Position numbers and translations under genes: made by a program | Notes under the pieces: model-generated | The model's input: the letters and a program-made list of their open reading frames with translations, nothing else | What the model was told of the DNA's origin: nothing | Database searches by the model: none | Shown: positions 1 to 64,000 of the stretch, piece by piece | Layout: the number at the start of each line of letters is the position of its first letter | Numbering within the stretch: the first letter of the stretch is position 1 | Virus record (IMG/VR): IMGVR_UViG_3300000101_000005 | Reading direction: 5' to 3' (one strand) | DNA: 64,000 nucleotides | From: a virus | Lineage: Duplodnaviria > Caudoviricetes

Positions 1-68
1 TAGCATTCTTGTTCATATGTGCATGGATATGGGGTTCGATCTTAGTGATGATTAATTAATCATTTTGG

Positions 69-97
69 TTGACATCCAGTCATTTTGGATGTATAAT
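69..97 (+). promoter_or_regulatory. sigma70-type early promoter
   Basis: TTGACA(69-74)-17 bp-TATAAT(92-97); GGAGCG RBS before ATG 129. Confidence 0.9.
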
Positions 98-128
98 ATA
101 AGTTATATTACACAATAAAGGAGCGAAT

Positions 129-332
129 ATGTATAGTATGTTTTCAAAAGAAGGTAATGAGTTAGTAGGTCGTATCGTAGATGCAGCCAACAAGCTCAAA
201 TTGCATGATGGTGCCGAGCAGGCATTTGTGTGGGCAGACCACAACTTGACCAAGCTGAGCTATGGTGAAGGCATGGGTGAAGCAACTGATACCGCAGTGA
301 GAGAAGCTGTGTATGAGGCGGTGTGCTCATGA
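129..332 (+). CDS. hypothetical early protein, 67 aa
   Basis: ORF behind consensus promoter and RBS. Confidence 0.75.
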   Translation: MYSMFSKEGNELVGRIVDAANKLKLHDGAEQAFVWADHNLTKLSYGEGMGEATDTAVREAVYEAVCS

Positions 333-589
333 AGAATATTCAAGCATATGTGGACCAGTATAACAGCTGGCAGGCCATCTTTAATGGCAACAAGGTCCTA
401 GACCTAGCATCTAGCGCAGACCGTCACAAGATAGCAGATCGTATCGATTCAGATCTTAGTCCAGAGAATCTACACTGTGATGGTGAGATCAGCCATGCAG
501 AAGCAGAACGCAAGTACAAGCATCTGATGCGATGTGTGCGAGAGCTTCAGAAACTAGATCCTACAGTTAAGTTCTACGAGGCATATTAG
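329..589 (+). CDS. hypothetical phage protein (LSPENLHCDGE motif)
   Basis: ATG 329 overlaps upstream TGA (ATGA coupling). Confidence 0.75.
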   Translation: MKNIQAYVDQYNSWQAIFNGNKVLDLASSADRHKIADRIDSDLSPENLHCDGEISHAEAERKYKHLMRCVRELQKLDPTVKFYEAY

Positions 590-592
590 GGG

Positions 593-621
593 TTGACTTT
601 TATCCAAAATGACCCTATAAT
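593..621 (+). promoter_or_regulatory. sigma70-type early promoter
   Basis: TTGACT-17 bp-TATAAT; AAGGAGCG RBS before ATG 652. Confidence 0.9.
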
Positions 622-651
622 ATATAGTATATTAACAATAAGGAGCGCGAT

Positions 652-1056
652 ATGAATACAGTAACACAAACCCAAACAGTCCTAGCACAGGATCCCAACA
701 ACCTAACAGTGGAAGATATCCAGGATATCGTTGCTGAAGCACGTACAGCAGGAGCAAGTGCGGCAGCCAAGTTCCTAGCAGAATGGAACGAAGGCACAGG
801 CGGCAATGAGTACGGTGAGCCAATGTACTGTGGTTTTGCTTGGATCAACATATATGGTATTAAAGGCAATACCAAGTTGGGCAAAAGGTTTAAGGCAGCA
901 GGTGTAGAACGTAGCTATGATGGTAGCCTACAGATATACAACCCAAGTGGGCATAGAGGCCAGAGCATGGACGTTAAAGAAGCGGGCGCAGAAGCAGCCG
1001 CTAACGTGTTCACCAAGTATGGTTTCAAGTGTTATGCAGGGTCAAGAGCTGACTAA
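652..1056 (+). CDS. hypothetical phage protein (CGFAW motif), 134 aa
   Basis: ORF with promoter and RBS. Confidence 0.8.
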   Translation: MNTVTQTQTVLAQDPNNLTVEDIQDIVAEARTAGASAAAKFLAEWNEGTGGNEYGEPMYCGFAWINIYGIKGNTKLGKRFKAAGVERSYDGSLQIYNPSGHRGQSMDVKEAGAEAAANVFTKYGFKCYAGSRAD

Positions 1057-1076
1057 TAAAGCATTAGAATTAGGGG

Positions 1077-1105
1077 TTGACAACAGCCCCTTTTTCTCGT
1101 ATAGT
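1077..1105 (+). promoter_or_regulatory. sigma70-type early promoter
   Basis: TTGACA-17 bp-TATAGT; GGAGCG RBS before ATG 1136. Confidence 0.85.
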
Positions 1106-1135
1106 ATACTTAACAATTAACAAATGGAGCGAACA

Positions 1136-1339
1136 ATGAAAACAATAGTAAATGGAACAGCAGGCTTATTAATCATACTGGGCATAATGGCTATGGCCGG
1201 TAGTGCTAATGACTGTGATGGAGCATGTATGGAGACAGCTAACACACTGGGCGAGATGTTAATAGTGGCCAGCATTGGATTGGCAATGACACTGTTTGGT
1301 GGTATGATCTTGTTAGTAAACGGTAATGAGAATGCATAA
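1136..1339 (+). CDS. small membrane protein with two hydrophobic segments
   Basis: Start reassigned to ATG 1136, after GGAGCG; hydrophobic N- and C-terminal helices. Confidence 0.7.
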   Translation: MKTIVNGTAGLLIILGIMAMAGSANDCDGACMETANTLGEMLIVASIGLAMTLFGGMILLVNGNENA

Positions 1340-1526
1340 GCTATTAGTAGTCCTAGTCAGTGCTATGTGCTTGGGTGCATGTAGCACCATGGATGCACCC
1401 TACGACCCTAACATATATAAGGGCGAGACACTGTTTGAACAGATCCCCAACAACACAGATGAGTCACACTGTGCTGGACACTTGCCACAAGCAGAGCGCA
1501 AGAGCTGGCAGACAGGACGTTGCTAG
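1326..1526 (+). CDS. putative small lipoprotein
   Basis: Signal peptide with LGA-C lipobox. Confidence 0.6.
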   Translation: MRMHKLLVVLVSAMCLGACSTMDAPYDPNIYKGETLFEQIPNNTDESHCAGHLPQAERKSWQTGRC

Positions 1527-1727
1527 ATGTACAGAGTCTACTACACAGCAGACACAGTAGAGCAGTACGAAGGCTTCTACGAAACACAAGAAGAAGCTGA
1601 GGAGGTAGCACTGCATGCCTCAGAAGAATACGATGCGGAACGTGTTGAGGTTCGCGATCGTTTTGATAATATTATTTTTGTCATCGATGATGAGGCGGTG
1701 GTCATAGAAGAGGCGACCGGTATATAG
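1527..1727 (+). CDS. small acidic hypothetical protein
   Basis: Starts immediately after upstream TAG; Glu-rich. Confidence 0.6.
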   Translation: MYRVYYTADTVEQYEGFYETQEEAEEVALHASEEYDAERVEVRDRFDNIIFVIDDEAVVIEEATGI

Positions 1728-1906
1728 CTGTGTGTAGCGTAGCTGTTTTTTAAAGGCTAGTGGTCTAGAATCACCACCCAGAAATGATAAGTACTTCACC
1801 ACAATTTTTCGCGCTGCAAATTTTTTGACCTGTAGACCCATTTCGGGCTATCCAACAACACACAGTCACTCTAACCAACAATTGGCACACACTGCATTCT
1901 ACTCTG

Positions 1907-1912
1907 TAAATA
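1907..1912 (+). promoter_or_regulatory. late-type promoter TAAATA, 5 nt before ATG
   Basis: TAAATA-CAGTA-ATG(1918). Confidence 0.6.
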
Positions 1913-1917
1913 CAGTA

Positions 1918-2145
1918 ATGCACACAGTAACACTACAGTTTAAGGATGACTCAAAGTCATATCAGTATAAAGATGCTATAACGCACACAGCCAGCATACA
2001 CTTACTGCTAAAGGGCATACACACCAGTCAACCCACAGCTAATACGCTTACACTACACGATGACGCACAACTAGTACAAACACTGCTGTTACTCAGCAAC
2101 TCACCGTTGTATGACGCTGTATGCGCTTCTAAGACACCTAAATAG
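1918..2145 (+). CDS. hypothetical protein, 75 aa
   Basis: Start reassigned to ATG 1918 by the TAAATA-N5-ATG pattern. Confidence 0.6.
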   Translation: MHTVTLQFKDDSKSYQYKDAITHTASIHLLLKGIHTSQPTANTLTLHDDAQLVQTLLLLSNSPLYDAVCASKTPK

Positions 2146-2306
2146 TACGCTATAATCGTTTGTATGCTAAATAATACTGTAACAAATGAATATGGATCAC
2201 ATGTAATCAAAATAAGTGCATTGTGCTTCGAAGAGTAAGCTATATAGAAACTAGTGCATGATAGAACATTCAGCTTGTTACACTTTATAAGCGTAGGAGA
2301 TACAAT

Positions 2307-2561
2307 ATGCCCGTAAACGTACATACACATGTATTAGCAATGGCTCGCAACAAGACTACAGGACAAACTGTCAAAGAACAGGATCTTACTGGACATAGGT
2401 TTTTAAACAACCTTAAAGGAAAAGATTGGTGTCAACAGGTAGCTGATAAACTAGCAGCACGTATGGACAATCGTGAACCAGGTGGTTGGGAAAGCATAGT
2501 ACATCCTTACACGCCAGGCGTAAACGTACTGATCAACACACGCACATTCAAAACAAAATAA
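2307..2561 (+). CDS. hypothetical protein, 84 aa
   Basis: AGGAGA RBS upstream. Confidence 0.75.
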   Translation: MPVNVHTHVLAMARNKTTGQTVKEQDLTGHRFLNNLKGKDWCQQVADKLAARMDNREPGGWESIVHPYTPGVNVLINTRTFKTK

Positions 2562-2618
2562 ATTCACACAGGCAGTACACTAGGTGAAACTCTAGTGAAC
2601 AGTCAAGAGGTCAGTGAT

Positions 2619-2716
2619 ATCGCTACCGTTTTGCTGCGCTATCGCTACGCTGCTTCGCAGCTTCTTTAAAAATCGCTAACTGCTTCGCAGCTTTTTGAGC
2701 TTACCGCTTCGCGGCT
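2619..2716. repeat. imperfect tandem repeat with three GC-TTC-GC hairpins
   Basis: ATCGCTA at 2619, 2641, 2672; GCTGC-TTC-GCAGC 2649-2661, CTGC-TTC-GCAG 2680-2690, CCGC-TTC-GCGG 2704-2714. Confidence 0.8.
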
Positions 2717-3000
2717 ATGCGTTTGATGAGTAGAGGAAGATACACGCTCACAGCAACGAATCCCCAGAACACAGCCAGCACTGTCGCATAGAACTTCCAA
2801 TTGGTGTAGTCCAGTGCAATGCCAATGGAGACACCGCCAATCCAACAGTAGTCCAGTGTTGCGTGTATGCGTTTCCAGCGATCGCCCAGTGTGTCTATAA
2901 GATGTTGTCTTTTACGTGCAAACCAAGGGTGTACATGTCGCATTATAACGAACCCTTCGTTGAGTACCATAATTGTAAAGCCTATCCAAAATATTATCAT
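2701..3000 (-). CDS. membrane protein
   Basis: Start ATG 3000 (MIIFW) overlaps upstream TGA; hydrophobic helices. Confidence 0.7.
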   Translation of the reverse strand: MIIFWIGFTIMVLNEGFVIMRHVHPWFARKRQHLIDTLGDRWKRIHATLDYCWIGGVSIGIALDYTNWKFYATVLAVFWGFVAVSVYLPLLIKRIAAKR

Positions 3001-3350
3001 TGTATCACCTGCTGTGCAATAACCATCATGCTCAGCCATATCCATAGTGTATTGAATCCAACCAACGTGGGCAGCAGCTTCTTGTTACTGGCCCATATTA
3101 ACGTTAGGCTTGTAAAAAGTGCTACGAAATAGAACTGCCAAATTTGAATGCCAAATATCAGACCTGGTATGATTATGATGGCCTTGGCTACCCAACTTGC
3201 TGCTTCGATTATATTATAGCTTGTCCAGTATTCTCGAGTGAACCACATAGCATAACAGTCGCGTATGTTCTTCCACCCTACCACTGTGTATATCACGGTT
3301 GTTAGTACAATCCATGCTATAATGGCAAAATAAACTTGTTCGTTTGTCAT
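2997..3350 (-). CDS. multi-pass membrane protein
   Basis: Start ATG 3350 (MTNEQ), preceded by TAAATA-GTAGT; about four hydrophobic helices. Confidence 0.75.
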   Translation of the reverse strand: MTNEQVYFAIIAWIVLTTVIYTVVGWKNIRDCYAMWFTREYWTSYNIIEAASWVAKAIIIIPGLIFGIQIWQFYFVALFTSLTLIWASNKKLLPTLVGFNTLWIWLSMMVIAQQVIQ

Positions 3351-3355
3351 ACTAC

Positions 3356-3361
3356 TATTTA
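3356..3361 (-). promoter_or_regulatory. late-type promoter TAAATA-N5-ATG
   Basis: TAAATA-GTAGT-ATG(3350). Confidence 0.65.
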
Positions 3362-3370
3362 AAATAACAG

Positions 3371-3399
3371 TTGACAACTATAAGCAAATGTGGTATAAT
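3371..3399 (+). promoter_or_regulatory. sigma70-type promoter for the tRNA
   Basis: TTGACA-17 bp-TATAAT with extended -10 TG. Confidence 0.9.
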
Positions 3400-3412
3400 T
3401 ATAGTTATACAG

Positions 3413-3489
3413 GCGGCTATAGCTCAGTTGGATAGAGCGTAGGTTTGCGGAACCTAAGGTCAGGAGTTCGAATCTCTTTAGCCGCGCCA
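3413..3489 (+). tRNA. tRNA-Arg, anticodon GCG, encoded CCA
   Basis: Acceptor GCGGCTA/TAGCCGC; D arm GCTC/GAGC; anticodon arm TAGGT-TTGCGGA-ACCTA (GCG 3447-3449); T arm AGGAG-TTCGAAT-CTCTT; ends GCCA. Confidence 0.95.
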
Positions 3490-3518
3490 TTATTGTATAC
3501 TATAGAGGGGAACCGAAT

Positions 3519-3653
3519 ATGAAAACGTTTAGAAAGTCTCTTAGATTAGCACGTAGCACACAAGCACGTAAAAGAAGAAAACTCACCAAAGATATTGTAG
3601 AAACTGTCACTCAACGCCGATGGGGGCGATTGCGTAAACTACGCAAGGATTAG
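3519..3653 (+). CDS. 44-aa Arg/Lys-rich basic peptide
   Basis: GAGGGG RBS; MKTFRKSLRLARSTQARKRRKLTKDIVETVTQRRWGRLRKLRKD; absent from ORF track. Confidence 0.6.
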   Translation: MKTFRKSLRLARSTQARKRRKLTKDIVETVTQRRWGRLRKLRKD

Positions 3654-3672
3654 TTCTATAAGCCTAATGTAA

Positions 3673-3861
3673 TTAACAATTATTATACATGATAGGGTTT
3701 TGTTTTTCATCTAGTACAAGGTCTCTTGTGTCTTTGTACTGCGCTACCATGACACCTCTACCGCCATTAGATCCTACAAACATGCAGGGTATAACTTGTC
3801 GGTCATTGTGTGTCTTGATATGATGTTTAGTAACAATCCCACGCTTTTTTATTCCAGCCAT
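3673..3861 (-). CDS. hypothetical protein, 62 aa
   Basis: GGA-containing RBS, compact ORF. Confidence 0.65.
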   Translation of the reverse strand: MAGIKKRGIVTKHHIKTHNDRQVIPCMFVGSNGGRGVMVAQYKDTRDLVLDEKQNPIMYNNC

Positions 3862-3885
3862 AAATTCCTTTGACTGTAGTTATGC

Positions 3886-4335
3886 CTAGGCTTTCAATTG
3901 ATAGGCATAATTAACTGAATCGTCATTGATGCGCCATTTAGTAGCACCATTGCGTAGATGAAAACGTTCAGCCATCTCAGTAACAGGACTGAGTGTAACT
4001 AGATTTTTAATTTCAGGTTTGTTGCTTGTGATCCAATCAGAAGCATCAAGTATTAGCTGTCTACCACTACCTTTGCTGTAACTCCATATAGTATAGAATA
4101 TAGCAGTGTCAGCATTCTTATCAGTACTACGATCAGTCATGTCGCTTACACTGTTTGGTATTCCTTTAGTGTAACGTACACAACATATGCTGCCCAAGTA
4201 TTCTTTATCATCATACAGGCCAAACATTTCAGCAGTTTTATTGATACGGTAATCAGCGGTTAAATGTGGTCTAACCGGATCGTCTTTAATAATTTGTGAT
4301 ACCCACTCGTCGCAGGTATTGATAACCTTAAGCAT
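3886..4335 (-). CDS. minimal malonyl-CoA decarboxylase-like (GNAT-fold) protein
   Basis: TAIFYTI, LVTLSP, RFHLRNGA and VNYAY motifs occur in the same order as in the MCD catalytic domain. Confidence 0.7.
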   Translation of the reverse strand: MLKVINTCDEWVSQIIKDDPVRPHLTADYRINKTAEMFGLYDDKEYLGSICCVRYTKGIPNSVSDMTDRSTDKNADTAIFYTIWSYSKGSGRQLILDASDWITSNKPEIKNLVTLSPVTEMAERFHLRNGATKWRINDDSVNYAYQLKA

Positions 4336-4386
4336 CGCGCTCTGTTCCTTGTTCTGTTAATACTATTTAATTATTTTAGTATAGGA

Positions 4387-5094
4387 TTATACTAGTTCTG
4401 GTGCTTGTTCTAGGCTAAGTTGTTCATCCTCTAGTTCACGTATTTCTGTACTAAGTTGATCAATCATTCCTAGGTTACGCAGTTGTTTGAACACAATGTT
4501 TTCTACACTATATTCACCTGCTCTTTCAAGTCCTGCTTTGCGCATTTTGGTTAGCTTTTGTTTTGCTAATCTCATCTTGGGCAAATCTTTTGATATCAAA
4601 GATGCTTCTATATCGTGCTGTATGCTATCTTTCTTTGCTTGTACAGCAGCATCATTGATGTTTGGTTTTACTTTCTTAGGTTCAATTAGCCATGTATTTT
4701 TGCTTAGGCTATACACACCAGTTGAATGATGTGGTTCTTTTGCACCCTGTATATAACACTCTACAGGTAAGTTCTTAATACGTATGTTATGTTCTTCTGC
4801 CCACAATGCTTTCTTTGCATTATATAGTTCTCTTTGTTCGTCACTGGGCATGCCGCGAACAATGATATGTAAATCTAAATCACTATACTCTGTCCATGTA
4901 AAATTTGCATTTGAACCTGTTAGTGTATAGTCTACTACATCTAGTTCTACACCTATAAACTCTTGAAACACTTTTGCAATCTCAATTAGTTTTTCTGTTA
5001 TCTCGGATTTAAGTTCGCCACCGTTCCACAACACTGGATTTAACTTCTTGTTAACAGTCATGGATTCTTCGTTGAGTAGTTCTACAATGCGCAT
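4387..5094 (-). CDS. Pol-beta superfamily nucleotidyltransferase
   Basis: TGSNAN...SDLDLHII motif. Confidence 0.75.
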   Translation of the reverse strand: MRIVELLNEESMTVNKKLNPVLWNGGELKSEITEKLIEIAKVFQEFIGVELDVVDYTLTGSNANFTWTEYSDLDLHIIVRGMPSDEQRELYNAKKALWAEEHNIRIKNLPVECYIQGAKEPHHSTGVYSLSKNTWLIEPKKVKPNINDAAVQAKKDSIQHDIEASLISKDLPKMRLAKQKLTKMRKAGLERAGEYSVENIVFKQLRNLGMIDQLSTEIRELEDEQLSLEQAPELV

Positions 5095-5098
5095 ATTA

Positions 5099-5353
5099 CT
5101 ATTTAGCCCACATTAGGTGATATGTAACAAGCACCTTAGGGTCGTAAAAATCTGCAACAAGACGCTTAACACCATTGCCTTTTACTTCTAACATCAGTTG
5201 AACGTCTTCGGGTTTTTGTTCTAGTAACCAAGTGCAATGGTCTTTACCGATTGCATTTTGTACTCTAGGCCAATCAATATCGTATTGTGCGTCTACAGTT
5301 TGATCTGCAGGAACTGACCATTCAAATATATCTACTTTAGTATTCTTCATCAC
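5099..5353 (-). CDS. hypothetical protein
   Basis: ORF overlapping the helicase stop. Confidence 0.65.
   Translation of the reverse strand: MMKNTKVDIFEWSVPADQTVDAQYDIDWPRVQNAIGKDHCTWLLEQKPEDVQLMLEVKGNGVKRLVADFYDPKVLVTYHLMWAK
5100..5105 (-). promoter_or_regulatory. late-type promoter TAAATA-N5-ATG
   Basis: TAAATA-GTAAT-ATG(5094). Confidence 0.7.
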
Positions 5354-6773
5354 TACCCATGTTCGATAAAATTTCTCTCAGCTTGGTTGATTCTACCTTG
5401 CCTCTAATCTTACCGACCGATGCGCCTTCTGTTGGATCATCAGTGGGTGTGTTGTTTTCGCCTGTGCTTGTTGCTGTTTTTCTTTTAATTGAATCTAGTA
5501 TACTTGAATTGCCTGAACGTTCTCCGTTTGTAGACTCTTGTTCATCTTCATCTATGTCTACAATACGTAGCGTGTCAATGTCAAAGCCTAAATCTACTTT
5601 TTGTCCTACACCACTACTTGAACGTGTTTTCATTAATTGTATTTGATATCTGCCTCTTTCACGCATTGCTCTACTTGTAAAAATACCAAACACATTATCT
5701 GCTGTTTGAATCTTACTAAGTCCACCACTAATGTGTGAATGATCAAACTCTACTTCTTCTACTGCACCTCTATTCAACTGTGCCGCTGTAACAAATACAG
5801 TTTGCAATTCCATTGCTAAGTTACGCAGTTCTTCAGATACATACTTGTCTTTAACAAACAAATTCTCTGCACTAATCTTTTTACCTATTGGCATAAGCAA
5901 GTCTAAGTAGTCTACTAACAATACATCTACTTTCTTACCTGCCTTAATCTCATATTCTTTTAGATACGCTCTAATATCATTAGCAGTCTTTCCACTAGGC
6001 ATATATTTAATCTGCATCATGCCTGCTTTCTTGCCAATCATTTTAACTTTCATTTCTACATCATCAAGATCTTTAAAAATGTTTCTTGTACTAATACCTG
6101 TTACCATACTATCTACACGCATACTAACAAGTGCTTCACTAAGCTCTAGTGTTAAGTAAACAACGTTAAGACCTTCTAATGCAAAGTTAACACCTAAGTT
6201 TGCTAAGAACAAACTCTTACCTGCACCTGATCCACCTGCAAATATATTCAACTCGCCTCTGTTGAACCCGCCAAATAGTTTTCTATCTAAACTATCCCAA
6301 CCAGTTGAAACCTGTCCGTTCTTATCTTTAAGTCCCATAAGTCTTGCTTTAGGATCTAAAAAGTAATCTGTACCCATATCACGTGCTAGACCAATTTGTA
6401 CTGCTTCTTTTACAAGTCCTTCAACTTCGCCATATTCATTTTGTTCTAGCAAGTCAGCACTTTTTAAAATTGCACGTTCTAAACTTTTGTGTCTTGTAAA
6501 ACTTTCGAACTCGTCCATTAGCCAATTTGTGTGTCCTTCTTTGACATCACCTGGATGTTTTAACTCTGTTCTGCAACTTGCATTAACCATATCATAGTCA
6601 GGCAACACGTTATACTCTTTAGTATACATGTTCATAAACTCGGCTGCTTCTTGCAACTTTCTATCAAACAAAGTACTGTCAAAGATACCTTGACACCTAA
6701 CAAATGTTTCTGCATCTGCCAGCATCATTTCCAGATAAACTTTCTGTACTTCGTAATCGTAATTTTTTGCCAT
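5337..6773 (-). CDS. gp41: replicative DnaB/gp41-like helicase
   Basis: Walker A GGSGAGKS, LLVDYLDL, AAQLNRG, QLMKTRSS. Confidence 0.93.
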   Translation of the reverse strand: MAKNYDYEVQKVYLEMMLADAETFVRCQGIFDSTLFDRKLQEAAEFMNMYTKEYNVLPDYDMVNASCRTELKHPGDVKEGHTNWLMDEFESFTRHKSLERAILKSADLLEQNEYGEVEGLVKEAVQIGLARDMGTDYFLDPKARLMGLKDKNGQVSTGWDSLDRKLFGGFNRGELNIFAGGSGAGKSLFLANLGVNFALEGLNVVYLTLELSEALVSMRVDSMVTGISTRNIFKDLDDVEMKVKMIGKKAGMMQIKYMPSGKTANDIRAYLKEYEIKAGKKVDVLLVDYLDLLMPIGKKISAENLFVKDKYVSEELRNLAMELQTVFVTAAQLNRGAVEEVEFDHSHISGGLSKIQTADNVFGIFTSRAMRERGRYQIQLMKTRSSSGVGQKVDLGFDIDTLRIVDIDEDEQESTNGERSGNSSILDSIKRKTATSTGENNTPTDDPTEGASVGKIRGKVESTKLREILSNMGSDEEY

Positions 6774-6922
6774 TACTTTATTAACTCTATTATAATATAA
6801 ATTTGTAAGCCCAAAACAATAATCGGAACAATAGTTCTAATCAATTCCATTGTATGATTATATTCATCTAGCTTTCTCTCAAACTTGTTTCTTTTTCTCT
6901 TAGTCATTTTATCTTCTCTCAT
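6773..6922 (-). CDS. 49-aa peptide with basic N-terminus and C-terminal transmembrane segment
   Basis: MREDKMTKRKRNKFERKLDEYNHTMELIRTIVPIIVLGLQIYIIIELIK; TAA overlaps helicase ATG. Confidence 0.55.
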   Translation of the reverse strand: MREDKMTKRKRNKFERKLDEYNHTMELIRTIVPIIVLGLQIYIIIELIK

Positions 6923-6936
6923 ACGTAATTATGTTA

Positions 6937-8403
6937 CTAGTATACACTCACTCCATACTTTAGAGCAAACTCTTTTGCGTCCACTTTGTCGTTTACCATA
7001 GGTTTTCCTTTAATATTTAAACTTGTGTTTAATAACATAGGGCATCCTGTGGCGCTATACCACCGTCTTAGAAGCTCATACAAGCCCGTGTGTAGCTTCT
7101 TATTAACTACTTGAACTCTTGATGTACCATCTATATGCGCTATTGCAGGATACTTATTTGTATCTCTACACTTGGCGGTATACTGCATATAAGGCCCCAT
7201 TGGTCCGTCAAACAATTCCTGTGCATGTTCTTCAAGGACAACTGGTGCAAATGGTCTAAACTTCTGTCTGTGTTTAATATCATTGACCCTATCTTTTGTA
7301 TGCTCTCCTCTTGGATCAGCAAACAGACTACGATTGCCAAGAGCCCTAGGACCGTATTCAGCACGACCGTTAGCAACTCCACAGATACCGGAGGATAACA
7401 ATGCGTTAAGTGTATTCTCAACTGGATACTTTCCTTTTATATCATAGCCTAAGTAAGGTGATTTAAACTCTATGTGTTCGTTATAGTTTGAAAGAACAGC
7501 ACCTATTGCACTACCTGCGTCACTAGGATTAGGCATAATCCAAACATTATCAAACAATTCTTTTGCTTGGCCGTTTGCACTACAGTTTAATGCACAGCCT
7601 CCCATTAGCACTAAGTTTTTACTTTTACATGTATATTTGCAATACAACAGCATTTCAAGTAATGCTTGTTCATATATTAATTGTGTAGCGGCAGCAATGT
7701 CATACATGTCTTGTTCAGTAGTAAGATCAGGTCTCCAACTCTTACAACCTCTATGTAAATTTTGTTTTAGTCTAACAGTTAAGTTTTTATTATTATAATT
7801 AACGTCAATGAACTGATCCAATATGTCGTGATACAATCTTCCTTTATCTCCGTATGCAGCCATTCCCATTAAGATGTATTCATCTTCGTTAGGCTTAAGG
7901 CCAATACGTTGAGTCATTGCACTATACCAAAGTCCGATACTGTGTGGAAACTTTTGACTCCACACTTGGTACATGTCGTTGCCTTCTGCTTCCCAAATAG
8001 TTAGCGTTTCAAATTCTCCAATTGCATCAATGCATAAAACAGTAGCATTATCGTACCCACTGGTATAATAGCCAGCAGCAGCGTGACTCCTGTGATGACT
8101 AGTGTAATTGATAGGACAATCCACTCCATACCTGTCAAGATATTTTCGTATATTATTGTCTGCGAAATTCCATCCTTGGCCTGCATAAAGTTGTCGTAAA
8201 GATTTTTTAATTGGGTTTTCATACCAATGTACCTCGTTGGGCTCACCGTAATGGAGAGCATAGTTTATTAAATTTTTATCAAGATGGGGGTCATTTTTAA
8301 CGCCACTGAAACGCTCACTGTGACTTGCGAACAAAAGTTCTTTGTTCTTAAATACAGCAAGTGCTGCATCGTGACTGTTAGCTGAAATCCCCCAACTGAT
8401 CAT
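6937..8403 (-). CDS. carbamoyltransferase (NodU/CmcH family)
   Basis: HDAA, ERFSGVK, HHRSHAAAGYY, DAIGE, GGCALNCSANG, GPRALGNRS, RPFAP, LLNTSLN. Confidence 0.93.
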   Translation of the reverse strand: MISWGISANSHDAALAVFKNKELLFASHSERFSGVKNDPHLDKNLINYALHYGEPNEVHWYENPIKKSLRQLYAGQGWNFADNNIRKYLDRYGVDCPINYTSHHRSHAAAGYYTSGYDNATVLCIDAIGEFETLTIWEAEGNDMYQVWSQKFPHSIGLWYSAMTQRIGLKPNEDEYILMGMAAYGDKGRLYHDILDQFIDVNYNNKNLTVRLKQNLHRGCKSWRPDLTTEQDMYDIAAATQLIYEQALLEMLLYCKYTCKSKNLVLMGGCALNCSANGQAKELFDNVWIMPNPSDAGSAIGAVLSNYNEHIEFKSPYLGYDIKGKYPVENTLNALLSSGICGVANGRAEYGPRALGNRSLFADPRGEHTKDRVNDIKHRQKFRPFAPVVLEEHAQELFDGPMGPYMQYTAKCRDTNKYPAIAHIDGTSRVQVVNKKLHTGLYELLRRWYSATGCPMLLNTSLNIKGKPMVNDKVDAKEFALKYGVSVY

Positions 8404-8657
8404 GTGTTATATTTTTTCCATAATGAATGTAGTGCGTAAAACCACACTCCGTTTATACTAGGTTCAACAAGTGCAACTGCACCAGCTTCCCAAAGACTTG
8501 CGCCAGTCATTAGACTAACAACAGTCATTGCAATACCAACGTGTCCTAGCGTGTAAATTACTGCTAGTACAACACTGTTACCTTTTAGTAGGCTTTTGAT
8601 TACCTCAAATATGCCTACTTGTACTTCGTTTTTCATTTCAAGAATCCTTTCTACCAT
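8400..8657 (-). CDS. small membrane protein (DUF2061-like)
   Basis: YTLGH...ALVEP..NGVWFYALH pattern. Confidence 0.55.
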   Translation of the reverse strand: MVERILEMKNEVQVGIFEVIKSLLKGNSVVLAVIYTLGHVGIAMTVVSLMTGASLWEAGAVALVEPSINGVWFYALHSLWKKYNT

Positions 8658-8667
8658 AGCTGATATC

Positions 8668-8784
8668 TTACTTGTAGATAAACGGGTCTTTGTTATTCTT
8701 ATTCATTCGCTTGAGTTTCCAGGCATAATACTTTTCAACAAGCCAGTCCCATTTATGTATGAACCAATCTTTGATCCGTTTCAT
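8668..8784 (-). CDS. 38-aa peptide ending KDPFIYK
   Basis: ATG overlaps primase TAA; MKRIKDWFIHKWDWLVEKYYAWKLKRMNKNNKDPFIYK. Confidence 0.5.
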   Translation of the reverse strand: MKRIKDWFIHKWDWLVEKYYAWKLKRMNKNNKDPFIYK

Positions 8785-9791
8785 TACGCAGTCTCCAATT
8801 TATGTTCAAAGTTATTTTTAGCAACGTTCAACTTAATAGAACCTTGCACCGCGGTCTTCATTGCATCAACTAGTACAAACAATTTACCATAGCGTTTGAC
8901 TGCATCAGCAACATCTTTTACATCACTATCCCAGTTAGGAAATGCAACATGCCAATTATGCTCATCAGCTTTGTTAATAAGCTCAACACCTGCACTATCC
9001 TGATCTGGAATAACGATTACTTCTTGACCTAAACTATTAATAATCCTTGCTTGTTGCTCGTGAATATTATTAGTAAGCAATGCAACACCACCAATAGATA
9101 GTGCATCAAACGGTCCTTCAGTTACAAATATATATTTCTGATCTTCCTTTTGTTCGTCAATGTTATAGACAAAGTGAGGGTGATGATCGGAAATATATTT
9201 AGGTCTGCCATCTTTAACTTTCCTAGCAGTTGATCCTACAATACTTCCTTTGTACCAAAATGGGATAATGACTCTATCTCTATATCCTTCAAGCGGTGTC
9301 CAATAAAAGTGTTTGCTAACAGGATCACAATCTCTTTCTAGTAGATACTTAACTACTTCTGCTAGACTGGCTTCCTCTTCCTCGTTGAGATCAGCTTCTA
9401 ACCAATCACGTATCGCTAAAGCACCCTCTGGTAATGTCTTAGGCGTAAACGTTACTGTGCTAGAAACTTCTCTCGGAGTATACTCTGGTGATTCAGCTTT
9501 AAGTGCTTCAAATATCATTTGATTGATATCGTCATCGTTAGCACCTAGCCATCTGCATAAATTTTTAAACTTGTTTGATAAAGGTCTGCCTGGTTCCCAA
9601 CTTGCACTGTACTTACAGTTGAAGCAATTGAATACCACACCTAAATCAAATTTCAAACCACCACGCTTACGTTTGTCCTGAGAGTGACCTCTATGGGAAC
9701 AACACGGAGCATTAAAACTTGTCCAACCTGAAGGACTAGTTTTGGCACGTGAAGGCAAGAGTGTTCGGAATTTATCTAATACCAGAGTCAT
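8784..9791 (-). CDS. gp61: DNA primase (gp61/DnaG-like)
   Basis: N-terminal Zn-binding CC..H..CFNC; TOPRIM TEGPFD and PDQD..G. Confidence 0.88.
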   Translation of the reverse strand: MTLVLDKFRTLLPSRAKTSPSGWTSFNAPCCSHRGHSQDKRKRGGLKFDLGVVFNCFNCKYSASWEPGRPLSNKFKNLCRWLGANDDDINQMIFEALKAESPEYTPREVSSTVTFTPKTLPEGALAIRDWLEADLNEEEEASLAEVVKYLLERDCDPVSKHFYWTPLEGYRDRVIIPFWYKGSIVGSTARKVKDGRPKYISDHHPHFVYNIDEQKEDQKYIFVTEGPFDALSIGGVALLTNNIHEQQARIINSLGQEVIVIPDQDSAGVELINKADEHNWHVAFPNWDSDVKDVADAVKRYGKLFVLVDAMKTAVQGSIKLNVAKNNFEHKLETA

Positions 9792-9797
9792 AGTATT

Positions 9798-9825
9798 AGT
9801 ATAGCATCTTTGCGGGTAATGTCAA
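9798..9825 (-). promoter_or_regulatory. sigma70-type promoter, 6 nt before the primase ATG
   Basis: TTGACA-16 bp-TATACT-AATACT-ATG; extended -10 TG. Confidence 0.7.
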
Positions 9826-9826
9826 C

Positions 9827-10732
9827 CTATCTTACTAGAATTTTATCCAAAGATCCTGTGTTTTCTCGAGTTGGACAGTGCTTTACTCTAAACCAATTAT
9901 ACTTACCGGTTTGGTTTTTGAATATATTACCATCTGTGCTTGTGATGTCAAACGTCTGTAAAACAAACCAACTATCTGCACTTGGAGTACCACCGTCTGC
10001 TAAACTGCCTTGTATTTCTACTTTCCCTGTATAGTTTTTGAAATAAAACTGTAAGGTGTGTAAACTGCTTGGAGTTTGCATATTGGGTTTAAGGTCAACT
10101 ATACTACTGTAATGTAATTCATCAAACACATTATTAGAAGTATTAGTTTGGTTATAATTTGGTCTTGGGTTTTGGAACTGTTCTGTATCGTCTGCCATAT
10201 ATGCAAGACTATCCCAGTCAATGTCCTTATTAAACTTATAAACTTCTATAGTATTGTAAGGAGTTCCTAGCACGTCACCCATAATCTCTAAGTTGCCCAT
10301 TGCACCGTAGTGTGGATCAAAGTATAGCGGAGATCTTGAAGTAACTTTATAGTCGGTGGAGTCAACTGTTTGTCTTACTTCTTTAGTAATGCTATAGCTA
10401 TAAAATCCTGGCTCTAGTTCTGTTAGTTCGTCCGCTGTTAGTATAACATACACTCTACCAGTTGTTAAGTCGTCTACTGAGCAGTCTTTACTAAGAACTA
10501 AATCACTATTTTCTTTGTTTATAATATTAAACACAACTGTAGAACCAGTTATGTTGTATTTCTTTTCATCGCTGTTTCTTACCTGTAAGTCGATTCTATT
10601 ATCGACACTACGATAAGCCATCAGCCCTCGATTGTATACCATACGTTTTCTCTCCACTTTCCAAGTACCGTTAACGCCATTATCATAGACGTTGAGTAAA
10701 TTTGGATATAAATATATTGAATGACTTTGCAT
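9827..10732 (-). CDS. hypothetical, probably virion structural protein
   Basis: Start ATG 10732 by TAAATA-TGTAT-ATG; beta-rich sequence. Confidence 0.6.
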   Translation of the reverse strand: MQSHSIYLYPNLLNVYDNGVNGTWKVERKRMVYNRGLMAYRSVDNRIDLQVRNSDEKKYNITGSTVVFNIINKENSDLVLSKDCSVDDLTTGRVYVILTADELTELEPGFYSYSITKEVRQTVDSTDYKVTSRSPLYFDPHYGAMGNLEIMGDVLGTPYNTIEVYKFNKDIDWDSLAYMADDTEQFQNPRPNYNQTNTSNNVFDELHYSSIVDLKPNMQTPSSLHTLQFYFKNYTGKVEIQGSLADGGTPSADSWFVLQTFDITSTDGNIFKNQTGKYNWFRVKHCPTRENTGSLDKILVR

Positions 10733-10737
10733 ATACA

Positions 10738-10743
10738 TATTTA
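10738..10743 (-). promoter_or_regulatory. late-type promoter TAAATA-N5-ATG
   Basis: TAAATA-TGTAT-ATG(10732). Confidence 0.65.
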
Positions 10744-10766
10744 TCGAAATGAGAACAAACTAAAAA

Positions 10767-11141
10767 ATGAGAATAACAGATAATTTACAAGAGAACTTTC
10801 CGTTCATAAGCGTTCTAAAACACGCCGAAAAAGAGTACGTTGGTATAATCATCAACCAAGACAATAATGTTACATCATTCTACGACTACGAGAAGTTAAA
10901 AACTCAGAAAGATCAAGAAAAATTTATTGAACTGGGCGAAGCATGGTGGTGGGAAAGCAACAGACAAATTCCTATTAATATATTTTTATCTAGGGAAATT
11001 TACCCTTTTAAGTACGCTATTAGAAACTTTACCAGCAAGGACGTCCAGGTCATATTAGGTCCTGTCACTAGTCTAAACGCTATTATTACAAAGAGGATTA
11101 AGCGTAAGTCAATTACGCTCGTTAGAAAACCTTCTAGTTAA
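10767..11141 (+). CDS. hypothetical phage protein
   Basis: Isolated plus-strand ORF with phage-like codon usage. Confidence 0.7.
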   Translation: MRITDNLQENFPFISVLKHAEKEYVGIIINQDNNVTSFYDYEKLKTQKDQEKFIELGEAWWWESNRQIPINIFLSREIYPFKYAIRNFTSKDVQVILGPVTSLNAIITKRIKRKSITLVRKPSS

Positions 11142-11275
11142 ATAATCGGAAGCATCGCCACGTACATCGTGATGAATGTTCCTACCATAAGTATTAATTC
11201 TGCGACTCTGTCGCACGTATCGCCAGTACAACGAGCTCTCAACTCATTGATAAATCTTACCACCTTATTCTCCAT
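11138..11275 (-). CDS. 45-aa peptide with CxGxxC and C-terminal transmembrane segment
   Basis: MENKVVRFINELRARCTGDTCDRVAELILMVGTFITMYVAMLPII; TAAATA at 11324-11329 upstream. Confidence 0.5.
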   Translation of the reverse strand: MENKVVRFINELRARCTGDTCDRVAELILMVGTFITMYVAMLPII

Positions 11276-11354
11276 TTTATGAAATTATTGTAGAGTAGAA
11301 GACATTTTCTACCCCATACGAGCTATTTATATAAAGATATAAAAAACACTTATT

Positions 11355-11891
11355 TTATGAATAATTGAACCAACCGGTTGCAATCCACTTCTCAGATGTC
11401 TGAGAAACTATGCCTTTGTGTGTATGAGTAAAGTCACTTGGCCATATAACTGACAAGCCTTTCTTTGCCTCAATCTCAAAGTCTTGATACTTCCATGCTG
11501 TACCTCCATCTGGTACATCATTAAGATATGTCATGTAAACTAACTGACGTGCTTCGTCACCTCTATCTCTTTCGAAGTGCCAAACTTTAAATCCGCCTCC
11601 TACTGGATAGTGCTGTAATAAATTATGATCCTCTGTCTTAAGATACAAATGTTGTAAATTATACTTTTCAATATATTGATCATAACCCATTTGCAATTGT
11701 TGAAAGTATCGTTGTATTCTTGGATCAGTACTGCTATTGTAAAAAATTACATCTGTAGATTCTTTAATATTATGATCTACAATACCTCCTGCAACTCCTG
11801 CAGATTTGTATTCATCTTTCTCGGCATGATATGCAACTAGGTCATCACATACTTGTTCGCCTACTTGAAATGTGTGAATAAAATTTTCCAT
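11355..11891 (-). CDS. 2OG-Fe(II) oxygenase
   Basis: WHFE, YMTYLNDVPDGG.T, WPSDFTHTHKG, KWIATGW. Confidence 0.85.
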   Translation of the reverse strand: MENFIHTFQVGEQVCDDLVAYHAEKDEYKSAGVAGGIVDHNIKESTDVIFYNSSTDPRIQRYFQQLQMGYDQYIEKYNLQHLYLKTEDHNLLQHYPVGGGFKVWHFERDRGDEARQLVYMTYLNDVPDGGTAWKYQDFEIEAKKGLSVIWPSDFTHTHKGIVSQTSEKWIATGWFNYS

Positions 11892-12232
11892 TAATGATTC
11901 CTTTTCCCATCAAACACACAAACAAAATATAAACCGTAATCGCCTGTGTTGTGTACTCTATGAAATACACCATCTTCAATTAGTATAACATCACCTTCTT
12001 GTACAGTAATAGTATCGTCATCTAATTGCATTTTACCTTTACCTTTAATAAAGAAGTAAACTTCTTCCTGTCCTTCGTGTTTATGTCCGCTTGTGCTTTT
12101 GTTTGCTTCTAGAAACGTACTACTTAAGATTAAGTTCTTTAGTGTCGTATTATCTTTTACAATATAACGATCGTCCTGTTTTGCAATTACACCACCGATA
12201 TCATCTATACTTACTCTCATTACCATCTCCAA
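11891..12232 (-). CDS. cupin domain protein
   Basis: GHKHEGQEEVY and GDVILIEDGVFHRVHN. Confidence 0.85.
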   Translation of the reverse strand: MEMVMRVSIDDIGGVIAKQDDRYIVKDNTTLKNLILSSTFLEANKSTSGHKHEGQEEVYFFIKGKGKMQLDDDTITVQEGDVILIEDGVFHRVHNTGDYGLYFVCVFDGKRNH

Positions 12233-12567
12233 GGTAGCATTGACAAGCCAATCATATTAAGTAAGAACTCACAAACTATAATTGTAATAGTTCCGCCAAC
12301 TATTTGCCATGTCCACCATTTCCAACCTTTTAGACCGTCTCCCCATTTTCTTATTTTACTGTTTCTTGCTTTGTCATAGGCTCCACTTTTTTCACCTAAT
12401 TTATTTGACCAATGATTTGGGTCTAGCCATTCTTTTAATTTAATCAAAGGCCAAAAGATTTTTTTCATTATACTCATTGCTTTAGTGTCTTGTAATACTA
12501 CGTTAAGATACAATGCACCTCCTAATACAATTATTGTTATTGCTATAATTATAAAATCTTCACTCAT
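12220..12567 (-). CDS. membrane protein
   Basis: N- and C-terminal hydrophobic helices. Confidence 0.65.
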   Translation of the reverse strand: MSEDFIIIAITIIVLGGALYLNVVLQDTKAMSIMKKIFWPLIKLKEWLDPNHWSNKLGEKSGAYDKARNSKIRKWGDGLKGWKWWTWQIVGGTITIIVCEFLLNMIGLSMLPWRW

Positions 12568-12679
12568 CTTTTTTTCCTTCTGCCTTTATTATTTGATTTA
12601 ATATTGTTGTCCACGGATTTAAATTTAAATCCTTTGCAGCACAACCTGATAACAGTATTAATATAATCAAATATCTCAT
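12560..12679 (-). CDS. 39-aa putative lipoprotein
   Basis: MRYLIILILLSG-C lipobox; coupled to both neighbours. Confidence 0.55.
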   Translation of the reverse strand: MRYLIILILLSGCAAKDLNLNPWTTILNQIIKAEGKKDE

Positions 12680-13242
12680 TCTTTTACTTCTGACAGCAAA
12701 TTCATCTGTACTCTAACTGCTAATGCATATGCAGTTGCATGTGACTTCTTAAAAAAGTATGCTCCGTCTGTTGGCTTTTCCCACACTTCTTGCATAATAG
12801 TATTCCAACTTTCATTTGCTAAATGGCGTTTAGCAGGTCTTATAATGGCAAGTACTGCTGCAAGTTGCTCTACACTATTAGGCTTTAACTTACGTAATAT
12901 ATCGCCATGTCCGTTAACATGAAACAATAAATCTGTAAAATCGTCATGCAATAATAGATCCCATACTGGTTCTTTATCTATTAATTTTTGCAAGTGTTCT
13001 TCGTTACGCACATCTTTGTATATACTTACATTGAGAAAGTCTAACTTAAAATAGCCTTGATCTTCTGCTTCTTTGTGCGGAACACTACATAAATTTAATT
13101 CAGCATTTACAGGAACCTCATGCATATATACACCAGTATTATGTTTTACTAGTTTACCATCGTCAACACGACTTGCTCTGATATGCTTAAAGTGCTTCAG
13201 TGCTTTTTCTCTGTCAACAAAATCTATATCAATATCTGGCAT
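12676..13242 (-). CDS. minimal DNA polymerase III alpha (DnaE)-like catalytic core
   Basis: PDIDID, HNTGVY, GYFKLDFL, FKKSHATAYA motifs in 188 aa. Confidence 0.8.
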   Translation of the reverse strand: MPDIDIDFVDREKALKHFKHIRASRVDDGKLVKHNTGVYMHEVPVNAELNLCSVPHKEAEDQGYFKLDFLNVSIYKDVRNEEHLQKLIDKEPVWDLLLHDDFTDLLFHVNGHGDILRKLKPNSVEQLAAVLAIIRPAKRHLANESWNTIMQEVWEKPTDGAYFFKKSHATAYALAVRVQMNLLSEVKE

Positions 13243-13324
13243 TATTTTGGTTCTTCTTTATCCATCTTCACTAACATATATATCGGTAATACATAGCATA
13301 GTAGTGTAAATGAGATTGCTAAAA

Positions 13325-13504
13325 TCATTTTATTCTTTTCCATTGCTTGTAAAGTTCAAGCGTTCCACTAGCAACATATTCTTCGCCTGTTTCCATATCA
13401 ACTATCTTCCACTTCTTAGGACACTTTGTTATTATACTAAGGTTAGCAACTCGTTCAAGTTGCGGTACTTCTTTACCACTTAATAGTTTTCTCTTTTTTG
13501 TCAC
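13325..13504 (-). CDS. hypothetical protein, 59 aa
   Basis: GTG start overlapping upstream TGA; MTKKRKLLSGKEVPQLERV... Confidence 0.5.
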   Translation of the reverse strand: MTKKRKLLSGKEVPQLERVANLSIITKCPKKWKIVDMETGEEYVASGTLELYKQWKRIK

Positions 13505-14184
13505 GAGATGTTACCTTCTTTAATTACTTCTTTTACTAGTTCTACATCTGCTGGAAGTTTCTTAAATCTAATCATCCAGTACTTAGGATCTAAAACAGGC
13601 CCAATAATAGTTAATTGTTCATCTGTCATATTTTGCATCATGTCTTTTGCTGCCTTTGAATTTAGTAATATCCAAGGACTAATCTTTCCGTCTTTAATAT
13701 CATGCGTTGCTCTATTTAAATTACAGTAACTAAAATAGTGATTCCATTCAGCTTCGTTGTTATCTGCCCAGTCCATCATTGTTTTAATACTACGTTGTAT
13801 AGCACCATCAGCTGGTTCTATTTTTAATAACTCTTTAATGTATGTGTCATACAATTCATCTCTACACCAATGATCTAATTTGATGCCGCTCTTAACTACA
13901 AACTCTAAAAATCTTTCTGGGTAGATAGGATTAGTATTAACCATAAAACTACCAAACTTAACAAATGCGTTGTAGTAAGGACTACTAACAAATGCATCAA
14001 AATCTTTAGGCTTTGCTGACGGCTGATTAAATTCATAAAACTTTCTAAATGTCAATAGTCCATACTGCACATGCTTTTCGTTCTTTGCCATGTGCCTTCT
14101 TTTAGGCTCGCATACATGCACAAACAAAGTTTTCTCCTTTGCAAATGCTTTTCCGCAGTAATCACATTTATAATTTAATTGCAT
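13501..14184 (-). CDS. hypothetical protein with N-terminal C2H2-like zinc finger
   Basis: YKCDYCGKAFAKEKTLFVHVC; start reassigned to MQLNY. Confidence 0.7.
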   Translation of the reverse strand: MQLNYKCDYCGKAFAKEKTLFVHVCEPKRRHMAKNEKHVQYGLLTFRKFYEFNQPSAKPKDFDAFVSSPYYNAFVKFGSFMVNTNPIYPERFLEFVVKSGIKLDHWCRDELYDTYIKELLKIEPADGAIQRSIKTMMDWADNNEAEWNHYFSYCNLNRATHDIKDGKISPWILLNSKAAKDMMQNMTDEQLTIIGPVLDPKYWMIRFKKLPADVELVKEVIKEGNIS

Positions 14185-14629
14185 CAATCTGTTTCTTATC
14201 CCAACCAAGACCTCTACAGTGATCTTTAATTTCTTTGTTATCTGACATTGCTGCCAATGCAGAGATATCTGCACTTTTCATGTCTGGAAATATCTTCTTT
14301 AAAAATTCTTCTTTTTTGTTCTTTTCTCTTTTGAGTCCTAGCCATTCATGTCTATGAATATTCTTTTCTTCGTGACCGCAACTACATGCAAGTTGCCATA
14401 GCAATTTATTATGCTTGTTTAACAGCAGGAAAAGGTTCTTATTAAAGCGTTCGTTGCCTAGTAGTACATAATGCTCCTTTAGCTCTCTAGACCCTTGTAC
14501 GTTGCTTATATAGCGGTTAAGCGTGAAGTATACAACACTCTTACGTTGCTCTTCTGTAAGCTCGTCCCATATGTGTTTTGCATTCATATCAACAGATGCA
14601 AGAATTTCATTTAGTTTTAATTTTGACAT
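14168..14629 (-). CDS. probable clamp-loader small subunit (gp62-like)
   Basis: FTLNRYIS...NERFNK...W pattern resembles T4 gp62; replication context. Confidence 0.45.
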   Translation of the reverse strand: MSKLKLNEILASVDMNAKHIWDELTEEQRKSVVYFTLNRYISNVQGSRELKEHYVLLGNERFNKNLFLLLNKHNKLLWQLACSCGHEEKNIHRHEWLGLKREKNKKEEFLKKIFPDMKSADISALAAMSDNKEIKDHCRGLGWDKKQIDAIKL

Positions 14630-14630
14630 T

Positions 14631-14789
14631 CTAGTCCTTGTTAACAATATCTGGTGTAATCATATCTATCGTATTTACTACTGTTTTACCTGCATATATG
14701 GCTGTACTAGCAGTAACGTCCAAAACGGCTACAGTTGTTCCACATGCAGGAAGTAATAGAATTATGGCTACAAATAAAAGTTTAATCAT
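14631..14789 (-). CDS. 52-aa putative lipoprotein
   Basis: MIKLLFVAIILLLPA-C lipobox; absent from ORF track. Confidence 0.6.
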   Translation of the reverse strand: MIKLLFVAIILLLPACGTTVAVLDVTASTAIYAGKTVVNTIDMITPDIVNKD

Positions 14790-14795
14790 ACTTAT

Positions 14796-14824
14796 ATTGT
14801 ACTATCTTATGCAAATAAATGCAA
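14796..14824 (-). promoter_or_regulatory. sigma70-type promoter, 6 nt before ATG
   Basis: TTGCAT-17 bp-TACAAT-ATAAGT-ATG(14789). Confidence 0.6.
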
Positions 14825-14831
14825 GAGTTTT

Positions 14832-15383
14832 TTATGATAACCTAGCCATTATGAAATAGTTTTTAACAGGTATATCTTTACCAAGTTGTTTTGAATATTT
14901 GTTAAATTCTCTATATTCTTCTTTGATTATAGTATAACCCAAAGCTAAATGTTTTTGTCTCCACCAATCTGGTGTTTGCTGTATTAGATGTGCATTTCTA
15001 CCATCTGGCAGTATAAGTTTGGCTGGCGCACAACTAATTAAATGGTAAATGTGTGTGCTGTGTTCTTTAATTTCTTCAAGTGTTTTATCAAGATGAGCAG
15101 GTTCAATGTGTTCTAGTACATCAGTTGAGAATATTAAATCAACATTTTGTAATGGTACATTAAACTGTGAATTGGCAGGATCATAACCCATAATATCAAT
15201 AGTGGGGTAGTTGTGTCTTAGAACATCAAGTAGTTGCCCTTTACCACAACCAAAATCAATCATAGACCTAATTGATTGTTTAGATATAAATCTTTTTAGA
15301 TGTTCTGGTATTTTGGAACGCTTTCCAAACTTTGTACCAGTATGGATAAGCGATAGCATCTCTTGATATTCTTTTGATATCAT
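14832..15383 (-). CDS. class I SAM-dependent methyltransferase
   Basis: IDFGCGKG, YDPA, STDVLEHI. Confidence 0.85.
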   Translation of the reverse strand: MISKEYQEMLSLIHTGTKFGKRSKIPEHLKRFISKQSIRSMIDFGCGKGQLLDVLRHNYPTIDIMGYDPANSQFNVPLQNVDLIFSTDVLEHIEPAHLDKTLEEIKEHSTHIYHLISCAPAKLILPDGRNAHLIQQTPDWWRQKHLALGYTIIKEEYREFNKYSKQLGKDIPVKNYFIMARLS

Positions 15384-15568
15384 TTTACATACTCACTGCG
15401 GTCATGACTAATCTCTCTGCACAGGGTTTGTATGTCCTGTATAAGAAATTCAATTTGCGTTTCGTCTCTTGCTGCTTTAGGGGTGTCATACTTTTGTTTT
15501 CTTAGCTCTTCAGACTTTCTATAGATGACTTCGACTTTATCGCACATATCACTGATTTTGTGTAACAT
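15380..15568 (-). CDS. hypothetical protein
   Basis: Coupled ORF. Confidence 0.6.
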   Translation of the reverse strand: MLHKISDMCDKVEVIYRKSEELRKQKYDTPKAARDETQIEFLIQDIQTLCREISHDRSEYVK

Positions 15569-15593
15569 AAAGTTTTCCTTTTCTGGTTGGTTA

Positions 15594-16340
15594 TCATAAT
15601 CCTATATCGCTAGTGTAAATTTGTTCCACTAACGGTTTCCAAGCAGCCGACTCATTGATGTTTTCAATTGCTTTGCTGTCATCGGAATATTGTAAATCTG
15701 TGTTTGCTAAGATAGGTAAATTTTCTAAATGAGCTGGAATAAGTTCTTGTGCATTGTAAAAGAAACAGTTAGTACTACTAGAGTCAAATCCAAAATATGA
15801 GTAATTAAAATGTTCAAAAAATAGTTTCCACTTTTGTAAACTACAGCCTGATGTAGTTAACTTTCCTTTTCTAATTGTTTTCCATTTCATACTTGGCACA
15901 TGTGGAAAACTTGCAACAGCGTTAGGTCCAAACTGATCTGCAAACTCTACACAAACTGTTTTGGGTCTAAAACCTCCGTTTAGAAATAACTCATGTGCAA
16001 CAGCATAGTCGAAACTATCAATGTCTAAACTAAAAAAGTCGCAATTGTAAGGTACTTCTTTCATAAACTCTTGTGCATTGTGTGGGTAAACTTTAGATGC
16101 TATATGCTTAAATTTATCTGTAAATCTTTCTCTGCCTTTAGGACTTTCTCTTGCATCAACACCAACACCGCCCCAGTCTTTATCATATTGTAAGTAATTG
16201 GTCATGTTAGTTCCGCCGTCGCCCCAACCAATCTCTAAAAATGTTTTGTCTGGATTTATAATAGAATTAGTCATCATCTCTATGATGCCATCTTCTCCAT
16301 GCTGTGAATAGACTTGTTTTTCGTAGTGTAACTTATACAT
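15594..16340 (-). CDS. FkbM-like methyltransferase
   Basis: YSQHGEDGII, FLEIGWGDG, SLDIDSFDY. Confidence 0.75.
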   Translation of the reverse strand: MYKLHYEKQVYSQHGEDGIIEMMTNSIINPDKTFLEIGWGDGGTNMTNYLQYDKDWGGVGVDARESPKGRERFTDKFKHIASKVYPHNAQEFMKEVPYNCDFFSLDIDSFDYAVAHELFLNGGFRPKTVCVEFADQFGPNAVASFPHVPSMKWKTIRKGKLTTSGCSLQKWKLFFEHFNYSYFGFDSSSTNCFFYNAQELIPAHLENLPILANTDLQYSDDSKAIENINESAAWKPLVEQIYTSDIGL

Positions 16341-17001
16341 TAAAATACTCCATTGGGCGTGTAGCGTTGTCTATTCCTTTTTGAAACAATCCGTCTATTT
16401 GTAATACTTCTTTGTTTGCACTTCTATGTTCAGTGATACAGTTAGTTAAACAAAAGCCCATATCGTTCATTAACTTTATCATTTCAATTCCTGTCGGAGC
16501 GCCTTCGTTGTAAGGTTTAATTGCAAGTTCTAGTATAACATACTTGGCTTTATCTAGCAATGATCTTCCACCTTCGATAACATCTTTTTCTGCACCTTGC
16601 ACATCAATTTTAATTAAATGAAAATGTTGTTCTGGCAACACATCATCTAATCTTCTTACAGGTACTTGCATAGATTGTAAATCTTTGCCTTGTATCTCTG
16701 GATAAAAACTTGCTCCTTTGCCTGCAGGTTTTCTTTCAGAATAATAAAAATCTAGTTCACCTTCTTCTTTACCAAGTGCAACAATTTGGTACTCGTTGAG
16801 ATGACCATTGGATTGCTTCTTGCCTAGTTTTGCTTCACAGTAAGGATTTGCTTCAATAGAATATATATGTGCGTTACCAAATATACTTCTCATCTCTGTT
16901 GCAAATTGACCTACGTTTGCACCTATATCTAAAATATGCGGCTGCGTATCTTTAGGCCAAACTACTAGTTCGTGAAGATTTTCAACAACCGGATGATCCA
17001 T
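16333..17001 (-). CDS. FkbM family methyltransferase
   Basis: LDIGANVGQF, SIEANP, IKIDVQGAE. Confidence 0.88.
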   Translation of the reverse strand: MDHPVVENLHELVVWPKDTQPHILDIGANVGQFATEMRSIFGNAHIYSIEANPYCEAKLGKKQSNGHLNEYQIVALGKEEGELDFYYSERKPAGKGASFYPEIQGKDLQSMQVPVRRLDDVLPEQHFHLIKIDVQGAEKDVIEGGRSLLDKAKYVILELAIKPYNEGAPTGIEMIKLMNDMGFCLTNCITEHRSANKEVLQIDGLFQKGIDNATRPMEYFNV

Positions 17002-17798
17002 TAATTTTCTCTCATTCCATTAAACACGGTCTTTTTTACTTTGCTGTTGTCCTCCGTGACAACATCTAACAAGCTAAAAGGAAGGTCTAATTTTTTAATT
17101 AACGATGCAAGAGCTTTTGTGTCTTTAGGTAAACACATGCCTCCATAGCCTCGTAGTTCAGGATAAACGTCTAAGTACATGTCAATTGCTTTTCCTGTCT
17201 TAATGTATGCATTCTTAATTGTATTATAATCACAGTCTAACTTCTCGCAAATTTCGTACATTACGTTAGCAAACGTTACCCTTACAGCAGCGTATACATT
17301 GTTATAGTATTTAAGTACTTCTGCTTCATTAGGCGTTAGGTGTACTACATTCTGTGGTAAATCTGCGTGACAGTCAACCATTTTTCTATGTACCCAAATA
17401 TCATGTGTACCTACTGCAAGTAGTTTATGATTGTTAAGGAAGTCATCTAATGCACAACGTTCACGTAAAAACTCTGGAACAAACGCAATTGTTAAGTTTT
17501 TATGTTTGTCAATCATGCTTTGTGTAAAGCCAGGTACTGCTGTACTTCTAATAGCAATAATACCTTTGTAATTAATTTCTGCAAGTTCATCTATTACACT
17601 TTCAATAATAGTTGTGTCGCAGTCTCCGTTATCCATGCTTGGTGTTGGCACACAAACAAATGTAATTTCTGTGTTAAAGACATCTGTAATTTGTGTATCA
17701 AGTGTAATGTCGTGTCCAACAATTTCATGCCCAATGCTTTCAAATCCTGCTTTGTTTGCTGATCCTACTGTACCAAGTCCAATGATTCCTAGTTTCAT
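17001..17798 (-). CDS. UDP-glucose/GDP-mannose 6-dehydrogenase family, lacking the C-terminal domain
   Basis: GLGTVG, CVPTP, PEFLRE, KYYNN, GYGGMCLPKD; only 265 aa. Confidence 0.88.
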   Translation of the reverse strand: MKLGIIGLGTVGSANKAGFESIGHEIVGHDITLDTQITDVFNTEITFVCVPTPSMDNGDCDTTIIESVIDELAEINYKGIIAIRSTAVPGFTQSMIDKHKNLTIAFVPEFLRERCALDDFLNNHKLLAVGTHDIWVHRKMVDCHADLPQNVVHLTPNEAEVLKYYNNVYAAVRVTFANVMYEICEKLDCDYNTIKNAYIKTGKAIDMYLDVYPELRGYGGMCLPKDTKALASLIKKLDLPFSLLDVVTEDNSKVKKTVFNGMREN

Positions 17799-18652
17799 AA
17801 TAATGACTCCACTGTATGTTTTAATCCTACCTTCAATGGTGTATAATTAAAGGTATCCGTTAATTTAAGTAATTTAGATGTGTCAGGACAACGCCTCTTT
17901 GCACTGCCTATTGGCCCTGGCATTATTTCAAGTTTATTAGGATCTACATCCATTATGTCCATAATAATTTTTGCTACATCTGAAATTTTATTTTCTTCTT
18001 GCCTGCCTACGTTTATAATTTCATTGCTATGCTTTTCTACTACTTCGTGTGTAAGTTTAACAGCGTCATCGATGTAACAAAAACTACGTGTATCATCGCC
18101 TTTGATATAGTACTCGCCTTTTGCAACACGCTCTACAAACTCACTAATAAAATGATCTTTCTGCCTAGGACCATAAATGTTAAAGTAACGTATTACTAAC
18201 CATTGTAGTCCTGAATTAGATACTAAATTTTCACCAAGTGCTTTAGGTATACTATAACTCCATCTTGGATTTAAAATGTCTTCGAAGTGTATAGGAACAT
18301 TTTCGTCTGTAGGAACAGGATATATTTCTTTATCAATCGCTCCGTTAAATATTTCACATGTGCTAGTAAACACAAACTTTGTGTCTGTTCCGAGGTATTG
18401 TTCAATTAAATTAAAAGTTGGAAGTGTATTATTAAACGCAACTTGTGTAGGAGTTTCGTAAAATAGCCTAGTTCCATTTGTTGCAGCCATATGTATCACT
18501 ATATCGCATGGTGGCATTTGTTTAACAATTTTAGAGTCACAAAGATTTTGACCAGACACTAAATCATATGCAACTACATCATTGCTGTCTTTAATATAGT
18601 CATAGTAGTGGCTTCCAATAAAGCCTTTATGTCCAGTCAATACTATCTTCAT
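17795..18652 (-). CDS. NAD-dependent nucleotide-sugar epimerase/dehydratase
   Basis: GHKGFIG, YSIPK (YxxxK), RYFNIYGP, RSFCYIDD. Confidence 0.9.
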   Translation of the reverse strand: MKIVLTGHKGFIGSHYYDYIKDSNDVVAYDLVSGQNLCDSKIVKQMPPCDIVIHMAATNGTRLFYETPTQVAFNNTLPTFNLIEQYLGTDTKFVFTSTCEIFNGAIDKEIYPVPTDENVPIHFEDILNPRWSYSIPKALGENLVSNSGLQWLVIRYFNIYGPRQKDHFISEFVERVAKGEYYIKGDDTRSFCYIDDAVKLTHEVVEKHSNEIINVGRQEENKISDVAKIIMDIMDVDPNKLEIMPGPIGSAKRRCPDTSKLLKLTDTFNYTPLKVGLKHTVESLL

Positions 18653-18731
18653 TTAATTGTTCCAGTAGCAAATCCTATTGACATAATCAATACCATTGCA
18701 AAGAACATGATTACGTTAAACGGAAGATGCT

Positions 18732-18959
18732 TCATTTAATTACACCAATTTTCCAATTTTCTGCACAAGATTCAGCATATGCTTCGCTATGTCCAGGTAA
18801 TTGTCTGCTCTCAATAAGTTTGCCGTTTTCAATCATATCGACAACGTAGACAGTTTCTTGTCTTACGACAGCACTACGATTAAACATTATCTCTTGTATA
18901 AATTGTTTATCGTGCTTTCTTTTAAGTCCGTTGATTCCTTTAGTTGCCACTTTACTCAC
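18732..18959 (-). CDS. hypothetical protein
   Basis: Coupled ORF. Confidence 0.6.
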   Translation of the reverse strand: MSKVATKGINGLKRKHDKQFIQEIMFNRSAVVRQETVYVVDMIENGKLIESRQLPGHSEAYAESCAENWKIGVIK

Positions 18960-19707
18960 CTTTTCCTTTCCTCATCCTTTTAATTGCTCGAGCCAACTGC
19001 TCGTCTCTCTTTAATTTACGATCACCTTTGTAATGTATAACATGATGTTCGAGTGCTGCGTTGAAATGATTTTTACCAAGCTCTGGAAAGCGTATACGTG
19101 CAATATCATAATTGTTTATCTTACCTTCTTTTTCCAGTCTTTCTCTTGCAGCATCAAATGCATGACAATCTAATTGTCCTGCGAGATCATATATTGTATC
19201 ATGTGTATAGTATTCTTTCCACACATCAAAGAACTCTTTTGCATATTTGTGATTTAAATCAAATGCAAGGAATCCTGTTTCTGTATAGTGTGGCCTTCCA
19301 AGATAACTTGTAAATAACCCTTCTGGCAAAAATCCTTTTAGATAGTCTTCAGTAATACTACTATAAATTTCAGCATCGCTATCAATCCAATACAATGTAT
19401 CTACTTCAGCATTATTTGCACAATGCCAAATACAATAACTCTTGTGACTAAATCTTACACCGTCATAGATAAACTTGCCTGGCACTCTATGTGCATTGCG
19501 TTGTTTAAACTCTGTAAGTTCTGGCACTGATGGTTCTAACTTTCTAATAACAAAGTTAGATGGTGGATTGTCAATTTCAGTGTTGTCTACATAGATGTAA
19601 ACAGTTATGTTAGGATCAACAAACCTTCTTACACTTTCTACAAAGTGTCTGCCATACTCGTGATAACCTTTATCACTAAATGTTGATACGATACCAAGTT
19701 TTTTCAT
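18952..19707 (-). CDS. putative nucleotide-diphospho-sugar transferase (GT-A-like)
   Basis: RFSHKSY...WIDSD (DxD); paralog of 24483-25295. Confidence 0.6.
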   Translation of the reverse strand: MKKLGIVSTFSDKGYHEYGRHFVESVRRFVDPNITVYIYVDNTEIDNPPSNFVIRKLEPSVPELTEFKQRNAHRVPGKFIYDGVRFSHKSYCIWHCANNAEVDTLYWIDSDAEIYSSITEDYLKGFLPEGLFTSYLGRPHYTETGFLAFDLNHKYAKEFFDVWKEYYTHDTIYDLAGQLDCHAFDAARERLEKEGKINNYDIARIRFPELGKNHFNAALEHHVIHYKGDRKLKRDEQLARAIKRMRKGKGE

Positions 19708-20063
19708 TACGTTTTAGTACCAACAGTTCTACGCACAATGTCGTCGTGGTTGAACTCTGCCCAGTATAGCTCAAATGCTACACCATCTTCAAGTCCTTCG
19801 AACTGATGGATCTTACCGGGCTTCACTTGCGTAAAGTCACCAGCTTCAAGAATAGTTTCGTCAACTAATCCTTTTTGTTCTCCGTCCTGCCAAACACGTA
19901 TTACCATCTTGCCTGACTCAACAAAGAAGCCATTCCATTTAAATTGATGTTCGTGTTCAGAACACTTAAAACCTTTATTATATTCAATACGGTGAAACTC
20001 TAGTACACCATTTGCGTGAACTAACTCTGTGTTACCCCAAATCTTTCCTGCTTTGATACCCAT
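19707..20063 (-). CDS. cupin (sugar isomerase-like)
   Basis: KIWG, CSEHEHQFK, PGKIHQFEG. Confidence 0.75.
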   Translation of the reverse strand: MGIKAGKIWGNTELVHANGVLEFHRIEYNKGFKCSEHEHQFKWNGFFVESGKMVIRVWQDGEQKGLVDETILEAGDFTQVKPGKIHQFEGLEDGVAFELYWAEFNHDDIVRRTVGTKT

Positions 20064-20101
20064 TTTATACTCCTAGATATTTTAATATGTACACTTAATT
20101 A

Positions 20102-20611
20102 TCATAGTAAGATGGACAATTCAACTTGTTCTGACTGTCTACTAATTTCTTTAACAAAGTAAACGCATGGAGGGTTTACATCATCGTGTAATGGTACTGA
20201 CAATAATTGTCCATTTTTCATCTTTGGAAAATACCATCTTACGTCTTGGTATATGTTTACTATCTCTACTGGTTGAAAGTCGGATCTATAACCTTTAATT
20301 GGGTTCATACAAAACGCTTCGAAGCCTCTTTCGTTAATACTTGTTAGTGGTAACACCTCTGGATCTGTAGCACAATCACTATCTCCAATTAGCATACACC
20401 AATCTAAAGGCATTTGGATTTCGTATCCTCCGATATTCATTAGTATTGCTGGGCTGTTAAAACTTTCTAAAAATATTAAAGGCATAAAGAAGAAGTCAGG
20501 ATTTGAAGGATCACTGTTATCTAGTACACTAAATCTAGCGTCTTCCTCTACTTCTTCTGGCAGTTCATTTAAATTGAACGCCTTGTTATCTAATGTTAAA
20601 ATTCTACTCAT
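20102..20611 (-). CDS. hypothetical phage protein
   Basis: ORF with its own promoter, next to UvsW. Confidence 0.75.
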   Translation of the reverse strand: MSRILTLDNKAFNLNELPEEVEEDARFSVLDNSDPSNPDFFFMPLIFLESFNSPAILMNIGGYEIQMPLDWCMLIGDSDCATDPEVLPLTSINERGFEAFCMNPIKGYRSDFQPVEIVNIYQDVRWYFPKMKNGQLLSVPLHDDVNPPCVYFVKEISRQSEQVELSILL

Positions 20612-20637
20612 TCATTTTTCCTTATTTGTATTGACGT

Positions 20638-20666
20638 ATTATAGCATGGTTAGTTCCTGAAGTCAA
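20638..20666 (-). promoter_or_regulatory. sigma70-type promoter
   Basis: TTGACT-17 bp-TATAAT with extended -10 TG. Confidence 0.85.
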
Positions 20667-20971
20667 GAACTTAACTTTTCTTTCCTTTTTGTAATACTTT
20701 CAACTTTGCTTCTAGTTTATCTATAATCTTACGGCTAACTTTTTCAGCTTCGCACACTCTTATACTTTCTTCTAACTGTTTTATTTCTTCGTCTATCATG
20801 GTCCATCCATCCATATCTGTATTAACCAAAAAGATATCATCATAAATCCAAGTGCTGCCACTTGTACTGCTGATGCTATAGCAACAAAATGAAGAGCTCT
20901 TTCAGCCCACCATGTTCTGTCACCTTCTTGCCATTCTTTTTGTTCTTGCTCTGTTGCTTCTTTATATTCTA

Positions 20972-22423
20972 TCATGTATCTATTTTTGTTATTTGGAAAG
21001 GATATTTTGCTTCTCTGTAAAACTTCTTACGTTCTGTTAAGTGACGTTTTGCATATTTACAAGTTGAAGTTATATCCCATATTTGTACGAAATCTTTATC
21101 TTCTGCTTTACGTATTCCCCTACCAATGCTTTGTATTACCCTAACAAAACTTTTACCAGGTTCAATAAGCACCAAGTTAAATATCCTAGGGATATTAATC
21201 CCGACAGCAGCCACACCATATGTAGCAATGATAACTTTTCCATCCGACGTTTTAATTTCGTCATACTCTTCCTTCCTATCTGCAAGTTTCATTTCGCCGG
21301 CAACAAAAACTGCTTCAGGTATTTGTTCCATTATCTTTTTACCTGTGTCGATTCTGTTTACTAGTACCAACGTATTACCGGTTAGTGAAAATTCTTTCAC
21401 TTTAGAAGATATCCACGATATTCTATCAGGATCTGTTACTAACCAAGTATACTCTTCTTGGTAATTTCTAAATTCTTCAATGTTTTTTGTTTGTAAAATC
21501 TGTATGTCTAATTTTGCAAGTACATCTTTTTGTTGTAAGTCGTGTGCAGTAACCTGATTAATGACTGGTCCAATACCTGCAAGTATCCCTTGAAATTCCC
21601 ATGCTTGTTTAGGCACAGTACCTGTTAGTCCCCAACGTATAGGAGAATTTTTTAAATTTATTGTTAATAGTTTTTTAAGTACATCTGCTTTTGCTTGATG
21701 CACTTCGTCGATGATAACAGCATTAACACCTTCTAAAAATTCTGCAAGTGTAAGAGCATCGTCATACTTGCCTTTCTTATCTAATACATTAAGACTTTGC
21801 CATGTGCATACAGTATGTGTTTTTCCTAGCTCTTTTCTGTCACCGAAGTATACACCTACATCAAGTCCTAAGTTAACGTAATCTTCTTCTGTTTGTACAA
21901 CAAGACTCTTATTAGGTACAATTACAATTGTACGCCCATACGGTTCACACAAGTGACTTAGTGTTGCAGTTGTAATTGTTTTACCTGCACCAGTTGCTAC
22001 TTCTTGTAAACTTTGTGGATTATCTAAAAATTTATTTACAACGTCATATTGATAGTCTCGTAGTACAATTGGTTGTCCTGCAAGTTGATGTCCTTCAGGC
22101 CAAACTTTTCCTTTGTCAGCCCAATAGTTTTCTGTAATTTTTTCAAACTTTAATTCAGCGGCTTGACGATTATCAATAACTTCTATTTCATAACCTGAGT
22201 CAGTAATGACAGGCAAGATTACATCTAAGTGTGCAAGATACCCTGAACCACCAATACCAAAGAAACTAACAGTTCCGTCCCACCTACCTAATTTATATGC
22301 TGGCATGTGCCTTGCATAAGGTAAATCGTACTTTAACTTATTACAAATCTTTCGACGTGTTGCAACATCAAGTCCTTCACACTTAATGTTTACTTCGTCT
22401 TTAATAATCAGTTTACAGTTCAA
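20972..22423 (-). CDS. uvsW: UvsW-like SF2 DNA helicase
   Basis: ATGAGKT, DEVH, GLTGT, QSIGRGIR. Confidence 0.92.
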   Translation of the reverse strand: MNCKLIIKDEVNIKCEGLDVATRRKICNKLKYDLPYARHMPAYKLGRWDGTVSFFGIGGSGYLAHLDVILPVITDSGYEIEVIDNRQAAELKFEKITENYWADKGKVWPEGHQLAGQPIVLRDYQYDVVNKFLDNPQSLQEVATGAGKTITTATLSHLCEPYGRTIVIVPNKSLVVQTEEDYVNLGLDVGVYFGDRKELGKTHTVCTWQSLNVLDKKGKYDDALTLAEFLEGVNAVIIDEVHQAKADVLKKLLTINLKNSPIRWGLTGTVPKQAWEFQGILAGIGPVINQVTAHDLQQKDVLAKLDIQILQTKNIEEFRNYQEEYTWLVTDPDRISWISSKVKEFSLTGNTLVLVNRIDTGKKIMEQIPEAVFVAGEMKLADRKEEYDEIKTSDGKVIIATYGVAAVGINIPRIFNLVLIEPGKSFVRVIQSIGRGIRKAEDKDFVQIWDITSTCKYAKRHLTERKKFYREAKYPFQITKIDT

Positions 22424-23600
22424 TCAATTCCTCCTGGACTGTTGGTGCTATATCACCAACGTATACAACACACGGATGATTCTTTAGCAAATGTCTTATC
22501 ATAGTTTGCCCTCCGGCAAATAAATTATTACTTGCTAGTATTGTAACATCTTTTTCTTCTTTGAACAACCACTTTGCAGGTTTTTGATTAAAAATTAAGA
22601 ATTTAGCACCATCTATTTTTCCTCCAAAGCCATTATCTCTAACCCAATCGTTAAAACTTCCATCGTCATGCTTATTGGCTCTAAAGCATACTCTAAAATC
22701 ATTCCTATCAAAACCGCAATTATCTATAGTTTCGCTTAATGTATATAACCAACTATTTACATCGCTAGTACGATCAAGGATAACTGCTATCCTACCATTA
22801 ACTGTATAGCTTAGTCTTAGAAAGTCTGCAACATCTTTTATCCAAAACTGATTGGTTTGTGAACTTGCAATCTTTTTAGTCCATTGGTTATACTTTTTAG
22901 TTTTACCAGTAAACACATGACCCATGCTTTTTGCTAAAACTAGATCAGAATCAACGTTACTTGTTTTGTTTTTTCTAAAATACACTTCAGCACTAGGACT
23001 AGCATTATTAAGCTCAACAGTACCTTCTGTAACTTTACTAGTTTTACTGTACTCTTTTTCGTCCCAGTAAATTTCTTCAACCCTTTCAATAATATCTTCA
23101 AATTCGTGGTCAAACTCAAAGTCGTTAACTTTTAAAAACTCCTTGAGTAATACAAGATTGTAATCATATAACGAAAGTGTTCTAACCTTTCTTTCTGTAT
23201 CCCAACGGTTTTCACTGTCTCTATTATATCGTATTTCTTTAATAAAATCATCAAAGTCTGTCTTAAAATGGAAAGGAAATTTTAGTACAATTCTTTGTGT
23301 TTTGTCAACCTCTTCAACCCAAACTTTCTTACTATTGTCAATAACACGAAACTTTCTTTTCCATTGAGGCATTTCCATATGGTTACCGTAATCAATTTCA
23401 TCTGAAACTACCTTACGATATTTAAACAGTATTTTTAGCACGTACTGGGCTTGTTTTTCTGTAAAATGCTTACCTTGCATAATAGAGTCATAAAAGCTGT
23501 GTGCAGCGGAGCGGTCTTGGTATTGCATAGAGTAAAACTTACTCTCAAGCGTGTCCAAGAAATCTATGAATAGATCTTCTGTAAAAGTGTGATGTCTCAT
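22413..23600 (-). CDS. hypothetical protein, 395 aa
   Basis: Long ORF upstream of uvsW. Confidence 0.75.
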   Translation of the reverse strand: MRHHTFTEDLFIDFLDTLESKFYSMQYQDRSAAHSFYDSIMQGKHFTEKQAQYVLKILFKYRKVVSDEIDYGNHMEMPQWKRKFRVIDNSKKVWVEEVDKTQRIVLKFPFHFKTDFDDFIKEIRYNRDSENRWDTERKVRTLSLYDYNLVLLKEFLKVNDFEFDHEFEDIIERVEEIYWDEKEYSKTSKVTEGTVELNNASPSAEVYFRKNKTSNVDSDLVLAKSMGHVFTGKTKKYNQWTKKIASSQTNQFWIKDVADFLRLSYTVNGRIAVILDRTSDVNSWLYTLSETIDNCGFDRNDFRVCFRANKHDDGSFNDWVRDNGFGGKIDGAKFLIFNQKPAKWLFKEEKDVTILASNNLFAGGQTMIRHLLKNHPCVVYVGDIAPTVQEELIEL

Positions 23601-23606
23601 ACTACT

Positions 23607-23635
23607 ATTATATAATAGAATGCCGCAAAGATCAA
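23607..23635 (-). promoter_or_regulatory. sigma70-type promoter, 6 nt before ATG
   Basis: TTGATC-17 bp-TATAAT-AGTAGT-ATG(23600). Confidence 0.7.
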
Positions 23636-24483
23636 GAGTTAATTTGCGTTTTTAGATAATTTTCTAATCTTTTTAGTGGTAGCCCTTGTTCTATTTCTTC
23701 TACTGTAAATTCAGTCCATGCATAATCATTTAGCCACTGTTCTCTGTCATGCAAAATAGGATCTTCAATAGTAGATAGACTAGACATACTAACATCGTAT
23801 GCTAAACTTGAAGGACCTGTATACGCCGGTATACCATTTATGACGCTGTGAATACCTGGATTGCTTGACCAACTTATAGTTGCCCATGCATCTTCAAATG
23901 ACATGTCGAAATCGTCATACGTACCAGACACATGCACAGGGTGCTGTCTAATAACGTTGGGTAAGTATGCTTCAATTGAGTCTAGTTGGCATCTAGGATG
24001 CGGCCTAAACACAATCACTCTATCTGAATACTTTCTAATTTCAGTTACAGTGTCTGTTACCCACGAGCTCATTGGCGGCATGCCTTTCCATTGCAAACTT
24101 TTATCATGTTGTCCACATAATAAAATATGATTGCCTTCTTTACGCCACGGTTTTAGAAATAGCCCAAGAGCATTGCTACGACTATTATCATTATTATTAT
24201 CCCCAAAATAAGCGTCCCGATTAATTCCATTCACTCCTACCTTCCATGTGGTTCCTCTTTTGATTCCACCGACCTCAAGTACGATGGTGGGTTTGGATTG
24301 ATCCCAGACACTTTGATTAGGCGCCATTCTACCATTAAACAATACGCTCCATATAACATTAATGTCGCTATCAGTATCGGAATCAGTAATAGTGTGCCCG
24401 CAAGATATAACGCTACGTTCAAAAGCAGCAAAAATAGGTTTAGAGTTAAGTGCGCCATATTGCTTCCACAGTTTGAATTTCAT
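23632..24483 (-). CDS. KpsS/KpsC-like (GT-B) capsule-synthesis-type protein
   Basis: VFRPHPR and SWSSNPGIHSVINGIP. Confidence 0.6.
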   Translation of the reverse strand: MKFKLWKQYGALNSKPIFAAFERSVISCGHTITDSDTDSDINVIWSVLFNGRMAPNQSVWDQSKPTIVLEVGGIKRGTTWKVGVNGINRDAYFGDNNNDNSRSNALGLFLKPWRKEGNHILLCGQHDKSLQWKGMPPMSSWVTDTVTEIRKYSDRVIVFRPHPRCQLDSIEAYLPNVIRQHPVHVSGTYDDFDMSFEDAWATISWSSNPGIHSVINGIPAYTGPSSLAYDVSMSSLSTIEDPILHDREQWLNDYAWTEFTVEEIEQGLPLKRLENYLKTQINS

Positions 24484-25295
24484 TATTGGTTCCAGTATGG
24501 TTCCGTTCTTGGTACAAGTAGATCTGTACGTTTGCTTTTTCCAAGGGCTTTACGTCCTCCTTTAAGATGATCAAGATATGCTCCCCACATTGAGTTAATC
24601 AGCGGATGGCCTTCACCAGTAACAAGTCCTGCTGCCCAATCCCATTCGTGCATTTTAACTCTTTGACGTACAACGTCAAACACAAAACTGTCATGCCACT
24701 CTGCCATCTGAAAAATGCCTTCATTTTCTGCTTCATCGTAAACACGTTGAAACTCTCTCATGAATCTTTTGGTTTGCTTGTTACCTAGTGTAAGTGAATA
24801 AAGTCCACATTCACTAAACTTACCTTTTCTACCAAGAAAACACACATCAAAGTTAGGTGGGGTTAATTCATTTAGTCTTTGGTACGTAATTGGGCTGTGA
24901 CAGAAGGTATCTGCATCCATCCACATTAGTCTTTGTGTATCACATACTCTTGCACAATGAAAAATACTGTAAACTTTGTGTGCAAAGCGAATTGCGTCCC
25001 ATTTAAATCCTTTACCTGAGTCTCTTCTTCTACTTCTTATAGGATCTCCACTAACATCACCATTTGCCTTAGGTACATCTTTCCATGTATTCTTAAATGC
25101 TACAAGATCTGGTACTGACGAATGTAAGTCATATAATACAACTCTATTATGGTCCTTAATTCGCGGATTACAGTCTTCTGCATATACATGTAGCTTCACT
25201 TCTTCTGGCCAATTATCGATAAAACTGTCGATCATGCGTTGTCCGTACTGTTGTAAGCCTTTTGCGTGGAATGTTGTTACTACACTAATTGTCAT
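24483..25295 (-). CDS. putative nucleotide-diphospho-sugar transferase (GT-A-like)
   Basis: RFAHKVY...WMDAD, EWHDSFVFD; start reassigned to MTISV. Confidence 0.6.
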   Translation of the reverse strand: MTISVVTTFHAKGLQQYGQRMIDSFIDNWPEEVKLHVYAEDCNPRIKDHNRVVLYDLHSSVPDLVAFKNTWKDVPKANGDVSGDPIRSRRRDSGKGFKWDAIRFAHKVYSIFHCARVCDTQRLMWMDADTFCHSPITYQRLNELTPPNFDVCFLGRKGKFSECGLYSLTLGNKQTKRFMREFQRVYDEAENEGIFQMAEWHDSFVFDVVRQRVKMHEWDWAAGLVTGEGHPLINSMWGAYLDHLKGGRKALGKSKRTDLLVPRTEPYWNQ

Positions 25296-25711
25296 TGGAA
25301 AAAATCTCCGTCTTTTTTGCAGGTCCAAACATGAAAAGTGCCAGCTTGAGCAATTGCATTGTACTTGTGTCTGTAAAGATTGGCACTTTGCACTCTATCT
25401 ATCACTTCTTCATCTTCGATGAAAATATCCGGTCCCGGATTCGTTAATATTGGCCCCATATGGTCCAAAACTTTTAGTAAATTTCTATCTATAAAGACTG
25501 TTGTTATACTTTGAACAAAACAATCCTTTAATTTTGACTTATAAACAGCATTTGGGCGTCTTACTCTTTGCGCACCTTTGTCATATACAAAAACAGTGTC
25601 AAATAAATCAAATAATTCGTCAAACACACCGAGACCTTGCCCAATTACCAAACAGTCAACAAAAGGCTTCTTCACTGCGCTCTTTAAAATTCTTTTTGTT
25701 GCCTTTGACAC
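25292..25711 (-). CDS. hypothetical protein
   Basis: GTG-start ORF coupled within the operon. Confidence 0.6.
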   Translation of the reverse strand: MSKATKRILKSAVKKPFVDCLVIGQGLGVFDELFDLFDTVFVYDKGAQRVRRPNAVYKSKLKDCFVQSITTVFIDRNLLKVLDHMGPILTNPGPDIFIEDEEVIDRVQSANLYRHKYNAIAQAGTFHVWTCKKDGDFFQ

Positions 25712-25712
25712 G

Positions 25713-26459
25713 TTATCTTCCTTGTTGTAAAGGTATTACCTTGCCACTTTTACCACTAAATTTTGCATATGGTCCGTCACCTAAGTATCTACCCATATGA
25801 TTTTTAGCAGGAGCCATAAATCCTGTCTTCGGAGCCATAATCATAACTCTCTTTGACTTCATGTACACTTGGTCGTAGTTTCTTTCTAAGAAAAAATTAA
25901 CTGCTGTGTCTACATCATTATTAATCTCAAAACATACCCAAGGATTTTGTTCTTCGATGACCTTTTCCATACCAACTATTGCAGGAAGTTCATAACCTTG
26001 TACATCAATTTTAATTAATGAAATATTTTTAAGATTTTCGTCATCTAATCTTTTTACTTGTACAGTATAGAAGTTAGGTGACTCCCACATTGCAATTTTG
26101 CTATCGCCGCAGTTCTTAATACCGTCATGAAACTGCACAACTACTTCTTTGTCCCCAAGTGCTGTTGGTCTAATCTCAACATTTGCAGCAGTTCCTAAAT
26201 TCTTTATTAAACACTCATGCACTCTTGTGCTAGGCTCATAAGATACAACCTTGTTAAAGTGTTTTTTCATATCCATTGACCAAACACCTACATTTGCTCC
26301 TACATCTACAAATGTATTTTTCAAAGGTATAGTATCGATGATCCTATCTCTAATCTTTCGTTCATAGTTAGGATTAGACATGTCAGTATCTTCTTGAATA
26401 TGTCTTGTCATCTTAACTTCATTGTCCGGCATGTACCATCCGTTGTCTAACTGTATCAT
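25713..26459 (-). CDS. FkbM family methyltransferase
   Basis: VDVGANVG, SYEPS, IKIDVQGYE. Confidence 0.88.
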   Translation of the reverse strand: MIQLDNGWYMPDNEVKMTRHIQEDTDMSNPNYERKIRDRIIDTIPLKNTFVDVGANVGVWSMDMKKHFNKVVSYEPSTRVHECLIKNLGTAANVEIRPTALGDKEVVVQFHDGIKNCGDSKIAMWESPNFYTVQVKRLDDENLKNISLIKIDVQGYELPAIVGMEKVIEEQNPWVCFEINNDVDTAVNFFLERNYDQVYMKSKRVMIMAPKTGFMAPAKNHMGRYLGDGPYAKFSGKSGKVIPLQQGR

Positions 26460-27370
26460 AAGTATCTCCTAAAGTGTCGCCATGCCTCACCTGAGGCTAA
26501 TTCTTCAAAGTTCCAATGACACATTGCTAACTTTTGCACCCAAACATCTCTATCGAAAAGTTTAGGATCGTTTATTCTTTTAATCTTTGTATTAGATACT
26601 TCGTGACTTTGACTGTGTTCAGGTTCTGGGTCTGTTAAGAACACAGGAACGCCTTCGATAGCACTAACTACACTCGGACTACTATTATATAGCACAGTTG
26701 CCCAAGCACCTTGTAAATCTTGTAATATACTGGGGTTACTGCTTAAAAATACGTCTTTGTGTTGTGGAAAGTATCTAGTTTTTTTATCTCCTGGATGACC
26801 TCTTACAATAATTGGTCTATCAGTAAGTTGTCTAAGTGTTGCAATAGTATCGTTTGCCCATTGTACGCTGTTATATCCACGCATACTCCAACCACCATTA
26901 CGTTGCAAACAAACTAATATATGATTGCCACTAGTTCTCCATGGCTTCATTTGTATGCCTAATCTACTACTAACTTTTGCCCATCTATTAGGATCAATAT
27001 CAGTATCAAAGTAAAATCCTGTTGTTGGAAAAACACCATTGAAGCTATATCTTAAATAACGATTTACATTACCGTTATCGTATGCTAAGAATAGATTACT
27101 GTCTACAATTAATGCTTTTTTACCATTATTAATTTGTTGTTCTACTGCATTTCTTCTTAAAACTAAATGTGGTGCAGTTTTTCCATGCTCGTGTACATAG
27201 CCTTGTATAAGTGCAACGTCAGCATCTGGTACAACTTGCATTGATGTTTGTGCAATAGCAGTATCGCCAGAATTACGTACTCCAGTCAAAAAATTATCTA
27301 GGATCATAGGTTTCTCTAGATTATTATTATGTGGTGGAATACCCCCGTAATATGCTACCGCTACTGTCAT
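26456..27370 (-). CDS. KpsS/KpsC-like (GT-B) protein
   Basis: IVRGHPGD and YNSSPSVVSAIEGVP. Confidence 0.6.
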   Translation of the reverse strand: MTVAVAYYGGIPPHNNNLEKPMILDNFLTGVRNSGDTAIAQTSMQVVPDADVALIQGYVHEHGKTAPHLVLRRNAVEQQINNGKKALIVDSNLFLAYDNGNVNRYLRYSFNGVFPTTGFYFDTDIDPNRWAKVSSRLGIQMKPWRTSGNHILVCLQRNGGWSMRGYNSVQWANDTIATLRQLTDRPIIVRGHPGDKKTRYFPQHKDVFLSSNPSILQDLQGAWATVLYNSSPSVVSAIEGVPVFLTDPEPEHSQSHEVSNTKIKRINDPKLFDRDVWVQKLAMCHWNFEELASGEAWRHFRRYL

Positions 27371-28473
27371 GGCAGTCTCTTTACGTTCTTAACTGCTACG
27401 CCATTCATAAGCTCTTCTTTTGTATATTGAGAATATGAAAGCATACACAACCAAGAACCTAAGTTACCTCGGAACAAATCATTAATATCAGAAAGTTTAT
27501 TACGTGTAACTGGATTAGTGATATGTGTATCTAATGTAATTGCAGGAACGCCAGCCCAAATTGCTTCTGTTGCTGCATTACTGTTAATGTTTACCACACA
27601 GTAATAATCGTCATTTAATAATTCTTTATGTAGGTTAGTTCTTTTCTTTTTAGGTGCCTTAGATCTAAATCTAATGCGTTTGTCAGTATACTTACGTAAC
27701 TCTTTTGCTACATCATACTTCCAAGTTTTTAAATCTACATGCATAATACTTGCTGCAAAAGGTCCAGGTTCAATTACGTAAATAATTTCTCCGTCTTTCC
27801 TCCACGGTCTAGGAAACTTTTTAAAATTACCTAATCTATCTGAAGGTGCATCGAATGACTTGCCGTAGTGTAAATGACTACGCACAACTCTATGCCATAC
27901 TTTGTTTGATTCTAAGAAGTTAGTGTATCCACTGTCAATAAACCAAAAAGGATAGTTGTTGTCAATTTTTCCAACAAGTAAATCTTCGTTACCTACAGTG
28001 TTTCTAATTAAACAATCTTCTTCTAAACTGTTAAAGTCTTTTCTACGAATGTAGGTGTTATTTTTACCATCACCTAACCACTGTCCTGTACCTTTTACAA
28101 AGTTTTTGTACTCAGCTTTTTTATATGCAGCAAAAAGTGCATCAATACCAAATGCATTAATAAAGTATTCTATATTATTATGTATGGTATCGAAGTATGC
28201 AGTTCTTACATTACCTTTGTTTGCATTAATTATGTCTACCCATTCGTCTAAGTCTCTACGTACTGCTTTAAACAACTTGTCTTTAAATTTCTTCTTTTCT
28301 TCAGGTTCAAGTTTACGAGTAGGGTCTTTCCACTTAGCCTTTTTACTAATATGGTCTTGAACGTATGTTGCTGTATACCTATCTTGAATATTGAACTTAA
28401 AAAGTTCTTCTGGAACAGGTACTAGCGAGAGCAAAAAGTTTGCAATCTCTTTGTCATTCATTAGTAGTTTCAT
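27367..28473 (-). CDS. KpsS/KpsC-like protein with N-terminal extension
   Basis: IDSGY, IRFRSK, NINSNAATEAIWAGVP. Confidence 0.55.
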   Translation of the reverse strand: MKLLMNDKEIANFLLSLVPVPEELFKFNIQDRYTATYVQDHISKKAKWKDPTRKLEPEEKKKFKDKLFKAVRRDLDEWVDIINANKGNVRTAYFDTIHNNIEYFINAFGIDALFAAYKKAEYKNFVKGTGQWLGDGKNNTYIRRKDFNSLEEDCLIRNTVGNEDLLVGKIDNNYPFWFIDSGYTNFLESNKVWHRVVRSHLHYGKSFDAPSDRLGNFKKFPRPWRKDGEIIYVIEPGPFAASIMHVDLKTWKYDVAKELRKYTDKRIRFRSKAPKKKRTNLHKELLNDDYYCVVNINSNAATEAIWAGVPAITLDTHITNPVTRNKLSDINDLFRGNLGSWLCMLSYSQYTKEELMNGVAVKNVKRLP

Positions 28474-29252
28474 TAAGAGTATTTCTCCACTAGTTTATAT
28501 GCACGGCCTTGTTCCACTTCGTCGAATGTATATTGTCCATAGGCTAAACTATGACAGTGCTGTAGTATTTTATCTGTTTCAGGTCTGTACGGATTACTAA
28601 GCTGACTCAGATCATTTGATGCTAACGGTGATGCTGCACAAGGTACACTTACAAATGCAGGTACACCGTATAGGACTGATTCTAGTGCAGCCATGCTGTT
28701 CATTGCAACAGTAGCATATACACCAGATTCAAATGCGTCATAAATTGAGTACTCAAAGTTACGCTCTGTGCGTGATCCTTTTATTCGTACTTCAATAGGT
28801 AGATCGCAATACTGTTTAATTTTTTTTGTGGTTTGCTTAACCCATTTATTATAATCAATATCATACCAAACACATGCTTTAGGATTAGGCATTACTAAAA
28901 GAATCTTTTTATCGTAGTTCTTCCAGCCTTTCCATATTAGTCTTGGATCATCTTCAACTAGCATGTTCCATCTGTCTTGTGGTATATCGGGCCTAAATGT
29001 AGAAAGTTGATTTTCATTTTTAACAATACGGTGCCATTTCTTTCCACCTTTCTTGTTACCAGGACTGGGAAAATTACCAAAATATCCTGTATCAATGTAC
29101 CAGTAATCTCTATTTTCTTTTACACAATTATCAGCATGATGTTTTTTAATTACTCCTCTAATAACCATTGGTTTGTTTATCTCAGACGAGTCAACTGTTA
29201 ACTTGTGCTTTGATCCTTCTACCAATATCTCTTCAGGGGATAGTTTGTCCAT
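28473..29252 (-). CDS. KpsS/KpsC-like protein
   Basis: IDTGYFG, IEVRIK, AMNSMAALESVLYGVP. Confidence 0.55.
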   Translation of the reverse strand: MDKLSPEEILVEGSKHKLTVDSSEINKPMVIRGVIKKHHADNCVKENRDYWYIDTGYFGNFPSPGNKKGGKKWHRIVKNENQLSTFRPDIPQDRWNMLVEDDPRLIWKGWKNYDKKILLVMPNPKACVWYDIDYNKWVKQTTKKIKQYCDLPIEVRIKGSRTERNFEYSIYDAFESGVYATVAMNSMAALESVLYGVPAFVSVPCAASPLASNDLSQLSNPYRPETDKILQHCHSLAYGQYTFDEVEQGRAYKLVEKYS

Positions 29253-29950
29253 TAAAGGTTAACCTTAAATTTCATCATTTCAAATAATTCTCTTTTCCAT
29301 TGTTTATGATAAGTGCATCTACGATAGTTTTCAAACCAAGGTCCGCCTTCTGTAAAATGAATTGCCTTTGGCTTATCATCATCTGTTTCTTCGTACCAGT
29401 CAACTAACCAATTCCATTCTTTACCTAGTTCACCAATTTCACTATCATCTAACCAACTAAATCTATGTAAGTATGCGCCTGTAATAGCAGGATCATTTAC
29501 AAGATCCATTGTAATCTTTTTGTTACTAGGATGTCCACAGTTATATAAAATTACACTTGACCAATTTTTACGTGGATATATTGTTTGTTTTTGTCCGTCC
29601 ATCTTTACACCTTCTTTAGGTGTATAATCATGTTGTACACACATAACTGCATACTTGTCATCTGCTTGATCGAATAATTCTTTTATATCTGTTAAGAAAA
29701 TAATGTCGCTATCACAAAACAATGCCCATCCATCAAAGTTTGTAAGCTCTGGTACTAGAAATCGTGTAAAAGTAAATTCTGTTGATGCTAGTTTATCTAC
29801 AGGTCGATGATACCAACCTTGTTCTCTTAATTCATTTTGTTTTAACGGTGTTACTGATACGTTTTCATTTCTTGTTAAGATACTATGTCTGCAAACTTGA
29901 TATGCAATATCTTCTCTAGTGTCGTATCCTACGAATACTTTTAAGTCCAT
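29252..29950 (-). CDS. glycosyltransferase (GT-A, GT8-like)
   Basis: FVGYDTRE, STEFTFTRF, FCDSD, RKNWSS, HFTEGGPW. Confidence 0.8.
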   Translation of the reverse strand: MDLKVFVGYDTREDIAYQVCRHSILTRNENVSVTPLKQNELREQGWYHRPVDKLASTEFTFTRFLVPELTNFDGWALFCDSDIIFLTDIKELFDQADDKYAVMCVQHDYTPKEGVKMDGQKQTIYPRKNWSSVILYNCGHPSNKKITMDLVNDPAITGAYLHRFSWLDDSEIGELGKEWNWLVDWYEETDDDKPKAIHFTEGGPWFENYRRCTYHKQWKRELFEMMKFKVNL

Positions 29951-30750
29951 TGTTCCTCCAAATACGCTCTTGCTTTTCCTGTGCGTAACTCACTATCGTG
30001 AAATTGACCTGCTGCTAAATGACAGCCCCAAGCAAACAATTTATCACTGCTTGGGTAATACGGTGCTTCTATCAATGATAAGTCTTGTAGTCCGACTGGG
30101 TTTGCTGCACTAACAGGCGCTAACGTAAACACCGGAATACCCTGAAATACACTCTCAACTGCTGCATTACTATTAAATGTAACAAGAGCGTACACATCGT
30201 CGTCTAAGGCTTCTTCTAGCGTGTTGTGTAGCATTCTATCTGCTCTTTGTTTATTACGTTGCCTAATTTCAATAGGCCTGTCAGTATGTTGTTTAAGTGT
30301 GTTAACAGTTTCTGATAACCACTCTTCTAAATCAAGATCATAAAACTTCATAGGCTTTTCGTCTGGTGCAGCAATAAGAATCTTTCTACCTTTCTTATTC
30401 CACGGCTTAAACTTTTTACCAAAGCCTTCGAATCTGCTTGAAGGGCGATCAATAAGTTTGTTATGTTGAAGATTGTTCTTTACAATACGATGCCAAAACT
30501 TCCAACCATTAGGGTTACTAGGAGTTACTTCGTTACCAAAGTATCCTGTATCCATATAATAAAAATCTCTACCATCTTCCCAACACTTATGCATCCATTT
30601 CTTTTTTAAGATACCTCGTAACACAATAGGATCTTCTGAAGCATCATAATTAAACGTATTAGAATCCTCAACAGGTGCACTACACCCTCGAGCAAAACGA
30701 TTTATATAGGGGTCTTTTTTACCCTTGCTTACAAAAATCCAATTAGTCAC
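29941..30750 (-). CDS. KpsS/KpsC-like protein
   Basis: MDTGYFG, IEIRQR, TFNSNAAVESVFQGIP. Confidence 0.55.
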   Translation of the reverse strand: MTNWIFVSKGKKDPYINRFARGCSAPVEDSNTFNYDASEDPIVLRGILKKKWMHKCWEDGRDFYYMDTGYFGNEVTPSNPNGWKFWHRIVKNNLQHNKLIDRPSSRFEGFGKKFKPWNKKGRKILIAAPDEKPMKFYDLDLEEWLSETVNTLKQHTDRPIEIRQRNKQRADRMLHNTLEEALDDDVYALVTFNSNAAVESVFQGIPVFTLAPVSAANPVGLQDLSLIEAPYYPSSDKLFAWGCHLAAGQFHDSELRTGKARAYLEEQWT

Positions 30751-31525
30751 GTCTTTCGATATCCTCTTCGATACAGGCTTCCCCGTATTGAACTTCTAGT
30801 ATGTGTGTTAAATCATCTGTGGGGTTACTGGCCTTGTGCCAAGTACCGACTGAGATATCATATCCTCTTTGCAAGGGTTGAAGTTCTACAGTATCACTGA
30901 CGTTGTTCCACTCGGTTTGCATTTTAACTTTGCCTTTTAGTACATACCAATGTTCTGATCTTTGAAAGTGTCTTTGATCAGAAAGACATGCACCTGGCTC
31001 AATTACTAATTCTTTAATTTTAAAATTGTTTTCAGGTTGATGATCTAATACTCTATACCAACCCCATTTGCGTTGTGTCTTAGGTGTTTTCCATTCTCCT
31101 AAAATCCAACTACTTGAATTCTTTTTATCTGTACCACCAACACCAAATTGAAATTCTACTCTATTGTTGTCAGTAAACTTTTTTACTTCTGGTGAATTGC
31201 CTTCACCTCTATCTCCACCGTTAGCAAATACTATTCTGTCATGCATTGTTTCAGATGTTTTAAGTGCTACGTCTATTGCACCACATGCCGATCCTTCCTC
31301 ATCATCTTCAAATGTAATAACATTATCTACTACAGCAAGTTCTTTGATAATAGCAATTCTTTCTTCAACGGGCATAAAAGGCATGCCCTTTTTATTTGTT
31401 AACCACTCGTCGCTGTTAACGCCAACCCATAACTCGTTACCAAGTTCTTTGGCTGCTTTAAAGTAGGCAATATGCCCGGAGTGTAAGGGGTCAAACCCGC
31501 CTGTAACTAGTACGATTCTTTTCAT
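30743..31525 (-). CDS. cytidylyltransferase (HIGH motif) fused to a cupin
   Basis: TGGFDPLHSGH, GVNSD, FANGGDR; C-terminal SDQRH..RSEHW..WHKA. Confidence 0.85.
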   Translation of the reverse strand: MKRIVLVTGGFDPLHSGHIAYFKAAKELGNELWVGVNSDEWLTNKKGMPFMPVEERIAIIKELAVVDNVITFEDDEEGSACGAIDVALKTSETMHDRIVFANGGDRGEGNSPEVKKFTDNNRVEFQFGVGGTDKKNSSSWILGEWKTPKTQRKWGWYRVLDHQPENNFKIKELVIEPGACLSDQRHFQRSEHWYVLKGKVKMQTEWNNVSDTVELQPLQRGYDISVGTWHKASNPTDDLTHILEVQYGEACIEEDIERRD

Positions 31526-31530
31526 ACTAG

Positions 31531-31536
31531 TATTTA
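31531..31536 (-). promoter_or_regulatory. late-type promoter TAAATA-N5-ATG
   Basis: TAAATA-CTAGT-ATG(31525). Confidence 0.7.
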
Positions 31537-31560
31537 TATGCGCAGTTTATGTAAAGAAAA

Positions 31561-32016
31561 TTAAATGGTTGCGTCGTCTAAACCAGCTGTTCTTAGTTTA
31601 ACGATATTAGATACTTGCCATTGTTTAATGTCTAGTCCTTTGATAATTCCTAGCCATTTATTACGTAATAATGCAAACTCGTTAATAATTTTTTCAAAGT
31701 CTACAACATCAGCTTCGCCATCTACAAATTTTTCAGCATCTCTAGAACTTAATTGACGTTGATAATTTTCAACATATTTTCTAAAGTGTGAACTACGTAA
31801 ACGGCGAAGCTCAATGTTTAAATATTCGAGTATTGCTTCGATCTCTTGTAACTGTCCAAATCTAGTTTCCACAATTGCAGGCATTTGTGCTGATGCTTTT
31901 TCAAGACGCCCAACAACATTTGTCTCTTTTTTAGCCTGTAATAATTCTGCTTCGTAGTACTGCACAGCGGCAGGTATCTTCGAAATATCTTTAGAAACTT
32001 GATCGTACCAGTTCAT
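31561..32016 (-). CDS. uvsY: UvsY-like recombination mediator
   Basis: SSRDAEKFVDGE, LLRNKWLGIIKGLD..QWQ; adjacent to uvsX. Confidence 0.7.
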   Translation of the reverse strand: MNWYDQVSKDISKIPAAVQYYEAELLQAKKETNVVGRLEKASAQMPAIVETRFGQLQEIEAILEYLNIELRRLRSSHFRKYVENYQRQLSSRDAEKFVDGEADVVDFEKIINEFALLRNKWLGIIKGLDIKQWQVSNIVKLRTAGLDDATI

Positions 32017-32271
32017 TTAATCCTCATCATCCCAAATTGCATCTTCGACGTCTTCATCATAATTAGTGTCGCCGTCATCTTCGTCTTCAGTTACATACTC
32101 AATTGCAGTATCTAAGTATGTGTCAATACCAAAGAGTTCATTGATTGCAATTTCAGATACTCCGTGGTCTACTAGTGCAGTAACAAAGCCTTTTGCTACT
32201 TCTTGTTTTTCCTTTTCAGGAACATGTTCTGACACTACGTTCCAAATGTCAGCAATTAGATCAGATTGCAT
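32017..32271 (-). CDS. acidic hypothetical protein
   Basis: ORF between uvsX and uvsY. Confidence 0.7.
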   Translation of the reverse strand: MQSDLIADIWNVVSEHVPEKEKQEVAKGFVTALVDHGVSEIAINELFGIDTYLDTAIEYVTEDEDDGDTNYDEDVEDAIWDDED

Positions 32272-32286
32272 AGATTTCCTACTCCG

Positions 32287-33363
32287 TTATTCAGTTGGTT
32301 GTTCTTCGTAAACTTCCTCATCGACTACTTCGACGGGAGTCGATACTACAGGTGTATTTATGATATCATCCATAATTATCTGTAGTTTATCTCCAGTCCA
32401 CTGTTTCCGATATTCTAACATAACTTCGCCAGTCGATGGACTTGTATACTCAAGTCTATTACCTGACTTTTTAAGATATCCTTTTGCTTCGAATAACTCA
32501 ATCAATCCACTATGCGGATCCATGCCTGTTTCATATGGTATTTCAACTTGCACACTTTCAAACGGTTTATTGTAACGTGTTTTCATTACTTTACACGCCG
32601 CTCTAATACCATGTACTTGTGAAGTTTTATTACCGTCTGCATCTACTTTAAGTTTAAGTTTCTTAATAGCTACAACAATACTAGAAGCATATACAAACCC
32701 TTGTCCACCGCTGATCTTATCGTCTGGATCAAACATATCTTGTGATGCATATGTGTGGTTAGTACATACCATACCTACGTTATAACTACCAATCATGTTA
32801 ACTGTGTTACGAACAAGTGCAGTCAATGCCTTAGGCTTACGACCCATATCACCTTTCATATCACCTTTTTGGAACTGGTCAACGTCTGTAGGTGTTAGTA
32901 ACATACCTAACGAATCAATTACAAATAATACTTTAGGACGTTCTTCTTCTGCCATATCACGATATTCTTTCATAAATTCTGATACTGTTCTAGCAACATC
33001 ATCAATCATGCTCATGTTAAGTTTAAGAAGTTTTTCTTCTGAAGTATCTACGTCAAGTGCTTGTAGCCACGCTTCGTCAAGTGCGTTCTCTGAGTCAACT
33101 AATACTACAAAGATGCCTTGTTCCTGTGCAGCCTTTACAATATTTGCTGAACAGAAGTAACTCTTACCACTACCTGATTCACCTGCAAACACCGTTACCT
33201 TACCAAGAGGAACACCTTTATTAAAGTCGCCACTTACAAGATAGTTTAGTGCAAAGTTTCCTGTGCTGACCCAATCAGTTGGATCATTGAAGCCAATACC
33301 AAGGCCGTCAATGCTCTTAGTGATTGTCTTTCTGAATTTACTTATGTCAAATGCTTTTGCCAT
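32287..33363 (-). CDS. uvsX: UvsX/RecA-like recombinase
   Basis: GESGSGKS, VDSE, IDSLG, TNHTY, SGG.G. Confidence 0.95.
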   Translation of the reverse strand: MAKAFDISKFRKTITKSIDGLGIGFNDPTDWVSTGNFALNYLVSGDFNKGVPLGKVTVFAGESGSGKSYFCSANIVKAAQEQGIFVVLVDSENALDEAWLQALDVDTSEEKLLKLNMSMIDDVARTVSEFMKEYRDMAEEERPKVLFVIDSLGMLLTPTDVDQFQKGDMKGDMGRKPKALTALVRNTVNMIGSYNVGMVCTNHTYASQDMFDPDDKISGGQGFVYASSIVVAIKKLKLKVDADGNKTSQVHGIRAACKVMKTRYNKPFESVQVEIPYETGMDPHSGLIELFEAKGYLKKSGNRLEYTSPSTGEVMLEYRKQWTGDKLQIIMDDIINTPVVSTPVEVVDEEVYEEQPTE

Positions 33364-33387
33364 TTTTACCTTTCCTATGTTTTAGAG

Positions 33388-33450
33388 TGTGGTGTGAAAG
33401 ATCTCGCTGGATACCGAAAGGAGATTTTAGCCGGAACTTCCACATACACA
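33388..33450 (-). other. candidate structured RNA element in the uvsX leader
   Basis: Nested stems GUGGAAG/CUUUCAC (G-U pair on the sense strand only) and AUCUC/GAGAU, with outer UGUG/CACA. Confidence 0.45.
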
Positions 33451-33455
33451 ATTAG

Positions 33456-34469
33456 TTAACTAGCGTTTCTGCTTCTAATCATTGCAAGAATATCTTGCGC
33501 TCTATTAGAACCATCGCCTTCACTTGCCGCAGCCGCTGGTGCTGTTGCAGTTGCCGCCGCTGGAGCCGCTTCTGCTACTGGTGCTGCCGGAGCCGCTTCA
33601 GGTGCAGGAGTTGCTGCTGGTGCTGGTGTTGCTGGTGTTGATGGAGTATATGCCTTGTTAGGATCTCCAGTACGTGACGCCATACCTGCTGGCTTAAAGT
33701 ACTGACCCCAACGGTCCATATCATATGCCTCACCGTCTACTGACGCTTCGAACATCTCTTTCATAACCTTCAATGCAACTTCATCGGGTTTCTTTGGAAG
33801 GAAATCTGACATGTTGTAAAGACCATGCGTTTCGATCGCTGCCTTTTCAGTATCACTTAATGCACGTTCTTTACGTGACCAAGATGATGTAGAATAGTCT
33901 GCATAGCCACCTTTAGAAGTTTTCTTAACTCTAAAGTCAACGCCACGCATATAGTCTGTTGGCAGTTCTTCAAGTTCAGGATCCATTAATGCACCTTTAA
34001 TGATCTGGAAGATCTGTGGTCCAATAATAAATCTACGGATTGGGTTTTCCGGAGAACTTTCTTCGTTTAACGGGTCTTCAGTAACAAACCCTTGGAATAC
34101 ATATGAACGTTTTTTCCAATACTTACGTCCCATATCTTCTAAAGATTTATCTTTAAACCATGGTCGAACTTCTGTTAAGATCGGACATGGTGTTCCGTCG
34201 TTATACATTTCCATACATGGAACTTGTACAATTACCTGACGTGAGTCAGTGTCGCCTTTTACTCCAGCAAACGGAAGTTTAATCATTGCACGTTCTGCCC
34301 AAAAGAACGTATTAGATTGATCGCTGTCAGGTAAGAAACGAATTACTGCTTCTTTGCCTTCTTGCATATTCCAATGTGGGTAAATTGCGTTGTCTCCACC
34401 GGAAGAATTTCCAGTGTTACGATTGTTGGACTCTTGTAGTTTAGCCCTTATTTCTGCGAGTGATGCCAT
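33456..34469 (-). CDS. gp32: single-stranded DNA-binding protein (gp32-like)
   Basis: AVIRFLP, CPI, YWKKRSY, FRVKK....GYADYSTS; Ala/Pro-rich tail. Confidence 0.88.
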   Translation of the reverse strand: MASLAEIRAKLQESNNRNTGNSSGGDNAIYPHWNMQEGKEAVIRFLPDSDQSNTFFWAERAMIKLPFAGVKGDTDSRQVIVQVPCMEMYNDGTPCPILTEVRPWFKDKSLEDMGRKYWKKRSYVFQGFVTEDPLNEESSPENPIRRFIIGPQIFQIIKGALMDPELEELPTDYMRGVDFRVKKTSKGGYADYSTSSWSRKERALSDTEKAAIETHGLYNMSDFLPKKPDEVALKVMKEMFEASVDGEAYDMDRWGQYFKPAGMASRTGDPNKAYTPSTPATPAPAATPAPEAAPAAPVAEAAPAAATATAPAAAASEGDGSNRAQDILAMIRSRNAS

Positions 34470-34526
34470 TTGTGCCTCCTATAGCCTTGTTATATGTTTT
34501 CACTTTCATGCCTAAGCATACGTATT

Positions 34527-34555
34527 ATTATATGCTCTTTTATTTAGCCCGTCAA
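34527..34555 (-). promoter_or_regulatory. sigma70 promoter with an embedded TAAATA late motif (gp32/uvsX)
   Basis: TTGACG-17 bp-TATAAT; TAAATA at 34541-34546. Confidence 0.8.
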
Positions 34556-34589
34556 CTGTTATTTTAACTAATTGTGGTTTCATTCAGCC

Positions 34590-34618
34590 AAAAAGAAAGG
34601 AGACCGCAGCCTCCTTCC
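34590..34618 (-). terminator. intrinsic terminator after pqqA
   Basis: GGAAGGAG-GCTGCGGT-CTCCTTTC then TTTTT. Confidence 0.75.
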
Positions 34619-34632
34619 GTAAAACTTGTACG

Positions 34633-34704
34633 TTACTTGTTCATTACGTACATTGTAACTTCAAAACCAAAACGCATTTCTGTGTATGAAGGTTTAGTCC
34701 ACAT
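34633..34704 (-). CDS. pqqA: pyrroloquinoline quinone precursor peptide PqqA
   Basis: MWTKPSYTEMRFGFEVTMYVMNK (23 aa) with ExxxY core; AAAGGAGA RBS 6 nt upstream. Confidence 0.92.
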   Translation of the reverse strand: MWTKPSYTEMRFGFEVTMYVMNK

Positions 34705-34783
34705 TGTCATTCTCCTTTAGTCTTAGGTTGAAACATGTAAACAGTTCCTAGGAGAGCTAAAAGCAAGTCCTAGTTGAGTTACG

Positions 34784-35008
34784 TTAAAGTGCCTTGTGCA
34801 ATTGAGCAACTAGCTTTGCTTTAGTCAGCCTTCTATCTAATTCAATGCCGTTATCTCTGCCTAATTCTTCTAACTTAACCTTTGTCATTTTTGATAACTC
34901 AGCTTTAGTTACTTTCTTAGCTTTTGCTGGGGCCTTTTCTTTCACTTCGTCCTTTAGTACCAAAGGTTCTACTGGTGAAGTGAACAGCTTTTTAATCCAG
35001 TTAAACAT
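34784..35008 (-). CDS. small protein with Rho-N/HeH-like nucleic-acid-binding domain
   Basis: LSKMTKVKLEELGRDNGIELDRRLTKAKLVAQL; TAAATA at 35031-35036, GGAG RBS. Confidence 0.6.
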   Translation of the reverse strand: MFNWIKKLFTSPVEPLVLKDEVKEKAPAKAKKVTKAELSKMTKVKLEELGRDNGIELDRRLTKAKLVAQLHKAL

Positions 35009-35042
35009 ATTCTTCTCCGTTAATGAGTATTATTTAAGTCTT

Positions 35043-37424
35043 TTAGTAAGCGCCAGCTAAGGTTTTGATTCTTTCGAGTTCTTCGAGTTCTTCTGCCCCT
35101 TGCTCTTGTGCCGGTGCCATTCGTTCTACCATCTTACGAGCAACTTGTCCTGCATGTTCGCCGAACTTCTTGTCTACCATAGTAGCAACGCCTTCTGGAC
35201 CTTTTGGAAATGTGCCACTATTTTTATCGTACATACTTACAATAAATTGTGCTACTTCGTTAATATCATATGACTTACCGTCTACTTTGAATTCTTTTTT
35301 GCCTGCTTTGATTGCTTTGTCTCTCTCACCTGAGAACTTATTTCCTTCGCCAAAATCTGGCTCATCTTGTTTTTCAATATGATTGCCTTCGTCATCAAAG
35401 TCTGTGTCAACCATATCAATTGCAAACATAGCATCAGCTGCTTCATACTTGCCTACTTTAATAGCAGCTTTAACTTTGTCTTTTGGCATTGTTAACTTTT
35501 GATCTTCATCTGTAAAGTCACCTAAAATTTCTTCAGCACCAATCAACGCATCACTTACTCTACCTTCTTGTTGCGTTCCTTCGTGTTGTTTATGATCTGC
35601 ATTATCGTACATTTCTTGTGCGTCCTCCTGACAAGCTGCCATTAACTCGTCCATGTCTTGCATTTCAAGATCTATGTCAGGGTCAAAACCTAATTTACTG
35701 TTACCATCCATTTGGCAGTCTAGTGATATTGATTTAGGATCAACTATGATGTTTGCTGGACCATCTTCGTTTTCAATTTTTGCTTTATACGATACAGTGC
35801 AAGGTGTCATTTCGCCATCATCGCCTGTTCCATCCCATTCAAACTCGCCTTCGAACTCGTCTGGCATAAAGCCTTCCATTGGTGGCTCAGATTGATCAGC
35901 ACTTACTGCTGGTTCATCTGCCATATCACCAAAGTCTAATGATTCTAATTGCTCAGGTGCATTTTCTTCAACCCATGCTTTAACTAATGGGCGAGCATCT
36001 CCGTTAGGATCTTCTTTTGCCTTCATTTTAATATCGTTAAACAGTCTGTTGTCTTCGATAATACCTTTTAAACTTTGAATAGCATTTGTGCCATCTACGC
36101 CTACTGGAAAGTCTTGGTTTACTAATTCATTTAGACTTGCAACTGCCTCTTTAATTTCTTCGTCGCTACCTGTTGTAAGAGGTGAATCTTCACCTAGTGC
36201 CATTGCCCAATTTTCAAATGCTGCAAACGGATCACTTGCTTCGTCCATATCATGTATGCCATTACCATTGTTATCAACCCAATGACTACCATTTTCATCG
36301 TGTGAGTCATGCTCACAATCAGTTGTAGGTTTGTGCATTACATCATCACAATCTTTACAGTGATATTTGTCTGATTCGTTTTTTGTCATTTCGACTATGT
36401 CGTCATAGCCTACAATTTCATCTTCTTTCATTAGTCTATATAGTACTGGAAATACTGATGTTAAATCTTCTTTGAAATTTCTAATAGTGAATTGATCTTT
36501 AAACTGTTCCATTACATCATCTGGTACTTCCATTGCCTCTGGTGTCTGGAAACCTTCTACGTATGATTCATAGTGAGGTTGTTTAGCTATTTTTGCAATT
36601 CTTTCTCTTAAACTATCAAGCTGGCCTTTGCTACGTTCAACAACTGAATTTGTGTCGGAGTTCATTAAGTCGTTACGTACAACATAGCCTGTGAAACTTT
36701 TTAATTGTGCAATTTCTTCACTCATTTTAATAATGCTTTCACCAATTGCATCGTATGGAGCACCACCATTTGCAACGTGTCTTTGCATAGCTCTTGCGCC
36801 TGCTAAGTGAATAAAAGGATATTTAAATCTTTCACCTTGTGAGTTTTCAACAAATAAAGCAGCAATATTTCTTGATCTATCACCTGGCTTCATTTCTGTA
36901 TCATCAGCAAGTGTTTTACTATGCTTAATGATTAATCTTGTGTCTTCCAGTTTTTGGAAGCTCTGTTTTTTAGTCCCGTATAAGGTGCTCTCGTTCATTT
37001 TATTCTCTCCGACTGGTTTTACTATAGTATCACTATCCGCTTGTGGGTTTGAGTATTGACTCAGGAATGCATAATCCCTTTGGTCTAGATTGTCTTTAGC
37101 AATGTCTCTAGTATCAAATGCTAGTAGTCGACGCTTACTAAACTTTCTTAATTCTTTTAGAAATCCGTACCAATTGTCTTTTTGTGGATCGTCCATGCCT
37201 TCAGTAATACCATTTGAAAAGTATACTTTCATTGAATTTGGTTCAGCAAGGCTAATACTCACGTGTCCAATATTCTTATCGCCTTCATTATAATCAAAGT
37301 CAAAGAATCTGGCTTGCTCCGGGTTGATAGTAATTGACCCAGCGTCATCTCCTAATTTTAAACCTTTAAATCTACTTCTAATTTTATAGAAGAGATCGGT
37401 TGCTATGTTGTTAGTTGCGTCCAT
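35043..37424 (-). CDS. large acidic hypothetical (probable head-associated) protein
   Basis: Start MDATN by TAAATA-CTTAT-ATG; follows terL. Confidence 0.7.
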   Translation of the reverse strand: MDATNNIATDLFYKIRSRFKGLKLGDDAGSITINPEQARFFDFDYNEGDKNIGHVSISLAEPNSMKVYFSNGITEGMDDPQKDNWYGFLKELRKFSKRRLLAFDTRDIAKDNLDQRDYAFLSQYSNPQADSDTIVKPVGENKMNESTLYGTKKQSFQKLEDTRLIIKHSKTLADDTEMKPGDRSRNIAALFVENSQGERFKYPFIHLAGARAMQRHVANGGAPYDAIGESIIKMSEEIAQLKSFTGYVVRNDLMNSDTNSVVERSKGQLDSLRERIAKIAKQPHYESYVEGFQTPEAMEVPDDVMEQFKDQFTIRNFKEDLTSVFPVLYRLMKEDEIVGYDDIVEMTKNESDKYHCKDCDDVMHKPTTDCEHDSHDENGSHWVDNNGNGIHDMDEASDPFAAFENWAMALGEDSPLTTGSDEEIKEAVASLNELVNQDFPVGVDGTNAIQSLKGIIEDNRLFNDIKMKAKEDPNGDARPLVKAWVEENAPEQLESLDFGDMADEPAVSADQSEPPMEGFMPDEFEGEFEWDGTGDDGEMTPCTVSYKAKIENEDGPANIIVDPKSISLDCQMDGNSKLGFDPDIDLEMQDMDELMAACQEDAQEMYDNADHKQHEGTQQEGRVSDALIGAEEILGDFTDEDQKLTMPKDKVKAAIKVGKYEAADAMFAIDMVDTDFDDEGNHIEKQDEPDFGEGNKFSGERDKAIKAGKKEFKVDGKSYDINEVAQFIVSMYDKNSGTFPKGPEGVATMVDKKFGEHAGQVARKMVERMAPAQEQGAEELEELERIKTLAGAY

Positions 37425-37429
37425 ATAAG

Positions 37430-37435
37430 TATTTA
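37430..37435 (-). promoter_or_regulatory. late-type promoter TAAATA-N5-ATG
   Basis: TAAATA-CTTAT-ATG(37424). Confidence 0.7.
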
Positions 37436-39025
37436 TCAAAATCCTGTACTTACGAAGATCGGCATTGGGAACTGATCTTCTGTCATTCTTTCTGTCATTT
37501 TGTCGTATATTTTAGGATCCCAGTCAGATAATACGTTGGCCATACGTACAATTAATAATGTTGCAGCCACTAAATCGTCATGTTCGCCTGTTTTTGCACC
37601 GTACCCAACACCGTGTGCTACGAATGTTTTTAGCTCTGATATAAGCGGTTTACTGTGTATTTTCATCTTATTTTTTTCTAATAAATTTTTAAATCCGCTA
37701 CATGCAGTAATCTTTGTTTTGTGTGTTGTGTTAAATCCTTTTCTATAACGTCTAACATGTCCTTTTCTCATAGGCTCACTTAAGAATAATCCGCTAAAGT
37801 TTTCTTCACCTATGTCTGCAATAACAACTAGTGCTGCTTCACCAATTGTATTATTCTCTACACTATAATATATTGTAGGAGTTGCATTTCCACCTGTTGC
37901 ACATTCTGTTTGAATGTACTGTAAAATTTCTCTTAATGTTCTTACTTGCTGTTGTATTGGAGTTAAGTTATGTCTCCATTCTCCTACTTGTTCCATACTA
38001 GGCATTTCAAATATTTGAATAGCACCATAGTCGCCGCCTGTACCTAAACTTGGATCCATACTTACTAGGTATGTTGCTTTAGGATTAATTTTTTTATACC
38101 AACGTGTTTGTCCAGTATTCATAATAGGCTCTGAGCCTTCTAGTTCTGCTAACTTAACACTATTAATAAGTGTTTCATCAAAGATTAAGAATTCACAATC
38201 AAACTCACGTCTAAAACGTTCGTCACCGATCTTTGCTTTTTCTTCTGCTGCCCAGGCATCATCTCTATCTGGATGATCAACCCATGGAGCAAAATAAGGA
38301 AAGAATCCGTTAGTACCTACGCCCATATCGTTACCGTGATCGTCAAACTTTTTATTTGCTTCTGTCCAAATCATAGCAAACTGATCTTCATCTGAGTTTG
38401 GTGTACTTGTAACAATAGCTTTACCACCTGTTGACAGTGTAGGAGAAAGTGCAGTCCAAAACTCTTTGGCTTTCTCTGGCGGTTGCACAAACGCAAACTC
38501 ATCACAGTATATTAATGAAAGTGATTTACCACGTCCAGTATCTTCTGTTGTTGTAGTTGCTTGTATTCTACTACCGTTATCAAACTCAATCGTGTTTCTG
38601 TTATATGTATAGATACCAGCACGAACAAAGTCAGGCAATGTTTCATATCCATATCTAAATCTATTCATGATGTCTTGCGCACCAGTATATTTGTGTGCAG
38701 CAATTAGCACCTGCGATTCAGGTGTAAACATTGTATACCATAATAGATATCCAGCAGCACAGGTCGTCTTACCCATCTGTCTAGGTAACATAGCAACACA
38801 ATATCTATTTTCTGCGTATGCTTGAATTAGTTCTCGTTGAAATCCATAAGGCTCAAACTTCATTGAACCTTTTACAGGGTGTTGAATGGTTAGAAAGTTT
38901 TCACAAAAGTATAATGGGCCCGTGATAGGATCCATACAAGCCTCTAAGTGCTTGACTTCTTCTAATGTAAATTTATTTTTGCTGTGGGCCTTCTTTATCT
39001 GAACGCCATCTAAACTCTTTGCCAT
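37436..39025 (-). CDS. gp17: terminase large subunit
   Basis: PRQMGKT, IYCDEFAF, TSTPN, SMDPS.G.G.D, HDDLVAA. Confidence 0.96.
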   Translation of the reverse strand: MAKSLDGVQIKKAHSKNKFTLEEVKHLEACMDPITGPLYFCENFLTIQHPVKGSMKFEPYGFQRELIQAYAENRYCVAMLPRQMGKTTCAAGYLLWYTMFTPESQVLIAAHKYTGAQDIMNRFRYGYETLPDFVRAGIYTYNRNTIEFDNGSRIQATTTTEDTGRGKSLSLIYCDEFAFVQPPEKAKEFWTALSPTLSTGGKAIVTSTPNSDEDQFAMIWTEANKKFDDHGNDMGVGTNGFFPYFAPWVDHPDRDDAWAAEEKAKIGDERFRREFDCEFLIFDETLINSVKLAELEGSEPIMNTGQTRWYKKINPKATYLVSMDPSLGTGGDYGAIQIFEMPSMEQVGEWRHNLTPIQQQVRTLREILQYIQTECATGGNATPTIYYSVENNTIGEAALVVIADIGEENFSGLFLSEPMRKGHVRRYRKGFNTTHKTKITACSGFKNLLEKNKMKIHSKPLISELKTFVAHGVGYGAKTGEHDDLVAATLLIVRMANVLSDWDPKIYDKMTERMTEDQFPMPIFVSTGF

Positions 39026-39030
39026 ACTAG

Positions 39031-39036
39031 TATTTA
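39031..39036 (-). promoter_or_regulatory. late-type promoter TAAATA-N5-ATG
   Basis: TAAATA-CTAGT-ATG(39025). Confidence 0.7.
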
Positions 39037-39039
39037 CTC

Positions 39040-39066
39040 AAAAAAATAGCACCCGAAGGTGCTATT
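39040..39066 (-). terminator. intrinsic terminator with UUCG tetraloop
   Basis: AATAGCACC-TTCG-GGTGCTATT then TTTTT. Confidence 0.9.
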
Positions 39067-39085
39067 GAATCTTGTGATAGCAGTA

Positions 39086-39520
39086 TTATGCTAATTCTAG
39101 CGTAGTTTTTACTGTACAAGTTACACCAGTAAAGTCAATTTGTGCTGGTGTAGCACCTGATAAGTCAGTTAATGCAATGATGTCATCTTCAATTTGTTCT
39201 ACAAGTGTTTCTGCACCTGCTTGATCATAATCTAATGAGTCGTTGCTTTGTTCAACTACAAGTGCAAACTTTTGGTTTGTACCATATAGTGCGCCACGAA
39301 TAACAACAGTACAATATTTTTCAACAATACGCATAATGCTTTCAATTGCTAGTCCGCTGCCTGTTTGAGCGTTTACTGCTGCACCACATGCAATTTCAAA
39401 TACTGTTAAGTTTTTGTTGCCGTTGTAATGTATAGCTGTCATATCAGCATATGGTTTTCTGTTTTCAGCAACCTTTACTGAACTACCGCCGCCGATTGTT
39501 GATTGTGTTAAATCTGCCAT
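39086..39520 (-). CDS. hypothetical (probable virion) protein
   Basis: Coupled ORF in the late operon. Confidence 0.7.
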   Translation of the reverse strand: MADLTQSTIGGGSSVKVAENRKPYADMTAIHYNGNKNLTVFEIACGAAVNAQTGSGLAIESIMRIVEKYCTVVIRGALYGTNQKFALVVEQSNDSLDYDQAGAETLVEQIEDDIIALTDLSGATPAQIDFTGVTCTVKTTLELA

Positions 39521-40182
39521 TACTTCTCTCCCTTAGCTTCTGCTAAACGTTGTGTAAGTTCAGCGTGTATTTGAGCTCTTAGGTCCTCGCCCTCTTTTAC
39601 TTTTCTCATAGGATTGTCACCGTCAGCTACTTTAGGATGTGTACCCTTAGGACGGTTCATTCCACCTGCTAATTTGTTTTGCATATAGTCAATGTCTCTG
39701 TGGTCTTCATCAGGCTCATTAGCATATGCTTCTTCTTTATCTTTGTCTTCTTCGTCGTGGTCGTCCATGTCGTGGTCGCCATCGTCGTCTTTGTCTAAAC
39801 CTTTGATCATATCGTGATCTGCATCATGGTCATCTTTGTCCATGCCCATATCCATATCACCGCCTGGCTTATCATCATTATCGTCATCAAAGTCTGGAAT
39901 CAATTTATTGATTGGCTTTGGCATAGCAATAGTCATGTCTGGCATGTCTGGCATGTCTGGTTTTTCTGGTTGGTTAATCATGTCTGGATTAACTTTAGTC
40001 ATTAATTTTAATACGTCATCAATAGCATCGCCTTCAGCACTGATATTAACATTCATTCTTGCTTTATCTTTTTGCTCTGGTGTTGACATTGGAGCCTGTG
40101 GCATAGGAACTGGCATCTCTGTAACAGGGGCGTCAGTTGTGTCAAGCTCACGCATTTTTTGCATAAGTTCATTAAAGTTCAT
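39520..40182 (-). CDS. acidic low-complexity protein (D/M/H-rich)
   Basis: PDMPDMPDM and DKDDDGDHDMDDHDEE tracts. Confidence 0.7.
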   Translation of the reverse strand: MNFNELMQKMRELDTTDAPVTEMPVPMPQAPMSTPEQKDKARMNVNISAEGDAIDDVLKLMTKVNPDMINQPEKPDMPDMPDMTIAMPKPINKLIPDFDDDNDDKPGGDMDMGMDKDDHDADHDMIKGLDKDDDGDHDMDDHDEEDKDKEEAYANEPDEDHRDIDYMQNKLAGGMNRPKGTHPKVADGDNPMRKVKEGEDLRAQIHAELTQRLAEAKGEK

Positions 40183-40763
40183 TATTTACTCCCTACAGGG
40201 CTGTTAACACCCGCTTTGTCGATTTTAATCTTAGGAACGTCTGCAAATACGTCTGCTTTTAATTTATCGTGTCCTAATTCCTTCTTACGTTCTTTAGAAG
40301 TTTTTTGTAAGTCTTTCAAAAATGATTTGTTAAAATCATTACCAAAGTAATCTTTGTGTTTGATCTTACCTGCTTCTTTATATTCGTTGTCATGTAATAG
40401 TGCGCCTTCTCTTTTGTCATCATTAATTTGATACTCTTCAGTTGGGCTGGCACTGTTTCTTACTTTACAACGATCTGCAACACATCCGCAATCTTCACAA
40501 CAGCTCTTAAGCACTTCTTGTGGAGTAATAGGATAGCTTGTTACAAGATTAAATGTAGTTACTTCCATATTGTTCAGTTCTGGAAAATCCATAGGAACTT
40601 CAGTAACTGGTGTTTTTGACATCTCTTCGCAAGTTACTACTTCCCTAGAAGCCATACATGATTTTAGTCTATCGCAAAAGCCTTCAGGAACTTCGCCTGC
40701 CACTTTTACGTTGAAGCTGTATACTTTTTTGCTTTCAGTCAAATATTCATTGAACGTTTTCAT
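40182..40763 (-). CDS. hypothetical protein with T4-like capsid-targeting N-terminus
   Basis: Begins MKTFNEYLTE. Confidence 0.7.
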   Translation of the reverse strand: MKTFNEYLTESKKVYSFNVKVAGEVPEGFCDRLKSCMASREVVTCEEMSKTPVTEVPMDFPELNNMEVTTFNLVTSYPITPQEVLKSCCEDCGCVADRCKVRNSASPTEEYQINDDKREGALLHDNEYKEAGKIKHKDYFGNDFNKSFLKDLQKTSKERKKELGHDKLKADVFADVPKIKIDKAGVNSPVGSK

Positions 40764-40768
40764 ATTAG

Positions 40769-40774
40769 TATTTA
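40769..40774 (-). promoter_or_regulatory. late-type promoter TAAATA-N5-ATG
   Basis: TAAATA-CTAAT-ATG(40763). Confidence 0.65.
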
Positions 40775-41263
40775 TTCCTTTCCGCTTAATTTCTTCATTA
40801 GTTCATTGCGATCTAGCATGATATAGCCTGATCCGTCTACTAATTCGTTGGGATCTTCACCTGAATCTTGATCAAGTTTCAGCTTTCTCATTTGTAAATC
40901 TACAGCTTTTAACTTCTTATCAATTTTAGCAGACTTAGCATCTACTGCATTTTTAAGCATACTGCCAGCAACTTCAAAAATACGTCCACTATAACGTACT
41001 TCTACATTCATACCCAAATCCATTAGATCATCATATGCTTTCTCAGCCTTATCAGCTAAGTGATCTAGATCCGTTTCACCTAGTGTATCCAATTCTCTTA
41101 CTGCTGGTAATTCTTTAGTAATGTTTTGGATTGCTTGATAACTTTGATCTACGCTTTTTATTTCAGCTTCCATTTCTTCAGCCTTTATTACAGAAGCTTC
41201 AACCTCTTTAGGTTCTTCTTTTGCTTCTTCCATATTAAAAAGTTCTTCTAATTTCTTTGTCAT
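40772..41263 (-). CDS. gp16: probable terminase small subunit
   Basis: GRIFEVAGSMLK...DLQMRK resembles the gp16 PRAYEVAGQLIK helix; TAAGTA-N5-ATG upstream. Confidence 0.55.
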   Translation of the reverse strand: MTKKLEELFNMEEAKEEPKEVEASVIKAEEMEAEIKSVDQSYQAIQNITKELPAVRELDTLGETDLDHLADKAEKAYDDLMDLGMNVEVRYSGRIFEVAGSMLKNAVDAKSAKIDKKLKAVDLQMRKLKLDQDSGEDPNELVDGSGYIMLDRNELMKKLSGKE

Positions 41264-41271
41264 ACTTTTAC

Positions 41272-41712
41272 TTATCTTCGTTTAGGTCCAGTGTGAAAAA
41301 TATCTTCTTCAGTTACTACCCTAAAACGTAGTCCTTTTTGTTTGCACCATGCGGTAGCTGCTTCCCATTTTGCCATATTGAGCAAGTATTGTTCTTGATT
41401 GTATCTACTTTTACCAACGCTTTCTCTAAATGATTGATTCTTAGGTTTAACTTCTATTACTTCTGCATGTTGCTTACCTTTTTTATCTGCATAAACAATA
41501 AAGAAGTCAGGTACATAAATTGTGTGTTTACCTGTTAATGGGTTTCTGTAAGGTATTTGAATACTTTCACTTGCCCACTTTGCAACACCTTGATGTTCAT
41601 CTAACATCTTCATAAAAACAGTTTCCCAACTTGAACGTGCCATTGGTGTTTTAGTACCAACATACTTGCTGGGGTTTTTCATTTCAAATCTGCCTTGAGC
41701 AAACTTCGGCAT
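41272..41712 (-). CDS. gp4: head completion nuclease (T4 gp4-like)
   Basis: RSSWE, WASE, IPYRNP, Y.PDF, EVKP, KWEAA..WC. Confidence 0.88.
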   Translation of the reverse strand: MPKFAQGRFEMKNPSKYVGTKTPMARSSWETVFMKMLDEHQGVAKWASESIQIPYRNPLTGKHTIYVPDFFIVYADKKGKQHAEVIEVKPKNQSFRESVGKSRYNQEQYLLNMAKWEAATAWCKQKGLRFRVVTEEDIFHTGPKRR

Positions 41713-41713
41713 A

Positions 41714-42079
41714 TTAAGCACTCACATTACGTTGTTTTGAGACATCTTCTACCGGTGTACGGTATCCTAGTGTTGATGTTGCCGGTCTATTATTATTTAG
41801 AACTTCAGCAACTAATGCACTAATTTGTAATTGTTCTAGCCCAGTAATATCGTCTAAAACTTTTGATATAGGAAGGTTTTCTAACTTTGCTTGTTTTAAT
41901 AATGACGTTGCAACAACTTCTGCTGCACTATTATCAAATCCTTTATCTTTAAAAAATACAATTGCTGTGTCATAGTCAACAGCATTATACTCTAATGGTG
42001 ATTTACCATATTGATCAAAGTAAAGTCTAGTACGTGCTGCACTATCTTGTATTTCCTTTGGTGGTAAATTAGTAGGCAT
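41714..42079 (-). CDS. hypothetical virion morphogenesis protein
   Basis: GGAGG RBS; start MPTNL. Confidence 0.65.
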   Translation of the reverse strand: MPTNLPPKEIQDSAARTRLYFDQYGKSPLEYNAVDYDTAIVFFKDKGFDNSAAEVVATSLLKQAKLENLPISKVLDDITGLEQLQISALVAEVLNNNRPATSTLGYRTPVEDVSKQRNVSA

Positions 42080-42080
42080 A

Positions 42081-43196
42081 TTATGTTCCTCCACCTTGAT
42101 TACCAGCAAACGATGAGCTATTACTTATATTGCTTGTAGACTTTGGTCGTGCCTTAGTAGTTCCGTTGGCTGCATCATTCTTTGGAAAGAATATACCTGC
42201 TGCACCCGATATTGTATTTGAAATTTGTTGTATGCCGCCCGGACTTGTTAAAATATTAACACCTTCGTTTAGAATAGAATCTTTACTTAATCCTCTAATA
42301 TTTTTATATGTATTAACTGCTGCAATAGCTGTACCTAAAAATGATTTAGGACTTTCAAATGCACTGCCGTTACCAATAGAACCAAATATAGATTCAAGTC
42401 CATCAAGTACACCACCTTCTCCTAGTAGTAATCCTGTTCCGCCACCTGCAACTCCTAATGGAGATGAAACTGTATCATAATGTAATGTTGCAAAACCCTT
42501 AGGTGAACCTTGACTTATTGTTCCTGCTGTATACTGTACTGCTTCGTATTGTAATGACATTGAACTTTCAGCAGTTTCTGACCCTGCTGCATAATCCATT
42601 CCACCTGCTGTCCATTGTTGAATCTTTGGATTGACTAGTGTGTATCCAACAAAGCGTCTACGTCCCATTGTGTAGATAGTAACAGATTTAAAAAAGTCCG
42701 CAGTTGATCCGTTATCAAAACCAAATGCATAGTTGTTAGTATTACCGTTTCTATATTGATCTCTATCATATGCTTGTGTAGGATTATTCCTATCAGCAAT
42801 ATAATAACCATAGTACAAAGCCCACAGAGCACTTATAACACCTTGGTTATCATCATGCATAGTAAACTGTACAGGGTCGTATTGAATTCTTTTGTAAACG
42901 TTATGCTTTTTATTATACTGGTTTAGTGTATCCATTTGGAAACTAAACTTAGGCAAGTCTACACCTTTAACTAGCAGTCCTGTTTCTTCAGCATGTTTGG
43001 ATTTAAAGTTAGCAGCCTTAACAGCCATAGGATCCATTTCAAACCTAACATAATAATTAAATTTAGTCTTAGGTGCAAGACGCATTGTATTATCAATGAA
43101 CAGTCTTGTGGCATGGGTATAGTTACCCATAATACCTTTAGGTTGAGTAAGTCCAGTTGCAAAATCGCTGAGAAATCTTGTGAATTTGTTTGCCAT
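42081..43196 (-). CDS. tail-tube-related or baseplate protein
   Basis: VDLPKF...YNKK, Y.P..FT.HDD tube-like fold; follows the tube gene. Confidence 0.55.
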   Translation of the reverse strand: MANKFTRFLSDFATGLTQPKGIMGNYTHATRLFIDNTMRLAPKTKFNYYVRFEMDPMAVKAANFKSKHAEETGLLVKGVDLPKFSFQMDTLNQYNKKHNVYKRIQYDPVQFTMHDDNQGVISALWALYYGYYIADRNNPTQAYDRDQYRNGNTNNYAFGFDNGSTADFFKSVTIYTMGRRRFVGYTLVNPKIQQWTAGGMDYAAGSETAESSMSLQYEAVQYTAGTISQGSPKGFATLHYDTVSSPLGVAGGGTGLLLGEGGVLDGLESIFGSIGNGSAFESPKSFLGTAIAAVNTYKNIRGLSKDSILNEGVNILTSPGGIQQISNTISGAAGIFFPKNDAANGTTKARPKSTSNISNSSSFAGNQGGGT

Positions 43197-43201
43197 ACTA
43201 T

Positions 43202-43207
43202 TATTTA
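43202..43207 (-). promoter_or_regulatory. late-type promoter TAAATA-N5-ATG
   Basis: TAAATA-ATAGT-ATG(43196). Confidence 0.7.
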
Positions 43208-43212
43208 GCCAT

Positions 43213-43241
43213 AAAAAAAGCCCGGAAAATAATCCGAGCTT
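43213..43241 (-). terminator. intrinsic terminator after the tail tube gene
   Basis: AAGCTCGGA/TCCGGGCTT stem followed by a T run. Confidence 0.75.
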
Positions 43242-43264
43242 CTTCTATTTTATTTAAAAAGTTA

Positions 43265-43906
43265 TTAGCCTTGAGCGCCTGAAGAACCTGTAGTAGATTC
43301 ACCAATTGTTCTTCCAACGTTTGCGCCAATTCCAACGCCAACGCCTTGCTCACCTGCGCCCCACTGTACCATGTTATCAAAACGTACAGTTAGTGCAACT
43401 TGCATAGCTTCGTTAGTAGCGTAGTTAGCGTCACCGTAGTCTACGTTAGTTAGGAAACAACCATACATGTTTGCTGTTTCTAATACGCTTACTCCGTTTT
43501 CACTAGTACCGTTACCACCGTCTAGTACTTCAATTTTTGTTGTAAACTTGTAGTCAATACCTGATCTAGCAGATGCTTGTTCGACAAAGTCAAACTGCTT
43601 CTGGACCTGTTGGCCGACTAGCTTTTGTACAAAGCCACTAGCATCATCACGTAAGTTCAATGTTAGTGTTTCGAAAGTATACTTACCTGCTAAGAATACC
43701 TTTGAGTTGTACACGTCTAACTGCATTTCTTCAAAACCTACTTTTGGTCTTGAAACATCTACAACTTGTTTAGTAAGTTCTGTTGCAGCACTAACTCCAA
43801 ATCCTAAAAGTGTCACCCTAAAGCGATATTTTAGTTTAGGCATCAAGAGCACTTGGTTGCCTGCGTCTGTTGGTACTCCAAAGTTGTTAAGTGATGTAAT
43901 AGGCAT
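43265..43906 (-). CDS. gp19: tail tube protein
   Basis: LKYRFRV, SRPKVGFEE, AGKYTFE...LRDD; downstream of sheath. Confidence 0.85.
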   Translation of the reverse strand: MPITSLNNFGVPTDAGNQVLLMPKLKYRFRVTLLGFGVSAATELTKQVVDVSRPKVGFEEMQLDVYNSKVFLAGKYTFETLTLNLRDDASGFVQKLVGQQVQKQFDFVEQASARSGIDYKFTTKIEVLDGGNGTSENGVSVLETANMYGCFLTNVDYGDANYATNEAMQVALTVRFDNMVQWGAGEQGVGVGIGANVGRTIGESTTGSSGAQG

Positions 43907-46900
43907 TATATTTCTCCTGTGTTCTTGACACGCAATGGAATGTAAATAAACTCAATCGCCTTAATCGGTTCGATAGCAATATCAACATAAAGTTCATTCC
44001 TGTCAATTCTTGCTGGCGTGTTGTTAGTTTCATCACACACAACTGCAAAGTCGTATAAAGCTCTTAAGCCTACAAGCTCGAGTAATAATGACTCAACTGC
44101 TTGTTTAACTTCGTCCCTTGTGATCTTATCATTTGGCTCAAAGATATAAGGTCTTGCAAGTTTGTTAAGTTGTGATCTTAAATATACAACTAAACGTGCT
44201 ACGTTAATTCTATCTAAAGCACTTGCATTTCTTGCTCTAGTTTTTTGTCCGTAGTTTACAAGTCCTACACCGTTAAAGAATGTAATTGGATTAATTTTTA
44301 GTCCATACAACGTATCTCTTTGACCTTCGTTCAATGCAACTGTTTGGAATTCACCTGTTGCTGCATCAATATAACCTACTGATGTAGCGTTGCTAATTCC
44401 ACCACGTCTTGTTCCTGCTGGAGCAAACCATGGAAACGATACTTGGTCGCTTAATGCTATAGTTCTCATCATCATGTGTGATGCTGGAACAACAGCGTTT
44501 GCGCCACCTAAGTCAGTTGTAAATCCATTTGGATAAAACGCACCTAAGTATTCATCGTATGTTACAAGTCCGTCATCGTTGTTATCAACTACCAACGCAC
44601 TGTTTGAACCATATGCTAACAATGAAGTTGCATCACTTGCTAATCTTAAAGGTGTATCACCAATAACAAATGCTGTTAAGCCTCTGTCAATGTTTAAGTT
44701 AACAAGGTTGCTCATTGTTTCTGTGTATCCAGGACATGAAATTAAGTTAAAGTTTCTTGTTTCTTCATCTCTAATTTCTGAACTTGTATCAATTGCTGAT
44801 TTAAGTGCCTGTGTTACTACCATACGCTGTGCATGTCTACCAAATGATCCGCTACCATCTTCTTGGTTGCCTGATTGTGTAGACCATCTGTCTGTAGCAT
44901 AACTTGTCATCGCTTCGTCGCCGTTGCGAGTGTTGTCAGCTGTTAAATCAATGTAATTGTTGTTGTACTTTTTAACGTTACCGCCACTTCTACGTAAGTT
45001 CCATAGCAACATACCTTTTGGATATAGTGCAGGATCTGGAGCATCTGGATCTAAGTAATCGTTAGTTAGTAAGTCTTTAATAGTTGCTGCTGTGTTACCA
45101 GTAGAACCTGCTAGACCATAACGTGCATCTGCAAACAATATACCGTCTTCTGAAGTTTGATCTGTTTTATCAACAAGTACCCATGCTAGGTTATTACCGT
45201 CCCATCTGTAAATTGTTGGAAAGTCTTCTAAACTTGCAGTTGAAATCCAAAGGTCTCCGTCTACTAGTGCAGTACCATCGCTTTGTCCTGTTGTTGCATT
45301 TGGCTCAGTTGCTGAAACAATTGGGCCTAATGGTGAACAGTTAGCGTATCCTGAACTGTAATTTTGGTAACCTTTCCAAGTAGTACCATTATGAATCATA
45401 ATGTCAACATCACTAAACTCTGGGTTGTACCAAAGTTGTCCGTCTGCTGGTTCTGCTAATGGAGCATTGCTTGAAGCTGCAAAGTTGTCTGCTGCTAAAG
45501 GCTTCCAGTTAGATACAACATAGTTTTCACTTGCGCCTGTTGGTGCTGCGTAAAAGTTTGCTGTTCCTAATCCTGTGTTAATGCTGTATGCAGTATAAGC
45601 ACTTCCTATTGGAGTATTAGTTCCATCAGTAATTCTAAACTCTCCGCCTAACTTGTGGAAAATTTCTACTGCGTTTGAAGTTGTTACTGCTGCTTCAATG
45701 TTAGTAAAACCTGCACTGTTAATAGCACCTGCTATTAATGATGCGTCATTAGCATTACCTGCTGCTGTAAAGCTCACGCTTACTCCAGCGTTTAATGCTG
45801 CTGATGTTTTAATACTTTCTGCAATTGTAAATGTGTTTCCACCTACTGTAAATGTACTTGCGTCTACTACTGCTGAAGTAATTTTAGTAACTCCTGTTGC
45901 AGCTCTTCTAAACGCTCTAAACGAAGCAGTCATTGGTGTTGTATCGTAACCGCTATTTTCTTCTGCGTTAGTTTGTACATAGATGCTATCAGTTGGAATG
46001 TTAACTCCGCCACCTGCTTTATCTAATGCATAAACTGCAGATGAGTTGTTAGCATACAATGGTGCAGTATATGCTACCCATGAAAGAGTCGCTGCTGACC
46101 ATTTACTTGCTCTCCAACGTGCGCCGTTGTTTGGCTCAGTTGTTTTAACCCATACACTTCCTGTTGGACGTGGTGTTGTGTCACCAGTTTTAAATTCTGG
46201 AACATTAGTGTGTGCATCAATGTGTAGCTGTGGACCATAGTAAGTTGCTTTTGAAATACCTAACTCACTAAAAGTAATCTGTGGGCTACTTAAACCGTCA
46301 TCAATAATAATAGCATTTGACTTGGACGAATCACCAATTCCATCATCTAAGCTACCATCTGAATAAAGATAAAGTCTACCGCTTACGTTTCTTGCAACAA
46401 TACCTTGTGTTTCTGTAATAGCACCGTTAATTGCAACAACCAAGTCATCTAATGTGCCACTTACTGTAAAGTTTGTTCCGTTAATACTGAAGTTACCTGC
46501 AGTTGCTGAAAAAGTATCGCCAACAATTGTTGGATGGCTTGCTGACCAATCATTGCTTCCTACTTTAACCCAATTACCTTGTGTAACTGTTGATCCGTTA
46601 CCTGCGGACTTGTACCACATAGTTGCATTTTCTTTACTTGCACTAAATGATCCGCTACCATCAACTGTTTCAAATACTACTGCGTAATCGCCAATAGCAC
46701 CAACTGATGTTTTAGGTGCGCCGTTATCAATTTTTGAAATATCTGCATCGGTTAACACGATAGGTGTTTTAGCAGCAAATTTTTGACCACCTGTTGTGGT
46801 TACTGCTGCGCCATTCCACTCTTGGATACCAAAAGCAGTTGACCCGCTGTTTATCCACCACTTGCCATCTGCTGGATTCGCTCCCGGAGCAGTTGATGAA

Positions 46901-47262
46901 CCTTGTAGTTCGTCTAAGTCAACATCTGCACGTACAATGAAAGCTGAGTTTGAAACGCCTAATAATGAATATGCTGAAAGCAATCCATATTCGTTTAATT
47001 CGCTTCCATGTATTGGAGTGTTGCTCGCTGTCTTTTTGAATGTTGGTACACCAAAAAGATCTACTAATTCTTTCTGTGAGGTAACTTTATATGCTTTACC
47101 TGCGTTAGCTTTTAGCGTTCCAGCTGCTGTAGCTGTGCCCGCTGCGTTTAATTTGTCTTGCGATGAAGCGATAACAATAAGAGGAGTAGTACCAGGCTCT
47201 GCTGGGGTATAAAACGACTCGTCTATTACTGTTACTTCTACGCCTGGTGATGTTAATGCCAT
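43906..47262 (-). CDS. gp18: contractile tail sheath protein (about 1118 aa)
   Basis: MALTSPGV.V..IDES start with CAGGAGA RBS; WFAPAG..RG, INPI, DRINVARL, FEPND; TAAATA at 47322-47327. Confidence 0.95.
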   Translation of the reverse strand: MALTSPGVEVTVIDESFYTPAEPGTTPLIVIASSQDKLNAAGTATAAGTLKANAGKAYKVTSQKELVDLFGVPTFKKTASNTPIHGSELNEYGLLSAYSLLGVSNSAFIVRADVDLDELQGSSTAPGANPADGKWWINSGSTAFGIQEWNGAAVTTTGGQKFAAKTPIVLTDADISKIDNGAPKTSVGAIGDYAVVFETVDGSGSFSASKENATMWYKSAGNGSTVTQGNWVKVGSNDWSASHPTIVGDTFSATAGNFSINGTNFTVSGTLDDLVVAINGAITETQGIVARNVSGRLYLYSDGSLDDGIGDSSKSNAIIIDDGLSSPQITFSELGISKATYYGPQLHIDAHTNVPEFKTGDTTPRPTGSVWVKTTEPNNGARWRASKWSAATLSWVAYTAPLYANNSSAVYALDKAGGGVNIPTDSIYVQTNAEENSGYDTTPMTASFRAFRRAATGVTKITSAVVDASTFTVGGNTFTIAESIKTSAALNAGVSVSFTAAGNANDASLIAGAINSAGFTNIEAAVTTSNAVEIFHKLGGEFRITDGTNTPIGSAYTAYSINTGLGTANFYAAPTGASENYVVSNWKPLAADNFAASSNAPLAEPADGQLWYNPEFSDVDIMIHNGTTWKGYQNYSSGYANCSPLGPIVSATEPNATTGQSDGTALVDGDLWISTASLEDFPTIYRWDGNNLAWVLVDKTDQTSEDGILFADARYGLAGSTGNTAATIKDLLTNDYLDPDAPDPALYPKGMLLWNLRRSGGNVKKYNNNYIDLTADNTRNGDEAMTSYATDRWSTQSGNQEDGSGSFGRHAQRMVVTQALKSAIDTSSEIRDEETRNFNLISCPGYTETMSNLVNLNIDRGLTAFVIGDTPLRLASDATSLLAYGSNSALVVDNNDDGLVTYDEYLGAFYPNGFTTDLGGANAVVPASHMMMRTIALSDQVSFPWFAPAGTRRGGISNATSVGYIDAATGEFQTVALNEGQRDTLYGLKINPITFFNGVGLVNYGQKTRARNASALDRINVARLVVYLRSQLNKLARPYIFEPNDKITRDEVKQAVESLLLELVGLRALYDFAVVCDETNNTPARIDRNELYVDIAIEPIKAIEFIYIPLRVKNTGEI

Positions 47263-47383
47263 CTTTTTTATCTCCTGGTAATATTTTCGTATCAGTCTAT
47301 TACGTAAACTTGTTGCAATTGTATTTAGCACTTTATATAAAATTAGCCTGGTTTAACCAGTCATTAAAGGGGTCCAAAAGGTG

Positions 47384-47389
47384 TAAATA
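47384..47389 (+). promoter_or_regulatory. late-type promoter TAAATA-N5-ATG
   Basis: TAAATA-CATGT-ATG(47395). Confidence 0.65.
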
Positions 47390-47394
47390 CATGT

Positions 47395-47730
47395 ATGAGA
47401 CCTCTTTGTAAGTGCGGATTACGGCCACGTGCTGTTAACTATAAGAAAGGTAAGCGTACCTATTACAGAAGCCTATGTGAAGTATGTAATAATCACGGGC
47501 AGTATACAGGTGTACCTAGATGGGCTCGTGCTGGCTATAAACAGAAAGCTTCATGTGATAAATGCGGATTCAAATCACCTCATCCAGAAGTATTTAGAGT
47601 ATTACATTTAGATGGAAATTTAGATAACTGTAGACACAGCAATTTAAAAACTGTTTGTGCTAATTGTATATCTGTGTTATCTAAAGAAGGTATTAAGTGG
47701 AAACAGGGTGACTTAACTGCTGACTACTAG
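47395..47730 (+). CDS. HNH-like zinc-binding endonuclease
   Basis: CxxC pairs; VLHLDGNLDNC...NL..VCANC. Confidence 0.75.
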   Translation: MRPLCKCGLRPRAVNYKKGKRTYYRSLCEVCNNHGQYTGVPRWARAGYKQKASCDKCGFKSPHPEVFRVLHLDGNLDNCRHSNLKTVCANCISVLSKEGIKWKQGDLTADY

Positions 47731-48333
47731 TGACTTAACTTCTTTATATAAGTCCTCAATACCCATATCATTATGAATATGGTGGTCGAATTTAGTACCA
47801 ACCCAAGCCCATTCTGAAGCATGTATGTTCTGTATCTTTAGTTCATTGATTGCTACATTGCTACCTGAATTTGCATCAAGTGCTACATCATACCACTTAG
47901 GTAAACGTCCACGTTGTACCATAATCATCTTGCCTTGTTGATTCTTAATTGCTTTTACTTCATTAGGAAAACGTACATCACTTACAATGATGTCATCTTT
48001 AGAGTTACGTATTTTGTTCTCTAAACTAGCAATCCAAATATCATCATGGAAACTTTTACGACAAACTTCAGTACCCCAATATTGTAGTACCCAGCGTGGT
48101 GTTAGTGTTGGCATTCCTAATCTTTCTGCCCACCAATGATCTACTTCTTCACGCCATTCACGTGCTTCTTTTGTTCTACCTTCAAGTAAAGTTCTGTCCC
48201 AACCAAATACTGATGCAACTGCATCTTTCAATGTGTCAGCAAAACTTTCTCTTCTAAATTCATGGAAGTTAACAAGGTAATCAGCAACAGTGTCTTTGCC
48301 GCTACCAATAAAACCACATACACCAATAATCAC
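47713..48333 (-). CDS. gp1: deoxynucleoside monophosphate kinase
   Basis: GFIGSGKDT, SFADTLK, PRWVLQYWGTE, SDVRFPNE, HASE. Confidence 0.92.
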   Translation of the reverse strand: MIIGVCGFIGSGKDTVADYLVNFHEFRRESFADTLKDAVASVFGWDRTLLEGRTKEAREWREEVDHWWAERLGMPTLTPRWVLQYWGTEVCRKSFHDDIWIASLENKIRNSKDDIIVSDVRFPNEVKAIKNQQGKMIMVQRGRLPKWYDVALDANSGSNVAINELKIQNIHASEWAWVGTKFDHHIHNDMGIEDLYKEVKSLVVSS

Positions 48334-48362
48334 AAATAATTCTCCTAGTTAATATACTGTAC

Positions 48363-48391
48363 AGTATACTAGAATTAATTCATAATGTCAA
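48363..48391 (-). promoter_or_regulatory. sigma70-type promoter for the dNMP kinase
   Basis: TTGACA-17 bp-TATACT; GGAGA RBS. Confidence 0.85.
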
Positions 48392-48396
48392 GTATT

Positions 48397-48699
48397 TTAT
48401 TTGAATTTATTAAGTCTTCTTACCAAACGAGTTGCTGTATTGATATTTTTGGTACGTGACTGACGTCTAGCCTGTTGAGGGCCAGTTCTAGCACGGGTAG
48501 TTTTCATACGCTGTGCTTGTGCAACGTTAGGATGATCCCAACATTTGGACGGGTGTGATACTTGTCTACTTTTGCGTGGACCTGATGGACAACGAAACTT
48601 CATTTTAACTGTTCCGCCTCTTGCAGATGACTTGCCTCTACCCCAAACCATACCATCGTATAGTTCTTCGCCTTCCCACATAAATTCGTCTGCTTTCAT
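48397..48699 (-). CDS. basic hypothetical protein
   Basis: Start MKADEFMWE, coupled to the neck gene TAA. Confidence 0.7.
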   Translation of the reverse strand: MKADEFMWEGEELYDGMVWGRGKSSARGGTVKMKFRCPSGPRKSRQVSHPSKCWDHPNVAQAQRMKTTRARTGPQQARRQSRTKNINTATRLVRRLNKFK

Positions 48700-49457
48700 T
48701 ATCCTATAACCCAACTATATCCGCTACCACCTGGAACCTGTGTTGTAAGTTCCATTGTTAGTCTTTCTAGATCTGCTGTGCCTTCTGCTTTCATTGAAGG
48801 TCCGTTTAGAGCTGTACCACCTTGTGGGCCTGCAATACTTGCAAATTTTTCTCTTGCTTGTCCTAGCATAACTTTACAGTTAGCTAACGTGTAATCTTTA
48901 ATCCATTGTCCTGCATATACATCTTGTAAAATTGTATAGTCAGGCTTCTCATTATATGCCCAAAGAAGTACTTGTTCTTCTCCTCTTGGACGTTGCATAA
49001 TAATTAACTTTTTACTTTGAGGGTTCCAAGTAAAATTAATAAACGAACCAAACATCTTTCCAACAAGTTCTTGATACTGTGCAAATAACTCGTATGTTGC
49101 AAGTCCGCCCATGTTGGTTGAACTTAACAAATACGTATTAGTATATGCTAAGTTGAATGGTTCAAACACTGTACCACCTGTACCGTTACCTGTTCTACTA
49201 CCTACACTTCTTCTGTATATTTGTCTTACTTGTTGTATCTCATGTGGTAAGGTATAATCGTTTTTATCTTTTTCTAAAGTAAGTGTTATGTAACTTTCTT
49301 CAACTGCATTATCGCTTCGTTGTCTGAAAACACCCAAAGCACGTTTTAAACCTGTTTCGTAGTGAATAGGATCTAGTTCGACATCGATCATTCCGTCGCC
49401 TAGCATTGCTTTGCAATAGTCGAATACTTCTTGTTTTGATGTTTCTATCTGGCTCAT
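48699..49457 (-). CDS. gp13: neck protein gp13-like
   Basis: LG...I.VEL, W..DY..A..K...G.AR.KF, PGG..LNG; start by TAAATA-CTTAT-ATG. Confidence 0.8.
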   Translation of the reverse strand: MSQIETSKQEVFDYCKAMLGDGMIDVELDPIHYETGLKRALGVFRQRSDNAVEESYITLTLEKDKNDYTLPHEIQQVRQIYRRSVGSRTGNGTGGTVFEPFNLAYTNTYLLSSTNMGGLATYELFAQYQELVGKMFGSFINFTWNPQSKKLIIMQRPRGEEQVLLWAYNEKPDYTILQDVYAGQWIKDYTLANCKVMLGQAREKFASIAGPQGGTALNGPSMKAEGTADLERLTMELTTQVPGGSGYSWVIG

Positions 49458-49499
49458 ATAAGTATTTATGCCTTTAGCAACTTTAGGTAAATACTTATA
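49457..49499. promoter_or_regulatory. divergent late promoter pair forming a 12-bp inverted repeat
   Basis: TATAAGTATTTA(49457-49468)...TAAATACTTATA(49488-49499). Confidence 0.7.
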
Positions 49500-49501
49500 C
49501 A

Positions 49502-50881
49502 ATGCCAAGACTCAGTTTATACAGACCCGAAAAGGGGAACGATTACAAATTCCAGGACAAAACCGTCTGGGAGATGTTCCAAGTTGGCGGTACTGATGTG
49601 CTTGTACACAAGTATGTAGGCCCCGGAAATTCACAGGAAAAAACAGCAGCTACACCAACATATAGCACAGATGATCCTACAAACATTCAGGATATGCTAT
49701 TCTTAGAAAACAGAGATCGCAAATATGATCCAGATGTTTATAGATTACGTGGTGTATATAATGTACAAGACATTGACTTTAATCTAAGTCAGTTTGGTTT
49801 ATTCCTACAAAATGATACAGTGTTTGTTACATTCCATATTAATGATACTGTTGAAAAATTAGGCAGAAAGATCATGTCAGGCGATGTTATCGAGTTGCCG
49901 CACTTAGATGATGAACATGCTCTTAATGATTTAAATTATGCATTAAAACGTTTTTATGTAATTGAAGATGTTAATCGTGCAGCAGAAGGATTTTCAAATA
50001 CATGGTATCCTCACTTGTACAGAGCAAAGTGTAAACCATTAGTAGATTCACAAGAATTCAAACAGATTTTAGATGGCATTGCAGATAAAGATGCATTGAA
50101 AGGTACGTGGAACGCAGAGTCAACTTACTTCCCAGGAGATATTGTTATTGCTCCTAATGGTGAGAAGTACCAAGTTATATCAGAAATTAGTGGCGTTGAA
50201 CCACCTAATGCAACTTATTATAAACTTGCAGATACACTCAAAGATATTATGAGTACGTATGAAAAAGAAATGCAAGTTACACAAGCAGTTCTTGATCAAG
50301 CAGAAGCAGATTCGCCACAAGCAGGTTATGACACTAGTAGATTTTATACTATGCAAGTTGATAACCAAGGTAAAACAGAACTTGTTACAGCTGACAGCGA
50401 TGACTTGCTTATACCATCTACAGATGCAGCCGGCAACACATTACTTGATGATAAAGGTAATGCAATCTACATGGCCGTTACTGCTGACACCGCATACAAA
50501 ACACCCGAAGGTAATGCATATACTGGTTACTTAATTGGTGACGGATTACCAGAGAACGGTGCACCATTTACACAAGGTATAGCATTTCCTCTTAATCCTA
50601 TGGAAGGACAATTCCACTTACGTACTGATTACAAGCCTACACGTTTGTTTAGATTCGACGGAGTACGTTGGAGAAAAACTGAAGATGATGTAAGAATGAC
50701 TAGAAGTAATTTAGGACCAAGTCAAGTAGGTGTAGGTAAAGATTTTGCAGGACATGATGCTGCAATAAGTAAAGGTAAGGATTCGTTTATTAACAATACG
50801 GTAGTTAACAACATTGGTGGTAAACAAGTTTCAGAAAAACAGAGCTTGAGTAAAGCACTTAGACCGAAGGCAGACGATTAA
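49502..50881 (+). CDS. gp14: neck/head-closure protein gp14-like
   Basis: IQDMLFLENRDRKYD, LSQFGLFL, GDVIELP. Confidence 0.7.
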   Translation: MPRLSLYRPEKGNDYKFQDKTVWEMFQVGGTDVLVHKYVGPGNSQEKTAATPTYSTDDPTNIQDMLFLENRDRKYDPDVYRLRGVYNVQDIDFNLSQFGLFLQNDTVFVTFHINDTVEKLGRKIMSGDVIELPHLDDEHALNDLNYALKRFYVIEDVNRAAEGFSNTWYPHLYRAKCKPLVDSQEFKQILDGIADKDALKGTWNAESTYFPGDIVIAPNGEKYQVISEISGVEPPNATYYKLADTLKDIMSTYEKEMQVTQAVLDQAEADSPQAGYDTSRFYTMQVDNQGKTELVTADSDDLLIPSTDAAGNTLLDDKGNAIYMAVTADTAYKTPEGNAYTGYLIGDGLPENGAPFTQGIAFPLNPMEGQFHLRTDYKPTRLFRFDGVRWRKTEDDVRMTRSNLGPSQVGVGKDFAGHDAAISKGKDSFINNTVVNNIGGKQVSEKQSLSKALRPKADD

Positions 50882-52377
50882 TGGATTTCTTTTACGATGG
50901 ACAGATAAGAAGATATGTAACACAGTTTATGAGAGCATTCATTGGTTTTAAATATGAAGCTGGTGATAAAACTCAACAAACTATACCTGTTATGTATGGT
51001 GATCTTACAAGACAGGTTGCTTCAATTATTAGAGAAAATTCTGAGAACAAACTACCTACTGTTCCTAGAATGGCTTGTTATATTTCAGGACTACAAATTG
51101 ATAGAGATAGATTAGCTGATCCGTCATTCATTAGTAAAATGAGTGTTAGAGAAAGAGACTTTTCATTTGATGCAGCTACAGGTGAGCCTAACTATACAGG
51201 TGCTCAAGGAAATGCATACACTGTTGAAAGACTTATGCCTACTCCTTTTATATTAACTATGAAAGCAGATCTTTGGACTTCTAATACAGACCAAAAATTA
51301 CAAATACTAGAACAAATTTTAGTGTTGTTTAATCCATCTATGTCTATTCAAACAACAGACAACTATATTGATTGGACTAGTTTAAGCGTGATTAATTTAG
51401 AATCAACTCAGTTTACATCACGTGCAGTACCTACAGGAGTTGACGATGATATCGATATTTGTACATTAGAGTTTACAATGCCTATATACATTTCACCGCC
51501 AACTAAAGTTAAAAAACTTGGTGTTGTTAGAAGTGTTATTGCAAATATATTTACAGAAACAGGTAATGTAGCAAATCTAAACGACTTAGTGTATGATGCT
51601 ACAACAGCAGAATCTACTCAATATATAAATGCACGTTATGGTGTGTTATTATTTAAATCAAACAATAATCAAACATACGACTATGATTTAACTATTGTAG
51701 ACGACGATGAAGCAGTAAATGCTTTAGGACTTAATGCTAAAGAACAAAAAAGTAAAACAACAGAAATTGATTGGAATGGAGTATTAGATAGACTAGGCGG
51801 ATTCAAAGCAGGCGCAAAAATATATTTCAGACAACCTACAGGATACGAAATGGTCGGAACATATGCTGTTAATCCTGCTAATTCTAAAGTACTATTAATA
51901 ACATTTGACCAAGATACTATTCCTACTAACACAACTATTGCATCAACTGTAAACGGTGTTGCTGCTCGTGCTACTGTTGACGCTATTATTGATCCTTACA
52001 AATTTAATCCTGTTGAGAAATGGGGAAGTTTATCAGCAATACCACTAGGTACAAGATATCTAGTTCTTGATAATATTAACGATAGTGATAATGTTGGACA
52101 AAGTTATAGAGAAACTCCATACAATGAAGCGTATGATGGTCCTGATGCATGGAAAGGAACAACAGGCGAAGATCCTATTATTGTAGCCAATGCTATCATT
52201 GAATGGAATGGCATAAACTGGATTACATTAGCAGATCCAAACACACTAGCAAATCCAACATATTTCCAAAACTTAAAAACAGGTATCCAATATAAATGGA
52301 CAGGCACCGAATGGCTCAAGTCGTTTGAAGGTGAATACTCGCCAGGTTATTGGAGAATTGACCCTAACCCAGCATAA
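50881..52377 (+). CDS. gp15: tail sheath stabilizer/terminator gp15-like with C-terminal extension
   Basis: FFYDGQIRRY..QF, IP..YG, PRMA, QKLQILEQIL..FNP. Confidence 0.8.
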   Translation: MDFFYDGQIRRYVTQFMRAFIGFKYEAGDKTQQTIPVMYGDLTRQVASIIRENSENKLPTVPRMACYISGLQIDRDRLADPSFISKMSVRERDFSFDAATGEPNYTGAQGNAYTVERLMPTPFILTMKADLWTSNTDQKLQILEQILVLFNPSMSIQTTDNYIDWTSLSVINLESTQFTSRAVPTGVDDDIDICTLEFTMPIYISPPTKVKKLGVVRSVIANIFTETGNVANLNDLVYDATTAESTQYINARYGVLLFKSNNNQTYDYDLTIVDDDEAVNALGLNAKEQKSKTTEIDWNGVLDRLGGFKAGAKIYFRQPTGYEMVGTYAVNPANSKVLLITFDQDTIPTNTTIASTVNGVAARATVDAIIDPYKFNPVEKWGSLSAIPLGTRYLVLDNINDSDNVGQSYRETPYNEAYDGPDAWKGTTGEDPIIVANAIIEWNGINWITLADPNTLANPTYFQNLKTGIQYKWTGTEWLKSFEGEYSPGYWRIDPNPA

Positions 52378-52385
52378 GTATTTTA

Positions 52386-52775
52386 ATGCAAAAGAGAGCC
52401 GGAATATTATACCTATCATTAGACACTCAACGAATACTACTAATTCTTGAGAATGAAAAATGGACTGTTCCTACGTTTTCAAAAAAGACTTCTGTAATTA
52501 ATGACAGCTTAGAATTACAAGAAGACTTTTCTAAAGGTAAAATTGTTCCTATTGAATTATATTTGAGTCTAGATAAAGGATTTGAATACGGAACCTATAT
52601 TTGTTTAGTAAAGAAAGAATTCTTAACTACAAAAGCAAATACAATTAGTTGGTGTGATATGAATTTCTTACCCAAGAACTTGCACACAGGTCTTCGAAAC
52701 ACATTAAATAATAATCTAATAAGAACAAAAATAGAAACTATATTGGAGTTAAACAAAGATGTTAATACTATCTGA
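52386..52775 (+). CDS. degenerate Nudix-fold-like protein
   Basis: RAGIL...RILLIL...W.VP; Nudix box absent; TAAGTA-N5-ATG upstream. Confidence 0.4.
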   Translation: MQKRAGILYLSLDTQRILLILENEKWTVPTFSKKTSVINDSLELQEDFSKGKIVPIELYLSLDKGFEYGTYICLVKKEFLTTKANTISWCDMNFLPKNLHTGLRNTLNNNLIRTKIETILELNKDVNTI

Positions 52776-53022
52776 AGAACCAAGATTTATTAAAGATATT
52801 GAAGGCTTTCATGAAAGAATTAAAAACGTAGCCGACAAAGTGGAAAAAGCACAGTGTAACGGGCTTCTTGAAAAACTTATTAATGTAGTAAAAAAGTTAG
52901 ACGAAGTACATTCTAATCTTGCGTTTGACGCAAAAGCTATGTCGCAGGCACCCGAGCAACGTAATGATATTGCTGTTGTTAGAAAAATGCTTGATAAAAA
53001 ATTAAAAGATCTTAGATGCTAG
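52759..53022 (+). CDS. hypothetical protein
   Basis: Coupled ORF. Confidence 0.6.
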   Translation: MLILSEEPRFIKDIEGFHERIKNVADKVEKAQCNGLLEKLINVVKKLDEVHSNLAFDAKAMSQAPEQRNDIAVVRKMLDKKLKDLRC

Positions 53023-54647
53023 ATTGTAGCAAAACTCTTAATAGTAATTGATCCTACCATAGCACTGTGGTTAGTACATTGATATCTGTAACCACCTGAT
53101 ATTCCTGCAGGAACTTTCCAATACAATATTCCACCAGTCTTTGAATTTGCACTAGCACCTGTAGTTACTGTTCCAGTATCTGTTACGTGTATTAGTCCTG
53201 TGTTATATGCTGCACTTGTAGCATCTTGAATTTGGAATGGATGACTTGCTGAAACACCTTGTAAGTTAAATGCAATTGTTGTTCCACTAATTGCATAAAT
53301 TGTAGGATTGTTTCCACCGTACTGATCAAATGTGTAAGCAGAAGTTCCGCTGGCTCCAACAACCAATTGTGTAATTGCTGGTAAGTAAACATCTGAAACT
53401 TTTAATCCTGCTGATGTTACATCACCTAAGTCGTCAAAGTCAGTTGCTCCGCCACCTGATCCTGTAATAGTAACACTGTCTCCACTTGCATTTGTTGTAA
53501 GTGTAATGTTTGTACCGGCTGTAAGTGTTAGTGTATCAGTTGTAGTATCTGCTACAACATCACTTTGACCAGCAACAGCAATAGTGCTAAATGCATTTTG
53601 GTTTGCATCTCCGCCACCGCCTGATGCTGAAGGTGCCCAGTTAGCACCGTTCCATTTAAGTACTTGTCCGCTTGTTGGTGCAGCAGTTGTTGTGTCAACA
53701 TCACTTAGTGCATCAATTGATAATGTTCCAATTCCTGTAATAAATCCTGCACCGTTAGTTAACTGATTGTTATTTGTAGGTACAGTTGGTCTACCTGTTA
53801 AAGAAGTATATGCTCCGTCAAAGGCATCTGTAATACCAAAGCCTGTAATGGTTGTTGGCTTACTTGTAATGTCATTCCATGCAACACCTGTAATGTAACT
53901 TGTAAGGTCTGGTGGAGTAAAAGTAAACACACCAGTTGTGTTATCGTATGCAATTGCTCCGTTACCTGATGCTGTTGCAGCAGAACCAACGCTTAATGCT
54001 GTAAGTTGTAATAAACTAGGAGTGTTGCTTAGATTATTGTAATTTAAAAAGTATGAACTATCAAAACCGTCTAGGGTATCTGCATCAGTACCAGCACCAC
54101 CTGTTGTACTATCTACACCCGGTACCCAATTACTGCCGTTCCATTTTAAAACTTGTCCTGCAGTTGGTGCTGTAGTTGCTGTGTCTACATCTGATAAGAA
54201 GTCAATGCTAAATGCAGTCATGTCTAATGTTATTTTGTCTAATGCTGCATCACCAACTGATTGAATGTTTACTCCGCCAGCAATAGTAAGTGTATCTGTT
54301 GAAGCATCTGCAACAACGTTTGCACCTGTGTCAGTTGAAATAGTTGAGAATATATTACCACTTGCACCGCCGCCTGACGATGTTAAGGTAACTGTATCTG
54401 TACTAGCACTTGTAGTGATAGTCATTCCAGATCCAGCAACTAAGTTTAGTGTGTCTGCTCCACTATCTGCTGAAACGCTGTCTTGCCCTGAAACTGCTAT
54501 AGTAGCAAATGATAGGCTTGAACCACCTCCGCCACCGCCTCCACCAGAGATAACGATATCCCAAGTCGTACCGTTCCATTGCCATGTAACGCCACCGCTT
54601 GTATATTGGTCTCCTACTAAAGGACTGTTTGGAAATGCTAGTGCCAT
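53019..54647 (-). CDS. fibre-like virion protein with internal repeats
   Basis: Three FxTI...DTLxxxAG repeats, two LSDVD...GQVLKWNG repeats, C-terminal YQCTNHSAMVG; TAAATA at 54667-54672. Confidence 0.7.
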   Translation of the reverse strand: MALAFPNSPLVGDQYTSGGVTWQWNGTTWDIVISGGGGGGGGSSLSFATIAVSGQDSVSADSGADTLNLVAGSGMTITTSASTDTVTLTSSGGGASGNIFSTISTDTGANVVADASTDTLTIAGGVNIQSVGDAALDKITLDMTAFSIDFLSDVDTATTAPTAGQVLKWNGSNWVPGVDSTTGGAGTDADTLDGFDSSYFLNYNNLSNTPSLLQLTALSVGSAATASGNGAIAYDNTTGVFTFTPPDLTSYITGVAWNDITSKPTTITGFGITDAFDGAYTSLTGRPTVPTNNNQLTNGAGFITGIGTLSIDALSDVDTTTAAPTSGQVLKWNGANWAPSASGGGGDANQNAFSTIAVAGQSDVVADTTTDTLTLTAGTNITLTTNASGDSVTITGSGGGATDFDDLGDVTSAGLKVSDVYLPAITQLVVGASGTSAYTFDQYGGNNPTIYAISGTTIAFNLQGVSASHPFQIQDATSAAYNTGLIHVTDTGTVTTGASANSKTGGILYWKVPAGISGGYRYQCTNHSAMVGSITIKSFATI

Positions 54648-54669
54648 AATATTTGTTCCTCTACTGTAT

Positions 54670-57189
54670 TTATACTATACGCAAATTAGTTATAGTAACG
54701 CCACCGCTTGTTGCAAATGGCTGATCTGAGTTATATTTGTTATATAAAATCTTACCTGCTGACCCCATAATGCTAGTAGTATATGCATTATAATCAGTAG
54801 ATGAGCTTGTTGTATACATTGTTGCTGGTGAGTTTCCTTCTACCTTTTGTTTAAGTTGTGCAGGTGTTAATGTAGGATCTACTTGTAAGTTTAATGCTCC
54901 TACTCCACATACTTGCGGACTTGCCATACTTGTGCCGCTAATAGATTGCTGGCCCCAACTACCGTCTAATTTATATGCTGCTGGACCGCCAATTTCTGAT
55001 GTGTTTGAACATGCACTAATAATATTTGTTCCAGGTGCCCATACAGTTACAGCAGGGCCTTTCATGCTGTCTGGCTTTGTTACATCTTGATTGTTAAGAA
55101 TTCTACTATCAATATTGCCTACGTTAAATGCTCCTGTTGCATATGGCGAAGGCGGTCTATGATAATTGTATGTTCCGGCAGTAAATGTAACAGTATTATT
55201 ATAGTCTGCTCCTGCCGCAACATCAACTTTATAATAATCATTACCTGCTGCAATACAAACATGTATACCATCATTAATCATATCTGCAACTTCAGCATCA
55301 ACGTATGCTACTTGGACAGGAATTTTCCATCTCGTTCCTACGTATGGTACAACACCTACGTTTGCCCATACCTGTTGAATAGTAGTATAGTCAGTTCCGT
55401 AAGTCCATGCTGCTCCTCTGTAGTTTCCAGATACTGGAGTTTCTGTATTAGCAATGTTAGTTCCGTATCCCCAACTCATGTTAACAATAGTTGGTCTTTT
55501 AACTTTTGTAATCGGATCAATAGGTTTTTTGTTGTGCCAGCTTCTAATACAATCAAATGAATTTACAATACTAATACCATTATCAGGATCTGCTGTGCCT
55601 TCAAGCCCTCCTAATTTTTGTGAATATATTCTTGCACCTTTTGCCCAACCAAAGGTTTTACCTGCAACTGTTCCTGTGCAGTGTGTTCCGTGCCCGTGCA
55701 AGTCTGTATAAAAAGTTGTATCTTGTGTTCCTGTTACAGTACTTTCTTCGTACCAGTCAATTTGCTGTAGTCTTGAACTTGATGTATTTGAAACATATCC
55801 TGACGATCCTGCTACAAATGGATTTCCTATATCGCCGTCTGGGAAAATACTTTGTAAAACATCAATGTCAATTTTTTCAATTACATCTTTAATATGTGTG
55901 TTAAACAATCCATAACCTAACGGATTTAGAGCTTGTACACCTGCTGGAGTACGTGCAGAGTCAGCCCATTCAGGAGCTAGACTGCCACCGTCCCATAAAC
56001 TTGTATATTCAAACATTGCAAAGTTTAGTAGATATAAGTATTCTTTTACTGCTACAGGAAATGTATCGGCATCTGTTTTCCAGTTAGGTGCACCACTGCT
56101 TGCCGCATCCCATATATTGTTATCTTCTGCTTCTTTCATTGCAAGGAACATTGGACCTGTTGCCCAGTCTGAATCGAAGCTAGGAAACATTTTTAATTCT
56201 CTTGCTTCGAGTCCATACTGATGTATTGTATGAAATACATGTTCTATTACTTCTGTTATATCGTTGTTGCCAGTACCTGATCTTACATACCAAACCATAT
56301 CGTCAACAGCATGGCTATCTAAAAATCCTTGATAACCGCTATAACTAGCAATGCCACCGTCAGTTAACCAATTAGGTGAGTAATTAGCACCAGTGCCGAA
56401 ACCAACTCGTTGTGCTGCTGGAGTTCCTGCATGCCACGTACCTGTATCGCCTCTTAGGTTTTCGATAAGTTTTTTTTGCTTTTCAGTGTTTGTTGTTTTA
56501 CGTGGAGTTAGTAATAGCTCAACTGTTCTTGCAACTTTTTTTGCAAACTCGCTATGCACAGTTGTTGCTCCGCCTACTGCTCCTGCAACTACAATTTTAA
56601 GTCCGTGTACATTAATACTTCTATCAAACACGGCGCCATTGGTACTATCTGTAACTAATGGACCTGCAGCATAATGATCTGGTGCTACAAAATTTAATGT
56701 TTCCCATTCAGGGTGTCCACCTTCAATTCCGCTATCTTGAATAACAACATCAACCCCTGTACCATCTAGTGGATACAAATAAGGATCTGTTATTGATGTA
56801 ATTGTCTGTTCGCCAGACGGTGTACTACCGTTGCCATAATTTTCTGTTAAACTTTGACACCGTTTAAGTGCCCAGTTGTCAAGATTACCAGCACTACCAG
56901 AACCTCTAAAAAAGTTTCCTGCTTGTGAAGCTCGCAAACTTATTTGAACATCGTCACGTTCTTCAATAGGAATTTCAACAGCTAAAACTCTATCATCGTT
57001 TCTTAAATCTTCTGCTTCTGCGTCTGATAACATGAAATGAGTTGATACTCTAGACGCTTCACGAGGATTTGCAATTGTAACTTTTCTTGTTGGAATTGTA
57101 TCTGAACCTAGTGCTGAAACCATCTCTGCATCGAGTGCAGCAAGATCAACTCCGGGGTTTACTGTAACAATATATTCTCTGTCAGCCAT
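54670..57189 (-). CDS. S8 subtilisin-like serine protease with a large insertion
   Basis: VVIQDSG (Asp), HGHGTHCTG (His), AAGND, GTSMASP (Ser). Confidence 0.92.
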   Translation of the reverse strand: MADREYIVTVNPGVDLAALDAEMVSALGSDTIPTRKVTIANPREASRVSTHFMLSDAEAEDLRNDDRVLAVEIPIEERDDVQISLRASQAGNFFRGSGSAGNLDNWALKRCQSLTENYGNGSTPSGEQTITSITDPYLYPLDGTGVDVVIQDSGIEGGHPEWETLNFVAPDHYAAGPLVTDSTNGAVFDRSINVHGLKIVVAGAVGGATTVHSEFAKKVARTVELLLTPRKTTNTEKQKKLIENLRGDTGTWHAGTPAAQRVGFGTGANYSPNWLTDGGIASYSGYQGFLDSHAVDDMVWYVRSGTGNNDITEVIEHVFHTIHQYGLEARELKMFPSFDSDWATGPMFLAMKEAEDNNIWDAASSGAPNWKTDADTFPVAVKEYLYLLNFAMFEYTSLWDGGSLAPEWADSARTPAGVQALNPLGYGLFNTHIKDVIEKIDIDVLQSIFPDGDIGNPFVAGSSGYVSNTSSSRLQQIDWYEESTVTGTQDTTFYTDLHGHGTHCTGTVAGKTFGWAKGARIYSQKLGGLEGTADPDNGISIVNSFDCIRSWHNKKPIDPITKVKRPTIVNMSWGYGTNIANTETPVSGNYRGAAWTYGTDYTTIQQVWANVGVVPYVGTRWKIPVQVAYVDAEVADMINDGIHVCIAAGNDYYKVDVAAGADYNNTVTFTAGTYNYHRPPSPYATGAFNVGNIDSRILNNQDVTKPDSMKGPAVTVWAPGTNIISACSNTSEIGGPAAYKLDGSWGQQSISGTSMASPQVCGVGALNLQVDPTLTPAQLKQKVEGNSPATMYTTSSSTDYNAYTTSIMGSAGKILYNKYNSDQPFATSGGVTITNLRIV

Positions 57190-57198
57190 GCTTTATAC

Positions 57199-58926
57199 CT
57201 ATACCAAGCTCGCCCAAGCACCATTTTCGTATACCTGTGCTTTGTTCAACGTAGTGTCATATACCATATCACCGTTTGCAGGTGTTAGTGCATTTTTCTG
57301 TGTTGTTGTAAAGCTAGGCAGTCTAAATGGAGCACCGGTAACTCTTACACCGTCTTGTGTATCTAAAACTAGTGTTGAACTACTTGTAATTTGAGGTGTG
57401 CCAGTATCGGTCTGTGCAATAGTTTTTACTGATAATGTATCATTTACTGTTAAATTCTGTGTTGTATGATTAGTTGTTGTAAAGTCTGTTACTGAAAATT
57501 GTGCTGCTGTAAGCAAATTGTTTACAGTTAAATCGTTTTCAACTGTTAGATCACTTTGCATTAACACACCTGGAGTAAAGTTTATTCCTGAACTATCACT
57601 AGTGTCAATGTTCGAACCTGTAAATACAAAGTTACCAACTTCAGCTGCTGTTGCACCACCTGTTGCTGTACCACTTGACACATACGCTGAAAATCCTGTA
57701 CCGTTTACAGTTGTTGATAAAGCACTGTCAGAGTATAAAGCAAACTCTAATGTGCTAGTAACGTTTGCATAATATTCATTACCATTAAGCTGTGTCATTC
57801 CGTTGACACCTGCAATTGTTACAGGTTGTCCTTCGTAAAAACCGTGTGCAGAACTTGTACTAATTACAACTGGATTTGCCTGTGTTGCTGCGGCAATAGT
57901 TGCAGTTACAGAACCACTACCAACTGCATCTGATGCAGGTGACCATTGCGCACCGTCCCATTTAAGTACTTGGTTAGTACTTGGTGAACTTCCTGATACA
58001 TCTGAAAGTGTTGTAATTGATGTTGCTGTTAAATTTTGTAATGCACTATCTGCTTTAGTACCTTGAGCTGATGTTGCAGCATCTGTAATACCATAACCAG
58101 CAAGTGTTGTTGCATTGTTTGCTAGTTTTGTCCATGCACCTGCATGAGCAAAGTACCCAGCACCTGTAGCATGAACATGTGCAAACATTCCATGATACGT
58201 TGTAGCACTAGGTAAGTCTCCTTCTGTTGCAAATACATTTGCAAAGTAAACTTTGCCTGTTGTAGTAATATCATTACTACCCATAGCTAAAGTGCCACTA
58301 ACTGTTAAACCGTTTAATACCGGAGGTGCATATGTAAACACACCTGTAGTATTATCGTAACTAACTGCGCCATCGCCTGCCGCAGTACCTTCTGCACCAA
58401 CTGATATACTTGACCTAACTGCTGATTGATCTAATCCAGCTGCTGGTGCTGCTGCATTAATCCATGCTGCACCATTCCATTTTAATACTTGATCAGTACT
58501 CGGAGTTGTAATAGTTACGTTTGTTAAATCTTGTAAGTTATCTGGGATAGCAGGATAACCTAATACCGGTTGTACCCATTGATTACTATCACCATCGTTA
58601 ATATAGACATACAGTGTACCATTACTGCTATTAAACCAAATTGTACCTGCTGTTGGTGTGCTAGGTGCTGTTTGGCTTACTTCAATACTGCCACCACCAC
58701 CACCTACTCCAGCCGCTGTTGCTTTTGCAGCAAATATAGAGTTAGTAACGTTGGTTAAATCGCCTCTTGCTAATGGTAAACCGCCTACAACTATACTGTC
58801 AAACAGTCTAATCGTATTGTTGTCCTTATCATAGAATATTTCTCCACGTGCGCCGGACTTTCTATCCAGAAATTCTGCATCTCTTGGTACTACGCGAAGG
58901 TTATTAATGATAGGTAAATTGGCCAT
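57199..58926 (-). CDS. fibre-like virion protein
   Basis: Two QVLKW(N/D)G repeats, YDNTTGVFT, ATQANP...HG...GMTQLNG domain; TAAATA at 58956-58961. Confidence 0.7.
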   Translation of the reverse strand: MANLPIINNLRVVPRDAEFLDRKSGARGEIFYDKDNNTIRLFDSIVVGGLPLARGDLTNVTNSIFAAKATAAGVGGGGGSIEVSQTAPSTPTAGTIWFNSSNGTLYVYINDGDSNQWVQPVLGYPAIPDNLQDLTNVTITTPSTDQVLKWNGAAWINAAAPAAGLDQSAVRSSISVGAEGTAAGDGAVSYDNTTGVFTYAPPVLNGLTVSGTLAMGSNDITTTGKVYFANVFATEGDLPSATTYHGMFAHVHATGAGYFAHAGAWTKLANNATTLAGYGITDAATSAQGTKADSALQNLTATSITTLSDVSGSSPSTNQVLKWDGAQWSPASDAVGSGSVTATIAAATQANPVVISTSSAHGFYEGQPVTIAGVNGMTQLNGNEYYANVTSTLEFALYSDSALSTTVNGTGFSAYVSSGTATGGATAAEVGNFVFTGSNIDTSDSSGINFTPGVLMQSDLTVENDLTVNNLLTAAQFSVTDFTTTNHTTQNLTVNDTLSVKTIAQTDTGTPQITSSSTLVLDTQDGVRVTGAPFRLPSFTTTQKNALTPANGDMVYDTTLNKAQVYENGAWASLV

Positions 58927-59000
58927 ATTATAAGTTCATCCCAGTTGTTGTAAAGTATTTATCTGCTTTCAGACTATTCATGTCATTAATAATCTGGCCA

Positions 59001-59006
59001 TAAATA
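59001..59006 (+). promoter_or_regulatory. late-type promoter TAAATA-N5-ATG
   Basis: TAAATA-GTAAT-ATG(59012). Confidence 0.7.
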
Positions 59007-59011
59007 GTAAT

Positions 59012-59590
59012 ATGATTATAGAGAACGATATTGCAACATGGACCGGCGTTATGAGACCCGAAGAATGTGCAGAACTTATTGAATACTACGAAAAATTGAA
59101 CGACTTGCACTTAACTGCTAGTCGACAAACACTAGGAGATAATTCAGCACATAATAAAGCAGACAATGCTGCATTTCTTCTTGAACAACCTGCATTGAAT
59201 ATGTCAACAGACAATCCTACTATACATACTTTTATGAATAGATTTATTGATTGCTGGAAGCAATATACTGCACATTATAGTGTGTTAGGCGAGTGCGGCG
59301 ATCACAGAGTTTACTTTATGAAACTTCAAAAAACCCTTCCAGGAGAAGGATATCATACTTGGCATTTTGAATCAGATACAAAAGAAAGGTCAGGTAGAAT
59401 TGCAGCGTGGGGAATGTATCTTAATACAGTTGACGAAGGCGGAGAAACAGAATGGTTGTATCAGAAGAAGCGTATTGCTGCTACTGAAGGAACCTTAGTT
59501 GTTTGGCCTGCAAGTTACACGCATACTCACAGAGGCAATCCGCCATTGAGTGGTGAAAAATATCTTTTAACAGGCTGGGTTGAGTTTTAA
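59012..59590 (+). CDS. 2OG-Fe(II) oxygenase
   Basis: GYHTWHFE, YLNTVDEGGETE, WPASYTHTHRG, KYLLTGW. Confidence 0.88.
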   Translation: MIIENDIATWTGVMRPEECAELIEYYEKLNDLHLTASRQTLGDNSAHNKADNAAFLLEQPALNMSTDNPTIHTFMNRFIDCWKQYTAHYSVLGECGDHRVYFMKLQKTLPGEGYHTWHFESDTKERSGRIAAWGMYLNTVDEGGETEWLYQKKRIAATEGTLVVWPASYTHTHRGNPPLSGEKYLLTGWVEF

Positions 59591-60216
59591 TGAAAATAAT
59601 CCCGACGTTTCCAACGGATCTGTTTGAATTTCATAATACCGAGATTGACAACGAACAATTAATCCCCGAACTTGAAAAATACGCAGAGATTGTTAAGTCT
59701 GGCGAAACAATAAGTTCGATGAGAAACTTACACGACAAAGAAGAATTACAACCTTTATTTTCTTGGATTAATAAATGTATTGAAGAAGTTAGAATTTATC
59801 AAAAATATGATTGCGAAGGATTTGCAATTACTAGCAGTTGGTTTAATAGAGCGTTACCACGAGACGGAATGAGATTACATTATCACAGGCATTCAATGAG
59901 TTTTCTTAGTGGTGTGTATTATGTAACTGACGGTAGTCCTACAGTATTTGAAGATCCAGTTAAACATAGAACTGAAGCACAGCTAGAAGTATTAAGACAC
60001 GAACACGCTCCGCATCAGTTTGTAGAAGCAGATCCTGGCAAATTAATATTATTTCCTAGTTGGCTGTTTCATAGTGCAACACCGCATTATGGAAACAAAG
60101 ATAGATATATTATTAGTTTTAATGTAATGCCCACAGGAGCAATTAATTACAATCTTGCAACAGACTCTGTTGCAAACATAGAAATTCATAATAAGGAAAA
60201 GACATATGATCAATAA
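59590..60216 (+). CDS. putative 2OG-Fe(II) oxygenase (TIGR02466-like)
   Basis: SWFN, HYHRHSMSFLSGVYY, LFPSWLFHS, RYIISFN. Confidence 0.82.
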   Translation: MKIIPTFPTDLFEFHNTEIDNEQLIPELEKYAEIVKSGETISSMRNLHDKEELQPLFSWINKCIEEVRIYQKYDCEGFAITSSWFNRALPRDGMRLHYHRHSMSFLSGVYYVTDGSPTVFEDPVKHRTEAQLEVLRHEHAPHQFVEADPGKLILFPSWLFHSATPHYGNKDRYIISFNVMPTGAINYNLATDSVANIEIHNKEKTYDQ

Positions 60217-61690
60217 GTTGCTTGTACTAGGTGGTGGCAATGCTGGACTAATGACTGCACTATATCATAAAAAGTCTATTGACAACCTAGACATTACACT
60301 TATCAAATCTGACAAGATTGGTACAATTGGTGTTGGTGAAGGTAGCACTGAACATTGGAAAAGATTCGCTGAGGCAGTTGGTATTACACTAACTGATCTT
60401 GTAAAAGAATGTGGTGCAACTATTAAGATTGGTATTAAGTTTGAGGATTGGCATGGTGACAAAACCAGTTACTATCACAGTTTAGCAGAGCCATATGTAT
60501 ACGCGGATGCATACACAGGCGATGCACATACGCTGATGAGATTAATTTCAGAAGGTGTTGACTCTGAATCGTTGCATTGGGATTTACCTATGCAAGGATG
60601 GTTAAGTCCACCATTTGAAGATTACTATCAGTTTCATTTTGATAGCGAAAAACTAAATGCATTTTTAGAAAAAAGATGTATCGAAGCAGGCATTAACGTT
60701 ATAACTACAGAAGTTGTAGATGTTAACATTGACGCCGGAGGCTTTGTAGAATCTGTAGTTGATGTAGAAAGACGAACACATACCGCAGACTTCTTTATTG
60801 ACAGTAGTGGATTTAAAAGAGTTATTGCCAGTAAACTAGGTGCTGAGTGGGTAGACTGGTCATCATTTTTACCTATGAATAGTGCTATTGCTTTTCAAAC
60901 ATCACGTCAAGAAGATATACCACCTTACACACTTTCTAGAGCATTGAGTGCTGGCTGGCATTGGCGCAGTCCTGTACAAGAACGTTTTGGTAATGGCTAT
61001 GTGTTTAGTGATCAATTTATTTCTGAGGACGAAGCTATTAGAGAAATACAAACATTATTTTCAGATACAATTAATATAGGTAGAAAAATTAACTTTGTTT
61101 CAGGTAAAGTTGATAAGTTTTGGATTAAGAATTGTGTAAGTATTGGACTTAGCAGTAACTTTGTAGAGCCATTAGAAGCAAGTAGTATTTCAACAACCAT
61201 ACAACAGTCAAGAGCATTAGTTGCCTCACTAGCATCTTGGGAACGTAGTGATCAAGCAACTATAAACGAATACAATAGAATATTTGATGATTGTTTAAGC
61301 AATGTACTAGACTTTATTCAATTGCATTACTTTACACAAAGAGAAGATTCAAAGTTTTGGCGCTGGTGTAAAAATGAAATAGAATATACAGATTTTAACA
61401 AACAGAATATAGAAAATTTTAAAAAACAATTTGTAAATCAAATATTATTACCCGAAGATGGGTCGCATGGAAGTTTTAGAATTTACGATAATCTAAATTG
61501 GATACAAGTTATGCATGGATTACGTATGTTTGATATTCCTAGCATTAAAAAATTATACAACGAGCGTTACAGTAAACATCGTGCTGAAGACACAGCACAA
61601 CTATCTTCATTGCCGCAAAGTCCTACTAAAGATTTTGTAAAATGTAGAGAAGCAGTAAACATGTTAAAAGGAATATCTTACTCGCTATGA
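60206..61690 (+). CDS. flavin-dependent (tryptophan halogenase family) protein 1
   Basis: GGGNAG, GVGEG, ATIKIGIKF, FIDSSGF, WHWRSP, FVEPLEAS. Confidence 0.9.
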   Translation: MINKLLVLGGGNAGLMTALYHKKSIDNLDITLIKSDKIGTIGVGEGSTEHWKRFAEAVGITLTDLVKECGATIKIGIKFEDWHGDKTSYYHSLAEPYVYADAYTGDAHTLMRLISEGVDSESLHWDLPMQGWLSPPFEDYYQFHFDSEKLNAFLEKRCIEAGINVITTEVVDVNIDAGGFVESVVDVERRTHTADFFIDSSGFKRVIASKLGAEWVDWSSFLPMNSAIAFQTSRQEDIPPYTLSRALSAGWHWRSPVQERFGNGYVFSDQFISEDEAIREIQTLFSDTINIGRKINFVSGKVDKFWIKNCVSIGLSSNFVEPLEASSISTTIQQSRALVASLASWERSDQATINEYNRIFDDCLSNVLDFIQLHYFTQREDSKFWRWCKNEIEYTDFNKQNIENFKKQFVNQILLPEDGSHGSFRIYDNLNWIQVMHGLRMFDIPSIKKLYNERYSKHRAEDTAQLSSLPQSPTKDFVKCREAVNMLKGISYSL

Positions 61691-63204
61691 TGATACAATC
61701 TCTAACAGTATTAGGAGGCGGAACAAGCGGATTAGTTTCTGCAATTATGATTAAGAAATCTTTCCCACATATTGATCTTACACTATTGCGTTCATCTAAA
61801 ATTGGAATTATTGGTGTAGGTGAAGGATCAACCGAACACTGGCTAAGTTTTTTAAAGCATTCTGATATTGATGTGCCGACACTTGTAAGAGAAACAGGTG
61901 CTACATTTAAAGTTGGTATTAAGTTTACTAACTGGAATGGTGATGGAAAACATTATTATCATAGTTTAACAGATGCATACGGATCATTAGATCCAAAAAA
62001 CGAAATGCCAATAACATTCATGAGAATGATTGCTGAACAGTGGGATCCTTTAGACACTGCATGGAAACGTAACACACGAGATAGTTCACATGCTGAACCA
62101 TTACACGACACAGTAGCACAATATCATTTTGATACACACAAATTAAATGAGTTTCTTGTTAAAGAATGTAAAAATCGAGATATTAAAGTTTTAGATGTTG
62201 AAATACAAGATGTAATTTTAGATGATACAGGTAACGTTAAAGAGCTAGTTGATGAACAAGGTACAAAACATGCTAGTGAGTTCTTTATTGACTGTAGTGG
62301 ATTTAATAGAGTAATATCAAGTAAACTAGGACAAAAATGGGTAGACTGTTCTCATCAACTTCCTATGAATAGTGCTATTGCATTTCCAACAGCTAGAACT
62401 GAAGACATTCCTTCTTGGACAGAAGCAACTGCATTAAGCAGTGGGTGGTGTTGGAGAATTCCAACACAAGACAGATATGGTAACGGCTATGTGTTTAGTG
62501 ATAATTTTATTAACGAAACACAAGCGTATGACGAAGTATCGCAGTATTATGAAAAACATCTAGGTATCAAAGATTTACAAATAGGAAAACGTGTAAAGTT
62601 TAGTGCTGGGTATGTTAACGAATTTTGGACTAAAAACTGTATGTCATTAGGTCTTAGTGGAATGTTTGTAGAACCATTAGAAGCAAGTTCAATTGGATCA
62701 ACTATTCAGCAAACGTTTTTATTGTTAGGCTCACTTGCATACTATCGAAAAGATTCATCTAGTGCATTAGTAAAAACATTTAACACTAGAATGAATAAAG
62801 TTGCTACTAATATTATTGATTTTATTCAAATTCACTATGTTACTAAAAGAAACGACACTGAGTTTTGGAAGTGGTGTAATCAAAATATTGAACTAACTGA
62901 TTTTAATAAAGATACTCTCGATACATTCAAGGAAGCATTTGTAAGTCCAAGCTATTTTTCAGAGCATCAATTAATGTTTAGTTTTTTTAATTGGTTACAA
63001 GTTATGCACGGATTACATATGTTTGACTATGATTCTGTTAAATCTTTCTGGGAAAAGAACTTTGCTAGTCTACACAACGAACAGATTAAAAGAGTTATCC
63101 ATGAAGGTACTAATACCCGTTCTGACGAAGGTAAAATTTATACCCATAGAGAAGCACTAAACTTACTAAAGGAGAGATATCTTGAAACTACAATCAACCT
63201 CTAA
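61687..63204 (+). CDS. flavin-dependent (tryptophan halogenase family) protein 2
   Basis: GGGTSG, GVGEG, ATFKVGIKF, FIDCSGF, WCWRIP, FVEPLEAS. Confidence 0.92.
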   Translation: MMIQSLTVLGGGTSGLVSAIMIKKSFPHIDLTLLRSSKIGIIGVGEGSTEHWLSFLKHSDIDVPTLVRETGATFKVGIKFTNWNGDGKHYYHSLTDAYGSLDPKNEMPITFMRMIAEQWDPLDTAWKRNTRDSSHAEPLHDTVAQYHFDTHKLNEFLVKECKNRDIKVLDVEIQDVILDDTGNVKELVDEQGTKHASEFFIDCSGFNRVISSKLGQKWVDCSHQLPMNSAIAFPTARTEDIPSWTEATALSSGWCWRIPTQDRYGNGYVFSDNFINETQAYDEVSQYYEKHLGIKDLQIGKRVKFSAGYVNEFWTKNCMSLGLSGMFVEPLEASSIGSTIQQTFLLLGSLAYYRKDSSSALVKTFNTRMNKVATNIIDFIQIHYVTKRNDTEFWKWCNQNIELTDFNKDTLDTFKEAFVSPSYFSEHQLMFSFFNWLQVMHGLHMFDYDSVKSFWEKNFASLHNEQIKRVIHEGTNTRSDEGKIYTHREALNLLKERYLETTINL

Positions 63205-64000
63205 GATTGTTATACTTGGCGGCGGCGTTGCAGGTTGGCTGTCTGCGCTAGTTATTAGAAAAAAGTTTCCATCTATAGAAGTTAGTGTAGTAGAAGATCC
63301 TAATAAGCCTCCTATTATTGCAGGCGAAAGTGGCACTACTACATTTGTTCAGTTATTACAAGACATTGATATTGACTTTGACGACTTTGTTAAACACACA
63401 AAATCTACTCCTAAGATGGGTGGTAGATTTAAAGACTGGAATGGAGTTGGTAGTGAATTTATACATTGTTTACAAACTGATTATGCACCTTGGCTAGACG
63501 GTTGGACTGATACTGAAAAAGCTATGAGTGAGATTACTATTGGTGAATTAAAAAATATTATGGTAGCTGAAAGACAAAAGGATCTATATCAAGCTACTTT
63601 ACTAGGAAACAATGTTCCATTGGCAGATGCATTTTACGCAAACTATTTTATTAAAGAAAACAAAGTTCCTTTTGGCGCAAGTAGAGCTGACTTGCCTATT
63701 ATTCCAATGTGGCATAACGAAAGTAGAGCAACAGCAGCGTATTTAAAATCTATTGCATTACAACGTAACATTGATTTGATAGAAGGCACATATGTTGATG
63801 CAACACAAAACGATAGCGGCGATATAACAAGTTTAGTTTTAGATGACAATCGAACAATAGAAGGAGATTGGTTTGTTGATTGTAGTGGCTTTGCACAACT
63901 ACTAATTAGAAAAAAATTAGGAACAAAATACACTGATTACTCAAAACATTTTACACATAATTCTGTTATTGCATGGTGGGACGAACCTAAATATTCAGTA
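63182..64000 (+). CDS. flavin-dependent halogenase family protein 3 (partial, runs off the window)
   Basis: TTG start after AAGGAGAG; open for 273 codons; GGGVAG, AGES, STPKMG.RF.DW, FVDCSGF; absent from ORF track. Confidence 0.85.
   Translation, partial: MKLQSTSKIVILGGGVAGWLSALVIRKKFPSIEVSVVEDPNKPPIIAGESGTTTFVQLLQDIDIDFDDFVKHTKSTPKMGGRFKDWNGVGSEFIHCLQTDYAPWLDGWTDTEKAMSEITIGELKNIMVAERQKDLYQATLLGNNVPLADAFYANYFIKENKVPFGASRADLPIIPMWHNESRATAAYLKSIALQRNIDLIEGTYVDATQNDSGDITSLVLDDNRTIEGDWFVDCSGFAQLLIRKKLGTKYTDYSKHFTHNSVIAWWDEPKYSV

Follow-up and report, generated by a model that had tools for sequence, protein, structure and literature searches.

TAAATA boxes five nucleotides before start codons suggest leaderless late messages in an uncultured T4-superfamily phage

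T4-type late transcription is a textbook system whose messages, to our knowledge, every description so far presents as carrying a leader and depending on a Shine-Dalgarno (SD) sequence. The stretch of DNA analysed here, a 64-kb window from a phage genome, raises a question about such messages. About one gene in six starts exactly 5 nt past a late-type promoter box, TAAATA: where would transcripts from these boxes begin, and how would ribosomes find their start codons?

The phage is a distant, uncultured, marine jumbo myovirus of the T4 superfamily. Marks of that superfamily in the window include a T4-type large terminase (terL) and gp15-like, gp32-like, and sheath proteins. The terL product is 52% identical to that of PA5oct (42–52% amino acid identity to the closest cultured relatives), and megablast found no DNA similarity to known phages. 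A 310-kb ENA contig encodes an identical tube protein. No gp55 lies within the 64-kb window; all five large relatives (terL 79–87% identical) encode a gp55-like sigma factor (phrog_12791, E about 1e-80; phrog_234, E about 1e-24), a protein of about 280 aa in which the phrog_234 match is limited to positions 34–137. Searches for gp33 and gp45 (phrog_254, phrog_223) gave no match in these five relatives, which are about 40% complete and in which a control search was also matchless.

The box, its spacing, and its genes

A first-pass annotation had listed 14 start codons preceded at exactly 5 nt (N5) by TAAATA or, twice, TAAGTA. All 14 are present where it placed them, four on the + strand (1918, 47395, 52386, and 59012) and ten on the − strand. 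They are given here with one related N8 site and two adjoining terminators; ortholog counts refer to distinct upstream sequences.

1907..1920, +: TAAATA-N5-ATG of a 75-aa ORF (1918-2145); unit start, 190 nt past the previous + strand gene
3348..3361, −: TAAATA-N5-ATG of a 117-aa ORF (2997-3350), divergent from a tRNA-Arg promoter; box at N4 in the G004 ortholog
5092..5105, −: TAAATA-N5-ATG of a 235-aa nucleotidyltransferase-domain protein (4387-5094); tight junction, box overlapped by the stop of the upstream ORF; N4 in the G004 ortholog
10730..10743, −: TAAATA-N5-ATG of a 301-aa virion-protein-like gene (9827-10732); leadered in G004, where the box lies 23 nt upstream
31523..31536, −: TAAATA-N5-ATG of a cytidylyltransferase / mannose-6-P isomerase-like gene (31525), first of a glycan operon; N5 in 16/17 orthologs, with 13 spacers
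37422..37435, −: TAAATA-N5-ATG of a 793-aa virion structural protein (35043-37424), directly 3' of the terL stop; among 38 orthologs, N5 in 28 and N7 in 10
39023..39036, −: TAAATA-N5-ATG of terL (37436-39025); among 35 orthologs, N5 in 26 and N4 in 9, with 18 spacers that end in T (34) or C (1) at position −1
39037..39066, −: intrinsic terminator abutting the terL box; 9-bp stem, UUCG loop, T-run; −15.0 kcal/mol
40761..40774, −: TAAATA-N5-ATG of a 193-aa virion-protein-like gene (40182-40763); the TAA doubles as the upstream gene's stop; N5 in 25/27 orthologs, down to 42% aa identity
41261..41274, −: TAAGTA-N5-ATG of a 163-aa terS-like gene (40772-41263); the head-closure gene upstream stops at this TAA
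43194..43207, −: TAAATA-N5-ATG of a 371-aa tail-tube-like gene (42081-43196); among 25 orthologs, N5 in 21 and N4 in 4
43213..43248, −: intrinsic terminator 5 nt upstream of the 43196 box, a long hairpin of A-tract, GC stem, and T-tract; −21.6 kcal/mol; kept in relatives
47384..47397, +: TAAATA-N5-ATG of a 111-aa HNH-like gene (47395-47730), divergent from the sheath gene; N5 in 28/30 orthologs, with 23 spacers and some TAAGTA
49455..49468, −: TAAATA-N5-ATG of a 252-aa head-tail adaptor-like gene (48699-49457); N5 in 7/7 orthologs
49488..49504, +: TAAATA-N8-ATG of a 459-aa virion protein (49502-50881), predicted leader about 3 nt; box at N5, N7, or N8 in orthologs
52375..52388, +: TAAGTA-N5-ATG of a 129-aa ORF, doubtful; the TAA is the stop of a gp15-like gene
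59001..59014, +: TAAATA-N5-ATG of a 2OG-Fe(II) oxygenase (59012-59590), first gene of an oxygenase/halogenase operon, divergent from the 58926 fibre-like gene

The two strands of the window hold 56 TAAATA hexamers, 12 of which are followed by ATG exactly 5 nt on, and each of the other offsets between 0 and 30 accounts for only 0–4 cases. Shuffled windows gave 2.05 ± 1.57 such pairs (maximum 6; 0 of 100 reached 12; binomial P for the excess, 8e-10), so the spacing does stand above background, and no other spacing is enriched. All 12 ATGs are the starts of real ORFs, of 75–793 aa. Chance or base composition as the source of this peak was ruled out by the shuffles, the other offsets, and the 14 other permutations of the hexamer. 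The TAAGTA sites divide: as a class they are at background (2/51 in the window), and TAAGTA was rejected as a general variant of the box. The 41263 site is nevertheless accepted because it is conserved among orthologs (TAAGTA at N4/N5 in 35 of 40 distinct sequences), whereas the 52386 site, unconserved in the two orthologs found, is probably a chance occurrence.

Non-coding DNA makes up 5% of the window yet holds 22 of the 56 boxes (13-fold enrichment), and TAAATA is the rarest among its 15 letter permutations, both in the window and in two relatives of 130–155 kb. Those two relatives have N5 in 14/125 and 18/121 boxes, against backgrounds of 0–6 (P 3e-7 and 2e-12). Across the 36 N5 sites of the window and the two relatives, which were picked with the core TAAATA as the search motif, position −12 is A in 20 and position −13 is most commonly G, with T not conserved. 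Nothing is conserved in the −35 region, which at two sites is occupied by terminator stems.

Genes of the N5 class encode terL, the terS-like, tube-like, and adaptor-like proteins, and virion structural proteins; others head the glycan and oxygenase operons. Nine of the 14 sites are unit starts (past strong terminators, in divergent gaps, or past long gaps), and five are tight gene junctions with gaps of at most 11 nt. The terminators noted directly before the boxes of terL and the 43196 gene are strong hairpins with T-runs (z −5.8 and −6.7, respectively), and the terL-side stem covaries among relatives: GCACC/GGTGC, GGCTC/GAGCC, and GGGCC/GGCCC. These terminators sit so close to the boxes that no space is left for another promoter or for a leader. 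Applying the N5 rule also corrects several ORF starts, as had been proposed: 37439 to 37424, 10738 to 10732, 49508 to 49457, 3377 to 3350, and 1825 to 1918.

Conservation and sequence signatures

Eight ortholog groups together have the box at N4 or N5 in 200 of 219 distinct upstream sequences (91%), with 5–23 different spacers per group, although orthologous sites are not independent observations; twelve further sequences have it at N7 or N8. Within this layout the spacer itself ends in a constrained way. Position −1 is a pyrimidine in all 200 of the N4/N5 orthologous sequences and T in 15 of 17 window sites (the 1918 site, with A, is an exception), compared with a pyrimidine in 23 of 62 other window genes (37%; P 0.002). 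Bacterial RNA polymerase favours start sites with a pyrimidine at −1 and a purine at +1, and the constraint fits this preference.

The start codons are likewise restricted: ATG in 40 of 40 box-N4/N5 genes, versus 81 ATG and 14 GTG/TTG among 95 genes with a strong SD (P 0.010). ATG-only starts are the expectation for leaderless initiation. The predicted messages have only marginally less structure at their 5' ends than other genes have at their starts, a weak trend (P 0.06–0.09).

No SD of at least 4 nt at a spacing of 3–10 precedes any of the 14 sites; purine runs at a spacing of 11–12 occur before two. The missing SD does not discriminate, because about half of all window genes also lack one. 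Other late genes, by contrast, have the same box with a leader:

47262..47327, −: TAAATA and a 59-nt leader with an AGGAG SD, sheath gene
54645..54672, −: TATAAATA and a 19-nt leader with a GAGG SD, 542-aa fibre-connector-like gene (54647)
58924..58961, −: TAAATA and a 29-nt leader, 575-aa fibre-like gene (58926)
35006..35036, −: TAAATA and a 22-nt leader with a GGAG SD, 74-aa gene (35008)
4333..4369, −: TAAATA and a 28-nt leader with an AAGGA SD, 149-aa gene (4335)

A box that stands upstream of a leader and SD at these genes behaves as a promoter, not as a ribosome-binding site. The same genes argue against the phage-wide leaderless programme first envisaged, since the sheath, fibre-type, 35008, and 4335 genes combine the box with leaders of 19–59 nt and an SD.

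A probable late promoter joined to the start codon

T4 late promoters carry TATAAATA at −13 to −6 (PMC1524935); an N5 spacer therefore puts the A of ATG at +1, a position carried over from T4, a phage with a gp55 only remotely related to that of this clade. Starting from the observed motif, spacing, conservation, and sequence signatures, we infer that late transcripts probably start at the AUG or within 0–3 nt of it, and are leaderless, from a gp55-type promoter box. A T4-type late promoter, already named in the first-pass annotation, is the best reading of the motif in view of the T4-superfamily affiliation, the gp55-like sigma of relatives, the non-coding enrichment, and the rarity of the hexamer among its permutations.

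The proposed mechanism is as follows. TAAATA (consensus g-A-TAAATA) would act as the −10-like box of late promoters, with no need for a −35 element, and would be recognised by host RNA polymerase with a bound gp55-type sigma from the phage. The start codon lies 5 nt past such a box (4 nt in some relatives) in about two thirds of the window's late transcription units, so that the transcript 5' end would be the A of AUG or fall within 0–3 nt of it. Such messages would have no room for an SD, and the ribosome would therefore bind the 5'-terminal AUG directly (leaderless initiation). Since the box would require no upstream element, about 35 bp suffice for terminator, promoter, and start codon together, as seen at terL and at the tube-like gene, and internal late promoters could overlap the stop codon of the preceding gene.

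The principal competitor accepts the box as a late promoter and holds that the proteins come mainly from longer read-through or polycistronic transcripts, with initiation either coupled or independent of an SD; transcripts that begin near the AUG would be minor species or yield little protein, and N5 would reflect genome compaction, not a mode of translation. At the five tight junctions translational coupling could serve equally; at 40763, 41263, and 52386 the upstream gene stops at the TAA of the box. The half of the genes without an SD moreover indicate that SD-independent internal initiation works in the host. Yet nine sites are unit starts, and compaction alone leaves unexplained the invariant −1 pyrimidine (200/200), the ATG-only starts, and a spacing fixed at 4–5 nt instead of at any short value. 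We regard this account as unlikely, though the least so of the alternatives.

Two further readings place the motif in RNA. UAAAUA might signal translation without an SD, or bind a translational regulator made by the phage: it sits exactly at the usual SD position, 5 nt before AUG; UAA(G) can pair with the last 3–4 nt of 16S rRNA; and TAAGGAG-type SDs are present in the window. Pairing of 3–4 A/U-rich bases would be very weak, however, and the same box lies 19–59 nt before other late genes that have their own SD, precedes leaders of 23–30 nt in cultured relatives, comes after terminators, where a new promoter is needed, and matches the T4 late box in a gp55-encoding lineage. A translational signal is thus very improbable. 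Scarcely credible is a processing site at which an endonuclease cuts longer transcripts just before AUG: the end product would look the same, and AU-rich single-stranded sites are typical RNase E targets, but nothing in the data calls for processing, which would leave unexplained why the hexamer matches a gp55-type box, is depleted on both strands, and follows terminators.

The leaderless late genes might also form half of a translational switch, in which the phage disables SD-dependent initiation late in infection. A RegB-like nuclease cutting GGAG, a changed balance of initiation factors, or an altered 16S 3' end could release ribosomes to 5'-AUG messages, and genes with SD leaders (sheath, fibres) would follow a different timing or dosage. 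The earlier suggestion of such a shut-off finds no support, because the sheath, fibre, and gp32 genes retain SD leaders; no shut-off device was seen, and no phage-encoded bS21 or IF3 was found in the fragments of five relatives. We consider the switch quite doubtful.

Three sigma70-type promoters 6 nt before ATG, also reported in the first pass, are present as described:

9789..9825, −: TTGACA-16-TATACT-N6-ATG, Toprim (primase-like) gene (8784-9791)
14787..14824, −: TTGCAT-17-TACAAT-N6-ATG, 52-aa ORF (14789)
23598..23635, −: TTGATC-17-TATAAT-N6-ATG, 395-aa gene (22413-23600)

One ortholog of the 9791 gene (82% aa identity) has the same −35, −10, and N6 with a different spacer, and one of the 23600 gene (52%) has TTGACT...TATAAT-N6-ATG. 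They form too small a class for statistics, the histogram after TTGACA-like/TATAAT-like pairs has no clear peak, and the three cases are anecdotes. Under the proposed mechanism these few promoters, at the primase-like gene and elsewhere, use a geometry equivalent to that of the late sites, and this would imply that host ribosomes need no late function of the phage to translate leaderless messages.

Comparison with known systems

Late transcription in T4 uses the gp55 sigma, the gp33 co-activator, and the gp45 sliding clamp (PMC1524935, PMC2988020). The present phage resembles T4 in its core box, the lack of a −35 element, the placement of boxes before virion genes, and a gp55-like sigma in the lineage. 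It differs in that the T4 ATG mostly lies 21–29 nt past the box, with a leader and SD, whereas the modal distance here is 5 nt; T at −13 is unconserved, and the gp55-like protein is about 100 aa longer. A sharp N5 peak is common to the window, genomes G002 and G004, and Pelagibacter phage HTVC008M, and is absent in T4, GAP32, Syn9, and S-PM2.

The closest cultured relatives by terL (CBB, GAP32, PA5oct, and Atu_ph07) have the same box before structural genes. In these Rak2-like and related jumbo phages ATAAATA is a putative late promoter, and a gp55-like sigma occurs without detectable gp33 or gp45 homologs (PMC5259590); the PA5oct preprint describes sigma70-like promoters only. Their boxes, however, precede leaders of about 20–35 nt with an SD: GAP32 has no N4/N5 gene starts and PA5oct at most about two. 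For the 37424 gene, the orthologs in PA5oct, GAP32, and Atu_ph07 combine the box with a leader of 23–30 nt, and in GAP32 and Atu_ph07 this leader has a clear SD.

Most middle and late transcripts of Thermus phages phiYS40 and Lalka27a are leaderless, and phiYS40 is reported to shift host IF2/IF3 levels (bioRxiv 10.64898/2026.04.20.719267; PMC3594737). Leaderless messages were demonstrated there by experiment and are deduced here from sequence; those phages belong to an unrelated lineage, use the box TAGGGT, and infect a phylum that employs leaderless mRNAs routinely. The accepted computational signature of leaderless transcription is a −10 box that keeps a constant, short distance to the start codon (PMC6028130, PMC12340547), and the sharp N5 peak matches the group C signature of GeneMarkS-2 (PMC6028130). 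Leaderless genes of Actinobacteria and Deinococcus-Thermus, and lambda cI from PRM, share the fixed short −10 distance, the missing SD, and the dependence on AUG (PMC6028130, PMC12340547, PMC10491246), but rely on a housekeeping sigma with a TANNNT box at 6–8 nt, in contrast to a phage late sigma box at 5 nt.

A literature search found no paper on leaderless T4-type late genes. A large, abundant group of uncultured marine and freshwater T4-superfamily phages appears to join its late promoters to start codons. Confirmation would make leaderless translation a major mode of expression among ocean phages, beyond the phyla known to use it, and would explain the packing of terminator, promoter, and start codon. 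A box, 4–5 nt, and ATG, with a pyrimidine at −1, would then be a simple rule for correcting gene starts and for predicting late genes in phage genomes from metagenomes.

The layout is common to hundreds of uncultured relatives and one cultured SAR11 phage, HTVC008M, for which the literature search found no description of it. HTVC008M is a T4-like phage of another T4-like family, Kyanoviridae, and its genome measures 147 kb. It encodes a canonical gp55 (E 3.5e-66), and TAAATA-N5-ATG occurs at 14 of its 186 boxes, against a background of about 3; annotation places the starts of baseplate, tape-measure-like, and head-closure genes at these ATGs. HTVC008M makes the idea testable in culture.

Spacing between box and start codon

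The first-pass annotation listed 14 genes whose ATG follows a TAAATA box, or at two of them TAAGTA, by exactly 5 nt (N5). All 14 are present where it placed them (position of the ATG; box):

1918 (+), TAAATA, start revised from 1825
3350, TAAATA, start revised from 3377
5094, TAAATA
10732, TAAATA, start revised from 10738
31525, TAAATA
37424, TAAATA, start revised from 37439
39025, TAAATA, terL
40763, TAAATA
41263, TAAGTA, terS-like gene
43196, TAAATA, tube-like gene
47395 (+), TAAATA
49457, TAAATA, start revised from 49508
52386 (+), TAAGTA
59012 (+), TAAATA

The revised ORF starts, which follow the box rule, are backed by orthologs.

The two strands of the window carry 56 TAAATA boxes, 12 of them with an ATG at exactly N5 (binomial P 8e-10); at each of the other offsets between 0 and 30 there are 0-4 ATGs. 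The spacer histogram proposed as a check was run against dinucleotide-preserving shuffles, which gave 2.05 ± 1.57 ATGs at N5 (maximum 6) versus the observed 12. Each of the 12 ATGs opens an ORF (75-793 aa), and every TAAATA-N5-ATG site is upheld. No comparable peak was found for any of the 14 other arrangements of the same six letters. The peak recurs in the two relatives fetched in full, at 14 of 125 boxes in G002 and 18 of 121 in G004. The layout is highly non-random, and it is conserved over a large clade. TAAATA is also the rarest of the 15 arrangements in all three sequences (56 versus 62-132 in the window; 125 versus 200-416 in G002; 121 versus 135-277 in G004), as would be expected if stray late promoters are selected against. 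One TAAATA-N5-ATG in G002, at 98283 (+), starts a 1,137-aa ORF; the window's sheath gene is of similar size and has a 59-nt leader with AGGAG.

TAAGTA-N5-ATG, by comparison, occurs at background level (2 of 51). The 41263 site is accepted, since TAAGTA is retained at N4 or N5 in 35 of 40 distinct orthologous sequences; the 52386 site shows no conservation in the two orthologs found and is probably a chance match. Some relatives have TAAGTA in place of TAAATA at the terL and 47395 positions. The three sigma70-type promoters noted 6 nt before an ATG (9791, 14789, and 23600) were described correctly, and two keep this layout in a relative; the class is too small for testing. One of these genes encodes a Toprim, primase-like protein, suggesting that translation of leaderless messages precedes the appearance of late functions.

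The window (37% G+C) has no nucleotide match to known phages by megablast. Membership of the T4 superfamily shows in its proteins, among them a large terminase of T4 type, a sheath stabiliser resembling gp15, a gp32-like single-strand binding protein, a sheath of 1,118 aa, and tube, adaptor, and fibre-type proteins. Pseudomonas jumbo phage PA5oct has a terminase 52% identical to the window's; for Sinorhizobium phage Phosso, Agrobacterium phage Atu_ph07, and the Rak2/GAP32 group the figure is 42-51%. In IMG/VR there are about 400 environmental relatives whose terL is 76-98% identical; the longest, at 130-155 kb, are rated about 40% complete. A 310-kb ENA contig encodes an identical tube protein. 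The phage is accordingly a jumbo myovirus of about 300-350 kb.

The box as a probable late promoter

Late promoters of T4 read TATAAATA at positions -13 to -6, without a -35 element (PMC1524935; PMC2988020). For CBB and GAP32, which are related phages, ATAAATA was earlier put forward as the late promoter (PMC5259590). A gp55-like sigma of about 280 aa, distant from T4 gp55, is encoded in all five large relatives; none lies inside the 64-kb window. The fragmentary relatives (about 40% complete) gave no match to gp33 or gp45.

The non-coding 5% of the window holds 22 of the 56 boxes, and these are oriented toward genes. Boxes precede terL, the terS-like, tube-like, and adaptor-like genes, and genes for virion structural proteins; a glycan operon and an oxygenase/halogenase operon each have one before their first gene. 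At the sheath gene, two fibre-type genes, and two small genes the box lies 19-59 nt before the start, and four of these five leaders have a clear Shine-Dalgarno sequence (SD). Orthologs of the gene after terL in PA5oct, GAP32, and Atu_ph07 have a box and then a leader of 23-30 nt, in which the SD is GAAGGAG in GAP32 and AGGAG in Atu_ph07. A box used either 5 nt or 20-60 nt from the start, with an SD only at the longer distance, behaves like a promoter and unlike a ribosome-binding site.

Further features lie beside boxes:

34530-34547 (-): TAAATA in the spacer of the gp32-like gene's sigma70 promoter (TTGACG...TATAAT), 66 nt before the ATG
47350-47383 (+): conserved purine-rich element AAAGGGG, 5-6 nt, AAAAGGTG, directly upstream of the 47395 late box
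10744-11354: about 600 nt without a convincing ORF (only a weak 124-aa plus-strand ORF, 10767-11141), with a TAAATA box at 11324-11329 (-) directed into it
3370-3489 (+): tRNA-Arg(GCG) (3413-3489) under a consensus sigma70 promoter of its own (TTGACA-17-TATAAT, -10 box at 3394), divergent from the adjoining late box of the 3350 gene

The gp32-like gene may use an early promoter as well as a late one. The purine-rich element, in the gap between the 47395 gene and the divergent sheath gene, is retained by nearly all of the 30 distinct orthologous sequences amid varying flanks; it may be a regulator site. The 10744-11354 stretch might contain small ORFs or encode a late non-coding RNA.

Probable transcription start at the start codon

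If the box-to-+1 distance is taken from T4, whose gp55 is distant, a box at -11 to -6 and a 5-nt spacer would put the A of the ATG at +1. The intrinsic terminators reported before the terL and 43196 boxes proved strong, ending 3-5 nt upstream of the box (-15.0 kcal/mol, z -5.8, at terL; -21.6 kcal/mol, z -6.7, at the tube-like gene), and their stems covary among relatives. Terminators so close to the box leave no space for another promoter or a leader. Before the tube-like gene, at 43208-43250 (-), the terminator A-tract pairs with its T-tract in a 16-bp hairpin, and this terminator could work in both directions.

Bacterial RNA polymerase prefers a pyrimidine at -1 and a purine at +1. Position -1 is T at 12 of the 14 late sites and at all three sigma70 sites, whereas at other genes A is commonest and pyrimidines account for 23 of 62 (P 0.002). 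Eight ortholog groups were compared, with 219 distinct upstream sequences and N-terminal identity down to 42%. Spacing is N4 or N5 in 200 of these and N7 or N8 in 12, orthologous sites being non-independent observations, while the spacer itself takes 5-23 different sequences per group. All 200 N4/N5 orthologs have a pyrimidine at -1 (171 T, 29 C), in agreement with the polymerase's preference. Start codons differ as well: box-N4/N5 genes use ATG in 40 of 40 cases, versus 81 ATG and 14 GTG or TTG among strong-SD genes (P 0.010). A start at the A of the ATG would fit three independent sequence signatures, and the accepted computational mark of leaderless transcription is a -10 box whose distance from the start codon is short and fixed (PMC6028130; PMC12340547). 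On this sequence evidence, T4-type late promoters are likely fused to start codons, giving leaderless or near-leaderless late messages.

Some points weigh against this reading. About half of all genes in the window have no SD, so SD-independent initiation is common here, and at the five sites with tight gene junctions coupling could serve in place of leaderless initiation. Predicted 5' ends are only marginally less structured than other gene starts. The broader proposal, that the whole phage follows such a programme while SD-dependent initiation is shut off, is unsupported because major late genes retain SD leaders and no bS21 or IF3 genes were found in the five relatives.

Comparison with other phages

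The layout is a variation on gp55-type late promoters and on leaderless phage transcripts, both already known, and not a new type of system. Among the papers searched, none describes T4-type late promoters fused to start codons, in HTVC008M or elsewhere. In T4 and GAP32, ATGs instead lie 21-29 nt and 28-35 nt after the box, respectively, and N4/N5 gene starts are absent. For the cyanophages Syn9 and S-PM2 the matches number 3 and 5, versus 3 in each control. Leaderless transcripts are absent from phiKZ (PMC8244752), and AR9 UTRs are 26-491 nt long (PMC5312081). Leaderless late programmes are known from experiment in the Thermus phages phiYS40 and Lalka27a (bioRxiv 10.64898/2026.04.20.719267; PMC3594737), but these are unrelated to the window's phage, and their host phylum routinely uses leaderless messages. 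HTVC008M, a cultured Pelagibacter phage with a canonical gp55, has 14 of its 186 boxes at N5, where the background is about 3. Annotation places the starts of baseplate, tape-measure-like, head-closure, and DNA-end-protector genes at these ATGs.

PA5oct has approximately two N4/N5 starts at most. Candidate TAAATA-N5-ATG starts in this cultured phage (NC_071039), for which RNA-seq exists, lie at 144985 (+), opening a 289-aa ORF, and at 180252 (-), opening a 123-aa ORF.

Follow-up and report, generated by a model that had tools for sequence, protein, structure and literature searches.

Phage tRNA genes are usually explained by codon supply and, more recently, by evasion of defences that cleave host tRNAs. 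In T4, T5, the cyanomyophages, the pelagimyophages and the Methylophilales phage Melnitz, stand-alone tRNA genes of bacterial type apparently serve codons used by the phage (PMC9004378, PMC7029224), and the anticodons reported for arginine in this set are TCT or ACG. The text on Melnitz gives two tRNA-Arg(TCT) genes, Table S2 of the same work names one Melnitz.trna3-ArgACG, and the count of 'gcg' in the Melnitz tRNA table is zero (PMC9004378). The gene considered here lies in a 64,000-nucleotide stretch of DNA, hereafter the window, from the IMG/VR virus record IMGVR_UViG_3300000101_000005. It is likewise a stand-alone tRNA of bacterial type that apparently serves codons used by its phage, but its anticodon is GCG. 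No paper on a class of phage tRNA-Arg(GCG) was found in the literature.

For the anticodon itself, a cellular parallel exists in the TadA-less Mollicutes (Mycoplasma Pneumoniae group), in which G34 replaces A34/I34 for the reading of CGU and CGC and TadA is absent. In the parts of the study by Yokobori et al. (2013; PMC3711424) on which we draw, outgroup bacteria combine ACG with tadA and GCG is found only in tadA-less Mollicutes, where it is a cellular gene that follows the loss of tadA and is accompanied by tRNA-Arg(UCG). Here, by contrast, it is a phage gene, UCG is seldom alongside, and the codon usage of the phage points to a host that edits. The native GCG genes of Patescibacteria, Spirochaetota and Chloroflexota resemble the phage copies in the type of their D-arm and in the anticodon loop UUGCGGA, but they often stand in Ser/Arg tRNA clusters, whereas the phage copies lie behind a promoter of their own or within phage tRNA arrays, and the identity between the two groups does not exceed 0.89. 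Among cultured phages, the Streptomyces phage Wakanda/Muntaha (NC_070785) carries a tRNA-Arg(GCG), annotated there as 'tRNA-Arg', of 74 nt and with about 85% identity to one IMG/VR variant over a stretch of 59 nt; since its host is GC-rich with CGC as the main arginine codon, this tRNA is likely used for Watson-Crick reading of CGC and not for CGU wobble. Among 50,697 phage records, none matched any of three queried tRNA variants over the full length with about 85% identity or more. Phage tRNAs that bypass defences, as described for a retron (PMC11555353) and for PARIS AriB (PMC12409363) and as put forward in the anticodon-loop hypothesis (PMC10264068), offer a further likeness in that the loop is unlike the usual host type; for the phage studied here, both an arginine-directed nuclease and resistance to it are hypothetical.

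The source of the window is a large, uncultured, aquatic, T4-like phage. Its genes include a T4-type large terminase, a tail sheath protein of 1141 aa, UvsX, a DnaB-type helicase, a primase and baseplate and fibre proteins, and the nearest cultured relatives by terminase (TerL) and tail sheath are the jumbo myoviruses PA5oct (TerL 52% identical), Phosso, Atu_ph07 and the GAP32 group, whose hosts are Proteobacteria. A megablast search of 50,697 phage records returned no close DNA match for positions 1-12000. Sister IMG/VR contigs of 92 and 114 kb are estimated by CheckV to be 25-32% complete, which gives a genome of roughly 350 kb. The tRNA-Arg(GCG) is the sole tRNA detected by ARAGORN in the 64-kb window, as it is in the 92-kb and 114-kb relatives. 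Elsewhere in the window (34633-34704, - strand) lies a PqqA-like peptide of 23 codons (…FEVTMY…), and an 86%-identical copy occupies positions 12215-12307 of an unrelated IMG/VR contig (L009) whose tRNA array also contains a tRNA-Arg(GCG); the two copies hint at a PQQ-using host group common to both phages.

The tRNA gene (3413-3489, + strand) is 77 nt long with an encoded CCA and is recovered by both ARAGORN and Rfam, with 69.8 bits (E = 3.6e-13) against RF00005, whose gathering score is 29. Its acceptor stem, GCGGCTA/TAGCCGC, is paired at all 7 bp; its D-arm, GCTC-AGTTGGATA-GAGC, is of the bacterial tRNA-Arg type and includes A20; and its anticodon arm, TAGGT-TTGCGGA-ACCTA, places U33 before the anticodon G34 C35 G36 (3447-3449), followed by G37 (3450) and A38. 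A discriminator G precedes the CCA. The cloverleaf, GCG anticodon, G37 and encoded CCA described in the earlier note were thereby confirmed by the two programs as well as by reading of the sequence. By the rules established in E. coli, the identity elements for ArgRS are A20, C35 and G or U at position 36. All of these are present in the window tRNA (A20 in the D-loop AGTTGGATA, C35 and G36 at 3448-3449), and A20, C35 and G36 are invariant across the phage family described below, so that recognition and charging by the host ArgRS would be expected. From G36-G37, methylation to m1G37 by TrmD is likely on established knowledge. The A34 required of the TadA-dependent tRNA-Arg (ACG to ICG) is absent, and because the gene has G34 instead, its product is no TadA substrate and needs no deamination by TadA. 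The G37 had also raised the idea of descent from a CCG-type tRNA-Arg, which was dropped as the few CCG tRNAs in the loci have A37.

Upstream of the tRNA, a promoter scan identified a -35 hexamer TTGACA at 3371-3376 (+) and an extended -10 element, TGgTATAAT, at 3391-3399 (+; TG 3391-3392, TATAAT 3394-3399). This promoter matches the sigma-70 consensus at 12/12 positions with a 17-nt spacer and the additional TG, bearing out the consensus promoter recognised earlier, and it ends 13 nt upstream of the tRNA. Sites of 12/12 quality occur twice in the window, at 69 and 3371 and both on the + strand, against 0.1 expected from shuffles. The first 3.4 kb, with its small + strand ORFs, also hold a cluster of sites close to the consensus. 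The second 12/12 promoter (69-98, +) and two 11/12 sites (593 and 1077, +) precede such small + strand ORFs, and GC around the promoters at 69-1077 is 42.5% compared with about 36% elsewhere. The region of small + strand ORFs at the start of the window is probably an early gene block. The cluster of promoters together with these ORFs places the tRNA in an apparent early region read by host RNA polymerase. Standard sigma-70 spacing would put the transcription start near 3406-3407, leaving a leader of 6-7 nt for RNase P, and the early type of the consensus promoter suggests early expression of the tRNA. The position of the promoter is kept in sister contigs and in more distant relatives, and where the tRNA is not part of an array, nearly all relatives have TTGAC-N17-TATAAT/TATAGT ahead of it.

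Thirty nucleotides downstream of the tRNA begins a 44-codon Arg/Lys-rich ORF (3519-3653, +) with a ribosome-binding site, GAGGGG, at 3505-3510. Its 44 aa include 11 Arg and 8 Lys, and CGN codons make up 7 of the 11 Arg codons compared with 34% genome-wide. The arrangement recalls Melnitz, in which tRNA-Arg(TCT) is followed by rpsU, encoding S21, a small basic translation protein; for the window ORF, however, no Pfam or PHROG family match and no detectable relation to S21 were found. It is conserved in six sister contigs and replaced by a different ORF in more distant relatives. Because no terminator lies between the two, the ORF is probably co-transcribed with the tRNA and would thus belong to the same unit. 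On the other side, the start region of a divergent gene without assigned function (117 aa, 2997-3350, -) abuts the tRNA promoter. Two further genes of the neighbourhood gave matches: the similarity of a 149-aa protein (3886-4335, -) to malonyl-CoA decarboxylase (PF05292, E = 5.7e-7) is confined to the catalytic portion, and a Pol-beta-type nucleotidyltransferase of 235 aa (4387-5094, -; PF01909, phrog_36119) is encoded about 900 nt from the tRNA.

The gene belongs to a large family in uncultured phages. When IMG/VR was scanned with the anticodon arm of the window as query and the anticodon left as NNN, 22 contigs were recovered and 22/22 had GCG; the acceptor stems of these contigs exist in five versions, each fully complementary. 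A broader scan with an Arg-type D-arm plus U-GCG-N-A, whose contig counts are lower bounds, yielded at least 122 IMG/VR loci (L001-L122), all with an ARAGORN tRNA-Arg(GCG) and together comprising 63 distinct sequences. The anticodon loop is UUGCGGA in 114 of the 122 phage loci listed, and the median locus GC is 37%. The family ranges over uncultured, low-GC phages that are probably mostly aquatic. The anticodon had been called rare in the earlier note, which holds for most bacteria but not for uncultured phages, given the at least 122 IMG/VR contigs and, in addition, the cultured Wakanda.

In an alignment of 60 distinct sequences of the family, pairing is kept in 99.8% of stem cells, and both partners have changed in 16 of 21 pairs, a level reached in 0/500 shuffles and approached by no slid register. 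The compensatory changes fall in three of the four stems, the D-stem being nearly invariant. These phage tRNA-Arg(GCG) genes are, on this comparative evidence, working tRNAs under selection. There is accordingly a practically negligible chance that the gene is an artefact or a dead gene, be it an anticodon error, a tRNA fragment or an attachment-site remnant; such readings are refuted by the conservation data, namely a full-length, high-scoring cloverleaf, a GCG that is invariant across independent metagenomes, compensatory changes in the stems and a conserved promoter of the gene's own. A base-call error, which had been named as grounds for abandoning the original claim, is excluded by sister contigs from independent metagenomes that all have GCG and by the outcome of the NNN scan. 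An attachment site also fits poorly with a lytic phage of T4-like type in which no integrase was seen.

In six sister contigs, with 86-96% nucleotide identity over 3-14 kb, the tRNA occupies the same site together with its promoter and the small basic ORF, and about eleven relatives that are 70-78% identical in the adjacent DnaB region keep the promoter-tRNA(GCG) unit with other acceptor stems. At the same time, an identical copy of the tRNA (77/77) occurs in L011, and copies matching at 75-76 of 77 positions occur in L001, L004 and L017 within tRNA arrays, although these four loci have nothing else in common with the window. Near-identical tRNAs in unrelated loci, taken with freely drifting acceptor stems, indicate gene transfer between unrelated phages. 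The overall pattern points to vertical inheritance within the clade of the window phage combined with exchange between unrelated phages. The less usual finding is this large and mobile family of G34 tRNA-Arg in phages; the single gene, taken by itself, is an ordinary phage tRNA.

Some of the arrays contain other genes of interest. In L076 (IMGVR_UViG_3300020442_002599, about 11480-12240), a six-tRNA array that ends in tRNA-Arg(GCG) is found with a tRNA ligase that has about 70% DNA identity to that of Prochlorococcus phage P-SSM2; tRNA repair and tRNA supply may coexist here. A tRNA-Ser with anticodon ACT was called by ARAGORN in L001 (1526-1615) and L017 (4584-4673), in arrays that also hold tRNA-Arg(GCG). 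ACT is another A34 anticodon that is unusual in bacteria.

A parallel scan found ACG-type tRNA-Arg in at least 116 IMG/VR contigs; with at least 122 contigs for GCG, both types of tRNA-Arg are common in phages. The ACG-type loop is CUACGAA in 82 of 109 copies, and UUGCGGA differs from it at 3 of 7 positions. Among the matches listed, the GCG-selected loci contain one ACG tRNA and the ACG-selected loci contain no GCG tRNA. The two thus behave as alternatives in phage loci and are rarely found together. tRNA-Arg(UCG) accompanies GCG in 2 of the 122 listed loci.

In cellular genomes, a scan recovered a native tRNA-Arg(GCG) in at least 120 bacterial species. Most of the species listed belong to Patescibacteria, Spirochaetota and Chloroflexota, and others to Planctomycetota, Thermotogae, Nitrospinota, SAR324 and Myxococcota; some of these taxa are marine. 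The loop is UUGCGGA in 99 of the 120 cellular copies listed, and in the loci examined the genes are often placed within Ser/Arg tRNA clusters. In one small-genome phylum, the GCG pattern is present in 198 of 401 sampled genomes, a tally in which one genome, G169, is unpublished and supports no individual claim. When ten genomes with GCG were searched for TadA, no hit exceeded the cut-off of NCBIfam NF008113 (150 bits), a soft test given that only 6 of 14 controls exceed it; weak hits to TadA paralogues occur below the cut-off, and one of the ten genomes has an ACG-type match. Within these limits, the background given earlier, that GCG is typical of bacterial lineages without TadA, agrees with the data, as it does with PMC3711424. 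One MAG, L246 (CAYHFQ010000004.1), is labelled 'uncultured Gammaproteobacteria', yet the genomes sampled from its phylum are all of 0.4-2.1 Mb, as in Patescibacteria, and with such small genomes throughout the sample the public label is probably wrong. In G347, from the same sample, the anticodon stem is that of the window tRNA; since this tRNA differs elsewhere and adjoins a tRNA-Ser, it is a native cellular gene.

The wide cellular occurrence raises the question of whether the phage simply mirrors its host, that is, whether the host comes from a lineage without TadA in which tRNA-Arg(GCG) is the native reader of CGY and the phage copy boosts an existing supply, as one branch of the earlier note proposed. 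The native use of the same UUGCGGA loop in so many species, some of them marine, the GCG pattern in about half of the small-genome phylum sampled and, as a soft test, the ten genomes without TadA above the cut-off would all accord with such a host. The tRNA sequences themselves argue otherwise. Among the species listed, the best cellular match to the window tRNA covers 59 of 73 positions, and for the phage variants the best cellular matches have a median identity of 0.82 and reach 0.89 at most; an identity above 90% to a cellular tRNA-Arg(GCG), expected of a host copy, was not seen among the at least 120 species. The codon usage of the phages is a further objection. Where CGA is read only by the weak I:A wobble, specific avoidance of this codon is expected. 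The window has a CGA/CGT ratio of 0.20, compared with 0.33 for 105 other low-GC viral loci with GCG and 0.32 for viral loci with ACG. In most other four-fold boxes of the window and of the GCG viral loci, codons ending in A are at least as frequent as those ending in T. In low-GC bacteria that use GCG, a small control of 19 loci and 25.7k codons, the ratio is 0.73, like that of their other boxes. The GCG phages therefore avoid CGA as the ACG phages do and unlike the GCG-using bacteria, with the caveat that the avoidance could in part be an adaptation to the phage's own tRNA. The nearest cultured relatives moreover infect Proteobacteria, the phage carries pqqA, and another type of GCG contig resembles the myophages of Pelagibacter and OM43, whose hosts use ACG. 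A published tRNA table gives ACG, TCG and TCT for OM43 and Methylopumilus and ACG and TCT for Fonsibacter, with GCG in none of them; as OM43 thus has a tRNA-Arg(UCG), the argument from CGA is not a clean fit for this candidate host. Wakanda too has GCG, and its host genus, Streptomyces, is represented in the table of PMC3711424 by S. avermitilis, which combines ACG with tadA. On these comparisons of sequence and codon use, a TadA-less host is unlikely, and the host of the GCG phages probably edits; the branch of the earlier note in which the host lacks TadA is accordingly disfavoured by the avoidance of CGA, the proteobacterial relatives, pqqA and the ACG of OM43- and SAR11-type hosts.

A different possibility is that the tRNA serves chiefly to replace host tRNA-Arg(ICG) destroyed by an anticodon nuclease or another tRNA-depleting system, with a loop that would resist attack through U32, G34 and G37. 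Colicin D acts on tRNA-Arg. For the principle there is precedent (PMC11555353; PMC12409363; and PMC10264068, where colicin D is among the tRNA-depleting enzymes considered), and several features of the locus would suit it: the loop departs from the ACG-type CUACGAA at the 3 of 7 positions noted above, the promoter is strong and of early type, and the presence of this tRNA alone in 64-114 kb of the lineage suggests a specific and not a general need. Yet UUGCGGA is the normal loop of bacteria that use GCG and need not be an adaptation for escape, no arginine-specific anticodon nuclease is known or was detected for the candidate hosts, and no connection between the tRNA and a gene for defence or repair is seen in the window. 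We regard replacement of a destroyed host tRNA as the chief role to be doubtful; it is compatible with the decoding role preferred below and does not exclude it, but finds no support in the window sequence, which likewise offers nothing against escape from a defence aimed at tRNA-Arg(ICG).

The explanation that we consider probable, if not secure, is that the gene provides an early-expressed, editing-independent supplement for the decoding of CGU and CGC and is one member of the large G34 family of phage tRNA-Arg. Straight after infection, the host sigma-70 RNA polymerase would transcribe the tRNA from its consensus early promoter, RNase P would remove the leader of about 6 nt, and the host ArgRS would charge the product, which would then decode CGC by Watson-Crick pairing and CGU by G:U wobble. 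With G34 and not A34, the capacity of the phage to decode these codons would be independent of the supply of the host editing enzyme, and we infer that this independence is the selected advantage of G34. Demand for the tRNA is in part visible in the window, where AGA accounts for 59% of Arg codons, CGT for 24% and CGC for 4% (CGT and CGC together 28%). CGT is indeed frequent, as claimed earlier, being the second most used Arg codon, but the main codon is AGA, which counts against a reading based on tRNA demand. In the early + strand ORFs, 20 of 37 Arg codons are CGY, a higher share than the 188 of 667 found elsewhere (p = 0.0014); the figure assumes that these small ORFs are real genes. The earlier suggestion of an editing-independent tRNA that serves CGT by G:U wobble can therefore be retained in part: the G34 and the share of CGT are seen, and the decoding role built on them is plausible.

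Why G34 should be preferred over A34 may have several possible reasons, among them limited or declining TadA, better reading of CGC, or resistance to an attack on tRNA-Arg(ICG). The at least 116 IMG/VR contigs with an ACG-type tRNA-Arg indicate that avoidance of editing is no general need of phages. As a more speculative extension, which we put forward tentatively and hold to be possible rather than probable, G34 may be a widespread and mobile alternative to A34, sometimes transferred with its promoter, that keeps CGY decoding in TadA-containing hosts immune to limits on tRNA-Arg(ICG) or attack on it; TadA could become saturated, editing could be lost as the host is shut off, or an arginine-directed anticodon nuclease could be at work.

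When phage genomes are annotated, a GCG anticodon should not be taken as evidence for an archaeal or a TadA-less host. Most bacteria have tRNA-Arg(ICG) as their sole inosine tRNA, and it is made by an essential enzyme. A G34 version with no need of TadA is present in many uncultured phages, rarely alongside the A34 version, and if the tentative extension to TadA-containing hosts is true, the essential pair of TadA and tRNA-Arg(ICG) would mark a front between phages and bacteria that had so far gone unrecognised.

Follow-up and report, generated by a model that had tools for sequence, protein, structure and literature searches.

PqqA in an uncultured marine jumbo phage: a candidate auxiliary metabolic gene shared with many phages of methylotrophs

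Described PqqA systems and the carrier phage

A viral copy of PqqA, the precursor peptide of the cofactor PQQ, was reported in 2020 for population VP_266 of Lake Baikal, a T4-like Methylophilaceae virus, and the proposal made for it was that it boosts methanol oxidation as an auxiliary metabolic gene (Coutinho et al. 2020, Microbiome 8:163, PMC7678222). The Baikal viruses come from freshwater and were reported with viral methanol dehydrogenase and radical-SAM genes (PMC7678222), whereas the phage described here is marine. It is represented by a stretch of 64,000 nucleotides, which is called the window throughout, and it resembles VP_266 in carrying pqqA, in being T4-like, in its predicted Methylophilaceae host and in its GC content near 35%. 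In contrast to the Baikal viruses, a scan of the large window ORFs gave no PQQ alcohol dehydrogenase, and neither PqqE nor PqqC nor such a dehydrogenase was found in a 96%-complete relative. Since viral PqqA is already published (PMC7678222) and is widespread in phages, the window is one more example of a reported phenomenon, and the value of the window alone is therefore modest. What is added here is a marine jumbo-phage lineage with variably placed pqqA, a natural strain without pqqA, an apparently conserved leader hairpin, and a terminator that appears to pre-exist the gene.

Cultured Methylophilales phages (Venkman, P19250A, MEP301, MEP401/402 and Melnitz) likewise possess an intact PqqA ORF with a ribosome site, and no other pqq genes were seen beside it in the 2.5-kb flanks inspected. 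These phages are small sipho-, podo- and myoviruses unrelated to the window jumbo phage, and pqqA is antisense to its neighbors in Venkman, MEP301 and a spring-water podovirus, whereas it is co-directional in the window phage. The published descriptions of Melnitz, MEP301 and MEP401/402 contain no mention of pqqA. The orphan pqqA genes of Methylophilaceae chromosomes also encode 23 residues, with an identical stretch of 12 residues at the C-terminus, a similar ribosome-site region, and a location away from pqqBCDE. The phage copy differs from them by its viral flanks, by a leader hairpin and a CTGTTTACAT block, and by Ser6-Tyr7 in the peptide leader, where the host has Ala-Ala. A more distant parallel is cyanophage psbA (D1 protein), through which a phage carries a fast-turnover component of the host energy system, and for which expression and benefit have been demonstrated. 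The analogy to phage pqqA would be one of mechanism, in that only the fast-turnover or consumable part is phage-borne and the rest comes from the host; the two genes are unrelated in sequence, and their products differ in kind, PqqA being a peptide substrate that is sacrificed and D1 a structural subunit.

OM43 and related Methylophilaceae are major methanol consumers in coastal seas and lakes, and gain their energy via a PQQ enzyme. One PqqA is consumed per PQQ made, and the cofactor itself is recycled rather than consumed. The xoxF gene is the most transcribed gene of OM43 (PMC5120137). The leader of PqqA binds PqqD, and its C-terminal part binds PqqE (PMC10906245).

The jumbo phage to which the window belongs is marine, uncultured and a member of the T4 superfamily. 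The large terminase, TerL (37436-39025), shares 52% identity with that of Pseudomonas phage PA5oct, has lower similarity to the Atu_ph07 and RaK2 types, and is 58-60% identical to two IMG/VR jumbo contigs, one of which is 356 kb long and rated 96% complete. No DNA-level match of the window was found among the records of the phage collection; window DNA is present in 18 marine or seawater studies, in a total of 20 sequencing runs that include six metatranscriptomes. Pfam and PHROG assignments place pqqA between a virion structural gene (35043-37439), in the vicinity of TerL, and a set of recombination genes that encode the gp32 single-strand DNA-binding protein (33456-34469; Pfam), which is the next gene after the pqqA unit, a RecA/UvsX protein (32287-33363) and a UvsY-like protein (31561-32016). 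Genes for a tail sheath and a gp15-like protein lie further along the window. Viral genes are thus found on both sides of pqqA, with no assembly artefact.

Other window genes include two adjacent members of the tryptophan halogenase family (60206-63204, plus strand; 354 and 326 bits) and a 488-aa carbamoyltransferase (6937-8403, minus strand; N- and C-terminal domains with 158 and 169 bits) that adjoins a DnaB-like helicase gene. After the gene of an 839-aa subtilase-family protein (54670-57189, minus strand) comes one for a protein of 575 aa that include a ubiquitin-E1 FCCH-like domain (57199-58926, minus strand; 33.8 bits), and a tRNA-Arg gene with anticodon GCG (3413-3489, plus strand) lies on the strand opposite to most genes.

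The pqqA gene, its leader and its transcription unit

The pqqA coding sequence occupies positions 34633-34704 on the minus strand and consists of 23 codons and a TAA stop, as delineated from the ORF list, the PF08042 and TIGR02107 profiles, and the start and length of homologs. The listed ORF that spans it (34633-34710, minus strand) has 25 residues when counted from its first ATG (34710). However, the GGAG core (34715-34712) of the ribosome-binding site AAAGGAGA (34711-34719, minus strand; read from the sequence) is situated 1 nt ahead of ATG 34710 and 7 nt ahead of ATG 34704, and because of this spacing we assign the product as the 23-aa form that starts at ATG 34704. Both the span and the ribosome site agree with those given by an earlier reading of the sequence alone. 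The Met-Trp-Thr start of the phage peptide is the same in every homolog recovered, and its start and length are common to the phage and host homologs.

The peptide matches Pfam family PF08042 with 45.7 bits (cut-off 21.1) over profile positions 1-19 of 19, and the NCBIfam equivalog TIGR02107 with 46.7 bits (cut-off 20) over positions 1-21 of 21; both scores are more than twice the respective cut-offs of these curated PqqA models. The Glu-x-x-x-Tyr core of the 23-residue peptide is formed by Glu15 and Tyr19, which we take to be the residues fused into PQQ. By its full-model scores, a length within the short range of the family (about 20-40 residues), the Glu/Tyr pair and a translatable start, the predicted peptide at 34704-34633 (minus strand) is confirmed as a full-length, true PqqA, the identity first proposed for it. 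PHROGs contains no family matching the peptide.

Nucleotide homology to the host pqqA loci starts approximately 12-20 nt 5' of the ATG and so includes the ribosome site, and the ribosome site and start codon have the same arrangement in all inspected phage pqqA copies. Further upstream, a leader stem-loop is predicted by the single-sequence fold at 34748-34773 (minus strand), with the arms CTAGGA (34773-34768) and TCCTAG (34753-34748). This hairpin, already pointed out in the sequence-only reading, is retained in two related jumbo phages, L028 and L102: in the alignment all six pairs are kept, both sides are changed at three of the six, and none is broken. The alignment, with three sequences only, is suggestive of a hairpin conserved through compensatory changes. 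Directly after the hairpin lies a conserved leader block, CTGTTTACAT (34735-34744, minus strand), defined by the alignment of the same three phages. Both the block and the hairpin are absent from the pqqA leaders of the host loci compared. RNAalifold, applied to 34700-34745 (minus strand), pairs the conserved ACAT, the 3' part of the CTGTTTACAT block, with the pqqA start-codon region; the pairing contains one pair with both sides changed among the three relatives, and could mask the start codon.

An upstream gene of 74 aa (34784-35008, minus strand), an ORF whose product has a basic, helix-rich C-terminus, is probably the leading cistron of the pqqA transcript. Its previous description as Rho-N-like is not borne out, as the product matches no Pfam family, with Rho_N unmatched at E<=1, and its weak PHROG matches are restricted to the helix-rich C-terminal part. 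A TTAAATA motif (35031-35037, minus strand) that resembles a T4 late promoter by consensus is located 28 nt before the start of this gene. What the sequence-only reading called a late promoter is this motif, which differs by a single base from the T4 TATAAATA. Of the 54 minus-strand genes, 10 have TAAATA in the 60 nt before them, with about 1.8 expected from its density on the strand, and TTAAATA is a plausible candidate, by consensus match only, for the T4-late-type promoter of the 74-aa/pqqA unit. Five minus-strand genes (starts 5094, 31525, 39025, 40763 and 43196) have TAAATA exactly 11 nt before the start codon, a spacing that suggests very short or leaderless late transcripts. A sigma-70-type promoter was looked for between the 74-aa gene and pqqA, and none was found. 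Because pqqA has no promoter of its own by this search and TTAAATA precedes the 74-aa gene, pqqA is most likely the second cistron on a short late-type transcript led by the 74-aa gene. The downstream limit of the unit is marked by the strong sigma-70-like promoter of gp32 (34527-34555, minus strand; TTGACG, 17 nt, TATAAT; 11 of 12 matches).

The transcript would end at an intrinsic terminator (34595-34618, minus strand) with a 10-pair stem, a 4-nt loop and a T-run, on which the folds agree. A 418-base contig from an RNA library (run X15, record 5) matches 34365-34614 and 34783-34926 with approximately 99% identity, and 24 unrelated bases replace positions 34615-34782; this form was seen in one run only. 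Its comparison with the window delimits a present/absent segment of 168 bases (34615-34782, minus strand) that comprises the leader and pqqA, and leader homology to L028 and L102 begins at about the same left edge. The variant without pqqA keeps the terminator minus the first four stem bases, so the terminator serves the 74-aa gene with or without pqqA, which is evidence that it pre-exists pqqA. Thus, the terminator described in the sequence-only reading is real (34618-34595) but probably not pqqA's own and, with no promoter of its own found either, pqqA no longer qualifies as the self-contained unit of that reading. Since a strain of the same phage exists without the gene, pqqA is dispensable in nature.

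Metatranscriptome contigs cover the pqqA coding sequence and its neighbors, and give neither strand nor level. When contig depths are added up across 34613-34813, the coding sequence comes out tens of times deeper than its flanks in marine DNA runs and marine RNA runs alike, with many short high-depth contig pieces at 34633-34683. The presence of pqqA contigs with many different flanks at high depth indicates that pqqA-like sequences are very abundant in the communities and transcript pools. RNA-run depth over pqqA was rejected as a sign of phage expression, since it belongs largely to other pqqA loci, with loose ends at 34633.

Host pathway and occurrence of pqqA in phages

The tail of the peptide, which had been likened to the Methylophilaceae type, is confirmed as such, and its back-translated pattern matches almost exclusively such entries: at least 120 bacterial contigs were retrieved, nearly all titled Methylophilaceae, Methylotenera, Methylophilus, Methylobacillus, Ca. 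Methylopumilus or OM43. A true PqqA with this tail also upholds the earlier pointer to a PQQ-making host. At the nucleotide level, the phage gene is about 86-88% identical to host pqqA over approximately 85 bases, ending at the stop codon, and its identity to the host copies (84-88%) picks out no single host genus; the assignment to OM43 follows from the marine distribution and from the host range of the cultured pqqA phages. The carrier phage most likely infects Methylophilaceae, namely OM43-type methanol oxidizers.

No pqqB-E genes are present in the window (tblastn best E = 0.075), as had been noted. Each of four complete Methylophilaceae chromosomes has one pqqC, one pqqE, XoxF-type PQQ dehydrogenases and 3-5 scattered copies of pqqA, and pqqB lies near host pqqA in 14 of 119 Methylophilaceae loci among the matches listed. 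Because the host copies are dispersed and few of them have pqqB nearby, a lone pqqA is the normal host arrangement; the adjacency to pqqBCDE known from the classical operon is missing from phage pqqA and is not defining for the host family. In the 96%-complete 356-kb relative, no PqqC and no PQQ alcohol dehydrogenase were found, and the search for PqqE returned only a generic radical-SAM match (22 bits vs a cut-off of 381). As PqqE, PqqC and PQQ dehydrogenase were found neither in this relative nor in the window (the dehydrogenase among the large ORFs scanned) and the hosts have them, phage pqqA must depend on host enzymes. The gene therefore has host homologs and a rest of the pathway encoded by the host, as expected for an auxiliary metabolic gene.

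A tblastn search of the peptide against 50,697 phage records identified intact pqqA in Venkman, P19250A, MEP301, MEP401, MEP402, four Melnitz isolates and the spring-water podovirus. An intact orphan pqqA is thus present in every cultured Methylophilales phage lineage returned by the search, and in at least five unrelated phage types. In the GenBank records of the cultured phages the gene is mostly unannotated: nothing is annotated there in Venkman, P19250A, MEP301 and MEP402, and a hypothetical protein is called opposite the intact pqqA in Melnitz-1 (L003, 2461-2556) and in podovirus MW202481 (L006, 2067-2195). The only other match, 'Acinetobacter phage MD-2021a' (L007, CAKLQF020000010.1), was discarded since it looks like a bacterial contig; its 144 kb contain ppk and, together with a dipeptidase, the complete pqqABCDE operon.

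IMG/VR was scanned with two back-translated DNA patterns, one fixing the tail and one fixing the leader, so that each set is unbiased for the other half only and the counts are lower bounds. The two scans yielded at least 149 contigs with pqqA; among the matches listed, all ORFs are intact and no pqqB-E genes were found in the flanks. Only 2 of the 120 contigs among the matches listed in the first scan resemble the window phage, which implies that many unrelated phages carry pqqA.

Five members of the jumbo group possess pqqA, in three different genome positions. In L028 and L102, whose gp32 proteins are 81% and 75% identical to that of the window phage, the gene likewise lies between the structural gene and gp32, with different small genes beside it (none in L028, two other small ORFs in L102), and the 74-aa gene is absent from both. 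The 356-kb contig has a single pqqA approximately 16 kb from gp32, and a 98-kb contig of the same group has a single pqqA approximately 65 kb away. The gene is retained across phages of this group with gp32 only 70-81% identical.

Selection, proposed role and competing explanations

In the 129 distinct viral sequences recovered with the leader-only pattern among the matches listed, Glu15, Thr17 and Tyr19 are invariant, and the codons of the invariant residues vary freely (Tyr19 is encoded by TAC in 70 and by TAT in 59; Thr17 by four codons). Replacements in this set, among the matches listed, are few and conservative, and are found at positions 16, 18 and 20-23. The leader positions 6, 7 and 8, assessed in the tail-pattern set among the matches listed, are more variable in viruses than in hosts (entropy 1.77 vs 0.52, 0.49 vs 0, and 0.34 vs 0, respectively), and the Tyr7 of the window is shared by 6 of 129 viral and 0 of 107 host sequences among the matches listed. 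The variable viral leader and Tyr7 could reflect relaxed or altered PqqD recognition; many viral copies of PqqA do not differ from one or the other of the two commonest host peptides. Judging by these substitution patterns, phage pqqA is under selection.

The window pqqA is, in our assessment, probably a functional phage copy of host pqqA, an auxiliary metabolic gene by which a Methylophilaceae jumbo phage feeds precursor to host PqqBCDE. The gene would be transcribed together with the 74-aa gene from the late-type TAAATA promoter, up to the terminator at 34618-34595. Host PqqD would bind the N-terminal leader of the peptide, host PqqE would cross-link Glu15 to Tyr19, and PQQ would be finished by host peptidases, PqqB and PqqC. 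Because one PqqA is destroyed per PQQ, the phage copy would maintain the precursor supply once host transcription fails, and the PQQ-dependent XoxF methanol dehydrogenase, the main energy source of the host, would be sustained until lysis. The selection pattern and the host gene content fit an auxiliary metabolic gene; its expression, processing and benefit we infer, and a need for new PQQ synthesis within one infection cycle is assumed. The strain without pqqA, the recycling of PQQ, the variable leader and the absence of an own promoter in our search speak against such a role.

Several of these points would suit a neutral or nearly neutral passenger, that is, a tiny host gene captured by illegitimate recombination and drifting without benefit: pqqA has only 72 bases, its position differs among the related jumbo phages, it lies in a region that gains and loses small genes, and a strain without it exists. 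We consider this explanation unlikely, since the viral copies (at least 149) are intact and, among the matches listed, their core residues are invariant amid abundant synonymous change. Moreover, the gene is kept across gp32 proteins of 70-81% identity and in at least five unrelated phage types, the leader hairpin appears to be kept through compensatory changes, and a nucleotide identity of approximately 86-88% to the host copies is not that of a recent capture.

The greater variability of positions 6-8 in viral than in host copies, at the expected PqqD contact (PMC10906245), and the absence of the window Tyr7 from 107 host sequences among the matches listed would be in line with a decoy or modulator, which binds PqqD/PqqE as a poor or dead-end substrate or yields a non-PQQ product and so reprograms the synthesis. 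Such a function is improbable, as neither the reactive Glu and Tyr nor the spacer Thr is ever replaced among the matches listed, whereas an inhibitor would tolerate or favor their loss; aromatic residues at position 7 are normal across the wider family (Phe in the Acinetobacter copy), and many viral copies equal the two commonest host peptides. That the reactive residues are so strictly conserved argues against a decoy and a passenger alike.

It is very improbable that the segment is not a gene but an attP-like stretch of recombination or integration homology to host pqqA loci, even though many unrelated phages share this short host-like segment and some small Methylophilales phages carry recombinases beside pqqA. 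The match to the host copies covers approximately 85 bases at an identity of only about 86-88% and goes no further than the stop codon, the substitutions cluster at synonymous sites, a sign that selection acts on the peptide rather than the DNA, the ribosome site and start codon are always kept, and the carrier is a T4-like jumbo phage.

Finally, the zero-mismatch contigs 34491-34678 and 34649-34817 of run X6 (records 26 and 27) overlap inside pqqA and run on for 142 bases on the gp32 side and for 34 bases within the 74-aa gene, and contigs from other studies give the same joins (X1, 34334-34681 and 34707-35380, records 2 and 7; X2, 34578-34799, record 13). As contigs from independent marine DNA metagenomes span both junctions without mismatch, the pqqA segment is not a chimera, and the host-contig origin that the sequence-only reading named as its possible refutation falls away. 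A bacterial pqqA piece joined to phage DNA is accordingly the explanation to which we give practically no credence, although short-read assembly graphs do break inside the coding sequence, since it is a high-copy repeat common to hosts and other phages; pqqA lies in the same interval in L028 and L102, and the one match that is a true bacterial contig, MD-2021a, has pqqBCDE beside pqqA.

Returning to the auxiliary metabolic gene, it is possible, if somewhat doubtful, that pqqA is a hallmark of essentially all Methylophilaceae phages, from 35-kb podoviruses to 356-kb jumbo phages, which would have acquired it repeatedly as the methylotroph counterpart of psbA. Gene callers overlook pqqA, and searching by a 23-codon rule would give many viral contigs a host-linking marker. 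If pqqA is a hallmark gene, it would serve as a sequence marker that assigns uncultured viruses to methylotroph hosts, and the phage lineages would control it through evolved leader-peptide variants of their own and a conserved 5' RNA hairpin; PQQ precursor supply would then limit the energy metabolism of infected cells. If phages indeed top up the consumable part of PQQ, infection would alter methanol turnover, and precursor supply would be exposed as a bottleneck.
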